This document shows, one piece after another, positions 1 to 64,000 of a stretch of 64,000 bases of DNA. The notes under the pieces were generated by a model. That model saw only the letters and a list, made by a program, of their open reading frames with translations. It was not told the DNA's origin and made no database searches. The translations under genes and the position numbers were made by a program. The stretch is taken from NCBI GenBank assembly GCA_963720545.1, contig OY970399.1, positions 3,776,001 through 3,840,000 on the forward strand, in the 5' to 3' direction. Numbering within the stretch: position 1 is the stretch's first letter; each line of letters opens with the position of its first letter. Source of the DNA: an uncultured Acidobacteriota bacterium. GTDB lineage: Bacteria > Acidobacteriota > Vicinamibacteria > Fen-336.

Positions 1-482
1 GCGGCCTTCAGCAGGCCCTTCGCATCCTTCGGCGTCGACGGCATCACGACCACCAGCCCCGGGACGTGCGCGAACCACGACTCGAACGACTGCGAGTGCT
101 GCGCCGCCACCTGGGCCGCGGCGCCGGAGGGGCCGCGCAGCACCATCGGGCAGCGCACCTGCCCGCCCGACATGTAGCGGTACTTGGCCGCGTGGTTCAC
201 GATCATGTCGAGCGCCAGGATCGAGAAGTTGAAGGTCATCATCTCGGCGATCGGCCGCATGCCGACGAAGGCGGCGCCGACCGCGATGCCGGCAATCGCC
301 TCCTCGGCGATCGGCGTGTCGCGCACGCGCCACTCGTCGAAGCTCGCGAGCAGGCCCGAGGTGACCTTGTAGGCGCCCTGGTAGGCGCCCACCTCCTCGC
401 CCAGCAGGAACACGTTCGGGTCGCGCGACATCTCTTCGCGCATCGCCTGGTTGAGAGCCTCGCGCATTGTCAGGATCGCCAT
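1..482 (-). CDS. pdhB: Pyruvate dehydrogenase E1 beta subunit (5' part only; runs off the window edge)
   Basis: Manual translation from the ATG at 482 gives [41 protein letters not shown]...[48 protein letters not shown]. This is a typical E1-beta N-terminus, 4 bp downstream of pdhA. It is missing from the ORF track because it is incomplete. Confidence 0.93.
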
Positions 483-486
483 GGCG

Positions 487-1578
487 TCAGCTCCCCGCCT
501 TCACCGCGGCCTCGGCGGGGACGGCCGCGGCCGTCGGTGCGAACTTCTCCGGCACGCGGTCGGTGCGTTCGGCGGCGCGCCACGCCGGATCGGCGTCGGC
601 CGACTTGTGGTTGATGTAGGGCGAGTGCACGTAGACGTCCTCGTAGAGCGTTTCGTTCGACGGCCATGGGCTCGCTTCGGCGAACTTCACGGACTCGTCC
701 ACCAGGGCGATCACTTCCTTGTCGAGCGCGTCGAGCTCGGCCTGGCTGACGCGCTCCTGTTCGGTCAGGCGGCGGCCGAACTGGAAGATCGGGTCCACCT
801 GCATCATCTGCTCGACTTCTTCCTTGGTGCGGTACTTGCCCGGGTCCGACATCGAGTGGCCGCGGTAGCGGTAGGTCTCGGCTTCGATGAGCGTCGGACG
901 CTTCTCGGTGCGGGCGCGGTCGATCGCCTCGCCCAGCACTTCGCGCACGGCCAGCAGGTCCATGCCGTTGACCTCGCGGCGCGGCATTCCGTAGGCGGAG
1001 GCGCGCTGGTAGAGGTCCTTCACCGACGAGGCGCGGTCGAGCGAGGTGCCCATGCCGTAGCGGTTGTTCTCGATGATGTAGACGACCGGCAGGTCCCACA
1101 GCGCGCTCACGTTGAGCGCCTCGTGGAACGCCCCCTCGTTGACGGCGCCGTCGCCGAAGAAACACAGGCACACCTGGTCGGTCTTGCGCAGCCGGATCGC
1201 GTAGCCCATGCCGGCCGCGATCGGCAGGTGGCCGCCGACGATGCCGTCGCCGCCGTAGTTGCCGAGCGGCACGTCGTAGAAGTGCATGCTGCCGCCCTTG
1301 CCGCGGCTGATGCCGCCGATGCGGCCCCACAACTCGGCCATCAGCGGCCGCGGATCGGTGCCGCGGGCCAGCGCATAGCCGTGGTCGCGGTAGGAGGTGA
1401 CGAAGTAGTCGTCCTTGCGCAAAAGGCTCATGGCGCCGACGCCGACCGCCTCCTGGCCGATATAAAGATGAAGGAAGCCGCCGATCTTGCCTTCGACGTA
1501 GACCTGGGCGCAGCGTTCTTCGAAGCGCCGGATCAGCAGCATCGAGCGGTAGAGGGAGAGGGCGTCGTCGCGGTTCAT
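487..1578 (-). CDS. pdhA: Pyruvate dehydrogenase E1 alpha subunit
   Basis: [15 protein letters not shown], ThDP-binding GDGA...ENN motif, and loop [19 protein letters not shown]. Confidence 0.95.
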
Positions 1579-1627
1579 GTCTTTGAGGGCCAGTCTCCCT
1601 TAGGGGTCACGCCGAGGTCAACGAACC

Positions 1628-2473
1628 TCAGCCATCGAGAAGGGTGGCGGCGTGCATCAGCGCGTAGACAGCGCCGACGCACAGGGCGAGGCCGCAGGCC
1701 AGCAGGGCCGCGCCGAGGCCGAGCGCCCACCTGCGGTCGGACGCCTCGCTGGCCGCAAAGTCGGGGCCCGGCACATACTCGCCGCGCAGCATGCGCGCCG
1801 TGTCGGCGCGCATCGCGAACGCGAAACCCAGCAGGGCAGCGAGCGACAGCGGACAGAAGAACACTCCGAGCACGGAGCTCGCGCATTGCGCCGGCCGCGC
1901 CCAGCTGGCGCCACGCAGCCAGCCGAAGCCCAGGACGAGCGCCCAGATCGCGAACGCGAGCCCGGCGAACAACAAGCCGTAGCGTGTCTGCGGCACCGGC
2001 GCCAGCAGCGCCGCTGCGGCGCCGAGGCCGGCGAAGACCGCGGCGAAGGCAAGCCAGCCCAGCCCGAGGACGCGCGCCGCGAGCCGCGGCGCTTCGCGCA
2101 GCGCGACGCGCTGGTCGGTGTCGGAGGTTGACGGCTCGTAGTCGGCGGGCGGCGGCACCGCAGCGTCGCCGGCGATCGTCAGCGGCGTGTCGCCCGGCAA
2201 CAGCTTCAGCGCGATATCGCCGAGCCGCAGGACGTCGCCGACCACGAGCTGCTTGCGCTCGGTGCGGCGGCCGTTGACGTAGGTGCCGTTGGCGCTGCCG
2301 GCGTCGCGCACGAACACGCCCTGGCTGGTCGTCTCGAGCACCGCGTGGCGCCGCGAACACTGCGTGTCGTAAAGAACCAGGTCGCTCGCCGGGTCGCGGC
2401 CGAGGGTGTTGACGTCGTTCGTCAGCTCGATGACGTGATGGACGCCGTCCGGATAGGTCACCTGGAGTTTCAA
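1628..2473 (-). CDS. FHA-domain protein with C-terminal transmembrane helices
   Basis: FHA signature LGRDPASDLVL..SRRHA..DAGSANGTYVNG followed by several hydrophobic segments. The ORF track starts at 2536. I prefer the TTG at 2473 because an extended -10 (TGcTACAAT) lies 8 nt upstream and 2536 would leave 2 bp before gdh. Confidence 0.8.
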   Translation of the reverse strand: MKLQVTYPDGVHHVIELTNDVNTLGRDPASDLVLYDTQCSRRHAVLETTSQGVFVRDAGSANGTYVNGRRTERKQLVVGDVLRLGDIALKLLPGDTPLTIAGDAAVPPPADYEPSTSDTDQRVALREAPRLAARVLGLGWLAFAAVFAGLGAAAALLAPVPQTRYGLLFAGLAFAIWALVLGFGWLRGASWARPAQCASSVLGVFFCPLSLAALLGFAFAMRADTARMLRGEYVPGPDFAASEASDRRWALGLGAALLACGLALCVGAVYALMHAATLLDG

Positions 2474-2481
2474 GCGGCGAA

Positions 2482-2490
2482 ATTGTAGCA
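2482..2490 (-). promoter_or_regulatory. Putative extended -10 promoter (TGcTACAAT) for the FHA-pdhA-pdhB direction
   Basis: The plus strand reads attgtagca at 2482-2490, which is TGCTACAAT on the minus strand, an AT-rich near-consensus site in GC-rich DNA. Confidence 0.5.
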
Positions 2491-2538
2491 AGAGCGTCCT
2501 CGACTTGGCCGCTGGCGCAGGATTAAGATCCGCCACGC

Positions 2539-5500
2539 ATGATCACCCAGGATCCCGAGAAGCGCGCCGCCCGGCTGGTTGAGGTCGAAGCCGTGCTGAA
2601 GGCCGCGCCGCCCGCCGACCGCGAGTTGCTGCTGGCCTTCGCCCCGGTGATGCACGCCGCCACCCCCGACCGCATCGTCTTCGGCCTGAGCGCCGACGCC
2701 ATGGCCGCGCGCATCACCGACCAGTTCCGCTTCGTGGTGCGCGAGATGCCGTCGTCGCACCAGCTCTACAAGGGCCTGCCCGGACTGCACGTGGTGGTGC
2801 GCAACCCCGACGAGGGCGAGTGGGTGCGCAAGGGGCCTGCGAACGGAATTCCGCACGAGATCACGGTGGTGCAGACACACACGCCGGACGTGCCGTTCAT
2901 CTACGAGAGCCTCAAGAACTACTTCCGCAAAGCCGGCATCCGCGTGTTCACCGCGGCGCACCCGATCTTCACCGTCCGCCGCCAGTGGGAAAAGATCGTC
3001 GGCATCGGCGACGTCCACGACGAGGGCTCGAAGGAGGTTTACACCTACTTCCAGATCGAACGCATCGACTCGAAGGAACGGCTCCATCACATGGAGCACG
3101 AGATCTATTCGGTGCTGAAGACGGTGTTCACCGCGGTCGAGGACTTCAGCGACATGCAGCAGCAGGTGCGCGACCTGTCGCTGCGCCTGCGGCCGCGCAA
3201 GGCCGGCGGCAACGACGCCGCTCCCGCGAAGGCGTTCCTCGAGTGGATCCTGGCCGACAACTACGTCTTCTCCGGCACCGTCAAGTATCGCGTCGGCGCC
3301 GACGGCCTTCCCGACCGCGTCCACGAGACCGCCAACGGCGTCTTCACCGACCCGAACCTGCTGCCGGTCGTGTTCCCGGGGCTCATCGAGGAGATCGAGT
3401 CGAAGATCGTGCCGCGCGACGCCGACGAGCGGGTGCTCGACATCGACTATGCGAACAACGCCTCGGCCGTCCACCAACTCGATCCAGTCGACGACATCGT
3501 GGTGCGCCAGTGGGGCGAGGACGGCAAGCTGCAGGAGGCGACCGTCATCCTCGGGCGCTTCGCCAAGTCGGCGTTCTCGTTCCGCGCCGAGGAGATCCCG
3601 TTGCTGCGCGAAAAGCGCAACTGGATCCTCGAGAACAGCGGCGCCATGCCGAAGTCGCACGATTACCGCGAGTTCCGCGCGCTGTTCAACAAGATCCCGA
3701 CCCGCGAGCTGTTCTACGCCGACCCGGCTTCGCTGAAGACGCTGCTGGAGCGCATGGTGTTCCTCACCGGCGACGACGAGATCGCCGTGTTCCACCGCCG
3801 CGGCGCCGGCTACGACACCTTGTATCTGGCGATCTCGCGGCTGCGCTACTCCGTGAGCCTCGAGGACCAGATCCGCCGCGCCTTCGAGGACGAGTTCGGC
3901 CCCAGCTCCTACACCGCGGCCGCCGACTGCGGCGCCATCTACCTGCTGCTCTTCTACTTCGACTCGGTGCGGCTCGAGCATCCGGTGGACGAGGACCGTG
4001 CGCGCGCCGTGGCGACGCCGCTGGTCACCACCTGGGAAGACCGCACGCTTGCGGCACTCGTCCACACCTTCGGCGAGCGCGACGGCCTGAAGCTGTTCCG
4101 CCGCTACATCACGCCCGACAGCCGCAGTGGCATGTACCGCGAGGCGACCGCACCCGAGGAAGTGCCCGAAGACGTGCAGCGCCTCGACAGCCTCGAGGGG
4201 CAGATCGAGATCGCGATCGTGCCGCGCACCGCGGACTCCGCAACCCTGAAGCTCTACTCGGTGAAGCCGCTGGCGCTCACCGAGAGCCTGCGCACGCTGC
4301 AGAACCTCGGCGTCACAGTCACCGAGGAGCTGCGCGTGCCGCTGGTCCTGCCCGACGGCCGGCGCAGCTTCCTGTACCGCTTCGAGCTGGAGGCGCCGCC
4401 GGCGCGCATCGCCGCGGTCAGCGACGGCGCGCGCGCCGGCCGCTTCATCGACGCCGTGCGCGCCCTCGACGAGGCCCGCGCCACCGACGATGCGGTGAAC
4501 GCGCTGGTGCTCGACGCCAACCTCGACTGGCGCGAGGTGGAAGTGCTGCGCACGCTGCGCAACCACCTGCTGCAGGTGCGCCCGCACTACAACTCGGAGA
4601 CGGTCAACGGCGTGCTGCAGCGCAACGCCGCCGTGGCCGGCGCGCTGCTGCGCTCGTTCGCGGCGCGCTTCGACCCGAACCTCGAAGGCGACCGCGACGC
4701 GCAGATCGCCGCGGCCGGCGAAGCGGTCACCGCCGCCCTCGACTCGGTGAAGAGCCTGGCCGAGGACGAGGTGTTGCGCGGCCTCGACAACCTGGTGCGC
4801 GCCAGCCTGCGCACCAACTTCTACCAGCGCCCGGAGCGTCCGGTGATCGCGATCAAGGTGGAGAGCGGCAAGGTCGAGGGCATGCCGTCGCCGCGACCGC
4901 TCTACGAGATCTACGTGCACTCGCGCTGGCTGGAAGGCATCCACCTGCGCGGCGGCAAGGTGGCGCGCGGCGGCATCCGCTGGAGCGACCGCCACGACGA
5001 CTTCCGCACCGAGATCCTCGGCCTGATGAAGACGCAGATGGTGAAGAACGTCATCATCGTGCCGGTCGGCTCGAAGGGCGGCTTCGTGCTGAAGGGCAAC
5101 GTGCCGCCGCGGCCGGCGCTCGACCAGTACCTCATCGACCGCTACCGCGAGTTCGTCTCGGGCCTGCTCGACGTCACCGACAACATCGTCGACGGCGCGA
5201 TCCTGCATCCGCCCGAAGTGATCCGCCGCGACGGCGACGACCCGTACCTGGTGGTCGCGGCCGACAAGGGCACTGCGCACCTCTCCGACACCGCCAACAG
5301 CGTCTCGGCGCAGTACGGCTTCTGGCTCGGCGACGCGTTCGCCTCCGGCGGCAGCGTCGGCTACGACCACAAGAAGGAAGGCATCACCGCGCGCGGCGCC
5401 TGGGAATGCGTCAAGCACCACTTCGAGGTGCTGGGCAGCGACATCCAGAAAGAGCCGTTCACCTGCGTCGGCATCGGCGACATGGGCGGCGACGTGTTCG

Positions 5501-6795
5501 GCAACGGCATGCTGCTTAGCCCGGTGACGAAGCTCCAGGCCGCCTTCAACCACGCGCACATCTTCATCGACCCCGATCCGCCGGTGGCGGCATCTCTCAA
5601 GGAACGCCAGCGGCTCTTCAACCTGCCGCGCTCGTCGTGGCGCGACTACGACGCGGCGCTCATCAGCAAGGGCGGCGGCATCTTCGACCGCTCCGCGAAA
5701 GCGATCGCGGTTTCGCCCGAGATGCGCAAGCTCCTCGACATCGAAGCGAAGAGCGCCTCGGGCGAGGAAGTGATCCGCCACATCCTGCGGGCCAGAGTCG
5801 ACCTCCTTTATAACGGCGGCATCGGCACCTACGTGAAGGCGGCGGCCGAGGAGGATGCCGACGTCGGCGACCGCGCCAACGACAGGGTGCGCGTCGACGC
5901 CAGCGAGGTGCGGGCGCGGGTGGTCGGCGAGGGCGGCAACCTCGGCCTGACGCAGCGCGCGCGCCTCGAGTTCTGGCAGCGGCAGGGCGCCATCAACACC
6001 GATGCGGTCGACAATTCGGGCGGCGTCGACATGTCGGACCACGAGGTCAACATCAAGATCCTGATGAACCTGCTGGTGCGCAAGGGTGCCGTCAAGAGCA
6101 AGGCCGAGCGCAACGAGATCCTGAAGGCGATGACCGACGAGGTCTCGGAGCTGTGCCTCGCCGACAACTTCAACCAGGCCTGGGCGCTCACCCTCGACTC
6201 CGCCCGCTCGGCCGCCCGCTACGAGGAGTTCGCGACGCTCATCGACGACCTGGTGGCCGCCGGTGGCCTGCGGCGCGAAGACGACGCGGTGCCGGCACGC
6301 GCCGAGCTGCTCGCGGCCGATCGCACGCGCGGCCTGCCGCGGCCACTGCTGTGCGTGCTGCTCGGCCACACCAAGATGTGGGCGTTCGACGAGCTGTTGA
6401 AGAGCGATTTCCCCGACGGCCCGCTCGGCAAGCCGCTGCTGGCCGCTTACTTTCCAAAGCGCCTGCGCGACAGTTTCGCCGAACATTTCGAGGGGCACGC
6501 GCTGAAGCGCGAGATCATCGCGACCGGCGCCGTCAACTACGTCGTCAACAACGCCGGCATGACCTTCTTCGGGCGGGCGATGGCCGCGTCCGGCAGGGGC
6601 ATTGGTGCGGTCGCCGCGGCGTATCTCGAGGCGGACAGCGCCGCCAAGGCGGGCGCGGCGCGCGACGTGGTGCGCGGTTCGGCCAAGGCGGCGGCGGCCA
6701 AGCAGGCGGCGCTCCTCGAGATCGACGCCGCGCTCGAAGGCACGGCACTCGGTATCCTCAAGGGTGCCAGGGGCGGCAAGGGCAGCAAGTCTTAG
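2539..6795 (+). CDS. gdhB: Large NAD-specific glutamate dehydrogenase
   Basis: EGIHLRGGKVARGGIRWSDR, GLMKTQMVKN, DPYLVVAADKGTA, GDAFASGGS.GYDHKKEGITARGAWE, GIGDMGGDVFGNG, DNSGGVDMSDHEVNIKI; 1418 aa. Confidence 0.95.
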   Translation: MITQDPEKRAARLVEVEAVLKAAPPADRELLLAFAPVMHAATPDRIVFGLSADAMAARITDQFRFVVREMPSSHQLYKGLPGLHVVVRNPDEGEWVRKGPANGIPHEITVVQTHTPDVPFIYESLKNYFRKAGIRVFTAAHPIFTVRRQWEKIVGIGDVHDEGSKEVYTYFQIERIDSKERLHHMEHEIYSVLKTVFTAVEDFSDMQQQVRDLSLRLRPRKAGGNDAAPAKAFLEWILADNYVFSGTVKYRVGADGLPDRVHETANGVFTDPNLLPVVFPGLIEEIESKIVPRDADERVLDIDYANNASAVHQLDPVDDIVVRQWGEDGKLQEATVILGRFAKSAFSFRAEEIPLLREKRNWILENSGAMPKSHDYREFRALFNKIPTRELFYADPASLKTLLERMVFLTGDDEIAVFHRRGAGYDTLYLAISRLRYSVSLEDQIRRAFEDEFGPSSYTAAADCGAIYLLLFYFDSVRLEHPVDEDRARAVATPLVTTWEDRTLAALVHTFGERDGLKLFRRYITPDSRSGMYREATAPEEVPEDVQRLDSLEGQIEIAIVPRTADSATLKLYSVKPLALTESLRTLQNLGVTVTEELRVPLVLPDGRRSFLYRFELEAPPARIAAVSDGARAGRFIDAVRALDEARATDDAVNALVLDANLDWREVEVLRTLRNHLLQVRPHYNSETVNGVLQRNAAVAGALLRSFAARFDPNLEGDRDAQIAAAGEAVTAALDSVKSLAEDEVLRGLDNLVRASLRTNFYQRPERPVIAIKVESGKVEGMPSPRPLYEIYVHSRWLEGIHLRGGKVARGGIRWSDRHDDFRTEILGLMKTQMVKNVIIVPVGSKGGFVLKGNVPPRPALDQYLIDRYREFVSGLLDVTDNIVDGAILHPPEVIRRDGDDPYLVVAADKGTAHLSDTANSVSAQYGFWLGDAFASGGSVGYDHKKEGITARGAWECVKHHFEVLGSDIQKEPFTCVGIGDMGGDVFGNGMLLSPVTKLQAAFNHAHIFIDPDPPVAASLKERQRLFNLPRSSWRDYDAALISKGGGIFDRSAKAIAVSPEMRKLLDIEAKSASGEEVIRHILRARVDLLYNGGIGTYVKAAAEEDADVGDRANDRVRVDASEVRARVVGEGGNLGLTQRARLEFWQRQGAINTDAVDNSGGVDMSDHEVNIKILMNLLVRKGAVKSKAERNEILKAMTDEVSELCLADNFNQAWALTLDSARSAARYEEFATLIDDLVAAGGLRREDDAVPARAELLAADRTRGLPRPLLCVLLGHTKMWAFDELLKSDFPDGPLGKPLLAAYFPKRLRDSFAEHFEGHALKREIIATGAVNYVVNNAGMTFFGRAMAASGRGIGAVAAAYLEADSAAKAGAARDVVRGSAKAAAAKQAALLEIDAALEGTALGILKGARGGKGSKS

Positions 6796-6816
6796 CCACC
6801 GCAGGCAGGAGGGCTC

Positions 6817-8568
6817 TTGTTCACTTACGTGTTCCTGGCGGCGCTCGGCGCCGCTGCGCAACCGGCGCCTGCGCCGCCGGCAGAGTCGGCGCCGCTCGCG
6901 GCACTGCTCGCCGAGGAGTGGGAGGCGCGGCTCAAGGACTATCCGCGCGCGGCCAGCGCCGCCGGCGACCATCGCTACGACGACCGGCTTCAGTCGATAA
7001 CGCCTGCCGACCTCGAACGCCGCGCGGCCGCCGACCGCAGTCTCGCGGCGCGCCTCGAAAAGCTCGACGAGAACGGCCTGTCGGTGACCGACGCGATCAG
7101 CCGCCGTATGTTGCTGCGCGAGGTGCGCCACCGCGTCGCCGACTACGACTTCGGCGTGCAGCGCATGCCGATCAACGCCGACTGGGGATTTCACCTCGAC
7201 ATCGCCCAGTTGCCGCGCGAGACGCAGTTCGTCACCACCAAGGACTACGAGAACTACATCGCCCGGCTGAAGGCGATCCCCGCGTTCTTCGACCAGGAGA
7301 TCGCGTGGATGAAGGAGGGCGTGCGCACCGGGTTCACGGTGCCGGCGGTGGTCCTCGAGGGCTACGAGACGGGCATCACCGGCCAGGTGAGCGACGACCC
7401 GGAGAAGTCCGCGATGTTCGCGCCGTTTGGCGAGTTTCCGGCTGGCGTGCCCGCGGCCGAACACGCGCGGCTGCGCGCGGCCGGGCGCGCCGCGGTCGCC
7501 GACGCGGTCATCCCTGCTTATCGCAGGTTCCTGAAGTTCTTCGTCGACGAGTACCGGCCCGGTGCGCGCAAGACGATTGGCGCATCGGAGATGCCGGACG
7601 GGCGCAAGTTCTACGCGGCGCAGGTGAAATGGTTCACCACGCTCGACATCACTCCCGACGAAGTGCACGCGATCGGCCTCAAGGAAGTGGCGCGCATCCA
7701 CGCGGAAATGGAGGCGGTCAAGGAGAAGGCGGGCTTCAAGGGCGACCTGGCGGCGTTCATCGAGTTCCTGCGCACCGACCCGCGGTTCTACGCGAAGACA
7801 CCGGGCGAGCTGCTGCGCGAGGCGTGCTTCATCGCGAAGAAGATCGACGGCCGGCTGCCGAGCCTGTTCGGCAAGCTGCCGCGCCTGCCGTACAGCGTCG
7901 AACCGGTCCCTGACGCGATCGCGCCGAAGTTCACCGGCGGCCGCTACGTGGACGCGCCGATTGGCGGCCAGCATGGCGGCATCTACTGGGTGAATACTTA
8001 CTCGCTGCCGAGCCGGCCGCTCTACGTGCTGCCGTCGTTGACGCTGCACGAGGCGGTGCCGGGCCATCACCTGCAGGGGGCGCTCAGCCAGGAGCTCACC
8101 GGCGTCCCGCCGTTCCGCCGCGTGGCCTACGTCGACGCCTTCGGCGAGGGCTGGGGGCTCTATTCGGAGCGGCTCGGCCTGGAGATGGGCATCTACGAAG
8201 ATCCGTACAGCGATTTCGGCCGGCTCACCTACGAGATGTGGCGTGCGTGCCGGCTGGTGGTGGACACCGGGATCCACTGGAAGGGCTGGACTCGCGAACA
8301 GGCGCTCGAGTACCTCGGCTCGAACACCGCGCTGTCCCGCCATGAGGTGCGCACCGAGATCGACCGCTACATCTCCTGGCCGGCGCAGGCGCTCGCCTAC
8401 AAGATGGGCGAGCTGAAGATCCGCGAGCTCCGCGCGCGCGCCGAGCAGGCGCTGGGCACCCGCTTCGACGTGCGCCGGTTCCACGATGCGGTGCTCGCGA
8501 ACGGCACGCTGCCGCTCGACGTCCTCGAGCAGCGTATCGACGCGTTCATCGCAGCCGAACGGCCGTGA
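6817..8568 (+). CDS. DUF885 family protein (probable exported zinc-metallopeptidase-like protein)
   Basis: HEAVPGHHLQ, EGWGLYSE, RACRLVVDTGIH and EIDRYISWPAQALAYK motifs; N-terminal signal-peptide-like segment; TTG start preceded by AGGAGG. Confidence 0.88.
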   Translation: MFTYVFLAALGAAAQPAPAPPAESAPLAALLAEEWEARLKDYPRAASAAGDHRYDDRLQSITPADLERRAAADRSLAARLEKLDENGLSVTDAISRRMLLREVRHRVADYDFGVQRMPINADWGFHLDIAQLPRETQFVTTKDYENYIARLKAIPAFFDQEIAWMKEGVRTGFTVPAVVLEGYETGITGQVSDDPEKSAMFAPFGEFPAGVPAAEHARLRAAGRAAVADAVIPAYRRFLKFFVDEYRPGARKTIGASEMPDGRKFYAAQVKWFTTLDITPDEVHAIGLKEVARIHAEMEAVKEKAGFKGDLAAFIEFLRTDPRFYAKTPGELLREACFIAKKIDGRLPSLFGKLPRLPYSVEPVPDAIAPKFTGGRYVDAPIGGQHGGIYWVNTYSLPSRPLYVLPSLTLHEAVPGHHLQGALSQELTGVPPFRRVAYVDAFGEGWGLYSERLGLEMGIYEDPYSDFGRLTYEMWRACRLVVDTGIHWKGWTREQALEYLGSNTALSRHEVRTEIDRYISWPAQALAYKMGELKIRELRARAEQALGTRFDVRRFHDAVLANGTLPLDVLEQRIDAFIAAERP

Positions 8569-10100
8569 CGTTCCACGGCCGCGACCCGGTCACAGGCGCG
8601 GCACTCGAGCCGCCGTACACCGACGCCACGCTCGACGATATCGACGCCGCCTGCCGCCGCGCCGAGGATGCGGCAGCCGCCTACGCGGCGCTCCCGGCCG
8701 CGCGCCGCGCGCAGCTCCTGCGCGCGACCGCCGATGCGCTCGAGGCGCAGGGTGCGGCGCTCCTCGAACGCGCCCGCGCCGAGACCGGCCTGCCACTGCC
8801 GCGGCTCGAGGGCGAACGCGGCCGCACCACGGCCCAGTTGCGTCTGTTCGCCGAGGTCGTGGACGAAGGCACTTGGGTGGAGGCGCGCATCGACCGCGCG
8901 CTGCCCGAGCGCAAGCCGGAGCGTCCCGACATCCGCCGCATGCTGCACCCGCTCGGCCCGGTGGCCGTGTTCGGCGCCTCGAACTTTCCGCTGGCGTTCT
9001 CGGTGGCGGGCGGCGACACCGCTTCGGCGCTCGCGGCCGGATGTCCGGTGGTGGTGAAGGCGCATCCCGCGCATCCCGGCACGAGCGATCTGGCGGCAGA
9101 GGCGATTCGTGCGGCGTGCGCGGCCACGCAGATGCCCGAGGGCGTCTTTGGCATGGTGCAAGGCGCCGGCGCCGACGTTGGCGGCGCGCTGGTGGAGCAT
9201 CCGGCGATTCGTGCCGTCGCATTCACCGGCTCGCTGCGCGGCGGCCGCGCGCTCTTCGACCTCGCGGCGCGCCGTCCCAGCCCGGTGCCGTTCTACGGCG
9301 AGCTCGGCTCGGCGAATCCGGTCTTCATCCTGCCTGCGGCGATGGCGGCGCGTGGCGCCCAGATCGCCGCCGGCCTGGTGGCGTCGGTGACCCTCGGCTC
9401 GGGACAGTTCTGCACCAACCCGGGGCTCGCGTTCCTCGACGGCTCGAGCGCTTCGGACGCGTTCGTGCAGCGCGTCTGCGAACTGATCGCGGCAGCACCA
9501 GCCGGGACCATGGTGCACGACGGCATCCGCGCGGCGTTCGACGCGGACGTGGCGAAGGTCGCGGCGCTCGACGGCGTGGCCCTTGCCGCCCAGGGCAGTC
9601 CGGCCGCGGACCCGCGCACCGCGGCGGCGCGCACCGCACTCTTCGTCGCCGACGGGTCCGCATATCTGCGCCACGAGCGGCTGGCCGCCGAGATCTACGG
9701 TCCGGCCACTGTTGCCGTGCGCTGCGCCGACCGCGCGCAGCTCCTCGACATCGCCCGCTCGCTGACCGGCCACCTGACGGCCACCGTGCATGCCGATGGC
9801 GACGATCTCGCGCGGCATGCCGATCTCATCGAAATCCTGCGCACCAAGGTGGGGCGGCTGGTGGTGAACGGTTTTCCCACCGGCGTCGAGGTGTCGCCCG
9901 CGATGCACCACGGCGGCCCGTATCCCGCGGCCACCGACCCGCGCGCCACCTCGGTGGGCACCGCCGCGATCGCGCGCTTCGCACGGCCGGTCTGCTACCA
10001 GGGCTTTCCCGACGCGGCGCTGCCGGTCGAGCTGCGGCGCGCCAACGAGCGCGGCATCTTCCGCCTCGTGGACGGCGCGCTCACCAGGGAACCGGCGTGA
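8565..10100 (+). CDS. lhpG: Aldehyde dehydrogenase, 2-oxoglutarate semialdehyde dehydrogenase type
   Basis: VFGASNFPLAFS, FTGS, GELGS, GQFCTNPG, PTGVEV..AMHHGGPYPA; located in a hydroxyproline operon; GTGA overlap with the DUF885 gene. Confidence 0.88.
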   Translation: MTFHGRDPVTGAALEPPYTDATLDDIDAACRRAEDAAAAYAALPAARRAQLLRATADALEAQGAALLERARAETGLPLPRLEGERGRTTAQLRLFAEVVDEGTWVEARIDRALPERKPERPDIRRMLHPLGPVAVFGASNFPLAFSVAGGDTASALAAGCPVVVKAHPAHPGTSDLAAEAIRAACAATQMPEGVFGMVQGAGADVGGALVEHPAIRAVAFTGSLRGGRALFDLAARRPSPVPFYGELGSANPVFILPAAMAARGAQIAAGLVASVTLGSGQFCTNPGLAFLDGSSASDAFVQRVCELIAAAPAGTMVHDGIRAAFDADVAKVAALDGVALAAQGSPAADPRTAAARTALFVADGSAYLRHERLAAEIYGPATVAVRCADRAQLLDIARSLTGHLTATVHADGDDLARHADLIEILRTKVGRLVVNGFPTGVEVSPAMHHGGPYPAATDPRATSVGTAAIARFARPVCYQGFPDAALPVELRRANERGIFRLVDGALTREPA

Positions 10101-11044
10101 GTGGCTCGCCGCGCGCGCCGATCGAGGTGATCGACTCGCACACCGAAGGCGAACCGACGCGGGTGGTGGTCGCCGGATGGCCGGCGCCGCAAGGCGCGAC
10201 CATGGCGGCACGGCGCGACTTCATGAGCGCCCACCAGGACGAGCTGCGCCGCGCCATCATCCTCGAGCCGCGCGGACACGCCGCAATCGTCGGCGCGTTG
10301 CTGACGGAACCGGTCAGCCCCGGCGCCGAGGCCGGCGTCGTGTTCTTCAACAACGTCGGCTATCTCAACATGTGCGGCCACGGCCTGATCGGCGTCGCGG
10401 CGACGCTCGCCGCAATGGGCCGCGAAGCGCGCGGCGAGGTGCGCCTCGACACGCCCGTCGGTCCGGTCGCCGCCAGCTTCCTGGGCGAAGGCGCCGTCGC
10501 CATCACCAACGTGCCGGCGTATGCGCACGCGCAGGATGTCGAAGTCGACGTGCCGCCCTACGGCCGTTTTCGCGGCGACATCGCCTGGGGCGGCAACTGG
10601 TTCTTCCTCACCGAACTGCCCGGCGCCGAGCTCGAGATGCAGAACGTGGACGAGCTGTCGCGGGTGAGCGTCGCGATCATGGCGGCGCTCGCGCAGCAGG
10701 CCATCGGCGGCGCCGACGGCCGGCGCATCGACCACGTCGAATTGTTCGCGGCGCCGCGGCGCGCCGACGCCGACTCGCGCAACTTCGTCATGTGCCCGGG
10801 CGGCGCCTACGATCGCTCGCCGTGCGGCACCGGCACCTCGGCGAAGATGGCGGCGCTTTTCGCGCGCGGCAAGCTGGCGCTTGGCCAGCGCTGGCGCCAG
10901 GAGAGCATCACCGGCAGCCTGTTCACGGGCTGGCTCAGCGAGCAGGACGGCGCGCTCGTCCCGCACATCGAGGGCCGCGCGTTCGTCACCGGCCGTGCGC
11001 GCTTCGAGTTCGCCCCGGACGATCCGTTCCGCGACGGGCTGTGA
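10097..11044 (+). CDS. lhpA: 4-hydroxyproline 2-epimerase (proline racemase family)
   Basis: IDSHTEGEPTR N-terminus and catalytic Cys pair in MCGHG and DRSPCGTGTSA. The real start is the GTG at 10097, overlapping the upstream stop; the ORF track shows it inside a longer 8486 ORF. Confidence 0.88.
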   Translation: MSGSPRAPIEVIDSHTEGEPTRVVVAGWPAPQGATMAARRDFMSAHQDELRRAIILEPRGHAAIVGALLTEPVSPGAEAGVVFFNNVGYLNMCGHGLIGVAATLAAMGREARGEVRLDTPVGPVAASFLGEGAVAITNVPAYAHAQDVEVDVPPYGRFRGDIAWGGNWFFLTELPGAELEMQNVDELSRVSVAIMAALAQQAIGGADGRRIDHVELFAAPRRADADSRNFVMCPGGAYDRSPCGTGTSAKMAALFARGKLALGQRWRQESITGSLFTGWLSEQDGALVPHIEGRAFVTGRARFEFAPDDPFRDGL

Positions 11045-12153
11045 GCCGGGACGTCATCGTCGTCGGCGCCGGCATCGTCGGCGCCGCCTGTGCCGAGGCG
11101 CTTGCGGCGGACGGCCGCGAGGTCCTGATCCTCGAGGGCGGCTTCGCCGCCTGTGGCGCGACCGCGGCCGGCATGGGGCACCTGGTGGTGATGGACGACT
11201 CGGACGCCGAGTTCGCGTTGTCGCGCTACTCGTGCGACTTGTGGCGGGAGCGCGCCGCTGCGATGCCCGCCGATTGCGAGGATGACCCGTGCGGCACGGT
11301 CTGGGTTGCCGCGGACGACGAGGAGATGTCGTTCCTGCCGCAAAAGGCCGCCTATTACCGCGATCGTGGCATCGCCGCCGAGATCTGGGACGCGAAGACG
11401 CTGCTGCGCAACGAGCCGAGCCTGCGGCCCGGCCTCGCCGGCGGCTTCCACGTGCCGGGCGACCGCGTCATCTATCCTCCCAATGCCGCACGCTGGCTGT
11501 GCGGTGCAGCGCTGACACGGGGCGCGCGCCTGCGTGAAGGAGCGCGCGTGAGCCGCATCGCGGCCGGCGGCACGGTGACGCTCGAGGGCGGCGAAACGCT
11601 GCAGGCGGACGTGGTGGTGAACGCAGCCGGCGTCGACGCGCCGAGCCTCAGCCCGGGACTTCGCATCGCGCCGCGCAAGGGCCACCTCGTCATCACCGAC
11701 CGCTATCCGCGCACGGTGCGGCGGCAGCTGGTGGAGCTGGGCTACCTGAAGAGCGCGCACACGCTCGGCGACAGCGACTCGGTCGCCTTCAACGTGCAGC
11801 CGCGCAAGACCGGGCAGCTGCTCATCGGCTCGTCGCGCGAGTTCGTCGGCATGCGCGGCGGCATCAACACCGAGGTGTTGCGGCGGATGCTGGCGCGCGC
11901 GGCGGACTACCTGCCGATGCTCACGGGCTTGTCGGCGCTGCGCGTCTGGACCGGGTTTCGGCCGGCAACGCCGGACAAGCTGCCGTTCATCGGCGCGTGG
12001 GAAGAAGGTGTCTTCGTCGCCGCCGGCCACGAGGGGCTCGGCATCGCCACTGCGTTGGGCACGGGCGGCCTCATCGCCGACCTGGTGGCGGGCCGCGCGC
12101 CGGCGATCGATCCGGCGCCGTTCGCGCCGCGGCGCGCACTGGACGGCCAATGA
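11041..12153 (+). CDS. lhpB: FAD-dependent D-hydroxyproline dehydrogenase beta subunit (D-amino acid oxidase family)
   Basis: VIVVGAGIVG FAD motif, ATAAGMGHLVV, WTGFRPATPD, GHEGLG; GTG start at 11041 overlapping the epimerase stop. Confidence 0.82.
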   Translation: MSRDVIVVGAGIVGAACAEALAADGREVLILEGGFAACGATAAGMGHLVVMDDSDAEFALSRYSCDLWRERAAAMPADCEDDPCGTVWVAADDEEMSFLPQKAAYYRDRGIAAEIWDAKTLLRNEPSLRPGLAGGFHVPGDRVIYPPNAARWLCGAALTRGARLREGARVSRIAAGGTVTLEGGETLQADVVVNAAGVDAPSLSPGLRIAPRKGHLVITDRYPRTVRRQLVELGYLKSAHTLGDSDSVAFNVQPRKTGQLLIGSSREFVGMRGGINTEVLRRMLARAADYLPMLTGLSALRVWTGFRPATPDKLPFIGAWEEGVFVAAGHEGLGIATALGTGGLIADLVAGRAPAIDPAPFAPRRALDGQ

Positions 12154-12407
12154 CGGTCCGCGTGACCATCGACGGCCGCGCGGTGGAAGCAGCCGCCGGG
12201 ACGAGCGTCGCGGCTGCGGCGTGGAACGCCGGCGTCGTGAGCCTGCGGCAAGCCGTGGCCGGCGAGCCGCGCGGCGCCTGGTGCGCCATGGGCGTGTGCT
12301 TCGAGTGCCGGGTGCGCATCGACGGTGTGCGGCACCAGCGCGCGTGCATGGAGTTGGTTCGCGAAGGCATGGTCATCGAAACCGGGGCCGGCGAGAGCGA
12401 GCCATGA
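12150..12407 (+). CDS. 2Fe-2S ferredoxin-like gamma subunit of D-hydroxyproline dehydrogenase
   Basis: MTVRVTIDG...CAMGVCFECRVRIDG...AC (CxxGxCxxC..C); ATGA overlaps at both ends. Confidence 0.85.
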   Translation: MTVRVTIDGRAVEAAAGTSVAAAAWNAGVVSLRQAVAGEPRGAWCAMGVCFECRVRIDGVRHQRACMELVREGMVIETGAGESEP

Positions 12408-13669
12408 GCGGCGCTGCCGGCATCGTCGAGGCAGACGTCCTCGTCGTCGGCGCAGGACCGGCCGGGATCGCAGCCGCCGTCACCGCAGCGGCGGCTGGTG
12501 CGAAGGTCGTGCTGGCGGACGAGGGGCAGCATGCTGGCGGGCAGATCTGGCGCGGTGCTGGTGGCGCGGCTCCGGATGTGCAGGCCGCCGCGTGGTTCGC
12601 GCGGCTGCGCGCTTCGGCGGTGCCGCACCTGTCCGGGGTTGCCGTCGTCGCGGTGCGCGAACCGGGCCGCTATCTCGCCGAGCGTGCCGGCGAAGCGTTC
12701 TTGCTGTCGGCCCCCAGGACGATCGTCGCCACCGGCGCGCGCGAGCTGTTCCTGCCGTTTCCGGGCTGGACGCTGCCGGCCGTGCTCGGCGTCGGCGGCG
12801 CGCAGGCGCTGCTGAAGTCGGGTGCTTCGTTCGCGGGACTGCGCGTCGTGGTCGCGGGCACCGGCCCGCTGCTGCTCCCGGTCGCGGCATCGCTGGCGCA
12901 CGCCGGCGCGCGCATCCGCGTGGTCGCGGAGCAGGCGGGCCTCGGTTCGGTCGCCGCCTTCGGTGCATCGCTGTGGCGGCGTCCGTCGAAGGCGTCGCAG
13001 GCGGTTCGCTATCGTGCGGCGTTCGCCGCGGCGCGTTACCGCACCGGCACCTGGGTGGCGGCCGCCACGGGCAGCGGGCGTGTCGCGAGCGTGCGCCTCA
13101 CCAACGGCCGCAGCTCCTGGAGCGAAGAGTGCGATGTCCTCGCGTGCGCCTACGGCCTGGTACCGAACCTCGAGCTGCCCCGTGCGCTAGGTTGCGCAAT
13201 CGCGTCGGGGTTCGTGCGCGTCGACGCGCGGCAGGCGACGAGCGCGGGGTCCGTATGGGCGGCGGGGGAGACGACCGGCATCGGCGGTGTCGAGCGCTCG
13301 CTCCTCGAAGGTGAGATCGCCGGGCTCGCCGCTGTCAACCGCGAAGTGCCCGCGGCGCTGCGCGCGCGCCATGCCGCGGAACAGGAATTCGCAGCAAGGC
13401 TGCGGCGCGCCTTTGCGCTGCGCGGCGAACTGCGCGGCCTGGCGCAGCCGGACACCATCCTGTGCCGCTGCGAGGACGTGGCGTTCGGCCGCGTCGATCC
13501 CGCCTGGAGCCGCCGCCAGGCAAAGCTCTACACCCGCGCCGGCATGGGTGCCTGCCAGGGCCGCATCTGCGGCGCCGCGCTCGACGTCATCGGCGGGATC
13601 GAGGCAGGGTCGGCAAGCGAAGAACGGCCGCCGCAGAGGCCCGTGAAGGTGGCAACGCTCCTAGAATAG
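12404..13669 (+). CDS. FAD/NAD(P)-binding oxidoreductase, alpha subunit of D-hydroxyproline dehydrogenase (C-terminal BFD-like Fe-S motif)
   Basis: VLVVGAGPAG, ATGARE.FLPFPGWTLP, and C-terminal CRCEDV...GMGACQGRICG; ATG at 12404. Confidence 0.83.
   Translation: MSGAAGIVEADVLVVGAGPAGIAAAVTAAAAGAKVVLADEGQHAGGQIWRGAGGAAPDVQAAAWFARLRASAVPHLSGVAVVAVREPGRYLAERAGEAFLLSAPRTIVATGARELFLPFPGWTLPAVLGVGGAQALLKSGASFAGLRVVVAGTGPLLLPVAASLAHAGARIRVVAEQAGLGSVAAFGASLWRRPSKASQAVRYRAAFAAARYRTGTWVAAATGSGRVASVRLTNGRSSWSEECDVLACAYGLVPNLELPRALGCAIASGFVRVDARQATSAGSVWAAGETTGIGGVERSLLEGEIAGLAAVNREVPAALRARHAAEQEFAARLRRAFALRGELRGLAQPDTILCRCEDVAFGRVDPAWSRRQAKLYTRAGMGACQGRICGAALDVIGGIEAGSASEERPPQRPVKVATLLE
13662..13667 (+). 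promoter_or_regulatory. Putative -10 hexamer (TAGAAT) 6 nt upstream of the deaminase ATG, consistent with an internal leaderless promoter
   Basis: ctagaatagcggcATG; no Shine-Dalgarno sequence visible. Confidence 0.35.
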
Positions 13670-13673
13670 CGGC

Positions 13674-14564
13674 ATGAAATGGTTCGGCGTCATGCCCGCG
13701 ATCACCACACCCTTCAAGCCGGACCTGACGATCGATTTCGACGCGTTGCGCGTCCACGTGGACCGCATGGTCGAGGCCGGGGCCACGGGCGTCGTGGCAC
13801 TCGGCTCGCTGGGCGAGGGGCAGACGCTGCGCACCGAAGAGAAGCTGGCGGTGCTCGCGGTCTGCCGCGAGACGTTGCAGGGCCGCGCGGCGCTCGTGGC
13901 CGGCATCGCCGCGCTCAGCACCGCCGATGCGTGCGACCTGGCGAAGGCGGCGGCGTCGGTCGGCTGCGACGGCCTGATGGTGCTGCCGCCCTACGTCTAC
14001 AAGGGCGACTGGCGCGAGAACGAGGTTTTTTTCCGCACGGTGATGGCGGCGACACCGCTCTCGTGCATGCTCTACAACAACCCGCTCGCCTATGGCACCG
14101 ACGTTCTGCCCGAGCAGCTCGCACACCTCGCGGCCACAGTACAGAACCTGCACGCGGTGAAGGAGTCGAGTGCCGACGTTCGCCGTATCACCGCGATCCG
14201 CGCGACCTCAGGCGAACGCCTCGCGCTGTTCGCGGGCGTGGACGACCTGATCCTCGAGGCCATGGGCGTCGGCGCCGTCGGCTGGATCGCCGGGCTCGTG
14301 AATGCCTTCCCGCGCGAGTCGGTGCGGCTCTTCGACCTGGTGCGGGCCGGGCGCCACGACGACGCGCGCTCGCTCTACGAATGGTTCCTGCCGCTGCTGC
14401 GCCTCGACACCGGGCCAAAGTTCGTGCACCTCATCAAGCTCGCCCAACAGGAAGCCGGCATGGGTTCGGAGCGCGTGCGTCCGCCGCGGCTCGAACTGAG
14501 CGGCGCCGAACGCGCGCAGGCGCTCGCGGTCATCCACGAGCGCATGGCGAACTGCCCGCGCTAG
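13674..14564 (+). CDS. lhpC: DapA/DHDPS-family lyase, probably 1-pyrroline-4-hydroxy-2-carboxylate deaminase
   Basis: GVMPAITTPF, GSLGE (rather than the GTTGE of DapA), YNNP, Schiff-base KESS; operon context. Confidence 0.83.
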   Translation: MKWFGVMPAITTPFKPDLTIDFDALRVHVDRMVEAGATGVVALGSLGEGQTLRTEEKLAVLAVCRETLQGRAALVAGIAALSTADACDLAKAAASVGCDGLMVLPPYVYKGDWRENEVFFRTVMAATPLSCMLYNNPLAYGTDVLPEQLAHLAATVQNLHAVKESSADVRRITAIRATSGERLALFAGVDDLILEAMGVGAVGWIAGLVNAFPRESVRLFDLVRAGRHDDARSLYEWFLPLLRLDTGPKFVHLIKLAQQEAGMGSERVRPPRLELSGAERAQALAVIHERMANCPR

Positions 14565-14568
14565 GCCG

Positions 14569-14997
14569 ATGGAGCTCCTGGTCCGCGCCTTCCCGATTCC
14601 CGAGTCGCGCACAGCCGACGTGCAGGCCTTCGCCGACGAGCTGCTGAAGCGGCGCAAGCGCGACACCGACGCCTTGTTCCGCCGCTCCGGCGTCGTCTCG
14701 GAGTCGTGGCAGCTGCAGCGCAGCCGCGCCGGCACGGTGCTGGTGCTCGTCACCTGGTGCAAAGACGCCGCCTCGTGGCGCAGCGCCGTCGCCACTTCGC
14801 GCGAGCCGTTCCAGGCCTGGTTCGCCGAGGCGCTGGCGCGCCTGTGCGACGCCGGTGCCGTGGCGGCGCTGCGCAGCGGTACCGCACAAACCGTGTTCGA
14901 GTGGCGCGACGCAAAGCCCAGGGCCGCGACGCCCTTGAAGGAGTCGAAGCCGAAGCGGGCGCCGCGCAAGGCGCCGAAGAAAGCGGCACGGCGCTAG
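14569..14997 (+). CDS. Hypothetical protein with a Lys/Arg-rich C-terminal tail
   Basis: 142 aa ORF with GC-rich third positions, 4 bp after lhpC and 6 bp before the EamA gene. Confidence 0.65.
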   Translation: MELLVRAFPIPESRTADVQAFADELLKRRKRDTDALFRRSGVVSESWQLQRSRAGTVLVLVTWCKDAASWRSAVATSREPFQAWFAEALARLCDAGAVAALRSGTAQTVFEWRDAKPRAATPLKESKPKRAPRKAPKKAARR

Positions 14998-15003
14998 CCG
15001 GGC

Positions 15004-15867
15004 ATGTTCGCCGCCATGTTGGCCCTGGGGGCAGCCGGCCTCTACGGGGTAGCCGACTTCATCGCCGCCCTCGCGACCAAGGGCCGTTCCGCCATCGGCA
15101 TGGCGCTTTTCTCGCAGGGCGTCGGCATGCTCGTGCTGGTCATGCTCGCAGCGTTTACCTCCACCGGGACGCCGGCGCGTGCCGACCTTTTGTGGGGCGC
15201 ATGCGCGGGCGTCGTCGGCCCGATCTCGCTCATCCTTCTCTACCGTGGCCTGGCTGACGGCTACATCAGCGTGGTGGCGCCGGTGACGGGTGTCGTCTCC
15301 ATCGCCTTTCCCGTCGCCTTCGGTGCTGTTGCGCTGGGCCAGCAGCCGACCGCCATGGTGCTGCTCGGTGTCGCGGTCGCGGCCGCGTCAGTGGTGTTCC
15401 TCGGCCTGGTGGCGCCGACAGAGGCGCCGCTCTCGGCGCGCACCTCGGCCCTGATGGCGCCCTTCTGGCTCGCGGTCGGCTCGGGCTTCGCCGGCGGACT
15501 CTTCTACGTCGCCCTGCAGCGCACCAGCGCCGGCTCCGGCCTCTGGCCGATGGTGGCCGCGCGCTGCACAGGCGTGTCGCTCATGTTCCTGGGTGGAGTG
15601 CTGCTTCGCCAGCTCGCCAACTGGAGAAAGCAGGTGAGCCAGGTGCCGCAGGTGGTCGTGTCGGGCGTGTTCGACGCGTTCGCCGGCGCCGCCTACCTGC
15701 TGGCGGTGCGCCGCGGCTCGCTCGCGATGGTGGTGACGCTCGTGTGCCTCTATCCGGCGGTCACCGTGTTCCTCGCGCGCGTCTTCCTTGCGGAGCGGCT
15801 GACCCGCTGGCAGCAGGCGGGCATGGTGCTCGCGGCCGCGTCGGTCCTGCTCATTACCCGTCCCTGA
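15004..15867 (+). CDS. EamA/DMT family transporter
   Basis: About 10 hydrophobic helices; YGVADF N-terminus; LYPAVTVFLARVFLAERLTRWQQAG C-terminus. Confidence 0.88.
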   Translation: MFAAMLALGAAGLYGVADFIAALATKGRSAIGMALFSQGVGMLVLVMLAAFTSTGTPARADLLWGACAGVVGPISLILLYRGLADGYISVVAPVTGVVSIAFPVAFGAVALGQQPTAMVLLGVAVAAASVVFLGLVAPTEAPLSARTSALMAPFWLAVGSGFAGGLFYVALQRTSAGSGLWPMVAARCTGVSLMFLGGVLLRQLANWRKQVSQVPQVVVSGVFDAFAGAAYLLAVRRGSLAMVVTLVCLYPAVTVFLARVFLAERLTRWQQAGMVLAAASVLLITRP

Positions 15868-15917
15868 GGAAAAACTGAGGGCCCTTGCGCCCTCGCCGCG
15901 CGTACACTCGCCTCACC

Positions 15918-17048
15918 ATGACCCGCCTCGAAGCCGCGATCCTGCTGGCGTGCGCCCTGCCTCTCTCCGCCTGCGCGCCGAAGTTCATCCGCGTGCCGCT
16001 CAGCGCCTGCCCGGTGCAGACGCTGCCCAAGCCGGCGGACGAAAAGGTGCGCGTCCAGTACCTGGGCGTCGGCGGCTTCCTTTTCAAGCGCGGCGACGAC
16101 GTCATCATGACCGCGCCGCTGTACACGGCGCCCGGCGTGCTCGAGATGTTCCTGAGCCGCGAGCTGCGGCCGAACGCCGACCTCATCAACCAGCTGTTTC
16201 CCCAGGACGGCGAGAACGCGCGCGCGATCCTCGTCGGCCACTCGCACTACGACCACCTGATGGACGTGCCGTACATCGCCCTCAACCGGGCGAAGGCCGC
16301 GGACATCTACGGCAGCACCAACACCGCGCGCATGCTGGCGCCGATCGCCGCCGAGCTCAAGGCGAAGACCCCGCCGACCAGGCTCGTGAGCCTCGACCTC
16401 GGCGCGGGCGACGAGCGCTCGCCCGGGCGCTGGGTGAGCGTCGGCAGCGGCGTGCGCTTCATGGCGCTGCGCAGCGAGCACGCGCCGTTCTTCACACTCA
16501 AGATCAATCCGCCATTCCAGAAAGGCATCGAGCTGCCGTTCTACCTGCTGCGCGGCGGCAGCCTCAGCGAGGATGCGAAGGAGCTGCCGAAGGGCATCAT
16601 CGACTTCGTGCAGGGCCCGGTCTTCAAGTTCGTCATCGACTTCCTCGACAGCGCCGGCAAGCCCGCCTATCGCATCTACTACGAGGACACCGGCACCAGC
16701 ACCGCGGTGCGCTCGCTGCCCGCCGAGCTGCTCGCGGAGAAGCCGGTGGACCTTGCGATCCTGGCGCTCGACGGCGACGCCGCCGCCATGTCCGGCAAGC
16801 CGAGCGAGGACATCCTCTCGGTGCTCAAGCCCAAGGCGGTCCTGGTGGGACATTGGGAAGACTTCTTTTTCAGCCAGGATCTTGCCCGGCTCTCCGGGGA
16901 ATTCCACCAGATTCCGTCGGCCAGCATGTTCCAGGCGATCGACATCCAGGGCTTCGTCAAGCGCCTCAAGGCCTCCCTGAAGCCCGCGGGGACGCCCTAC
17001 TACATCCCGTGCCCGACGCGCTCGATTTTCGAGTTCCCGGTCGAATAA
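15918..17048 (+). CDS. Metallo-beta-lactamase-fold hydrolase, predicted lipoprotein
   Basis: Lipobox LSAC after a hydrophobic stretch from the ATG at 15918; GHSHYDH (HxHxDH) motif; distal GHWEDFF. Confidence 0.82.
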   Translation: MTRLEAAILLACALPLSACAPKFIRVPLSACPVQTLPKPADEKVRVQYLGVGGFLFKRGDDVIMTAPLYTAPGVLEMFLSRELRPNADLINQLFPQDGENARAILVGHSHYDHLMDVPYIALNRAKAADIYGSTNTARMLAPIAAELKAKTPPTRLVSLDLGAGDERSPGRWVSVGSGVRFMALRSEHAPFFTLKINPPFQKGIELPFYLLRGGSLSEDAKELPKGIIDFVQGPVFKFVIDFLDSAGKPAYRIYYEDTGTSTAVRSLPAELLAEKPVDLAILALDGDAAAMSGKPSEDILSVLKPKAVLVGHWEDFFFSQDLARLSGEFHQIPSASMFQAIDIQGFVKRLKASLKPAGTPYYIPCPTRSIFEFPVE

Positions 17049-17060
17049 CGCGCCGTTATT
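17044..17060. repeat. AT-rich inverted repeat AATAACG-cgc-CGTTATT (possible operator or terminator-like hairpin)
   Basis: Perfect 7-bp arms, overlapping the MBL stop codon, 30 bp upstream of the predicted cluster -35. Confidence 0.45.
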
Positions 17061-17090
17061 GCGCGACCCGTGATGCTCGACACCATGGTT

Positions 17091-17119
17091 TTGGCAGGCG
17101 CAAGGACCTTGGCTAGACT
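17091..17119 (+). promoter_or_regulatory. Putative sigma70-type promoter of the PKS-NRPS operon
   Basis: TTGGCA (17091-17096), a 17-bp spacer, then TAGACT (17114-17119), 47 nt upstream of the TEII start. Confidence 0.55.
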
Positions 17120-17166
17120 GCCGCCAAGTTTCCCTCGCCATTGCGACCTGCCGGAGGTCTTCTCCT

Positions 17167-17937
17167 TTGAATTCGCCGTGGTTCAAGCCGACGCCCGGTG
17201 AGGCCTCGAGCGGCCCCCTCCTCATCTGTTTCCCGCACGCGGGCGGCGGCGGAGCCGCGTTTCGCACCTGGCCGCGGCACCTCGCCGGCAAGGCGCGGGT
17301 GCTGGCGCTCCACCCGCCGGGCCGGGCGTCGCGCCTTGGCGAGGATCCGCTGCGCCGCATTGGCGACTCGGCCGAGTCGATCGCCGACGCGCTGCTGCCG
17401 CTGACCCACGAGCCCTATGTTTTCTTCGGCAACAGCATGGGCGCGCTCGTCGCCTTCGAGACGGCGCGCGCCTTGCGCGCCCGCGGCGCCCGCTCGCCGG
17501 CGCACCTTTTCGTCTCGGCGCGCCGCGGACCGCGCATCGCCGAGCTCGACCCGCCAATGGCCGCCCTCGACGACGCGCAGTTCGTCGCCGAGGTGCAGAA
17601 GCGCTACGCGGCGATCCCCGCCGAGGTGGCGCGCGAGCCCGAATTGATGGAACTGCTGCTGCCGGCGCTGCGCGCCGACTTCGAGGCGCTCGAGACCTAC
17701 CAGTACGCCGCCGCGCCGCCGCTCGACTGTGCCATCACCACCATCGCCGGCGAAACCGACGCGCGCGCCACGCTCGCGCTGCGCACGCCGTGGCGCGACG
17801 AGACGCGCGGCGCCTTCCACCAGGAGACGATGCCGGGCGGACACTTCTACTTCGCCTCGCCGGCCGCCGAGCAGCCGGTGCTCGCGTGGTTCGCCGGCAG
17901 GCTTGCTGCGCTCCGGGTCGCCGAGATCGTTTCGTGA
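17167..17937 (+). CDS. Type II thioesterase
   Basis: LICFPHAGGG, GNSMG nucleophile elbow, LPALRADF, GGHFY; TTG start after GGAGG. Confidence 0.92.
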   Translation: MNSPWFKPTPGEASSGPLLICFPHAGGGGAAFRTWPRHLAGKARVLALHPPGRASRLGEDPLRRIGDSAESIADALLPLTHEPYVFFGNSMGALVAFETARALRARGARSPAHLFVSARRGPRIAELDPPMAALDDAQFVAEVQKRYAAIPAEVAREPELMELLLPALRADFEALETYQYAAAPPLDCAITTIAGETDARATLALRTPWRDETRGAFHQETMPGGHFYFASPAAEQPVLAWFAGRLAALRVAEIVS

Positions 17938-20900
17938 GCCGCGCCGCGCCGGAGCCCATCGCCATCGTCGGCATCGGCTGCCGTTTTCCGGGCGGCGCTT
18001 CCTCGCCCCGGGAATTCTGGGATCTGATGCGCGGCGGCGTCGACGCGATCGGCGAAGTGCCGCGCGAGCGGTTCGACCTCAGCGCGCTCTACGACGCACA
18101 GCCGGCGACGCCGGGCCGCGTGATGTCGCGCTTCGGCGGCTTCCTCGCGGGCGTCGAGGACTTCGACATCGACTTCTTCCACATGTCGCCGCGCGAGGCG
18201 GCGTCGCTCGACCCGCAGCAGCGCCTGCTGCTCGAGGTCGCGTTCGAGGCGCTCGAGGACGGCGGCCAGCCACTGCACCGCTGGCACGGCCGTTCGGTGG
18301 GTGTCTTCGTCGGCATGTGGCTGAACGAATACGAAGCGCGCATGTTCCGGCGCAACGAGGACATCGAGTTCTACATGACGACTGGCACGGGCCGCTATTC
18401 GGCGTCCGGCCGCCTGTCGAACCAGTTCGGCTGGACCGGACCGAGCATGACGGTCGACTGCGCCTGTTCATCGTCGCTCGTCGCCATCCACCTGGCTTGC
18501 CAGAGTTTGCGCCTCGGCGAGTCCGAGATGGCGCTCGCCGGCGGCGCCAACGTCATCCTCGAGCCGAGCATCACCATCGCGTATTCGCAGTCGCGCATGA
18601 TGGCGCCCGACGGCCGCTGCAAGTTCGGCGATGCCCGGGCGGACGGCTACGTGCGCAGCGACGGCGCCGGCGTCGTGGTGTTGAAGCGGTTCGCGGACGC
18701 GCAGGCGGCGGGCGACCCGGTGATCGCGGTGATCCGCGGCAGCGCGGTCAACAACGACGGCGACAGCAGCGGCTCGTTCGGCACGCCCGGCCGCGCCGGC
18801 CAGGAAGACATGCTGCGCAAGGCCTACAGCAATGCCGCCGTGGATCCGGCCGCTGTCTGGTACGTGGAGGCGCACGGCACCGGTACCCGCGCCGGCGATC
18901 CGGTCGAGATCGGGGCGCTCGGCGCCGTGCTCGGCGCCGGCCGCGCCGCCGCCAACCCGCTCCACGTCGGTTCGGTGAAGACCAACATCGGCCACACGGA
19001 AGGCGCTGCCGGGGTCGCCGGATTGATCAAGGCGGCGCTGGCGGTGCAGAGCGGCGTCATTCCGCGCAGCCTCAATCTCGTCTCGCTCAACCCCGAGATC
19101 CCGTGGGACAGCCTGCGCGTGGCGGTGGCGCGTGAAGAGGTCACGGCGGAACGGCCGGGGCGCATCGCCGGCGTCAGCTCGTTCGGGATCGCCGGCACCA
19201 ACGCACACGTGGTTCTCGAGCAAGCGCCGGCGCGTCCCGAAGCCGCTGCGGACCTGGGCGCGGCGCAGCGACCGCTGGTCCTGCCGCTGAGCGCGGCAAG
19301 CCCCGGGGCGTTGCGCGCGGCCGCGCAGCGGATGGCAGCGCACCTGCGTTCGGGAACTGCACCTCTGGAAGACGTGGTGCACACCTCCGGCAGCCGGCGC
19401 AGCCACCTCGAGCATCGCCTTGCGGTGGTCGGCGCCGATGCCAAAGCGCTGGCCGAGGGCTGCGACGCGTACGCGGCTCACGAAGAGCGCCGCGGCGTCG
19501 TGTCGGGATCGGCCGCGCCAGGCGCGCCCGGCGGCGTGGCCTTCGTCTTCCCGGGGCAGGGCGGACAATGGCCCGGGATGGCGCGGCAACTCGCCGGCGC
19601 CGAGCCGGTGTTCGCGGCGGCGCTCGCCGAATGCGATGCGGCGATTGTCGCGCGCGGCGGCCCCGCCGTGCTCGAAACCCTGGCAGCCGCCGATGCCGCG
19701 GCGCGCTTCGAGCGCATGGACGTGGTGCAGCCGGTGCTGTTCGCCGTCCAGGTTGCGCTGGCGCGGCTGTGGATGGCGCTCGGCGTCACGCCCGCCGCGG
19801 TGGTCGGCCACAGCATGGGGGAAGTGGCAGCGGCGCACATCGCGGGCATGCTGTCGCTGCAGGACGCCGCCGCGGTGATCGTGGACCGCAGCCGCCTGCT
19901 GCAGACGGTCAGTGGGCGCGGCGCCATGGCCGTGGTCGAGCTGCCGTTTGCGGAGGCAGGGGAGGCGGCACGGGCGGCAAACGGCCGGCTCTCCGTGGCG
20001 GTCAGCAACTCCGAGCAATCGACGGTGCTGTCCGGCGATCCGGAAGCCGTCGATGCCCTGATCGCGCGGCTCGAAGCGGCCGGTGTCTTCTGCCGCCGCG
20101 TGAACGTGACGGTCGCGGCGCACAGCGCGCAGATGGACCCGCTACGCCCGCAGCTCGTCGCCGGGCTGGCCGGCCTCGGTGCGCTGGCACCCGCGGTGCC
20201 GTTCGTCTCGACGGTCACGGGCAGCGTGCTCGAGATGCCGGCGGACGCCGACTATTGGGGCCGCAACCTGCGCGAGCCGGTGCGCTTCGCCGATGCCGTG
20301 CGCAGCGTGCGCGCGCTCGGCATCGATGCCTTCGTCGAGATCGGGCCGCACCCGGTGCTGCTGCACGCGCTGCGCGCCGGAGCGGCGCCGCCCGCGATCT
20401 CGGCGGTGCCGTCGGCGCGCCGCGAGGAGAACGAGAGCGAAACGCTGCTCGAGAGCTACGGCGCCTTGTACGCCGCAGGAGCGCAGGTCGACTGGAGCCG
20501 CCTGCAGCCGCGCGGCCGCCACACTGTCCTGCCGGCATATCCGTGGCAGCGCGAGCGCTTCTGGATCGAGAACAACGCCCAGCCCGCATCGGCGCCGGCG
20601 CCAGCGGCGGGCGTCGTCCACACGACCGAGTGGCGCGAACAGGCCCTGGCCGGGGCCACCGCCCCTGCGGGCCAGCGTGTCGTCATCTTCGCCGGCCAGT
20701 CGGTGTTCTGCGGCCTGCTCGCGGAGGCGCTGACGCGCCTTGGTGCCAGCGTCGAGATGTTGACGGCAGGCGGCGAGGCGCTGGCGTCCGAGGCGGCTGC
20801 GCGCGAAACGCTCGCGAGGGTGATGACACCGGGAGTCGTCACTCATCTCGTACACAGCGGCGGCCTCGACGCCGCCGGCGACTGGGAGGAAACGCTGGCA

Positions 20901-22456
20901 CAGGGGCCGCTCAGCCTGCTGCACCTCATGCAGGCGGTCGTCGCGTCGAGCCGCGAAAGCCACGCCCGTCTCGTCGTCCTGGGCCGTGCGGCTGACGCGG
21001 CCGTGTTCGCTCGTGCGGCGGCGCTCAACGACGGACTGGCCCGGGCCATCGATGCCGAGCACCCCGCGTTGCGGGTGCGCAGTTTCTTCCTCGGCGGGAC
21101 GCCGGGGCTCGCCGACGCCCAGGCAGTCGCACGGTCGATTGGCGCGGAAGGCGGCGTCGCGTTCGACAATCAGGTGCGGGTCACCGGCGGCGTCACCGCC
21201 GTGAAGCGGCTGGTTCGCACGCCGGCGCCGGCGCCGGTCGGGGTGATACCCGGACGCGACGGCACCTTCCTGATTACCGGCGGGCTCAGCGGCGTGGGCC
21301 TCCTGACGGCGCGGCACCTGGTCCTCGCCGAGGGTGTCCGCAGTCTCGCGCTCGCGGGTCGACGGCGCCCCGATGATGCCGCCCGTGCCGAAATCGCGCG
21401 TCTCGAGGACGCTGGTGCGCGCGTCCGGACGTTTTCGGCCGACGTCGCCGATCGCGCTGCCGTGGCCTCGCTGCTCACCGCGATCGACGCCGAAGGGCCA
21501 CCGCTCACCGGCGTGATCCACGCGGCAGCGATCCTCGACAACAGGATGCTCGCCGCGACCAGCGACGACTCGCTGCGCCAGGTGGCCGCGGCGAAGGCGC
21601 TCGGCGCCTGGCACCTCCATGAACTCACGGCAGGGCGTCCGCTCGACGTCTTCCTCATGTACTCGTCGGTGACGCCGCTGCTCGGCGTGACGATGCACGG
21701 CAACTACGGTGCGGCCAACACGTTCCTCGACGGCCTGGCCACGCATCGGCGCGCCCGCGGCCTGGCTGCCGCGGTCATCGCGTGGGGGCCGTGGCACGGA
21801 GTCGGTTTTGCCGTGGCGGGTGGAAACCGTCTCGCCGCATTCGGCCTGCGCGGCCTCACCGAGGCCGGCGGGCTGGATCTCCTGGGCCGCCTGCTGCGCA
21901 TGAACCTCGTGTATGCCGCCGCTGTCGAGGTGGATTGGCGTTTGTTCGCGGCAACCTTCCGCGACGCTGCAGCGTGGCCGATCTTCACCGACGTCGTGGC
22001 CGCGGGCGAGCCGCAGCGCGCAGCGGCAGCGCCGGCCGCGTCCGCCGCTGCGCTCAGGGCACAGGTCGAAGCGCTTGCGCCCGGCGCCGCGCGCCTCGAA
22101 TTTCTCGAAGACCGGGTCTGCGACATCCTGGCGGCGGTCGTGCGCCGTGGCGCGAACCAGCTCGACCGCGACAAGCCGTTCCGGGCCCTCGGTGTCGACT
22201 CGCTCATGGGCCTGGAACTGCGCAACCGCCTCGCCGCCGTTTTCGGAGTCGCGTTCCCCGCGACGCTCACCTTCAACTTCCCGAGCGTGCGCGCGCTCGC
22301 GCCCGAGCTCGCGCGCCGCGCAGGAATCGCCGTCGCGGCTGCCGGTGAAGCCATTGACGCGGCGGCCGAGAACGCCGAGCTCGAAGGGATGCTCGCCGAG
22401 CTCGAAGGCATGTCCGAGGACGATGCGCGGCTGAAGGCGGCGGGCAAGGGCGCGCG

Positions 22457-22460
<4 letters not shown>
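17934..22460 (+). CDS. Type I PKS module 1: KS-AT-KR-ACP
   Basis: GTG start at 17934 (EPIAIVGIGCRFPG). KS: DCACSSS, HGTGT, NIGH. AT: RMDVVQ, GHSMG, VAAHS. KR: GGLSGVG, HGNYGAAN. ACP: GVDSL. Confidence 0.92.
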
Positions 22461-33149
<10,689 letters not shown>

Positions 33150-33153
<4 letters not shown>

Positions 33154-36100
33154 ACGACACCGTCAAGCCGTCGCCGCTGAAGCAGGCATACGCCGCGCTC
33201 GAGATCCTGCAGGCGAAGCTCGCTGCCGTGGAACAGGCCCGCAGCGAGCCGATTGCGATCGTCGGCGTCGGCTGCCGGCTGCCGGGCGGCGCCGATTCGC
33301 CGGCCGCCTACTGGCGCCTGCTGTGCGACAGCGTCGATGCGACACGCGAGGTGCCGGCGGAGCGCTGGGATGCGGACTCGGTCTACGATCCCGATCCCGA
33401 AGTGCCCGGCAAGGCGTACACCCGGCGCGCCGGGTTCCTGAAGGAACCGGTCGATGCCTTCGATGCCTCGTTCTTCGGCATCGCGCCGCGCGAGGCGAGC
33501 GGCCTCGACCCGCAGCAGCGCCTGCTGCTGGAGGTCACGTGGGAAGCCCTCGAGCACGCGGGCCAGGCGCCCTCGGCCCTGAAGGGCAGCCGCACGGCGG
33601 TCTTCATCGGCATCGCGAGCAACGATTACGCCGCGCTGCAGAGCCAGCGCAACGACCGCGAACAGCTCGACCTCTACTATGCATCCGGCATCGCCCACAG
33701 CATCGCCGCCGGACGGATTTCCTACCTGCTCGGCCTGCAAGGCCCGTGCGTGTCGCTCGACACGGCCTGCTCCTCGTCGCTGGTCGCCGTGCACCTCGCA
33801 GTGCAGAGCCTGCGCAGCGGGGAGTGCACCCTGGCGCTCGCCGGCGGCGTCAACCTGATTCTCGGCCCGGAGAACATGATCGCCTTCGCCAAGGCGCGCA
33901 TGCTGGCGCCCGACGGGCGCTGCAAGACTTTCGACGCCCGCGCGGACGGCTTCGCGGACGGCGAAGGCTGCGGCATCGTGGTGCTGAAGCGGCTCGCCGA
34001 CGCGCTCGCGAACCGCGACCACGTGCTCGCGGTCATTCGCGGCTCGGCGATCAACCAGGACGGCGCCAGCAGCGGACTCACGGTGCCGAACGGGCCGGCC
34101 CAGGAAGCGCTCATCCGCGAGGCGCTGCGCAATGCCTCGGTGGCGCCGCACGACGTCGGCTACATCGAGGCGCACGGCACCGGCACTTCGCTCGGCGATC
34201 CCATCGAGGTGCAGGCCCTCGGCGCGGTGCTTGGCGAGGGACGCGCGGCCGACCGGCCGTTCCTCCTGGGCGCGGCCAAGGCGAGCATCGGCCATCTCGA
34301 GGCGGCAGCCGGAATCGCCGGCCTCATCAAGGCGGCCCTCATCCTGGACGAGGGCGCGGTGCCGCCGCAACTGCACTTCGAGACGCCCAACCCGATGATC
34401 CCCTGGGACCAGATCAACGCGCGCGTGGTCACGCAGCTGACGCCGTGGCCGGCGGGCTCAGGGCCGCGCTTCGCGGGGGTCAGCTCGTTCGGCTTCAGCG
34501 GCACCAACGCGCACATCGTGCTGGGCAGCGCGCCGGGCGCGCACCCTGCGCCGGCGGTCGCGGCGGTGGAGCGGCCGCTGCACCTGCTGACGCTCTCCGC
34601 GCAGAGCGAGCCCGCCTTGCGCTCGCTCGCTGCCCGCCATGCGGCACGGCTCGGTGCGCTCGGCGACGCGCAGCTGGCCGACTACGCCTTCACCGCCAAC
34701 ACCGGCCGCAGCCATTTCGTGAACCGGCTGGCGCTGCCGGCAACGAGCGCCGCCGGCGCGGCGCAATCGCTCGCCGCCTTTGCCGCTGCCGAGCCCGCCA
34801 CCGATGTCGTCCACGGCGAGGTCACGAACGTGGACCGGCCGCGCATCGCGTTCCTGTTCACCGGCCAGGGCGCGCAGTACGCCGGCATGGGCCGCGGCTT
34901 GTACGAGACACAGCCGGTGTTTCGCGAAGCGCTCGATCGCTGCGCGGCGGTCCTCGACGCCGAACTCGGCCGGCCGCTGCTGCCGCTGATGTTCGGGGAC
35001 GGCGAGGACCTGAACCAGACCGCTTGGACGCAGCCGGCGCTCTTTGCCCTGGAATATGCGCTCGCGCAGATGTGGAGCTCGTGGGGCATCGTGCCGTCGC
35101 TGGTCCTCGGCCACAGTGTCGGCGAGTACACAGCCGCCTGCGTCGCGGGCGTGATGAGCCTCGAGGACGGCCTGCGCCTCATTGCGGCGCGCGGCCGGCT
35201 GATGCAGGCGCTGCCAGCGGGCGGTGCGATGCTGTCGCTTCGGTGCGACGAGGCCGCCGTGCGCGCGGCGCTCCTGCCGCACGCCGCGGTGGTTTCGATA
35301 GCCGCGCTCAACGCGCCCTCCGAGGTGGTGATCTCGGGCGACAGCGCGGCGCTGCGCACGATCGCGGACCAGCTCGCGAAGGACGGGATCCGGACCACGC
35401 CGCTGCGCGTCTCGCACGCTTTCCACTCGCCGCTGATGGAGCCCATGCTCGACGAGTTCGAGCGCCTGGCGGGACGGGTCGAGTGGCACGCGCCGCAGGT
35501 GCGGCTGATCTCCAACCTGACCGGACAACCCGCGGCGCCCGCCCTTCTTGGCGACGCCGGCTACTGGCGGCGCCACGTGCGCGAGCCGGTGCGCTTCGCC
35601 GACTCGATCGCGAGCGCCCTCAAGCTCGGCGCCTCGATCTTCCTCGAACTCGGTCCGGGCGGCACCCTCACTGCCCTGGGCCAGCGGTGCGGCGGCGGGG
35701 AAGGGGATGCTGCGAAGCCGCTGTGGGTGTCTTCGCTGCGTGCCAACCGCGCCGAGTGGCCGGAGGTGATTGCGGCGCTTGCGGCCCTCTACGTCGGCGG
35801 CGCTCCGGTCGACTGGAACGGGTTCGACCGCCCGTACCGCCGAGCGCGGCTCGCCCTGCCCACGTATCCGTTCGAGCGGCGCCGCCACTGGCTCGAAGCG
35901 GCGCGGCCCGGCAGCAGTGCGAGCGCCGCCCGCGGCGCGGGCCATCCGCTGCTCGGCGTGCGGCTGCGCTCGCCGCTGCCGTCCGCGGTTTTCGAGAACA
36001 CTCTCCGCTCCTCTGAGCTCAGCCTGCTCGACGACCACCGCATTCACGGCGCGGCGGTGCTGCCGGGGACCGCGTACGTCGAGATGGCCCTGGCGGCAGG

Positions 36101-39100
36101 CCGCAGCGCGCGCGGCCTGGCCGCTGCGGCCATCGAGGACCTCACGATTCGCGAGCCGCTCGTGGTGCGCGACGGCGAGGCGCGCACGGTGCAGCTCATC
36201 CTGGAGAAGGACGGCCAGGTGCTGGTGGCGAGCGCCCCCGCCGGCGGCGGCAGTGTGGAAGCCGGCGCCGACGCCTGGACACAGCACGCGACCTGCCGGG
36301 TGCGCGCGGCGTCCGCGCGTCCCGCGCCCGCTGACCTGGCCGCGATTCGCGCCCGCTGCCACGATGCGGTGACGGCCGCGGCGCACAACGAATCGCTGCA
36401 GCAGCTGGGGCTCGACTTCGGACCCAGCCTGCGCGGCGTGCGCGAGATCGCAAGACGCCGTTCCGGGAGCGAAGGCGAGGCGCTTGGCACCATCGAGCTG
36501 CCGCTTGCCGACGATCCCACGTTCGCCGTCAATCCGGCGCTTCTCGACGCATGCCTGCAGGTGGTCGCCGCGGCGTGCGGACCCGACGGCCGCCTCTACC
36601 TGCCCCTCAACATCGGCAGCATTGAGTGGTTCGAACGTCCCGGGACGCGTGTCTTCAGCCATGTGCTGCTGCGCGGCGTCGGCGAGGACGGCATGACCGG
36701 GGACGTCAGCGTTCATGACGAGCGCGGCGCCTGCCTGGTGCGGCTGCAGGCGGTGCACTTCCGCAGCGTCGAGAAGGCGGCCCTGCAGGCGGCGCTGTCC
36801 GCCGGAGGGCCGGCACTCGAAGACTCGCAATACACACTCGAGTGGCGAGCGCAGGCGCACAACGACGACGACGACGGCGCCGGGTTCGCGGGGCATCTGC
36901 CGGCGCCAGCGGCGCTTGCCGCAGCCGCAGCGCAGCACGCTGCACAGCTCGCACGCCGCCACGGTCTCGCGCAGTGGCAGGACGAATTCGCCCGGCTCGA
37001 AGCCGCCGGGCTTGCCCACGTCGTTGCGGCGCTGCTCGACCTCGGCTGGGCGGCACCAGCGGGCGTCCACATCGAGGGGGCGGCGTTGGCGGCCGAACTT
37101 GGTGTCGTACCTCGCTACCACCGCCTGTTCGAACGGCTTCTCGAAATCCTCGGCGAAGGCGGCTTCCTGGCACGCGTTCCTTCCGGGTGGGAGGTGCGTC
37201 GCGCCCTGGAGCCTCTCGCCGGCGCGCCGCCGGCCGCGGCCAGCGCGGCGGCGGTGCTTCTCGCTCGCTGCGGCCCGCGGCTCGCTGCCGTGCTGCGCGG
37301 CGCCGCCGATCCGTTGGAGCTCCTGTTTCCCGGCGGATCGCTCGAAGACGCGCAGCGGCTCTACCTCGAAGCGCCGCTCGCGCGGGTCTGCAACGGCCTC
37401 GCGGCCGAGCTGGTCGCGGGCGCGGCCGCCGCGCTGCCGGCCGGTCGCCGCCTGCGCGTCCTCGAAGTTGGCGGCGGCACCGGCGGCACCACCGCCTCGA
37501 TCCTCGCGCGGTCGGGCGCGGCACTCGACTACACGTTCACCGACGTGTCCCCCTTATTCACGGCCCAGGCGCAGCAGCGGTTCGCGAGCCACACGCGCCT
37601 GCGCTGCCAACCGCTAGACCTCGAACAGGACGGCGAGGCGCAAGGGCTCGCCGCGGGGTCCTTCGACATGATCGTTGCGGCAAACGTAGTGCACGCGACG
37701 CGCGACCTGCGGCAGACGCTTGCGCGGCTGCACCGCCTGCTGGCTCCGCAGGGCCTGCTGCTGCTCGTCGAGGTGACCGCCAGGCAGCGCTGGATCGACC
37801 TCACCTTCGGCCTGACCGACGGCTGGTGGCATTTCACCGACCACGGCCTGCGCGCCGAATACCCACTGCTGTCGCGTGAGCAGTGGTTGGCGCTGCTCGC
37901 GGCCGACGGTTTCGCCGAACCGGCCGCCCTCCCCGATTTCAGCGGTGCCGCCGATCCGCTCTCGCACAACGCGCTGCTCCTCGCCCGTCGCGATGCGCAG
38001 CAAGCACCCGGCTGGCTGCTGCTCGGCGAGGCGGGCGCTTTCGCGCAGAACCTCGTCGACGCGCTCGCGGCACGCGGAGAACGGGCCGTGCTGGCCGCGC
38101 GCGGCGCCGAATTCGCCGGCGACACCGCCGCCGGTTTCGAGGCGAGGCTCGCGGCACACGCGCCGCCCGGCGGCTGGCGCAATGTCGCGCTCTTGTGGAA
38201 CTTCGCGAAGGACGAAGACGCCCTTGGCACCGCACTGCTGTTGTCCCAGGCGCTGGCCCGCGGCGCTTCGGGGACGGCACCGCGGCTGTGGCTCGTGACG
38301 CGCGGTGCGCAGGCCCTGGCTTCCGGGGAACGGGTGGCGCCGGAACAGGCGGGCGTCTGGGGGCTGGCGCGCACCATCGGCCTCGAATTTCCGGAACTGC
38401 GTTGCACCTGCATCGACCTCGGGCCGTCGCCGTCGGCTCTTGAAGCCTCCGACCTGGCCCGCGAGCTGACGGCGGGTGGTGTACGGCGCGAGGAGCAGGT
38501 TGCCCTGCGTCATGGTGCTCGCTTCGTGGCTCGCCTCGCGCGCCTCGACTCCGGCACGCGCGAGGCCGAGGTCGTGAAGCTCGCCGGGTCGGCATCGGGC
38601 TCGCTCGACGACCTGCGGCTGGTGCCGGCGGTGCGGCGTGCGCCGGGTCCGGGCGAGGTGGAGATCGAGGTGCGCGCGGCCGGCCTCAATTTCCGCGACG
38701 TGCTGAACGCGCTCGCGATGCGCGCCGACAGCGACCCGCTCGGCAGCGAATGCAGCGGCGAGGTGGTTGCGGTCGGCAGCGGCGTCTCCGCGCTGGCGTG
38801 CGGCGACCAGGTCGTCGCCATCGCCCCGGGCAGCTTCGGCACCCATGTGGTCGCCGCCGCTCGCCACGTCGCGCGCAAGCCGCGGAACCTGACCCACGCC
38901 GAAGCCGCGACGCTGAGCCTCGCGTTCCTCACGGCGGAGTACGCGCTGATGCGCGTCGGCCAGTTGCGCCGCGGCGAGCGCATCCTCGTCCATGCCGCCG
39001 CCGGTGGCGTCGGCCTGGCCGCCCTGCAACTGGCGCAGCGCAGCGGTGCGGTGGTCTTCGCCACTGCCGGCTCGGCGCAGAAGCGCGACTTCCTGCGCGC

Positions 39101-40784
39101 GCTCGGCGTCCGGCACGTCTTCGACTCGCGCAGCTTGTCTTTCGCCACGGAAGTGCGCGCGGCCGCCGGCGGCGACATCGACATGGTGCTGAACTCGCTC
39201 ACCGGAGAGTTCATCCCGCGGGGCCTGGCGCTGCTCGGCCCCGGGGGGCGCTTCCTGGAAATCGGCAAACGCGAGCTGTTGATGCCGGCAGAGGCCGCGC
39301 GCCTCGCGCCGCACGCCGCTTACCACGCGGTGGACCTCACTCCCGAAGTGACGAGCAACAGCGAGTGGTTCCGCGGCGCCTGGGCACGGCTCCTCGACGA
39401 CGCCGAGGCCGGGCGGCTGTTGCCGCTGCCGGCGCAGGTGTTTCCACTGGCACGGATCGCCGATGCGTTTCGCTACATGGCGCAGGCGCGACACCTCGGC
39501 AAGGTGGTCGTGTCCCGCGCGGCCGGCGTGGGCCGCGGCGCGGCGCTCGTCCGCAAGGACGCGACCTACCTGGTGACGGGCGGCCTGCGCGGGCTCGGTC
39601 TCCTGACCGCCGAATGGCTGGCCGAGCAAGGTGCCAGCCACCTGGTTCTCATGGGCCGCGGCGCGCCGTCCGCGGAAGCGCAGGCCGCGATCGAGCGCCT
39701 GCGCGGCAACGGCGTGCGGGTCACGCCGGCGCGCGCCGACGTCTCGGTGCGCTCCGATCTCGAACGCGTGCTCGCCGGCATCGCGGCCGGCGAGGCGCCG
39801 CTGCGCGGCATCGTGCACTCCGCCGGCGTGCTCGACGACGGCATGCTGTTGCACCAGGACCTGCAGCGGTTCGCGACGGTGCTGGCGCCCAAGGTGACGG
39901 GTACCGCGCTGCTGCACGAGCTCACGAAGGGCGCTGCGCTCGACTTCTTCGTCCTCTATTCATCGGTGGCGGCGCTGCTCGGCTCGCGCGGCCAGAGCAA
40001 TCATGCGGCCGCCAACGCCTGGATGGACGCGCTGGCGCACCAGCGCCGCGCCCTCGGCCTCTGTGCCCTCACCATCAATTGGGGCGGCTGGGCGAAAGTC
40101 GGTTCGGTCGTCGGCCGCGCGGTGGGCGAGGGGATCGCGGCGCGCGGACTCGGGCTCATCGAGCCGCGCGCCGGCCTCGCGACACTCGGCCGCCTGATGC
40201 GGCAGGAGGCCGCGCAAGTCGCCGTGCTGCCGGTCAACTGGCGCGTGTTTCGCGGCCAGTTCGCGGCACAGGACGAGCCGGCCTGGCTCGCCGAGATCGC
40301 GGACGCCGCTGCCGCTGCGGCACCGGCGGCACCCGCGGCAACTGCGCGCATCGACGGTGCCGCCAAGCTCGCGGCCGAGATCGCGGCCGCGCCCCAGGCG
40401 CAGCGCCGGCGCCTCATCGTCAACTTCGTTGCGCTGCAGGTCGCGCGGGTGCTGCGCCGCGATGCCTCGGAGGCACTGAACCATCGCCGGCCCCTGAACG
40501 AGCTCGGCCTCGATTCGCTTATGGCCGTCGAGCTGCGCAACCTGCTTGCCGCGGGCCTGGCGCTGCCGCGCAGCCTGCCGGCGACGCTGGTGTTCGACCA
40601 TCCAACAGTGGTTGCGCTTGCCGATTACCTGGCAGCGGAGCTGGCGCCACAGCCGGCTGCCGCACCCGCTGTGGCCGCTGCGCCGGCCGCCGCCGATGTC
40701 CTCGACGCGATCGAGGACCTGTCGAGCGAGGAAGTAGACCGCCTCTTCGAGGAGCGCCTGAAGGCAACGAGGTCGGGGGCATGA
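33150..40784 (+). CDS. Type I PKS module 4: KS-AT-DH-C-methyltransferase-ER-KR-ACP
   Basis: Real start is the ATG at 33150 (MNDTVKPSPLKQAYAALE). AT: GHSVG, HAFH. DH: HRIHGAAVLP. MT: LEVGGGTGG. ER: HAAAGGVG. KR: LDD, GQSNHAAAN. ACP: GLDSL. Confidence 0.93.
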
Positions 40785-43700
40785 GCGACTCGCTCGAACG
40801 GCTCGCGAAGCTCTCGCCCAAGCGCCTGGCTCTGCTCGCCGCCGAGCTCCAGGACCGGGTCGCACAGCTCGAACGCCGCCAGGCCGAGCCCATTGCTGTC
40901 GTCGGGATGGCCTGTCGCCTCCCCGGCGGGGTCACCGGGCTCGAGGAGTACTGGCGGCTGCTGGCGGAGCGCGTCGACGCGATCTCGGAGGTGCCGGCGG
41001 AGCGCTGGGATGTCGATGCTTACTACGATCCCGATCCGGACGCCCCCGGGAAGATGTCCACGCGTTTCGGCGGGTTCATCGAAGACGTCGGACGCTTCGA
41101 CGCGCACTTCTTCGGCATCTCGCCGCGAGAGGCCGTCAGCATGGACCCGCAGCACCGGCTGTTGCTCGAGACCTCGTGGGAGGCGCTGGAGCACGCCGGC
41201 CTTTCGGCCGACCGCCTTGCCGGTTCGACCACCGGCGTGTTCGTCGGCCTCTGCGGCGGCGACTACGGCCAGCTGATGATGGAGCGCGGCGAGCGCGCCA
41301 TCGACGCGTACCTCGCTTCGGGCACCGCCCACAGCATCGCCGCCGGCCGCGTGTCCTATGCCCTGGGATTGCACGGGCCGAGCGTCTCGATCGACACCGC
41401 GTGCTCGTCGTCGCTGGTCGCATTGCACTACGCCTGCCAGAGCCTGCGCCTTGGCGAATGCAGCGCGGCGCTGGCCGGCGGCGTCAACCTGATCCTCGCG
41501 CCGGAAGTGACGATCGCGCTGTCCAAGGCGCACATGATGGCGCCGGACGGGCGTTGCAAGACGTTCGACGCGCGCGCCGATGGCTTCGTGCGCGGCGAGG
41601 GCTGCGGCATCGTCGTGCTGAAGCGGCTCAGCGACGCACGTGCCGCTGGCGACCGCATCCTCGCAGTGGTGCGCGGCACCGCCATTGGGCAGGACGGCCG
41701 CAGCAACGGCCTGACCGCGCCGAACGGCGTCGCCCAGGAGGCGGTGATTCGCGCCGCGCTCGCGAACGCCGCCCTCGAACCCGCGCAGGTCTCGTACGTC
41801 GAGGCGCACGGCACTGGCACCTCGCTCGGCGACCCGATCGAGGTGCGGGCGCTCGCGGCCGCGCTCGGCCCGGGACGCGACCCAGCACGCCCGCTGCTGC
41901 TGGGCTCTGTGAAAGCAAACATCGGGCACCTCGAAGCCGCGGCCGGCGTGGCCGCGTTCATCAAGGTGGTGCTGGCGCTGCAGCACCGCTCGATACCCGG
42001 GCATCCGCTGCTCGACAAGCTCAACCCGCATATCGAATGGGAGCGGCTGCCGGTGTCGATCCCGACCGCGACGATCGAGTGGCCCGCCGCAAGCCGACCG
42101 CGCCGGGCCGGCGTCAGCTCCTTCGGCTTCAGCGGCACCAATGCGCACCTCATCCTCGAAGAAGCGGAGGCGGAAGCGCCCGCGCCGCAGCCTGCCCCCA
42201 CTGCCGTGGCGCGCGTGCCACAGCTCGTGCCGCTCAGTGCGAAGACGGCGCCCGCTCTGACCGCGCTGCTGGCGCGCTACGCGGCACACCTCGAGAGCCC
42301 CGCCGGCGCAGCGCTGGCACTCGCCGACATCGCGCACACGACAGCCGCCGGCCGCGCGCATTTCCATCACCGCGCCGCCGTGGTCGCCACCGACGCGGGG
42401 CAGCTGCGGCAGCGGCTCGCCGATGGCCCCGGCGTCGTGCGCGGTGTCGTCGCCGAGGGCTATGTGCCCGAGATCGGATTCCTGTTCACCGGGCAGGGCG
42501 CGCAGCGCGTCGGTATGGGCCGCGAGCTCTACGACAGCCACCCCCTGGTGCGGCGACTGCTGGACGAGTGCCAGCGCCTGCTCTCTGCGCGCCTGCCGCG
42601 GCCGCTGCTCGAGGTGATGTTCGGCGGCGACCAGGCGGCCCTCGACGACACCACCTACGCCCAGCCCGCGCTGTTCGCGCTCGAGTACGCGCTCGCGGCC
42701 TTGTGGCGCTCGCTCGGCGTCGTGCCCGCCGTGCTGCTCGGACACAGCGTCGGCGAGCTGGCGGCGGCCTGTGTTGCCTCGGTGATGAGCCTCGAAGACG
42801 GGCTCGAGCTGGTCGCGGAGCGCGGCCGGCTGATGGGTCAGCTGCCTCGGGACGGCGCCATGGCCGCGATCTTCGCGGGTGCTGTGGACGTGGCCGCCGC
42901 GGTGAGCAGCCAACAGGGTCGAATCGCGATCGCCGCGCACAATGGCCCGCGGCACGTCGTGGTTTCGGGCGACACAGCGGCGGTCGCCGCACTCGTGGCG
43001 CGGATGGAGGCGGCCGGCGTCAAGGCCCGCGCGCTGCAGGTGTCGCACGCATTTCACTCGCCGCTGATGGAGCCGATGCTGCCGGCATTCACGGTTGCGG
43101 CCGGCGGCAAGGCGTTCCACACGCCGCAGATCCGTATCGTCGCGAACGTCACGGGCGAGCTGATGACCGAAGCTCCGGATGCGGCGTACTGGACCAGGCA
43201 CGTTCGGGCGGCCGTGCAATTCGAGCGCGCCGTGGGCGCGGCCTGCGGCCTGGGCATCGACACCTGGATCGAGATTGGACCGGCGCCCGTGCTGCTCGCT
43301 CTCGGGCGCGCCTGCCTCGCGGAACAACGAGGCCGCTGGCTGCCGAGCCTGCAGCCGGGGCGTGGCGACTGGCAGCAGTTTCTCGACAGCGCCGCCGCGC
43401 TTTATGCCGCCGGCGCCGATCTCGACTGGGAACGCTTCGCGCGCGAGCGCGGCGGCACCGGCAGTCGGGTGGCCCTGCCGAGCTACCCGTTCCAGCGCCA
43501 GCATTTCTGGATCGAGCAGGCGCGGCGCGCGCCGGCGGCCGCTGCACAGCCATTCGCAGACTGGCTCTACGACGTCGATTGGGAACCGCTGCCGCGCGCC
43601 GGCGAAGCCGCCGCCGCATTTGCGACCGGACCGCTCGTCGCGAGCGCGGCGGCCGAGGTGCCGGCGCTTGCCGAACGCTTCGCGGTTTCGGCGTACGACA

Positions 43701-46648
43701 CGTTCCAGCCCGGGCTCAACGCCATGTGCACGGCATACGTCCTGCAAGGGCTCGCGGAGCTCGGCTGGTCGCCGCGCGCGGGCGAGGCGGTGGCCGCGGC
43801 GCCGTTGATGCAGCAGCTCGGCATCGCCGGGCGTCACGCGCGCCTGGTCGAGCGCATGCTGCAGATGCTCGGCGAAGACGGGGTGCTGTCGCGCAGCGAT
43901 GGCGGCTGGCGCGCGGCCGCCGCACCGCCGCCGCTCGCCGACGCCGCGGCATTGGCGCAGCAGCTATTCGAACGGTTCGAAGCGCACCGCGCCGAACTGG
44001 TGCTGACGCGCCGCTGCGCCGAGCAGCTCGCGGGCGTGCTGCGCGGCAGGGTCGATCCGCTGCAGCTGCTGTTCCCGGGCGGATCGCTCAGCGAAGCCGA
44101 GGATCTGTACCAGAACGCGCCGTCGTCGCGCTTCTACAACACGCTCGTGCAGACGATCCTGGGCCAGGCAGTCGCCGGCCGCACTGCCGGCGAGCGGCTG
44201 CGGATCCTGGAGATTGGCGGCGGCACCGGCGGCACCACGTCCTACGTCCTGCCGCACCTGCCGGCCGGACAGACGGAGTACACCTTCACCGACGTCTCAG
44301 CGCACTTCCTGCGCCAGGCGCAGCGCAAGTTCGCGGCGTTCCCGTTCGCCCGCTACCGCACCCTCGACATCGGCGCGGCACCCGAAGCGCAGGGTTTCGC
44401 GGCGGGCGAGTTCGACATTGTGATCGCGGCCAACGTCCTGCACGCCACCGCCGACCTGCGACGCACGCTCGCGCACGTGCGCGAGCTGCTGGCGCCGGGC
44501 GGCCTGATGGTCCTGCTCGAAGGCACTTCACCGCAGCGCTTCGGCGACCTGACGGTCGGCCTCACCGAAGGCTGGTGGTCGTTCACCGACACCGACCTGC
44601 GCGACTACGCCTTGCTGCCCCAGGCGCGCTGGTTCTCGTTGCTCGCGGAAGCGGGCTTCACCGACGCGGTCGCGACACCGCAGGGTGCACAGGCCACTGG
44701 CCTGCTGTCGCAGCAATCGATTTTCCTCGCCCGCCGGCCGGCCGCATTGGCCGCCGCGGCGCGGCCCGATCACTGGCTGATCCTTGCCGACGAAGGCGGC
44801 ATCGGCGCGGCGGTCGCTGCGGGTCTCGACGCGGATGCGACGCTCGTCCTGCGCGGTGACCCTTATCAAGCGGCAGACGGCACACGGCTCGACCTGGGTG
44901 CACCCGCGGGCCTGCGCGCGCTGGTCGCCGATGTCGGGGCCGCGCGCCGGCCCGCGCATCTCGGCGTGCTGCACCTCTGGGCCGCCGACTCGCTTGCAGG
45001 CGACGACCCGACGGCTGAGCAGGTGGCGCAGGCCCAGGCGCGCGGCACGGCGAGCGCCTTGCACCTCGTGCAGGCGCTGGCCGCCGTGGCCCCGGCGCCC
45101 CGCACCCAGTTGTGGCTCGCCACGCGCGGCGCGCAGCCGGCGGCCGACGGCGAGCGCGTGGCGGTCGAGCAGTCGTCGCTCTGGGGGCTCGGCAGCGTGG
45201 TGGCGCTCGAGCTGCCGGAACTCTCGTGCAGCCGTGTCGACCTCGCTCCGCAGGAAACGGCGGCGCACGCGGCAGGAGCGCTGCTCGAGGAACTGCGGCA
45301 AGGCCGCGGTGACGAGGACCAGGTGGCGTGCCGCGGCGGGCGCCGCTACGCACGGCGGTTGCGGCGCGTCGCTGCGCCGTCGCGGCAGGCGCGTACCGCG
45401 TTTCGCGCGGATGCCACCTACCTCATTACCGGCGGATTGAGCGGCCTCGGGCTGCTGACGGCGGAGTGGCTGGTAGCGCACGGCGCCCGCAGCCTCACGC
45501 TGGTGTCGCGCCGCGGCGCCTCGCAGCAATCGGCGGCGGCGCTCGCGCGCATGGCCGCTGCAGGCGCGCGCATTGACGTGCACGCGCTCGACGTAGCCGA
45601 GACGGCCGGGGTCGCGGCGCTTGTGGCCGGCATCGAACGCACCGGCCCGCCGCTCGGCGGCATCTTCCACTGCGCGGGCGTGCTCGACGACGGCATGATC
45701 GTGCACCAGGACTGGCAGCGCTTCCGCACGGTGATGGCGGCGAAGGTCGATGGCGCATGGAACCTTCATCGGTGCACCCGGCACCTGCCGCTCGAACATT
45801 TCGTCCTGTTCTCTTCGGGCGGATCGCTGCTCGGCACCATGGGTCAGAGCAACCATGCGGCCGCCAACGCCTTCCTCGATGCGCTCGCACACGATCGGCG
45901 CGCCAGCGGACTTCCGGCCCTCAGCATCAACTGGGGCGCCTGGGCCGACGTTGGTTCGGTGGTGTCCCACGGCGTCGGCGCGCGGGTCGCGGTGCAAGGA
46001 CTCGGCCTCATACCGGTCGCGGCGGGGCTCGACATCCTCGACCGCCTGCTCGGCGACTCGCGGCCGCAGGTTGCGGTGGTGCCGGTCGATTGGCCGACGC
46101 TCATCAGGCAGTTCCCGGCGGGGCGGGTGCCGGCTTTTCTCAAGCGCCTGGCGGGCGAAGCGCCGGCGGCGGCTCCGGCTTCGGCAGCGCCGCTTGCGCA
46201 AACGGCAGCTCCGGCGCCGGCGCAGCGGCCGCTGAGAGACCGCCTGGCTGCGGCGCCGTCGGGGGAGCGGCGCACGCTGCTCAACGAGCACATCCGCCGC
46301 GAGGTCGGCCTGGTGCTGGGCCTCGACGGCGCCGATCTCGACGAGGCGCAGCCCCTGCAGCAACTTGGGCTCGACTCGCTGATGGCCGTCGAACTGCGCA
46401 ACCACCTGAGCGACAGCACGGAACAGCAGCTGCCAATCACTCTGCTGTTCGACCAGCCTTCGGTCGGCGCGCTCACCGGCTTCCTCGGCCGCGCCCTGGC
46501 ACTGGACGCCGAAGCGGCGCCCCCGGCGCCGTCGGCAGCCGCGCGGCCGCAGGTACGCGGAGCAAACGCCGCAGCGAGCATCGACCTCGACGATCTTTCC
46601 GAGGACGCCCTGGCGCGGCTGCTCGCCGAGAAATTGAAGCAGGCCTGA
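40781..46648 (+). CDS. Type I PKS module 5: KS-AT-C-methyltransferase-KR-ACP
   Basis: Real start is the ATG at 40781 (MSDSLERLAKLSPKRLALL). AT: GHSVG, HAFH. MT: LEIGGGTGG. KR: LDD, GQSNHAAAN. ACP: GLDSL. Confidence 0.93.
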   Translation: MSDSLERLAKLSPKRLALLAAELQDRVAQLERRQAEPIAVVGMACRLPGGVTGLEEYWRLLAERVDAISEVPAERWDVDAYYDPDPDAPGKMSTRFGGFIEDVGRFDAHFFGISPREAVSMDPQHRLLLETSWEALEHAGLSADRLAGSTTGVFVGLCGGDYGQLMMERGERAIDAYLASGTAHSIAAGRVSYALGLHGPSVSIDTACSSSLVALHYACQSLRLGECSAALAGGVNLILAPEVTIALSKAHMMAPDGRCKTFDARADGFVRGEGCGIVVLKRLSDARAAGDRILAVVRGTAIGQDGRSNGLTAPNGVAQEAVIRAALANAALEPAQVSYVEAHGTGTSLGDPIEVRALAAALGPGRDPARPLLLGSVKANIGHLEAAAGVAAFIKVVLALQHRSIPGHPLLDKLNPHIEWERLPVSIPTATIEWPAASRPRRAGVSSFGFSGTNAHLILEEAEAEAPAPQPAPTAVARVPQLVPLSAKTAPALTALLARYAAHLESPAGAALALADIAHTTAAGRAHFHHRAAVVATDAGQLRQRLADGPGVVRGVVAEGYVPEIGFLFTGQGAQRVGMGRELYDSHPLVRRLLDECQRLLSARLPRPLLEVMFGGDQAALDDTTYAQPALFALEYALAALWRSLGVVPAVLLGHSVGELAAACVASVMSLEDGLELVAERGRLMGQLPRDGAMAAIFAGAVDVAAAVSSQQGRIAIAAHNGPRHVVVSGDTAAVAALVARMEAAGVKARALQVSHAFHSPLMEPMLPAFTVAAGGKAFHTPQIRIVANVTGELMTEAPDAAYWTRHVRAAVQFERAVGAACGLGIDTWIEIGPAPVLLALGRACLAEQRGRWLPSLQPGRGDWQQFLDSAAALYAAGADLDWERFARERGGTGSRVALPSYPFQRQHFWIEQARRAPAAAAQPFADWLYDVDWEPLPRAGEAAAAFATGPLVASAAAEVPALAERFAVSAYDTFQPGLNAMCTAYVLQGLAELGWSPRAGEAVAAAPLMQQLGIAGRHARLVERMLQMLGEDGVLSRSDGGWRAAAAPPPLADAAALAQQLFERFEAHRAELVLTRRCAEQLAGVLRGRVDPLQLLFPGGSLSEAEDLYQNAPSSRFYNTLVQTILGQAVAGRTAGERLRILEIGGGTGGTTSYVLPHLPAGQTEYTFTDVSAHFLRQAQRKFAAFPFARYRTLDIGAAPEAQGFAAGEFDIVIAANVLHATADLRRTLAHVRELLAPGGLMVLLEGTSPQRFGDLTVGLTEGWWSFTDTDLRDYALLPQARWFSLLAEAGFTDAVATPQGAQATGLLSQQSIFLARRPAALAAAARPDHWLILADEGGIGAAVAAGLDADATLVLRGDPYQAADGTRLDLGAPAGLRALVADVGAARRPAHLGVLHLWAADSLAGDDPTAEQVAQAQARGTASALHLVQALAAVAPAPRTQLWLATRGAQPAADGERVAVEQSSLWGLGSVVALELPELSCSRVDLAPQETAAHAAGALLEELRQGRGDEDQVACRGGRRYARRLRRVAAPSRQARTAFRADATYLITGGLSGLGLLTAEWLVAHGARSLTLVSRRGASQQSAAALARMAAAGARIDVHALDVAETAGVAALVAGIERTGPPLGGIFHCAGVLDDGMIVHQDWQRFRTVMAAKVDGAWNLHRCTRHLPLEHFVLFSSGGSLLGTMGQSNHAAANAFLDALAHDRRASGLPALSINWGAWADVGSVVSHGVGARVAVQGLGLIPVAAGLDILDRLLGDSRPQVAVVPVDWPTLIRQFPAGRVPAFLKRLAGEAPAAAPASAAPLAQTAAPAPAQRPLRDRLAAAPSGERRTLLNEHIRREVGLVLGLDGADLDEAQPLQQLGLDSLMAVELRNHLSDSTEQQLPITLLFDQPSVGALTGFLGRALALDAEAAPPAPSAAARPQVRGANAAASIDLDDLSEDALARLLAEKLKQA

Positions 46649-46667
46649 TGCGAAGGGAGAGCGCAGC

Positions 46668-49600
46668 ATGAGCGACGAGACAGGATCGGCGGCGCGGCGC
46701 GCGCTGTTGCAGGAGGCGCTTGCCCGCCTCGACGAGCTGCAGGGCAAGCTGGCTGCCAGCGAACGCAGCCGCCGCGAACCGATCGCGATCGTCGGCCTCG
46801 GCTGCCGCTTCCCGGCGGGCGGCAACGATCCGGCTGCGTTCTGGCAGGTGCTGCGCGACGGCGTCGACGGCGTGAGCGAGGTGCCGCCCGAGCGCTGGAG
46901 CCTCGACGAGTTCTACGATCCCGACCCGGATGCGCCGGGCAAGACGTACACACGCTTCAGCGCCTTCCTCGACCACATGCCGGACCGCTTCGACGCAGCC
47001 TTCTTCGGCATCAGCCCGCGGGAGGCGAGCGGCATGGATCCCCAGCACCGGCTGTTGCTCGAAGTCGCCTGGGAGTCGCTCGAGAACGCGGGCATAGCAC
47101 CCACAGACCTGGCCGGCACCGATGCCTCGGTCTTCCTCGGCATCGCCTCCATCGACTACGCGGCGATGCAGGGGCGCATCGGCGGCGTCGAGATGCTGGA
47201 CACGTATCACGCCTCGGGCGTTGCTCACGCCATCGCCGCGGGCCGGATCTCGTACACGCTCGGTTTGCAGGGACCCTGCCTCGCGGTAGACACAGCGTGC
47301 TCGTCGGCGATGGTCGCGATCCATCTCGCGGTCCAGAACCTGCGCGCCGGCACCACCGGCCTCGCGATTGCCGGCGGCATCAACCTGGTCCTGGGCCCCG
47401 AGGGCGCAATCCTCACCTCGCGTGCCCGGATGCTCTCGGTGGACGGCCATTGCAAGACTTTCGACGCCGCCGCCGACGGCTATGTCCGCGGCGAGGGCTG
47501 CGGATTGGTGGTGCTGAAGCGGCTCAGCGACGCGCTGGCCGCCGGGGACGACATCCGCGCCGTGATTCGTGGCTCGGCGATCAACCAGGACGGCCGCAGC
47601 GCCGGGCTCACGGCGCCGCATGGCCCCTCGCAGGAGGCGGTGATTCGCGCCGCCCTCGATGACGCCGGCGTCACCCCCGGGGAGGTGAGCTACGTCGAGG
47701 CGCACGGCACCGGTACCTCGCTCGGCGACCCGATCGAGGTCAAGGCGCTCGGCGCCGTCTTCGGCCCTTCGCACTCGGCGGCGCAGCCGCTGATCGTGGG
47801 CGGGTCCAAGAGCAACATCGGCCACCTCGAAGCCGCCGCCGGCGCCGCCGGGCTCGCGAAGGTGCTGCTGATGCTGCAACACGGCGAGGTTCCGCCGAAC
47901 CTCAACTTCCGCAACCCGAACCCGCTGATACCGTGGGCTGAGCTGCCGATCCGGGTTCCGACGCAGGTGCTGCCCTGGGTACGCGGCGCTGCGCCGCGCA
48001 TCGCCGGCATCAGCGCCTTCGGCTTCAGCGGCACCAACGCACACATGGTGGTCGAGGAGGCGCCGGCGCGCGCGATAGTGCCTGCGGCCGCCGTCCGGCC
48101 TGCGGCGGATGCCGCGCACCCCCAGCTGCTGACGCTCTCGGCCCGCGACCAGACGGCGCTACGCGAGCTTGCCGGCCGCTTCGCCGCCGCAGTGCAGTCC
48201 GATCCTGCGCCGTCCCTGGCCGACGTCTGTTTCACGGCCAACACCGGCCGCGCGCAATTCGCGCACCGGCTTGCCGTCAGTGCCGCGACTCCCGCCGAAC
48301 TCGCGCAAAGGCTCGCCGCTTTCGCCGCCGGCCAGCAGGCGCCCGGCGTCGTGCATGGCCATGCACCGCCGAAGAAACCGCGGATCGCGTTCCTCTTCAC
48401 CGGCCAGGGCTCGCAATACGCCGGTATGGGCCGCGGCCTGTATGCGTCCCAGCCGGCCTTTCGCGAGGCGCTCGACCGCTGCGCGGCCGTGCTCGACGAG
48501 GAACTCGGGCGGCCGCTGCTGCCGCTCCTCTTCGACGACGGCACAGCCCTCAACCAGACCGCCTTCACCCAGCCCGCGCTCTTCGCCCTCGAATACTCGC
48601 TCGCCGCCATGTGGCGTTCGTGGGGGATCGAGCCTGGCGCGCTCGTGGGACACAGCGTCGGCGAGTACGTCGCCGCGTGTGTGGCCTCGGTGTTCAGCCT
48701 TGAAGACGGCCTGCGGCTGATCGCGGCGCGCGGCCGCCTGATGCAGGCGCTGCCCCCGGGCGGCACCATGCTGGCCGTGATGTCGGACGAAGCCACGGTC
48801 GCGGCGGCCATCGCGGCGCATGCTGCGTCGGTGTCGATAGCCGCCCTCAACGGGCCCGCGAACACCGTGATCGCGGGTGCCGCCGGCCCGGTTCAGGAGA
48901 TCGCGCAGGCGCTCGCGACGCGCGGCATCGAGACCAAGCCGCTCGTGGTGTCGCACGCTTTCCACTCGCCGCTCATGGAACCGATGCTCGACGAGTTCGA
49001 GAAGGTCGCGGCGCGCGTCGCCTACTCGGCCCCGCGCATGGTGGTGATCGCGAACGCCACCGGAGCGCCGGCGGCCGGCGGCGACCTGCAGACCGCCGGC
49101 TACTGGCGGCGCCACGTCCGCGGCGCGGTGCGCTTCGCCGATTCCATCGTCGCCCTGCGCGAGCAGGGTTATCGGCAATTCCTGGAGATCGGACCGAAAC
49201 CGACGCTCGCGGGCATGGCGCGCCAATGCTGGCCCGCCGACGGACCAGCCGCGTCCTGGCTGCCTTCGTTGCGCACCGGACGCAACGACTCCCAGCAGGT
49301 GATGGAAAGCCTTGCTGCGGCCTATGTGCAAGGCGCCAGCGTCGACTGGGCTGCGGTCGCCGGCAGCGAACACGGCCGTCGCATCGCCTTGCCGACCTAT
49401 CCGTTCCAGCGCACCCGCTACTGGTTCACCTTGCCGCCGTCGCGGCCGCGCACCGAAGCCGGTGCGCTTCACCCGCTGCTGACAAAGCGAATCCGCTCCG
49501 CGGCGCTCGCCGACACGGTTTTCGAGACGTCGCTCAGCGCCGAGTGGCCGGCATTCCTGCGCGACCACCTCATCCTCGACAACGTGATCTATCCGGCGAC

Positions 49601-52600
49601 CGGCTACATCGAGATGGCTCTCGCGGCGGCCCGCCAGCTCGGCGCCGGCCCGCATGCGCTCGAATCGTTCTCGATTCACGCACCGCTCATCCTGCCCGAG
49701 CGTTCGCAGGACGCCGTGGCTGTGCAACTCGTCGCCGCTGCCGCTGCCGGCGGCGCGACGGCGTTTCGGATCCTGAGTGCGCCGGGCGGGGACAAGGACG
49801 CGCCCTGGACCTTGCACGCAACCGGCACCTTGCGCTGCCTCGACCGGGCGCAGGCAGCGCCGCCGGCGCCGGCCGAGTGGCGCGCCGGCACGGCACGCGC
49901 GGCCGACGAGTACTACGAGCTGCTGCGCGAGCGCGGCGCCACCTACGGCCCGGCCTTTCGCGGCATCGCGCAGCTGGCGCGGGGTGACGGCGAGGCCTGG
50001 GCCAGGATTGAATTGCCCGCGGAGGCCGGCGAGCCCGGCGCCTACCTGCTGCACCCGGCGGCGCTCGATGCGGCCTTCCAGGTGATCGGCGCGGCGCTGC
50101 CGCCGGCGATAGAGGCCGCCCTGGGAGACGCGGTGTTCATGCCGGTGGACATGCGGCGGCTCGTCGCACTGGCGCCGTTGCCGCGGCAGTTCCAGGTCTA
50201 TGGCACCGTCGTGGCCGCGCCGGGCGGCGAGACGTTGAGTGCCGAACTCGCGCTGTTCGACACGAGCGGCGCACCGCTGGCGCTGGTGCAATCGGTCAGC
50301 CTGAAGCGCGCCTCGCGCAAGGCGCTGCTGGCGGCGCTGCAGCACGGCGAGCAGGACTGGTTCTATGAGCAGGCATGGCGTGCGCAGGCACTCGCTGCGG
50401 AAGCCCCGGCGCCGGCCGGATCCTGCCTGTTGCTTCTCGATGAACGCGGCCTCGGCGAACAGGTGGCCGAGTTGCTGGAGGGTTCCGGTGTTCGCTGTGC
50501 GCGGGTCGCCCGTGGCGACGATGTCGCAGCCGCGCTGGCTGCCGCGCAGCGCGGCACCGAGCCGCTGCGGGTGGTTTCGCTGCGAAGCCTCGATGCCGAT
50601 ACGCCGCTTGCGGCTTCGGTCGCGGCGCTCGACGTCGTGCAGGCGTTGACCACGGCCGGAGCTCCGCAGACGCGCCTCTTCATCGTGACGCGCGGCGCCC
50701 AGCCCGCAGCCGGCGGGGCCGCGTCGCTCGCACAGGCGCCGGTGTGGGGACTTGGCCGGGTCGCGGCGCAGGAGCATCCAGAGCTGCACACGGTGCTCTT
50801 CGACCTCGACCCGGCTGCGGAGCCGGGCGACGCCGCGTCCCTGGCCGCGGAGTTGACGGCGGGCAGCGGCGAATCGCAGGTGGCGCTGCGCCGCGGCGAA
50901 CGCCTGGTGGCGCGCCTGGTGCGCAGCCGCAGCCAGAGAAATGCGCCTCTGGAACCGTACCGTGCCGAGATCACGAGCCGCGGCGTGCTCGACAACCTGG
51001 TCTTGCGGCCGCTGGTGCGCACCGCGCTCGCCCCGGGCGAGGTCGAGGTGGAGGTGCAGGCCTCCGCGCTCAACTTCCGCGACGTCCTCAACGTGCTCGG
51101 CATGTATCCGGGCGATCCCGGTGCGCCCGGCACCGAATGCGCAGGGGTGGTGTCCGCGGTGGGCGAGGGCGTCAGCGTCCTGCAACCGGGGGACAGCGTC
51201 ATGGGCATAGCGGCCCACGCCTTCGACTCGCACGCGCTGGCGCGTGCCGAGCTGCTGGTGCGCAAGCCGGACGGCCTGACGTTCGCCGAGGCGGCGGGCG
51301 TGCCGATCGCGTTCCTGACGGCGCTCTACGGGTTGCAGAATCTCGCCGGCCTCAAGCCCGGCGCGCGTGTGCTGATCCACGCGGCCGCCGGCGGCGTCGG
51401 CCTGGCTGCCGTGCAGATCGCGCGCAAGCACGGTGCGGAGATCTTCGCGACCGCAGGCTCCGCAGAAAAACACGCCTACCTCAAGGACCTCGGCGTGCAG
51501 CACGTCATGAGCTCGCGCACGCTCGACTTCGCCGACGAGGTGCTGGCGCTCACCGGCGGCGCCGGCGTCGACATCGTCCTCAATGCGCTGGCGGACGACT
51601 TCATCCCGAAGAGCCTGTCGGCGCTCGCGGCGGACGGCTGTTTCCTCGAGATCGGCAAGCGTGGCATCTGGAGCGCGGAACAGGTCCGGGCCGTGCGCCC
51701 GAATGCACGATACTTTCCCTATGACCTTTCCGAGGTCTTGAGCAACGACGTGCCCCTGTGGCGCGCAATGCTCGAGTCGGTGCTTGCCGACCTGGAAAGC
51801 GGCGCGCTGCAGCCTCTGCCGGTGACGGCGTTCCCGGCCGCCGCCATCGTCGACGCGTTTCGTTTCATGGCGCAGGCGAAGCACATCGGCAAGGTGGTCG
51901 TCAGCCATCGCGCCATCGGCCCCCTGGTCCGCCCGGACGCGGGCTACCTGGTGACCGGAGGGCTGAGCGGCCTGGGCCTGGAGACGGCCGCCTGGCTGGT
52001 CGCGGAGGGTGCGCGGCACGTTGCGCTCGTCGCACGCAGCGCGCCGGGCGCGGCCGCGCAGGAGCCACTGGCGCAGATGCGTGCGGCCGGCGCGAACGTG
52101 CATGTGTTTGCCGCGGATATCTCGTCGGCAACCGAAGTCGCACGGGTCTTTGCGGAGGCGGCGGCCGCGATGCCCCCGCTGCGTGGGGTGGTGCACTCCG
52201 CCGGGGTGCTCGACGACGGCACCCTGCGCCAGCAGACCGCGGAGCGCTTCGCGACCGTCATGGCGACCAAGGTCGACGGCGCCTCACACCTCGACCACGA
52301 GACACGCGGCCTGCCGCTCGATTTCTTCGTGATGTTTTCCTCGGTCGCCGCCGTGTTCGGCGCTCCCGGACAAGGCAACTACGCCGCTGCCAACGCCTTC
52401 ATGGATGCGCTTGCGCACGCGCGCAGGGCGGCCGGCCGGTGTGCGCTCAGCATCAACTGGGGCGGCTGGGCCGAGGTCGGGATGGCCGCGCGGCTCGCGG
52501 CACGCGACCATCGCCAGCGGGAGCAGGCGGGCATCGACCTGATCACTCCGGAGCGCGGCATGCGCGCGTTTGCGCACGCCCTTGCGGGCGACGCGGCGCA

Positions 52601-53120
52601 GGTTGCCGTGCTGCCCATCGACTGGCCGGCGTTCCGGCAGCGCCTGGGCGACGCCGTGCCCGCGTTCTTTGCGGAACTGACCGCACAGCCGGCGCAGGCG
52701 GCGCAGGCTCCGGCGAGCGAGCGCAACCTGCGCCAGCGGCTGCAGGCCGCGGCGCCGGAGGAGGTGCTTGCGCTCATCACGGCCTTCGTCGCCGAGCAGG
52801 TCGCCCGGGTCTTCGGCATCGATCCGGGCCAGCCGCTCGATCGCCAGCAGCCGCTCGCGGATTTCGGTCTGGACTCGCTCATGTCGGTGGAACTGCGCAA
52901 CCGCCTGCAGGCGGGTTCCGGTAAAAGCCTGCCGACGACGCTCGCCTTCGACCATCCCACGATAGATGCGCTGGCCGCGTTTCTCGCGGCCTCGCTGCGC
53001 GAGGAAGCGCCGCCGGCCAGCGTCCCGCCCGCGGCCGCCATCGAGCAACAGGTCGAGAAGCTGTCGGACGACGAGGTCAGCGCGATGCTGAGCAAGCTGA
53101 TGGCCGCGCGCGAGGAATGA
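46668..53120 (+). CDS. Type I PKS module 6: KS-AT-DH-ER-KR-ACP
   Basis: KS: DTACSSA. AT: GHSVG, HAFH. DH: HLILDNVIYP. ER: LNFRD, HAAAGGVG. KR: LDD, GQGNYAAAN. ACP: GLDSL. RBS-like AAGGGAGA upstream. Confidence 0.94.
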   Translation: MSDETGSAARRALLQEALARLDELQGKLAASERSRREPIAIVGLGCRFPAGGNDPAAFWQVLRDGVDGVSEVPPERWSLDEFYDPDPDAPGKTYTRFSAFLDHMPDRFDAAFFGISPREASGMDPQHRLLLEVAWESLENAGIAPTDLAGTDASVFLGIASIDYAAMQGRIGGVEMLDTYHASGVAHAIAAGRISYTLGLQGPCLAVDTACSSAMVAIHLAVQNLRAGTTGLAIAGGINLVLGPEGAILTSRARMLSVDGHCKTFDAAADGYVRGEGCGLVVLKRLSDALAAGDDIRAVIRGSAINQDGRSAGLTAPHGPSQEAVIRAALDDAGVTPGEVSYVEAHGTGTSLGDPIEVKALGAVFGPSHSAAQPLIVGGSKSNIGHLEAAAGAAGLAKVLLMLQHGEVPPNLNFRNPNPLIPWAELPIRVPTQVLPWVRGAAPRIAGISAFGFSGTNAHMVVEEAPARAIVPAAAVRPAADAAHPQLLTLSARDQTALRELAGRFAAAVQSDPAPSLADVCFTANTGRAQFAHRLAVSAATPAELAQRLAAFAAGQQAPGVVHGHAPPKKPRIAFLFTGQGSQYAGMGRGLYASQPAFREALDRCAAVLDEELGRPLLPLLFDDGTALNQTAFTQPALFALEYSLAAMWRSWGIEPGALVGHSVGEYVAACVASVFSLEDGLRLIAARGRLMQALPPGGTMLAVMSDEATVAAAIAAHAASVSIAALNGPANTVIAGAAGPVQEIAQALATRGIETKPLVVSHAFHSPLMEPMLDEFEKVAARVAYSAPRMVVIANATGAPAAGGDLQTAGYWRRHVRGAVRFADSIVALREQGYRQFLEIGPKPTLAGMARQCWPADGPAASWLPSLRTGRNDSQQVMESLAAAYVQGASVDWAAVAGSEHGRRIALPTYPFQRTRYWFTLPPSRPRTEAGALHPLLTKRIRSAALADTVFETSLSAEWPAFLRDHLILDNVIYPATGYIEMALAAARQLGAGPHALESFSIHAPLILPERSQDAVAVQLVAAAAAGGATAFRILSAPGGDKDAPWTLHATGTLRCLDRAQAAPPAPAEWRAGTARAADEYYELLRERGATYGPAFRGIAQLARGDGEAWARIELPAEAGEPGAYLLHPAALDAAFQVIGAALPPAIEAALGDAVFMPVDMRRLVALAPLPRQFQVYGTVVAAPGGETLSAELALFDTSGAPLALVQSVSLKRASRKALLAALQHGEQDWFYEQAWRAQALAAEAPAPAGSCLLLLDERGLGEQVAELLEGSGVRCARVARGDDVAAALAAAQRGTEPLRVVSLRSLDADTPLAASVAALDVVQALTTAGAPQTRLFIVTRGAQPAAGGAASLAQAPVWGLGRVAAQEHPELHTVLFDLDPAAEPGDAASLAAELTAGSGESQVALRRGERLVARLVRSRSQRNAPLEPYRAEITSRGVLDNLVLRPLVRTALAPGEVEVEVQASALNFRDVLNVLGMYPGDPGAPGTECAGVVSAVGEGVSVLQPGDSVMGIAAHAFDSHALARAELLVRKPDGLTFAEAAGVPIAFLTALYGLQNLAGLKPGARVLIHAAAGGVGLAAVQIARKHGAEIFATAGSAEKHAYLKDLGVQHVMSSRTLDFADEVLALTGGAGVDIVLNALADDFIPKSLSALAADGCFLEIGKRGIWSAEQVRAVRPNARYFPYDLSEVLSNDVPLWRAMLESVLADLESGALQPLPVTAFPAAAIVDAFRFMAQAKHIGKVVVSHRAIGPLVRPDAGYLVTGGLSGLGLETAAWLVAEGARHVALVARSAPGAAAQEPLAQMRAAGANVHVFAADISSATEVARVFAEAAAAMPPLRGVVHSAGVLDDGTLRQQTAERFATVMATKVDGASHLDHETRGLPLDFFVMFSSVAAVFGAPGQGNYAAANAFMDALAHARRAAGRCALSINWGGWAEVGMAARLAARDHRQREQAGIDLITPERGMRAFAHALAGDAAQVAVLPIDWPAFRQRLGDAVPAFFAELTAQPAQAAQAPASERNLRQRLQAAAPEEVLALITAFVAEQVARVFGIDPGQPLDRQQPLADFGLDSLMSVELRNRLQAGSGKSLPTTLAFDHPTIDALAAFLAASLREEAPPASVPPAAAIEQQVEKLSDDEVSAMLSKLMAAREE

Positions 53121-56100
53121 GCGGAACGGGCACGGAAGGATTGACAGCGGCGCAGAAGCGCGCGCTGCTCGAGCGCCTGCTGAAGGACGAAGCGGGCGCC
53201 CAGCCGCTCTCCGCGGGGCAGAAGGCCCTGTGGTTCCTGCACCAGCTGGCGCCGCGCAGCAGCGCGTACAACGTTGCCTGGACCGCCTGGGTGCGTTCGC
53301 CGCTGGACGTCGCCGCGTTGTCGCGCGCGCTGCGCCGGCTCAGCGAGCGCCACGAGATGCTGCGGGCGCGCTTTACGACGCGCAACGGCGAGCCCATGCA
53401 GCGCTTCGCGCGGCCGGACGATCCGGTGATCGGGGAGCACGACGCCAGGGGACTGAACCGCGAACAGCTGGAAAAGCTCCTGGTGGCCGCCAACGACCAG
53501 CCGTTCGACCTCGTCAACGGACCCGTGTTTCGCGCCGACGTCTGGCACCTCGGCGCGGCGGAACACGTCGTCCAGTTGAGCGTGCATCACATCGCATTCG
53601 ACGGCTGGTCGGTCGCCATCGCCGTGCCCGACCTGATGGCGCTCTATGGCGCGGAAGTGTCCGGCGCGGCCGCGGTGCTGCCGCCGGCGCCGGCGAACTT
53701 TGCAAGCTACGCGGCGTGGCAGCGCGAGCTGGTGGACGGCCCTGCCGGGCAGCGGATGTGGGAATACTGGAAAGAGCGGCTCGGCGGGTCGCTGCCGGTC
53801 CTGGCCCTGCCGACCGACCATGCGCGGCCCCCGGAGCCGAGCTATGCGGGCGGCAAGGTTTCGTTCCTGCTCGGCGAGGAGGAGACGCAGCGCCTGCGAC
53901 AGCTGGCGCGCGACCAGGGCGCAACCTTGTTCATGACGGTGCTGGCGGTTTTCGGCGTGCTGCTGCACCGCTACACCGGCCAGGAAGAGGTGCTCATCGG
54001 CTCGCCGACAGCGGGCCGCAGCCGCACCGATTTCGAGGGCATCGTCGGCTATCTCGTGAACCCGGTGGTGCTGCGGTTGTCCACCGCCGGCGTACCGAGC
54101 TTCGCCGCATATCTCGCGCAGGTGCGCGAACGCGTCGTCGAGGCGCTGCGCAACGCCGACCTGCCGTTTCCCCTGCTGGTGCAGAAGCTGAACCCCGAAC
54201 GCGACCCGAGCCGTTCGCCGCTCTTCCAGGTGGACTTCAACATGCTGCGAGCCATCCAGCTGGGACCCGATGGCGGCGGAGCCGCGCAGGGTGGTTCGCT
54301 CGCGCAGCCGACCTTCGGGCGCCTGGTTCTCGAGAGCTTCAGCATCCCGCAGCAGCAGGGCCAGTTCGATCTTGGATTCGAGATCATGGACAACGGCCGT
54401 GAACTCGCCGCCAACCTGAAATACGCCTCCGATTTGTTCGAACCGGCCACGGTCGAACGCATCGCTGGTCACCTGAAACAGCTGGTCACTTCGGTGCTGG
54501 AAGCGCCCGACCGGCAAATCTCGCAGCTGCGGATGTTGACCGCGGCAGAAGAGCAGGCGATCCGCGGGTTCAATTCCACGGCGCGGGTTTATCCGGACGA
54601 GCGCCCGATTCACAGGGGTATCGAGGACCAGGCGCGTGCCGCGCCGGACGCGGTGGCCTTGCGGTTCGAGGGGCAGTCGCTGACCTATTCGCAGCTCGAC
54701 CGACAGGCAAACGGCCTGGCCCTCCGGCTGCGCGCCGCCGGTGTCGGCGCGGGCGTTCTCGTCGGCATCGTCGCCGAGCGATCGTTCGAGATGGTCGTCG
54801 GCCTGCTTGCGATCCTGAAGGCCGGCGGCGCCTATGTGCCGTTCGACCCGACGTATCCGCCCGATCGGCTTGGCTTCATGTTCGAGGACACGCAGGCGCA
54901 AGTGATCCTGGTGCAGCCGAGACTCGAGGGTGCGCTGCCGGCGCACGCCGCGCGAGTTCTCGAGCTCGCTGCCGAGGACGGCGCTGATGAGGCGCCGCCC
55001 GGCGACGAGTCGCTGGACAGCCTCGCCTATGTCATCTTCACCTCCGGCTCGACCGGCCGGCCCAAGGGGGCGATGAATGCGCACCGGGGGATCCTCAACC
55101 GGCTCTCGTGGATGCAGGAGGAGTATCGCCTGCAGCCCGCGGACCGTGTGCTGCAGAAGACTCCCTACAGCTTCGACGTCTCGGTGTGGGAATTTTTCTG
55201 GCCGCTGCGCGAAGGCGCGACGCTCGTCATCGCGCGTCCAGACGGCCACAAGGATCCGGCCTATCTCGCCCAGCTGATCCGCGACGAAGGGGTGACGACG
55301 CTGCACTTCGTGCCCTCGATGCTGCAGGCGTTCGTCGAGGAGGAAACCGCCCGGTCGTGCAGCTCGGTGAAGCGCGTGATCTGCAGCGGCGAGGCGCTGC
55401 CTCACGACCTGCAGGAGCGATTCTTCGACGTCTTGCCCGCGTGCGAACTGCACAATCTCTACGGTCCAACGGAAGCGGCGGTGGACGTGACCTATTGGGC
55501 GTGCCAGCGTAACGATGGCCGCAGCAGCGTCCCGATCGGCCGTCCCGTCGCCAACACCCAGATCCATCTTCTCGACGCGCACGGCCAGCAGGTGCCGGTG
55601 GGGGTGCCGGGAGAACTGTGGATTGGCGGCGTTCAAGTGGGCCTTGGATACTGCAACCGCAACGAACTGACGGAGGAGCGCTTCGTTCCCGACCCGTTCC
55701 GCGATCAGCCAGACGCTCGTATGTACCGCACCGGCGACCTTGCGCGCTATCGGTCGGGCGGCGAAATCGAGTACCTCGGTCGCACCGACCACCAGGTCAA
55801 GATTCGCGGCTTCCGCATCGAGCTTGGTGAGATCGAGGAGCGCCTTCTCGCCCACACCCATGTCGAACAGGCGGTGGTGGTCGCGCGTGACTTTGGTAAC
55901 GCTGACCGCCGGCTGGTCGCATTCGTCACCGGGGGGGCGAACCAGGCCGTCGACGTGACCGCTCTCAAGAGTCACCTGCTCGAGACGCTGCCAACGTACA
56001 TGGTGCCCACAGCGTTCGTGGTCCTCGACTCACTACCGCTCACCGCAAGCGGCAAGGCCGACCGCAAGGCGCTGATGGCCATGGACGTCGCGGGTCCGGC

Positions 56101-59100
56101 GGCTGACGTCCCCGAGGTGCCGCTCACTACCAGGACGGAGGAGATCGTCGCGGGCATCTGGTCGGAAGTCCTGGGCACGCCGGTCACGTCCGCGGCCGCC
56201 GATTTCTTCGCCCTTGGCGGCCACTCGCTGAGCGTTGCGCAGGTCGCGGCGCGTTTGCGCAAGGCCTTGGGCACGACCATTCCCTTCCGCGAAGTGTTCG
56301 CGGCGCGTGACCTGGCAGCGCTCGCGGCGCGCATTGACGCGACGCGCACCGAAAGCAAGGAGCGCGACTCGAGCGCCGGCCCGGCGTCCGATGCCGACAC
56401 GGGCGAGACCCCGCTGTCTTCCGTGCAGCAGCGGCTCTGGTTCCTCAACGAACTCGGCGGCGACACGGCCGAATACGCGATGGTGGGCGCCATCGAGCTT
56501 GCGGGAAGCCTGGACCGGACGGCGCTCGAAGGCGCGCTCGCGCAACTCGTCGTACGCCACGAGTCGCTGCGCACGATCTTCCGCGCACCTGGCGGCGATC
56601 CGGTACAGGTGATTCAGCCTGCCGGCCATTTCGTCCTCGAAATGGAGGACGTGCCGTCGGAGGAGGCCTTGCGTTCGCGGATGAAGAGCGCCGCGACGCG
56701 GATATTCGACCTCCAAAGCGGGCCGCTGTTTCGCTGCGTGCTCTACCGGACGGCGCCAGACCGGCACTACCTGCTGCTGATTCTGCATCACATCATCGCC
56801 GACGGCTGGTCGATCGGCGTCCTGCTGCGCGAATTGGCCACGCTCTACACCGACACGGTCCTCGGCAAGCCGTCGTCGCTGCCGGCCCCGCTGCTCCAGT
56901 ACCGCGACTATGCGCGGTGGCAGCGTGAGCAGGCCGGCGACGGTGACTACGGCGGCGCCCTGGCGCGCTGGGTGGCACGCCTGGACGGCGCGCCGCGCGA
57001 ACTGGAATTGCCGTCGGACCGGCCGCGGCCGCCTGCGGAAAGCCATCGCGGTGCAACGCTGCCGTTCCGCCTGCCGATGGAGCTTGCCGAGGGCCTGCGC
57101 ACCCTGAGCCGCCGGCAGGGCGCGACCCTGTTCATGACCTTGCTGGCGCTCTTCGACACGTTGTTGTGGAAATACACGGGCCAGCAGGATCTCGTCGTCG
57201 GCACGCCGGTCGCGAACCGCCCGCGGGTCGAGCTCGAATCGCTCGTCGGTGTGTTCGTCAACACGCTCCTGCTGCGGACTCGGCTCGAACCGTCGCTGAC
57301 CTTCGCGGAGGCGCTCGGGCGGGTTCGCGACACCACCCTCGACGCGCTGGGCGACGAGCAGGTGCCGTTCGAACGGCTGGTCCAGGCACTGCGCCCGGAG
57401 CGGGACCTGGGGCGCAATCCGCTGTTCCAGGTGATGTTCGTACTGCAGAACATGCCGCAGCGCCCCGTCGACCTCCCGGGCCTGCAGCTGCGCGCGCTCG
57501 ATGTCGATCGCGGCGCCGCGCAGCTCGACCTGACGCTCTACATGGTGGAGACCGCCGAGGGCTTGTCCGGTTTCGTGGAATACGCGACCGACCTCTTCGA
57601 CGCCGACCGCATCGCGCGGATGACCGGGCATTTCGAGCAGCTCGCCCGCGCGGTGGTCGCATGGCCGGCCGCACGCCTTGGCGAACTGGACATGCTGACC
57701 GAAACCGAACACGGGAACGTAGCGTCGTGGAATCGGACGGCGCGCCCGGAGCCGACGGCTTGCGTGCACGATCTCGTTGCCGCGACCGCGGCGCGACAGC
57801 CAGATGCGACCGGGCTCGTTTTCGGCGATGCGTCGCTCACGTACTCCGAGCTCGAGACGCGTGCGGCGGCAATCGCCGGCCGCCTCGCAGCGCTCGGGGT
57901 GCGGCCCGGAAGACTGGTCGGCGTCCTGCTGGAACGCGGCCCGGACATGGTCGCGGGGGTCCTCGGTGTGTTGAAAGCGGGCGCCGGCTACGTACCCATG
58001 GATCCCGCGTTCCCATCGGATCGCCTCGCCTACATGCTGGAGGATTCCGGGGCGAGCGTACTGCTGACGCAGGAGTCGCTAGCCGGCAGCATCGCAACGG
58101 ACGCGAGGGTTCTCGTGCTCGAGCGGTTCGCGGACGGCGACCCGGTGGCTGTGCCTGTGGCGGCGACACTCGACGATCTCGCCTACGTCATCTATACGTC
58201 GGGCTCGACGGGCAAGCCGAAGGGCGTCGCCATCGGCCACCGTTCGCTGGTGAATCTCCTGGCGTCGATGCAGGAAGAGCCCGGCTTCACTGCAGCCGAC
58301 AGCCTGTTCGCGGTGACGACGCTTTCCTTCGACATCGCCGGGCTGGAGCTGTACCTGCCGCTGATCGCGGGCGGACGCATCGTGCTTGCGAGCCGCGACG
58401 ACGTTGCCGACGGCAACGCCCTCGTCGAACGCCTGGAAGCGTCGCGAGCCACGGTCATGCAGGCGACGCCCGCCACCTGGCGGCTGATGCTGGAAGCCGA
58501 CTGGAAGGGAAGTCCAGGGCTGAAAGTCCTGTGCGGCGGTGAAGCGTTGCCGCGCGACCTCGCGGATGCGCTGGCGCCGCGCGTCAAGGAACTGTGGAAC
58601 GTCTACGGCCCGACCGAGACCACCATCTGGTCGTCGTGCGAGCGCGTGAGGGTTGCACCGGGACCCATCGCCATCGGCCGGCCCATCGCCAACACCAGCC
58701 TGCTGATCCTCGATCGCTCAGGCGGACTCGCACCCGTCGGCGTCCCTGGAGAACTGCACATCGCCGGCATGGGCCTCGCGCACGGCTATTGGCGGCGCGA
58801 TGACCTCACCGCCGAGCGCTTCATTCCCGACCAGGTGAGCGGACAGCCGGGAAAGCTCTACAAGACGGGCGACCAGGCGCGCTGGCTGCCGGACGGCCGC
58901 GTCGAGTGCCTGGGCCGTCTCGATCATCAGGTGAAGGTGCGCGGCTACCGCATCGAGCTGGAAGAGATCGAGATCGCGCTGCGCGCTCATCCGGATGTCG
59001 ACCAGTCGGTCGTGGTTGCGCAGAAAGGCGACGGCGGCGACGACCGCCTGATCGCCTACCTCACCGAGGTTTCCGGACGGCCGGCGAACGTCACCGAGTT

Positions 59101-59575
59101 GCGTGCGCACTTGCGGAAGACGCTGCCGGCCTACATGGTGCCGTCGGCATTCGTCACGCTCGACCGCCTGCCGCTGACTGCCAACGGCAAGATCGACCGC
59201 AAGGCACTGATTGGAATCGAGTCCGCCCGTGCGGTTCGCGGCGAGCCGCTGCCGCCGCGGACGCCGGCCGAGCTGTTGGTGGCGCAGGTGTGGCGAGACG
59301 CCCTCAAGGTGCCGTTGGTCGGGCTGCAGGACAATTTCTTCGACCTCGGCGGCCATTCGCTGCTGGCGATGCGGGTGCTTGCCGAGATCGAAAAACTCAC
59401 CGGCACCAGGCTGCACCCGCGCGACATCATCTTCCAGAACCTTGAACAGCTGGCAAAAGCCTGCGCTGCCCGGGTGAGCGAGCCGCCGCTGGGCGAGCCT
59501 GCGGCGGACACCGACGGCAAGCTGCGCGGCTTGCTGCGCCGCTTGCGGCCCGGTGCCGCGGGCGGCAAGCGATGA
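53117..59575 (+). CDS. Bimodular NRPS: C-A(Ser)-PCP-C-A(Gly)-PCP, no terminal TE or R domain
   Basis: C domains HHIAFDG and HHIIADG. A domains with TSGSTG.PKG and YGPTE; manually extracted specificity codes DVWHISLVDK (Ser-type) and DILQLGVIWK (Gly-type). Two GGHSL PCPs. The protein ends about 75 aa after the last PCP serine. Confidence 0.92.
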   Translation: MSGTGTEGLTAAQKRALLERLLKDEAGAQPLSAGQKALWFLHQLAPRSSAYNVAWTAWVRSPLDVAALSRALRRLSERHEMLRARFTTRNGEPMQRFARPDDPVIGEHDARGLNREQLEKLLVAANDQPFDLVNGPVFRADVWHLGAAEHVVQLSVHHIAFDGWSVAIAVPDLMALYGAEVSGAAAVLPPAPANFASYAAWQRELVDGPAGQRMWEYWKERLGGSLPVLALPTDHARPPEPSYAGGKVSFLLGEEETQRLRQLARDQGATLFMTVLAVFGVLLHRYTGQEEVLIGSPTAGRSRTDFEGIVGYLVNPVVLRLSTAGVPSFAAYLAQVRERVVEALRNADLPFPLLVQKLNPERDPSRSPLFQVDFNMLRAIQLGPDGGGAAQGGSLAQPTFGRLVLESFSIPQQQGQFDLGFEIMDNGRELAANLKYASDLFEPATVERIAGHLKQLVTSVLEAPDRQISQLRMLTAAEEQAIRGFNSTARVYPDERPIHRGIEDQARAAPDAVALRFEGQSLTYSQLDRQANGLALRLRAAGVGAGVLVGIVAERSFEMVVGLLAILKAGGAYVPFDPTYPPDRLGFMFEDTQAQVILVQPRLEGALPAHAARVLELAAEDGADEAPPGDESLDSLAYVIFTSGSTGRPKGAMNAHRGILNRLSWMQEEYRLQPADRVLQKTPYSFDVSVWEFFWPLREGATLVIARPDGHKDPAYLAQLIRDEGVTTLHFVPSMLQAFVEEETARSCSSVKRVICSGEALPHDLQERFFDVLPACELHNLYGPTEAAVDVTYWACQRNDGRSSVPIGRPVANTQIHLLDAHGQQVPVGVPGELWIGGVQVGLGYCNRNELTEERFVPDPFRDQPDARMYRTGDLARYRSGGEIEYLGRTDHQVKIRGFRIELGEIEERLLAHTHVEQAVVVARDFGNADRRLVAFVTGGANQAVDVTALKSHLLETLPTYMVPTAFVVLDSLPLTASGKADRKALMAMDVAGPAADVPEVPLTTRTEEIVAGIWSEVLGTPVTSAAADFFALGGHSLSVAQVAARLRKALGTTIPFREVFAARDLAALAARIDATRTESKERDSSAGPASDADTGETPLSSVQQRLWFLNELGGDTAEYAMVGAIELAGSLDRTALEGALAQLVVRHESLRTIFRAPGGDPVQVIQPAGHFVLEMEDVPSEEALRSRMKSAATRIFDLQSGPLFRCVLYRTAPDRHYLLLILHHIIADGWSIGVLLRELATLYTDTVLGKPSSLPAPLLQYRDYARWQREQAGDGDYGGALARWVARLDGAPRELELPSDRPRPPAESHRGATLPFRLPMELAEGLRTLSRRQGATLFMTLLALFDTLLWKYTGQQDLVVGTPVANRPRVELESLVGVFVNTLLLRTRLEPSLTFAEALGRVRDTTLDALGDEQVPFERLVQALRPERDLGRNPLFQVMFVLQNMPQRPVDLPGLQLRALDVDRGAAQLDLTLYMVETAEGLSGFVEYATDLFDADRIARMTGHFEQLARAVVAWPAARLGELDMLTETEHGNVASWNRTARPEPTACVHDLVAATAARQPDATGLVFGDASLTYSELETRAAAIAGRLAALGVRPGRLVGVLLERGPDMVAGVLGVLKAGAGYVPMDPAFPSDRLAYMLEDSGASVLLTQESLAGSIATDARVLVLERFADGDPVAVPVAATLDDLAYVIYTSGSTGKPKGVAIGHRSLVNLLASMQEEPGFTAADSLFAVTTLSFDIAGLELYLPLIAGGRIVLASRDDVADGNALVERLEASRATVMQATPATWRLMLEADWKGSPGLKVLCGGEALPRDLADALAPRVKELWNVYGPTETTIWSSCERVRVAPGPIAIGRPIANTSLLILDRSGGLAPVGVPGELHIAGMGLAHGYWRRDDLTAERFIPDQVSGQPGKLYKTGDQARWLPDGRVECLGRLDHQVKVRGYRIELEEIEIALRAHPDVDQSVVVAQKGDGGDDRLIAYLTEVSGRPANVTELRAHLRKTLPAYMVPSAFVTLDRLPLTANGKIDRKALIGIESARAVRGEPLPPRTPAELLVAQVWRDALKVPLVGLQDNFFDLGGHSLLAMRVLAEIEKLTGTRLHPRDIIFQNLEQLAKACAARVSEPPLGEPAADTDGKLRGLLRRLRPGAAGGKR

Positions 59576-60429
59576 ACGCACGGCATGCCGCGTTCGCGGC
59601 GCTAGGCGCCGGCCTTTGTTTTGGCGCGGTGGAATGGGCCGCCGAGCATTTTCAACGGGACTACAGCGCCTGGCAGGTGATATGGACTCGCTACGGAGTG
59701 CACCTCGCCCTCATCGGTGCCGCGGCAGCCGCGCGCGGCGTGAATCCGCTGCGCACCGGCCGGCCGGGCCTGCAGGTGTTGCGCAGCATGCTGATGGTCG
59801 CGATGCCGGGCTGCTTCCTGATCGGCGCGCATTACGCACCCGCGCCCGGGGTGTGGTCGCTCTTCTGGATCACCCTGCTGTTGTCGGCCTGGCCCGAATC
59901 GCAATGGCGCGGCGCCGATGTATGGCGGCGAGGGGCGCTGCACCTGGGAGCGCTTGCCGGCATGTGGCTGGTGGTACAGCCGCTGCACGCGCTCCGCTGG
60001 CCGACACTGGCGCCGGGCCTGGCGATGGGCGCGTCCTTTGCCGGTTACCTGGCGCTCACGCACGTGCTGCGCGCTGAGACTGCCTTCTCCCGGCTCTTCT
60101 ATACGGCGCTTGGCGTGTTCGTGGTGCTGACGCCGTTCGTGGCGCCCCGCTACCTGCTGCCGTCCGGCCACGACTGGCTGGTGTTCCTCTTCATTGCCGT
60201 GTTCGGGCTGGCGTGCCTGTACTTGCTCGATCTTGCCCTCGACGCGGTGCCTGCTGCCCTAGTGAGTCCCTACCTGCTCATCACGCCGGCCGCGGCCGCG
60301 GTCCTGGAGATCCGCGACGGCGGCAGGCCCGGCGCCGCCTCGCTATTCGGGGTGGTGCTGCTGGCAGTCTGCCTCTGGCGGGCGGTGCCGCGCGCCGCGC
60401 CTGCCGTGGCGCAGCGCAGGGAAGCCTGA
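59572..60429 (+). CDS. EamA/DMT family membrane transporter
   Basis: Multiple TM helices; QVIWTRYGVH, LRTGRPGLQVLRS and ALVSPYL motifs typical of DMT permeases; ATGA overlap with the NRPS stop. Confidence 0.75.
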   Translation: MNARHAAFAALGAGLCFGAVEWAAEHFQRDYSAWQVIWTRYGVHLALIGAAAAARGVNPLRTGRPGLQVLRSMLMVAMPGCFLIGAHYAPAPGVWSLFWITLLLSAWPESQWRGADVWRRGALHLGALAGMWLVVQPLHALRWPTLAPGLAMGASFAGYLALTHVLRAETAFSRLFYTALGVFVVLTPFVAPRYLLPSGHDWLVFLFIAVFGLACLYLLDLALDAVPAALVSPYLLITPAAAAVLEIRDGGRPGAASLFGVVLLAVCLWRAVPRAAPAVAQRREA

Positions 60430-60441
60430 GCCGGGGCTCGC

Positions 60442-61347
60442 CTAGCCTCGCGTCGCGTGCGGTATCGACCGCGACTTGATGTCGATCACGGCGGCGCTCC
60501 TGGGCACTGTCGCGCGCGTCGATGCCAGGACCGAGTCGACTACCCAGTCGCGCACCAGCGACACGAAGCGGCGCTGGTTGTTGAGCAGCGTGAAAGTGTG
60601 GTCGGTGTCGTGCAGGTGCACGGCCTGGATGTGCTTGCCGTTGGGCCAGAACGGCACCTTGCCACGCAAGCCGTGGTTGAAGTGGTGCCAGGATGAGCTA
60701 CCGCCGCTGAAGCCGAGCAGCACCGGGCTGCGCCGTTCGACCAGCGTGCGCAGCGCGGCCACGAACGCGCGGTAACTCGGAAAGATGGACGTCTCGGCCG
60801 ATTGCTGGGTCATGGCAGTGGCCTTCACGGCCGTCAGGACGAGGCTGCGACCGGAAAGCAGCCGCACCCAGCTGCGCAGCTTGAAAACCTGGCGGCGCGC
60901 GTTGAGCAGCATGGACCAGGGCGTCGGTATGTTGTAGCCGTCGACCGTGGCGACGCCGACGATGCGCGCGTCGCGGCTGGCGGTGCGAATGGCCATGTCC
61001 GCGCCGGAGCAGATGCCGAAGGTCACGAAGCGATCGATGCCGCGCGAGGACAGGTGGTCGAGGGCTTCGCCGGCGTCCGCCAGCGCCTGCTCGACGAACG
61101 ACAGCATCGCACCTTCGGCGCGCGGGCTGTCGCCGATGCCGGAAAAGTCGAAGCGCAGCACGGTGACGCCGAGCGCCGCCAGCTCGCGAGCCAGCGCGAC
61201 GTGGATGCGTGCCGGCCCGGTGCGGTGCAGGACGCCAGCGTTGAACAGGACGACGCCCAGGTTCTCGCGGTGCGCGCCGGCCGGCGGCTCGGTGAGGATG
61301 CCCACCAGCGACTTGCGCGGTCCGAAAACGAAGGCGCTCTCGTTCAT
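60442..61347 (-). CDS. Alpha/beta-hydrolase-fold protein with a Cys at the nucleophile elbow (GICSG)
   Basis: LRFDFSGIGDS, FGICSGA, and C-terminal DHTF catalytic-His motif. Confidence 0.85.
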   Translation of the reverse strand: MNESAFVFGPRKSLVGILTEPPAGAHRENLGVVLFNAGVLHRTGPARIHVALARELAALGVTVLRFDFSGIGDSPRAEGAMLSFVEQALADAGEALDHLSSRGIDRFVTFGICSGADMAIRTASRDARIVGVATVDGYNIPTPWSMLLNARRQVFKLRSWVRLLSGRSLVLTAVKATAMTQQSAETSIFPSYRAFVAALRTLVERRSPVLLGFSGGSSSWHHFNHGLRGKVPFWPNGKHIQAVHLHDTDHTFTLLNNQRRFVSLVRDWVVDSVLASTRATVPRSAAVIDIKSRSIPHATRG

Positions 61348-62138
61348 GCTGCGCGCTCCCGCAGCCGGGTGACGAACAGTTCGAGGATCTCGAGAGGCAC
61401 CAGGGTGCGGTCCATGTCGTCACGCTTCAGCCAAACCGGCAGTGCCGCGGCTCCCGCCAGCTCCACCGGGACTCGCAGGGTTTCGAAACGCGCCTGCAGG
61501 GCGGCGGCGTGCGCCGGCTGGTGGCTGCCGAGCAACAGCACGCGCTGCGCGGCGCACGCCGGCAGCGTCGTGAGGTCGAGCGCCTCCAGCTGAGCGCGCA
61601 GCTCGGCAGGCAGCGGCGCGCCAAGGACCTCGCTCGGCGGATTGTCGGGCACGTACCCGCGCGGCCGCGGCCGCGCCTTCACAAGCGCTTCGTGCCGCGC
61701 CGCGAGCTCCGCGACGAACTCGCGGCCGTTCACGATCGGGTCCCAGAGCAGCAGCTTGTCGGCGTTCAGCCCGCGGCTTGTGGCAATGGCCGCGATGCTG
61801 GCGCCGAGGCGCAGGCCGAGGATCGACGGGCGCGCGATGCCGCTGGCCTCGCGCAGTTCCTCGTAAGCCAGCTTCACGTCTTCGAGCCACAGGTCGATGC
61901 GTCCGTCCGCGGCATCGCCCGAGGAATCGCCGCAGCCATAGAAGTCGAAGCGCAGCGCGTGCACTCCCGCCTCGCTGAGGCGGTGGCTCAACTCGCGAAA
62001 TGCGCGGTGCGAGCGCATGTATTCGGCGCCGAACGGGTAGCAAAGGAGCACGGCACCGCGGGCGCCGCGCCCGCTTGCCGCAGGCTCGTAAGCGCCAAAG
62101 AGCGGCCTTTGGTTGGTGCCGAAATAGAAGGGTCGCAT
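61344..62138 (-). CDS. Alpha/beta-hydrolase-fold protein with Arg at the nucleophile position (GLRLG), probably non-catalytic
   Basis: PFGAEYMRSHR, LRFDFYGCGDS, GLRLGA, LLLWDP; ATGA overlap with the partner gene. Confidence 0.85.
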   Translation of the reverse strand: MRPFYFGTNQRPLFGAYEPAASGRGARGAVLLCYPFGAEYMRSHRAFRELSHRLSEAGVHALRFDFYGCGDSSGDAADGRIDLWLEDVKLAYEELREASGIARPSILGLRLGASIAAIATSRGLNADKLLLWDPIVNGREFVAELAARHEALVKARPRPRGYVPDNPPSEVLGAPLPAELRAQLEALDLTTLPACAAQRVLLLGSHQPAHAAALQARFETLRVPVELAGAAALPVWLKRDDMDRTLVPLEILELFVTRLRERAA

Positions 62139-62416
62139 GCCTGAAGTGTGCGGTTCCGCTCTTGTTACGCGTCGCGCCGACGGGGAGGAATGAGTGCGCG
62201 GAGATTAACAGTCGGGTCGGAACCGGTCAATGGATCGGACTCGCTCTCTCGCCGTAGTCGCGCGCTGAAACCGCTGCCTGTTGCCTCTTCGCGAAAGGCT
62301 GATTCTCGCGAGATTAGGGCACTTCGTGCGCCTGCCCGGTGAGTCAGCCCACAGCGGAACCGGGCTGTGTTCCGATTTCTCAGCTTTCCCTCCAAAAATG
62401 ACGAGTCACGCGTGGC

Positions 62417-63292
62417 TTACCGCGGCTTCTCGGGCGAGTGCAGAAGCTGCAGGCCCAGCGTCGCCGCTCCCTGCGCCGCGGGGATCGTCACTCCGGCCGC
62501 GGCCAGTTGCCGCCACAACTCGAAGTTGAGTTCACTCTTGAGGGTGCCCGCGGTCTGCAGGTGTTCGGTGCTCCAGACCTGCAGCTGGAAGCGCAGCGCG
62601 GCGAGGCCCACTTCCATGAACTCGACCGCAGGCGGCGGGTCGGTGCGCACGTCGGTGCGGCTCGCTGCGGCAGCGAGCAGCACCTTGCGGACCAGCTCCG
62701 GATCGGAGGCGTGCGCCACGTGGACAGTGACGGTGTACGCCGTGAGCCGGTCGGGCCGGTTCCAGTTCATGACCCGCTCCGACACGAATTGCGAGTTGGG
62801 AACGATGATCGCGACGCGGTCGTCGGTGAGGATGGTGGTGGCGCGCGCGCCGATGCTGCGCACTTCGCCGATGGCGCCCGCGATTTCCACGCGGTCGCCG
62901 ATCTTGATGGGCCGTTCGAACAGCAGGATCAGGCCGCTGAAGAAGTTGCTGGTGATGTTCTGCAGGCCGAAGCCGAGGCCCACGCCAATCGCTCCAACCA
63001 GCACGTTCAGGGAAGTGAGGTCGATGCCGGCGCTTTGCAGGATGACGATGGTGCCGAGAGTGATGACGACGTAGCGCACGATCGCGCCGAGCGCCTCGCG
63101 CATGCCAACGTCGAACCCGCGGTGCGCCAGGACATGCTCGACGAGAAAGCGCGTCGCCCGCCGCGTTACCCACACGAGCGCGGCCGTGAAGGTGATGACG
63201 GTCAGCACCTTCCACGGCGTGAACTGGCTGCCGGCGATCCCTGCGTTCAGGAATTGGCCAATGCGCGCCCAGACGTCGTCAACCCGTCCCAT
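62417..63292 (-). CDS. mscS: Small-conductance mechanosensitive channel (MscS family)
   Basis: GAIGVGLGFGLQNITSNFFSGLILLFERPIKIGD and IVPNS motifs. The ATG at 63292 is preferred over the TTG at 63295. Confidence 0.92.
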   Translation of the reverse strand: MGRVDDVWARIGQFLNAGIAGSQFTPWKVLTVITFTAALVWVTRRATRFLVEHVLAHRGFDVGMREALGAIVRYVVITLGTIVILQSAGIDLTSLNVLVGAIGVGLGFGLQNITSNFFSGLILLFERPIKIGDRVEIAGAIGEVRSIGARATTILTDDRVAIIVPNSQFVSERVMNWNRPDRLTAYTVTVHVAHASDPELVRKVLLAAAASRTDVRTDPPPAVEFMEVGLAALRFQLQVWSTEHLQTAGTLKSELNFELWRQLAAAGVTIPAAQGAATLGLQLLHSPEKPR

Positions 63293-63298
63293 CAACCC

Positions 63299-63304
63299 AT
63301 CATA
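63299..63304 (-). promoter_or_regulatory. Putative -10 hexamer (TATGAT) 6 nt upstream of the mscS ATG (leaderless type)
   Basis: The minus strand reads caTATGATgggttgATG. Confidence 0.45.
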
Positions 63305-63359
63305 TGACCGGCTTTCAACCGGTTCAGTTCAGAACGTCTGGGTCGGCGGCCAGACGACC

Positions 63360-63734
63360 CTAACGGGTGGATTCGACCGCGGCGACGATCTCGTCGACGA
63401 CGCCGAGCCAGCGCGCGAGTTCGTCGGCCGTCGGCGCCAGTTCGTAGGGATGATGGTGGCAGGCGCGGCTGAGAGCGGACCACGCGTGGCTGGTCTGCGC
63501 GGCCAGGTCCCGATCGCCAAGCCGCCGGCGCAGGTAGATGAGCTGGACACGCATCGGACAGCGGCGCAGGTCGAGGTCACGGCGCCGCCACATGTCGCCG
63601 ACGGTCGCCTCCAGGGCACGGCGACCGAGAAGTGCCGACGTGCGCGGCCACAGGCCGATCGCCTCGGCATCGTCGCGTTCCAGGAACTCCCGTGCCGCCG
63701 TGAGCAACGCCCGCGGCTCACGCGCCGCGCTCAT
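63360..63734 (-). CDS. Hypothetical protein, HEPN-like (Rx4H motif)
   Basis: 124 aa, predicted helical; A..LGRRALE N-terminal motif and LSRACHHHPY; ATGA overlap with the upstream gene. Confidence 0.6.
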   Translation of the reverse strand: MSAAREPRALLTAAREFLERDDAEAIGLWPRTSALLGRRALEATVGDMWRRRDLDLRRCPMRVQLIYLRRRLGDRDLAAQTSHAWSALSRACHHHPYELAPTADELARWLGVVDEIVAAVESTR

Positions 63735-64000
63735 GCCGTGCCTCGCAACCAGGCGGCGAGCTTGCTGGTGAGACGAACGAGTTCCAGGGCCTGCCCGGCG
63801 GGGATGTCAACGTCGGCCTCGGCCTCGCAGCGCTCGTAAGCCACCGCGTGCTGCGCCGACGTACCGTCCCGCACGTGCTGCAAGACGTCCTGGCCACGCT
63901 CGGCATCGTCGAACAAGGCGAGGGCGGCGAGCCGGCGCAGCTCGCCTGCGTCGCTCAACGAGCGCTCCACTTCGGCGTGGGCTTCGCCGCGCGACAAGCG
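63731..64000 (-). CDS. 3' end of an uncharacterised gene (begins beyond the window)
   Basis: The frame is open to the window edge (...LAALALFDDAERGQDVL...WLRGTA*) and its stop overlaps the next ATG. Confidence 0.6.
   Translation of the reverse strand, partial: RLSRGEAHAEVERSLSDAGELRRLAALALFDDAERGQDVLQHVRDGTSAQHAVAYERCEAEADVDIPAGQALELVRLTSKLAAWLRGTA

Follow-up and report, generated by a model that had tools for sequence, protein, structure and literature searches.

The window, i.e. the whole stretch of 64,000 nucleotides of DNA that was analysed, contains a cis-AT PKS-NRPS hybrid from a cluster family that crosses phyla and has a conserved six-module core. For the cluster as a whole, the sequence data give about an even chance to a reading in which a likely self-priming first module starts the chain, the hydrolase-fold proteins hyd2/hyd1 unload it and the product is a methyl-branched 6,6-spiroketal acyl-Ser-Gly. 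Eleven genes, all uninterrupted, span about 45 kb:

17167..17937, + strand: TEII, type II (editing) thioesterase (Pfam Thioesterase, E 1e-43)
17934..22460, + strand: PKS1, KS-AT-KR-ACP; KS with Cys178, AT of methylmalonyl type, KR with Tyr
22457..28765, + strand: PKS2, KS-AT-DH-ER-KR-ACP; malonyl AT (YAFH); predicted full reduction
28762..33153, + strand: PKS3, KS-AT-C-methyltransferase-ACP without KR; AT QGFH; predicted ketone with one or two alpha-methyls
33150..40784, + strand: PKS4, KS-AT-DH-cMT-ER-KR-ACP; AT HAFH, KR with His2285 for Tyr; predicted alpha-methyl and full reduction
40781..46648, + strand: PKS5, KS-AT-cMT-KR-ACP; AT HAFH, KR with His1692 for Tyr and LDD; alpha-methyl-beta-hydroxyl if the His-KR is active
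46668..53120, + strand: PKS6, KS-AT-DH-ER-KR-ACP; AT HAFH; predicted full reduction
53117..59575, + strand: NRPS, C-A-T-C-A-T; A-domain codes DVWHISLVDK (Ser) and DILQLGVIWK (Gly)
59572..60429, + strand: EamA/DMT-family membrane transporter (Pfam EamA, E 2e-6)
60442..61347, - strand: hyd1, alpha/beta-hydrolase fold, GICSG elbow, putative triad Cys113-Asp136-His250; TIGR03100-like, below cut-off
61344..62138, - strand: hyd2, alpha/beta-hydrolase-like, GLRLG elbow with Arg110 at the nucleophile site; TIGR03101-like, below cut-off

From TEII to EamA consecutive genes overlap by 4 nt, with PKS5/PKS6 (19-nt gap) as the sole exception. Every PKS module consists of a KS, its own AT and an ACP with catalytic residues, and C-A-T modules follow. 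The catalytic set was present (KS Cys/His/His, AT Ser, DH His/Asp, SAM motif of the MTs, carrier Ser). This agrees with an earlier sequence-only reading, which had listed a two-module NRPS and six PKS genes of one module each, intact and free of frameshifts. The lack of a PPTase gene in the window, also listed there, was confirmed, but two ACPS-family genes are located elsewhere in the genome, from where a PPTase would act in trans. MbtH, reported as missing from the window, was not found anywhere in the genome either (assembly 94.8% complete). The EamA transporter may export the product.

The reading had called the line an orphan. If this was to mean unique, it was wrong, because four other genomes, from four phyla, share its six-module core with the order unchanged, and six more have part of it. 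G457 carries on a single strand TEII, the same six modules and C-A-T-C-A-T-hyd2-hyd1-PPTase; G956, G637 and G1253 have the same module order with an extra DH in module 5. A TEII gene is also located ahead of the first PKS gene in G457, G460, G461, G204, G956 and G1253, and EamA homologues are located inside the related clusters G458, G460, G461 and G637. A KS phylogeny had been proposed as a check in the earlier reading. In KS trees, which were quick, midpoint-rooted searches with SH-aLRT support alone and 35 Cys KSs picked randomly from about 210, KS3, KS5 and KS6 of the window paired with their G457 counterparts (SH-aLRT 96, 96 and 95) and all first KSs formed one clade (SH-aLRT 100).

By colinearity modules 1-6 would very probably produce Et-CH(OH)-CH(Me)-CH2CH2-CO-C(Me)1-2-CH2-CH(Me)-CH(OH)-C(Me)1-2-CH2CH2-CO-, which requires that the His-KRs are active. 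AT1 is of the methylmalonyl type (motifs RMDVVQP/VAAH) and AT2-6 are of the malonyl type; at the PKS3 position the window has QGFH where most relatives have xASH/xAAH. MT3 and MT5 had CurJ and DisA as best PDB matches (MT3: CurJ, E 5e-55) with no PKS O-MT among the matches listed, and were classed as C-methyltransferases, with SAM motif and catalytic His in place; MT4 has the same motifs. The line resembles curacin-type lines (CurJ, CurL) in having one module per gene, a CurL-like KS-AT linker, a KS closest to CurL and embedded C-methyltransferases closest to CurJ (E 5e-55 and 3e-69). It differs from them in module order and in the absence of a GNAT, AT or FAAL loading unit and of a terminal TE.

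In the KRs of PKS4 and PKS5 His replaces the catalytic Tyr, and Ser, Lys, Asn and the NADPH motif are kept. His was at this site in 118 of 120 homologous KRs from MT modules, a set collected with a His-KR query (the other two have Tyr), and Lys was kept in all 120. In a separate set, KRs of modules without an MT had Tyr in 77/77. Both DH catalytic residues were retained in 79 of the 82 His-KR proteins which possess a DH. Judging from this conservation, the His-bearing KRs of PKS4 and PKS5 are probably active. The module-5 KRs of G204, G458, G460, G461, G637 and G956 are of the Tyr type and lack LDD.

The colinear formula of the earlier reading was reproduced as to AT types, the C-methyltransferases tested and the Ser/Gly codes, yet it had left the starter group R open and missed the spacing: the output order hydroxyl, reduced, ketone, reduced, hydroxyl results in a 1,9-dihydroxy-5-ketone. 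Each hydroxyl is in delta position relative to the ketone, so that ring closure is possible. A 1,7-dioxaspiro[5.5]undecane could form or, at minimum, a tetrahydropyran hemiketal, and we consider formation of the 6,6-spiroketal somewhat favored. A ketone with a hydroxyl four carbons off on each side is the colinear prediction for the window and G457 and is consistent with the split G144 cluster; it rests on KR1 and His-KR5. The hydroxyl preceding the ketone is kept by a missing DH in the window, G457, G956, G637 and G1253, and by a DH His-to-Ser exchange in G460 and G461. In most other relatives (G204, G458, G460, G461, G637, G956 and G1253) module 5 has a DH, with His/Asp intact in the four which were aligned (G204, G458, G460 and G461). 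There, an alkene could be formed instead of the second hydroxyl, and a spiroketal would not arise.

Structures resembling the predicted core are part of spirofungin and tautomycin (3,9-dimethyl-1,7-dioxaspiro[5.5]undecane), of milbemycin A4 (its ethyl/methyl ring) and of aplysiatoxin (a ring segment with gem-dimethyl). The polyoxypeptin acyl chain reportedly gives a tetrahydropyran hemiketal. 6,6-Spiroketals are described as arising from a dihydroxy-ketone built on the assembly line (PMC6490886), and the precursor predicted here is of the kind used for avermectin, ossamycin/oligomycin and reveromycin/spirofungin. Those pathways are actinomycete or cyanobacterial, and several use AveC, RevJ, SlnM or the putative OssO/OlmO as spirocyclases. 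In contrast, the window cluster ends in a dipeptide and contains neither a spirocyclase gene nor an unassigned gene.

How does the chain leave the line? The NRPS would append Ser, then Gly, and the protein stops about 30 residues past the last carrier, with no TE, R or terminal C domain on it. The adjacent hyd1 and hyd2, with a Cys and an Arg elbow, are inverted and convergent relative to the NRPS. In five related clusters (G457, G458, G460, G461 and G637) the pair immediately follows the last carrier, a place taken by a fused TE in G956 and by a C domain in G144, neither genome with a strong hyd1 match; therefore the pair likely unloads the product. In G1253, which has the core, the queries used detected neither a hyd1 match nor a release domain. 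Among 80 hyd1 loci, hyd2 was immediately upstream in 76, and 60 of these had a carrier domain no more than 600 bp ahead of hyd2. Four loci of the set have carrier-hyd2 fusions, and five additional NRPS-hyd2 fusion proteins were found. Conservation was high for hyd1 Cys113 (79/80), hyd1 His250 (68/68 covered) and hyd2 Arg110 (77/78). With these data we consider it quite likely that hyd2/hyd1 is the release unit of the line. hyd1 is likely the catalytic off-loading subunit; hyd2, fused to NRPS C-termini in other bacteria, is likely its non-catalytic, carrier-facing partner. Together with the probably inactive hyd2, hyd1 (Cys-Asp-His) would accept the chain at the last carrier and hand it to water or to a small acceptor. 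Such an Arg/Cys two-protein unit would stand in for a thioesterase, possibly with transfer of the chain to an acceptor. Window and G457 pairs are 35% and 37% identical and are on separate FastTree branches; since the window pair is not specifically related to that of G457, the tail has been exchanged.

The best NCBIfam matches of hyd1 and hyd2 were the exosortase A-associated hydrolases 1 and 2, TIGR03100 (E 4e-24, 85.5 bits, cut-off 168.45) and TIGR03101 (E 4e-29, 102.1 bits, cut-off 202.75), which share the paired arrangement. The window pair differs in that it flanks a megasynthase, lacks adjacent polysaccharide genes and scores below the curated cut-offs; exosortase models had no match among the window genes scanned. 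A Cys nucleophile is suited to acyl transfer. The pair might be a transacylase that moves acyl-Ser-Gly onto a sugar, a lipid-linked glycan or an exopolysaccharide, with a surface conjugate as the product, a reading to which we assign a minor but real share of the probability. Upstream of the core, G637 and G460 encode an asparagine-synthase-like protein in addition to a Wzx-type flippase and a glycosyltransferase of family GT4. Of the seven genomes of the same family or order that have a strong hyd2 match, six carry sugar-polymer genes next to the pair, and the genome of the window encodes another NRPS/PKS-hyd pair, located within a polysaccharide locus. A TIGR03100-like gene is part of the Bcam1330-1341 EPS cluster; the source for this, the one paper found to name TIGR03100, proposes a role in quality control (PMC3584217). 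Against this reading, the clusters of the window, G457 and G956 lack adjoining sugar genes, and G956, a core relative, terminates in an ordinary fused TE. Further, 13 narrow queries gave polysaccharide-gene matches at only 13/80 hyd1 loci and at 10/45 loci of at least 15 kb, a lower bound. The "conjugated unit" of the earlier reading may apply, because some relatives are beside glycosyltransferase and flippase genes, but the window cluster and two close relatives lack such neighbours.

The other missing part concerns the chain start. The earlier reading had correctly seen that a loading module and a terminal TE are absent, but had explained neither start nor release. PKS1 begins directly at the KS, with no upstream domain and no N-terminal docking helix. 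KS1 retains its active-site Cys178 (DCACSSS) and does not have the Gln of KSQ; W129, R154 and N274 are further residues of note in it. KS1 and six first-module relatives were sister to 13 N-terminal KSs with a Cys-to-Arg exchange (quick tree, SH-aLRT 99), for which we infer a decarboxylase role, and a 34-row group contained this clade and all 12 KSQ domains (SH-aLRT 98). R154 was present in 7/7 first KSs and 24/30 non-Cys KSs, N274 in 7/7, 17/30 and only 2/223 other Cys KSs. The clade was extended to 88 loci, i.e. 76 distinct members after removal of 12 duplicates. None of the 76 has a domain upstream within the gene, 73 keep the Cys, and the ATs typed were VASH/VAAH (50/50). Because KS1 groups with decarboxylating loading KSs and all 76 distinct relatives are gene-initial, it is likely to prime itself with propionyl: AT1 would load methylmalonyl, KS1 would decarboxylate it to propionyl held on Cys178 and condense this with a second methylmalonyl. 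With KS1 in a loading-type clade, a C3 starter is indicated and an acyl part of C19-C21, not a fatty acid, so the "lipid-like" product envisaged earlier is unsupported.

KSQ makes the starter by decarboxylating (methyl)malonyl-ACP (PMC11350588, PMC3943440). The KSQ loading modules of GfsA and PlyT likewise have an N-terminal KS of the same lineage and a methylmalonyl AT; in PKS1, however, the Cys is retained and a KR is present, and loading and first elongation appear merged. Polyoxypeptin PlyTUVW (azinothricin family) is described as having a propionate start, a further module, one with malonyl and DH-ER, and one of KS-AT-ACP, after which the chain passes to an NRPS (PMC3943440). Its propionate start resembles the one predicted for the window, as do the two latter module types, and it differs by a true KSQ loader, only three extensions, no C-MT and a TE at the end.

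Priming of KS1 from outside, by fatty acyl-ACP, acyl-CoA or TEII as an acyltransferase, would give R longer than ethyl and a lipid-like product. We regard this as improbable. KS1 does have an ordinary Cys-His-His set, the individual KS structure closest to it is that of CurL, an elongating KS, and a TEII or PPTase gene is within 3 kb upstream at 22 of 50 clade loci with room. Yet KS1 clusters with loading-type KSs and has their Arg and Asn, genes for FAAL, a free ACP or KSIII are absent from the cluster, and a same-strand carrier is upstream at just 4/50 clade loci, each time the end of a preceding NRPS. Still less probable is that PKS1 only loads: KS1 would pass propionyl to PKS2 with KR1 idle, the chain would be one unit shorter, and the first hydroxyl and the spiroketal would be missing. 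The KSQ-like lineage, the KS-AT-ACP layout of 5 of 34 complete clade modules, the three members without Cys and an atypical MHGNY in KR1, where GQxNY is usual, fit pure loading. KR1, however, keeps the NADPH motif, Lys, Ser, Tyr and Asn, and 29 of these 34 modules have a KR, many also DH and ER, with motifs intact where checked (G460/G461).

Least probable is that the cluster is an assembly artefact or is already characterised under another name: the homologue tables hold few names and no matching characterised cluster was found in comparisons that did not extend to MIBiG or antiSMASH, but the best 120 homologues of PKS5 or KS1 carry just automatic labels like McyG and MxaC and no characterised-pathway names, identity stays below 60% in the 15 best plasmid records that span the KS1 signature stretch, module order is conserved in other genomes and seven junctions are bridged by independent contigs. 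The latter, from public runs of other studies or samples, span TEII/PKS1, PKS1/2, PKS3/4, PKS6/NRPS, NRPS/EamA, EamA/hyd1 and hyd2/outside; the comparison took in the window genes except 35901-45000, and the best-matching runs may be the source sample itself. Among the contig pieces listed none bridged PKS2/3, PKS4/5, PKS5/6 or hyd1/hyd2. The in-gene indels listed in these contigs were compensating +1/-1 pairs. P0028, a protein in another assembly, is 98% identical to PKS5. No RNA dataset was among those listed as carrying the cluster.

Tentatively, we propose an undescribed spiroketal-peptide family in uncultured bacteria of at least four phyla, with a self-priming Cys KS clade, His-KRs and an Arg/Cys hydrolase-fold release unit. 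No paper was found on Cys-retaining self-priming loading-type KSs, on His-for-Tyr KRs of C-methylating modules or on an Arg/Cys release unit. That the core is kept across four phyla while peptide tail and release unit swap suggests a selected scaffold; spiroketals are common among bioactive polyketides. The cluster offers three separable enzyme questions, KS1 priming, the His-KR and the hydrolase pair. A self-priming first module, if true, would account for many metagenome clusters that lack a loader, and would provide a propionate start of a single module for engineering. If the His-ketoreductases are active, prediction rules which call such domains dead would need correction. The natural swap of TE, C domain and hydrolase pair is a direct route to function for the long-unexplained TIGR03100/03101-like pair. 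At 45 kb the window copy is compact, and it lacks frameshifts, which G457 and G1253 carry; this makes it a practical expression target.

The PKS-NRPS cluster of the window is genuine and intact and belongs to a widespread, so far undescribed cluster family, and with its predicted spiroketal product the line would make three testable departures from a textbook assembly line. Between 17167 and 62138, the limits given by a sequence-only reading, ORF listing, Pfam and motif scans bear out eleven genes: a type II thioesterase (TEII), six one-module cis-AT PKS genes (PKS1 to PKS6), an EamA transporter, a C-A-T-C-A-T NRPS and, on the opposite strand to the rest, two alpha/beta-hydrolase-fold genes, hyd1 with a Cys elbow and hyd2 with an Arg elbow. 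The modules run KR / DH-ER-KR / MT / DH-MT-ER-KR / MT-KR / DH-ER-KR. The line works like curacin-type cis-AT PKS-NRPS systems and belongs to that broad kind. The relevant stretches of the window are:

487-8568, 15004-17048 and 62417-63295: flanking housekeeping genes (PDH E1 alpha, large NAD-glutamate dehydrogenase, DUF885, second EamA, metallo-beta-lactamase-fold protein, MscS)
8565-14564: consecutive genes for aldehyde dehydrogenase, FAD oxidoreductase (DAO), a sarcosine-oxidase-alpha-like protein and DHDPS-family proteins
33150-46648: PKS4 and PKS5
53117-59575: NRPS gene
60442-62138, minus strand: hyd1/hyd2 pair

The metallo-beta-lactamase-fold gene lies directly upstream of TEII, and the genes at 8565-14564 resemble a hydroxyproline catabolism operon. 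None of the flanking housekeeping genes was found beside the related clusters inspected.

The supposed absence of frameshifts held: two stretches compared with public contigs gave zero net frameshift. An assembly error joining unrelated genes is countered by seven gene junctions spanned by public contigs. PKS5 has a 98% identical copy in another assembly, and parts of the stretch are present in soil metagenomes; none of the 20 matching runs listed was an RNA dataset carrying the cluster. In the source genome, a single contig of 4.09 Mb with a completeness of 94.8%, no MbtH match was found, and methylmalonyl-CoA mutase gave two matches. A PPTase is indeed missing from the window, but two of the ACPS family are encoded elsewhere in the genome.

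The cluster is not an orphan, as had been proposed, since related clusters were found in further genomes. Since the queries that retrieved these relatives were hyd1, PKS3 or KS1, clusters with those features are favoured among them. One, in a genome labelled Betaproteobacteria (G457), has TEII, six modules of the same make-up, C-A-T-C-A-T, hyd2, hyd1 and a PPTase on a single strand, with several frameshifts. Whole-protein identities to the window are 43-55%. In a quick KS tree (44 rows) KS3, KS5 and KS6 of the window pair with their G457 counterparts (SH-aLRT 96, 96 and 95), KS2 and KS4 do not, and the first KSs form one long-stemmed clade (SH-aLRT 100). Three genomes share the six-module order with an added DH in module 5: G956 from the window's class, G637, which shares a phylum with the Anaerolineae genome G460, and G1253, which shares one with the Corallococcus genome G968. 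G460 and G461 have an additional first module and a last module without ER; G204, G144, G458 and G459 have a partial core, with contigs cut or modules altered. In G204 the PPTase gene that separates TEII from the first PKS gene (G204:C58:32547-33496) is split across two reading frames, either a broken gene or an assembly error.

No characterised cluster was matched among 240 listed homologues or in the open-access literature, and no description of the cluster was found in Creative Commons PMC or bioRxiv literature. Passages of PMC12297275, PMC9765116 and PMC6245485 contribute nothing specific.

The line has no KSQ, i.e. Gln-type, loader. Sixteen positions set KS1 apart from KS2 to KS6 and are common to all six first KSs aligned. 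Two of the clade's residues recur in non-Cys KSs from the KS1 homologue search (120 homologous proteins): Arg154 in 24/30, and Asn274 in 17/30, yet in only 2/223 other Cys KSs. That search brought up mainly multi-KS proteins and no named protein of close kinship; its use lay in supplying the non-Cys KSs. A quick 83-row tree gives the first-KS clade 13 N-terminal Cys-to-Arg KSs as its sister group (support 99), and both group with 12 KSQ domains (support 98). KSQ domains decarboxylate (methyl)malonyl-ACP to the starter (PMC11350588, PMC3943440). Of 88 loci surveyed, 80 from metagenomes and 8 from genomes, 12 were duplicates, which leaves 76 distinct KS1-clade members. Queries for KS, AT, carrier, A and C domains found nothing upstream in the gene in 76/76, and the active-site Cys is kept in 73, of which a script read 68 and the other 5 were judged by eye, and absent in three. 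All 50 ATs typed carry VASH or VAAH; AT1 of the window bears RMDVVQP and VAAH, the signature for methylmalonyl. PMC7327777 gives VASH as one of the methylmalonyl variants. The complete modules (n = 34) contain a KR in 29 cases and are KS-AT-ACP in five. Because a loading-type KS here retains its Cys and has a reductive loop, the KS1 module would most simply make its own propionyl starter and then elongate it. Weak self-priming is possible in ordinary first KSs. A Cys-retaining loading-type KS was not found described in Creative Commons PMC or bioRxiv literature. The structure 7zma was rejected as closest to KS1 because its score was summed over two KS domains; the best per-domain match was CurL, and passages of PMC9491710 (on 7zma) say nothing about starters.

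KS1-clade members occur in 7/301 sampled genomes of the window's class (window counted), 3/301 of the phylum of G460 (G460 counted) and 2/351 of the phylum of G968, and in none of the 15 best plasmid records. The loader-less start module is portable. In G028, G834 and G1215 (L255-L257, L262-L265, L276-L280) the clade opens different, unrelated PKS-NRPS lines, two of which lie in genomes containing a hyd pair. The 13 N-terminal KSs with Arg at the active-site Cys (xDRxSS) sit in KS-(AT)-ACP units and make up a clade of their own, distinct from KSQ; possibly this 'KS-Arg' is a loading type. They are:

P0154, P0157, P0158, P0160, P0165, P0167, P0169, P0171, P0172, P0183, P0195, P0216 and P0263

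The KRs of PKS4 and PKS5 read GQSNH, whereas active KRs have GQxxY. By the usual rule a KR without the catalytic Tyr is dead. Yet His stands at this site in 118/120 best homologues (P0028-P0147), from C-methyltransferase modules in many phyla; Lys and Ser/Thr are retained in all 120, Asn in 115. In an independent set of MT-free modules Tyr was present in 77/77 and His in none. This makes His a signature of KRs in C-methylating modules. Both DH catalytic residues are retained in 79/82 His-KR proteins carrying a DH. A DH with both residues would serve no purpose unless its KR worked, so the His-KRs are probably functional. Exceptions, with Tyr, are the remaining two homologues and, in module 5, the KRs of G204, G458, G460, G461, G637 and G956. 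No paper on His-KRs was found in open-access PMC or bioRxiv, and the pattern merits a study of its own.

For the product, AT2-6 are malonyl-type, with AT3 atypical (QGFH). MT3 and MT5 best matched the C-methyltransferase CurJ. O-methyltransferases, which form the beta-methoxyacrylate of myxothiazol, were rejected since the PDB matches are C-MTs. The codes of the A domains (DVWHISLVDK, then DILQLGVIWK) read as Ser then Gly. The best single-A-domain PDB neighbours were Txo, FscH and EntF on the one hand and AB3403 on the other, whose specificities fit this assignment. The predicted chain, with ethyl as R, is Et-CH(OH)-CH(Me)-CH2CH2-CO-C(Me)1-2-CH2-CH(Me)-CH(OH)-C(Me)1-2-CH2CH2-CO-Ser-Gly. Counted from the ketone, each hydroxyl would be four carbons away, as in the precursor of a 6,6-spiroketal. 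Avermectin obtains its 6,6-spiroketal from an assembly-line dihydroxy-ketone, and ossamycin likewise, as proposed (PMC6490886). A spirocyclase gene was not found in the cluster. For a propionyl start and release by hydrolysis, the calculated [M+H]+ of the spiroketal is 471.307, 485.322 or 499.338 with 0, 1 or 2 extra methyls, and that of the open form 18.011 higher. The first hydroxyl is conserved: five genomes have a module 1 without DH, and the matching-module DH of G460 and G461 has His-to-Ser. The second is less sure across relatives. Module 5 lacks a DH in the window, G457 and G144; in most relatives it has an apparently intact DH and an AT of xASH or xAAH type. If a gem-dimethyl is made there, the DH could not eliminate and the hydroxyl would be retained; if not, an alkene would result and only a hemiketal could form. 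Module 3 ATs of most relatives are also xASH or xAAH, which points to a gem-dimethyl adjoining the ketone; as AT3 of the window is malonyl-like, one or two methyls are possible at its module 3.

The peptide tails vary. The window has Ser-Gly, G457 a Thr-type module then Gly, and other relatives a single module or two, in some cases alongside an extra PKS module; the most frequent last module has a Gly-type code. The NRPS gene of the window has a G+C of 0.683 (PKS genes 0.717-0.735, genome 0.687). This and the Ser-type first A domain, Thr-type in G457, are consistent with an exchanged tail.

Without a terminal TE, release would likely fall to hyd1/hyd2. The best evidence is a swap within the family: the pair stands behind the last carrier in G457, G458, G460, G461 and G637, and is replaced by a fused TE in G956 and a terminal C domain in G144, genomes with no strong hyd1 match. 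In G1253 neither the pair nor a release domain was detected. hyd1 matched TIGR03100 and hyd2 TIGR03101, both under cut-off and outside these families. In hyd1 relatives, some labelled Acidobacteria among the close ones, the elbow Cys is kept in 79/80, the C-terminal His in 68/68 covered and an Asp or Glu past the next strand in 66/80; in hyd2 relatives the elbow Arg is kept in 77/78. Of 80 hyd1 loci, 76 have hyd2 immediately upstream of hyd1. In 60 of these 76 hyd2 is preceded by a carrier domain whose end is at most 600 bp away; four are carrier-hyd2 fusions. TE-like matches, with the window's TEII as sole query, occurred at 4/80. Among 27 matches to longer proteins, hyd2 forms the C-terminal part of an NRPS or carrier protein in five, while most of the rest correspond in size to hyd2-hyd1 fusions (four read). 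The only structural matches to a hyd1 model (mean pLDDT 73.5) were generic esterases, with identities of 21% or less, and no description of such a pair as release unit was found in open-access PMC or bioRxiv. In the window the pair is inverted relative to the core and has no specific kinship with that of G457; its co-evolution with the PKS core is unsupported. A scan of 59300-62500 gave 0 promoters and 4 terminator-like sites (1.8 +/- 1.4 by chance). The TE-like terminal domain of G956 (G956:C21 near 170750-172100; L258:10749-12101) has, by eye, a Cys elbow, GPCMG. Either hyd1 or the whole hyd2/hyd1 pair is present twice at L079, L094 and L131, and at the latter two each pair has a carrier domain of its own in front.

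The pair might instead attach the chain to a glycan. In the window's taxonomic family and order it mostly adjoins polysaccharide genes, and the Chloroflexota clusters of the PKS family are preceded by genes for a glycosyltransferase, a flippase and an amidotransferase. Narrow polysaccharide queries matched 13/80 hyd1 loci; no such neighbours were seen at the clusters of the window, G457 and G956, and the G956 line uses a TE for release instead of the pair. Free release is judged somewhat more likely than attachment.

The same genome has, outside the window, a second thioesterase-less line with its own hyd2/hyd1 pair (L034, L037):

G000:C1:3205000-3241600: NRPS of 2117 aa, KS-AT-ACP-aminotransferase PKS, C-A-T NRPS, cupin, ThDP enzyme, PPTase

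Pfam at this locus covered six other genes; by eye the neighbours resemble Wza, Wzc, a deacetylase, glycosyltransferases and a flippase. Its hyd pair could cross-talk with the line of the window, and its PPTase likely activates that line.
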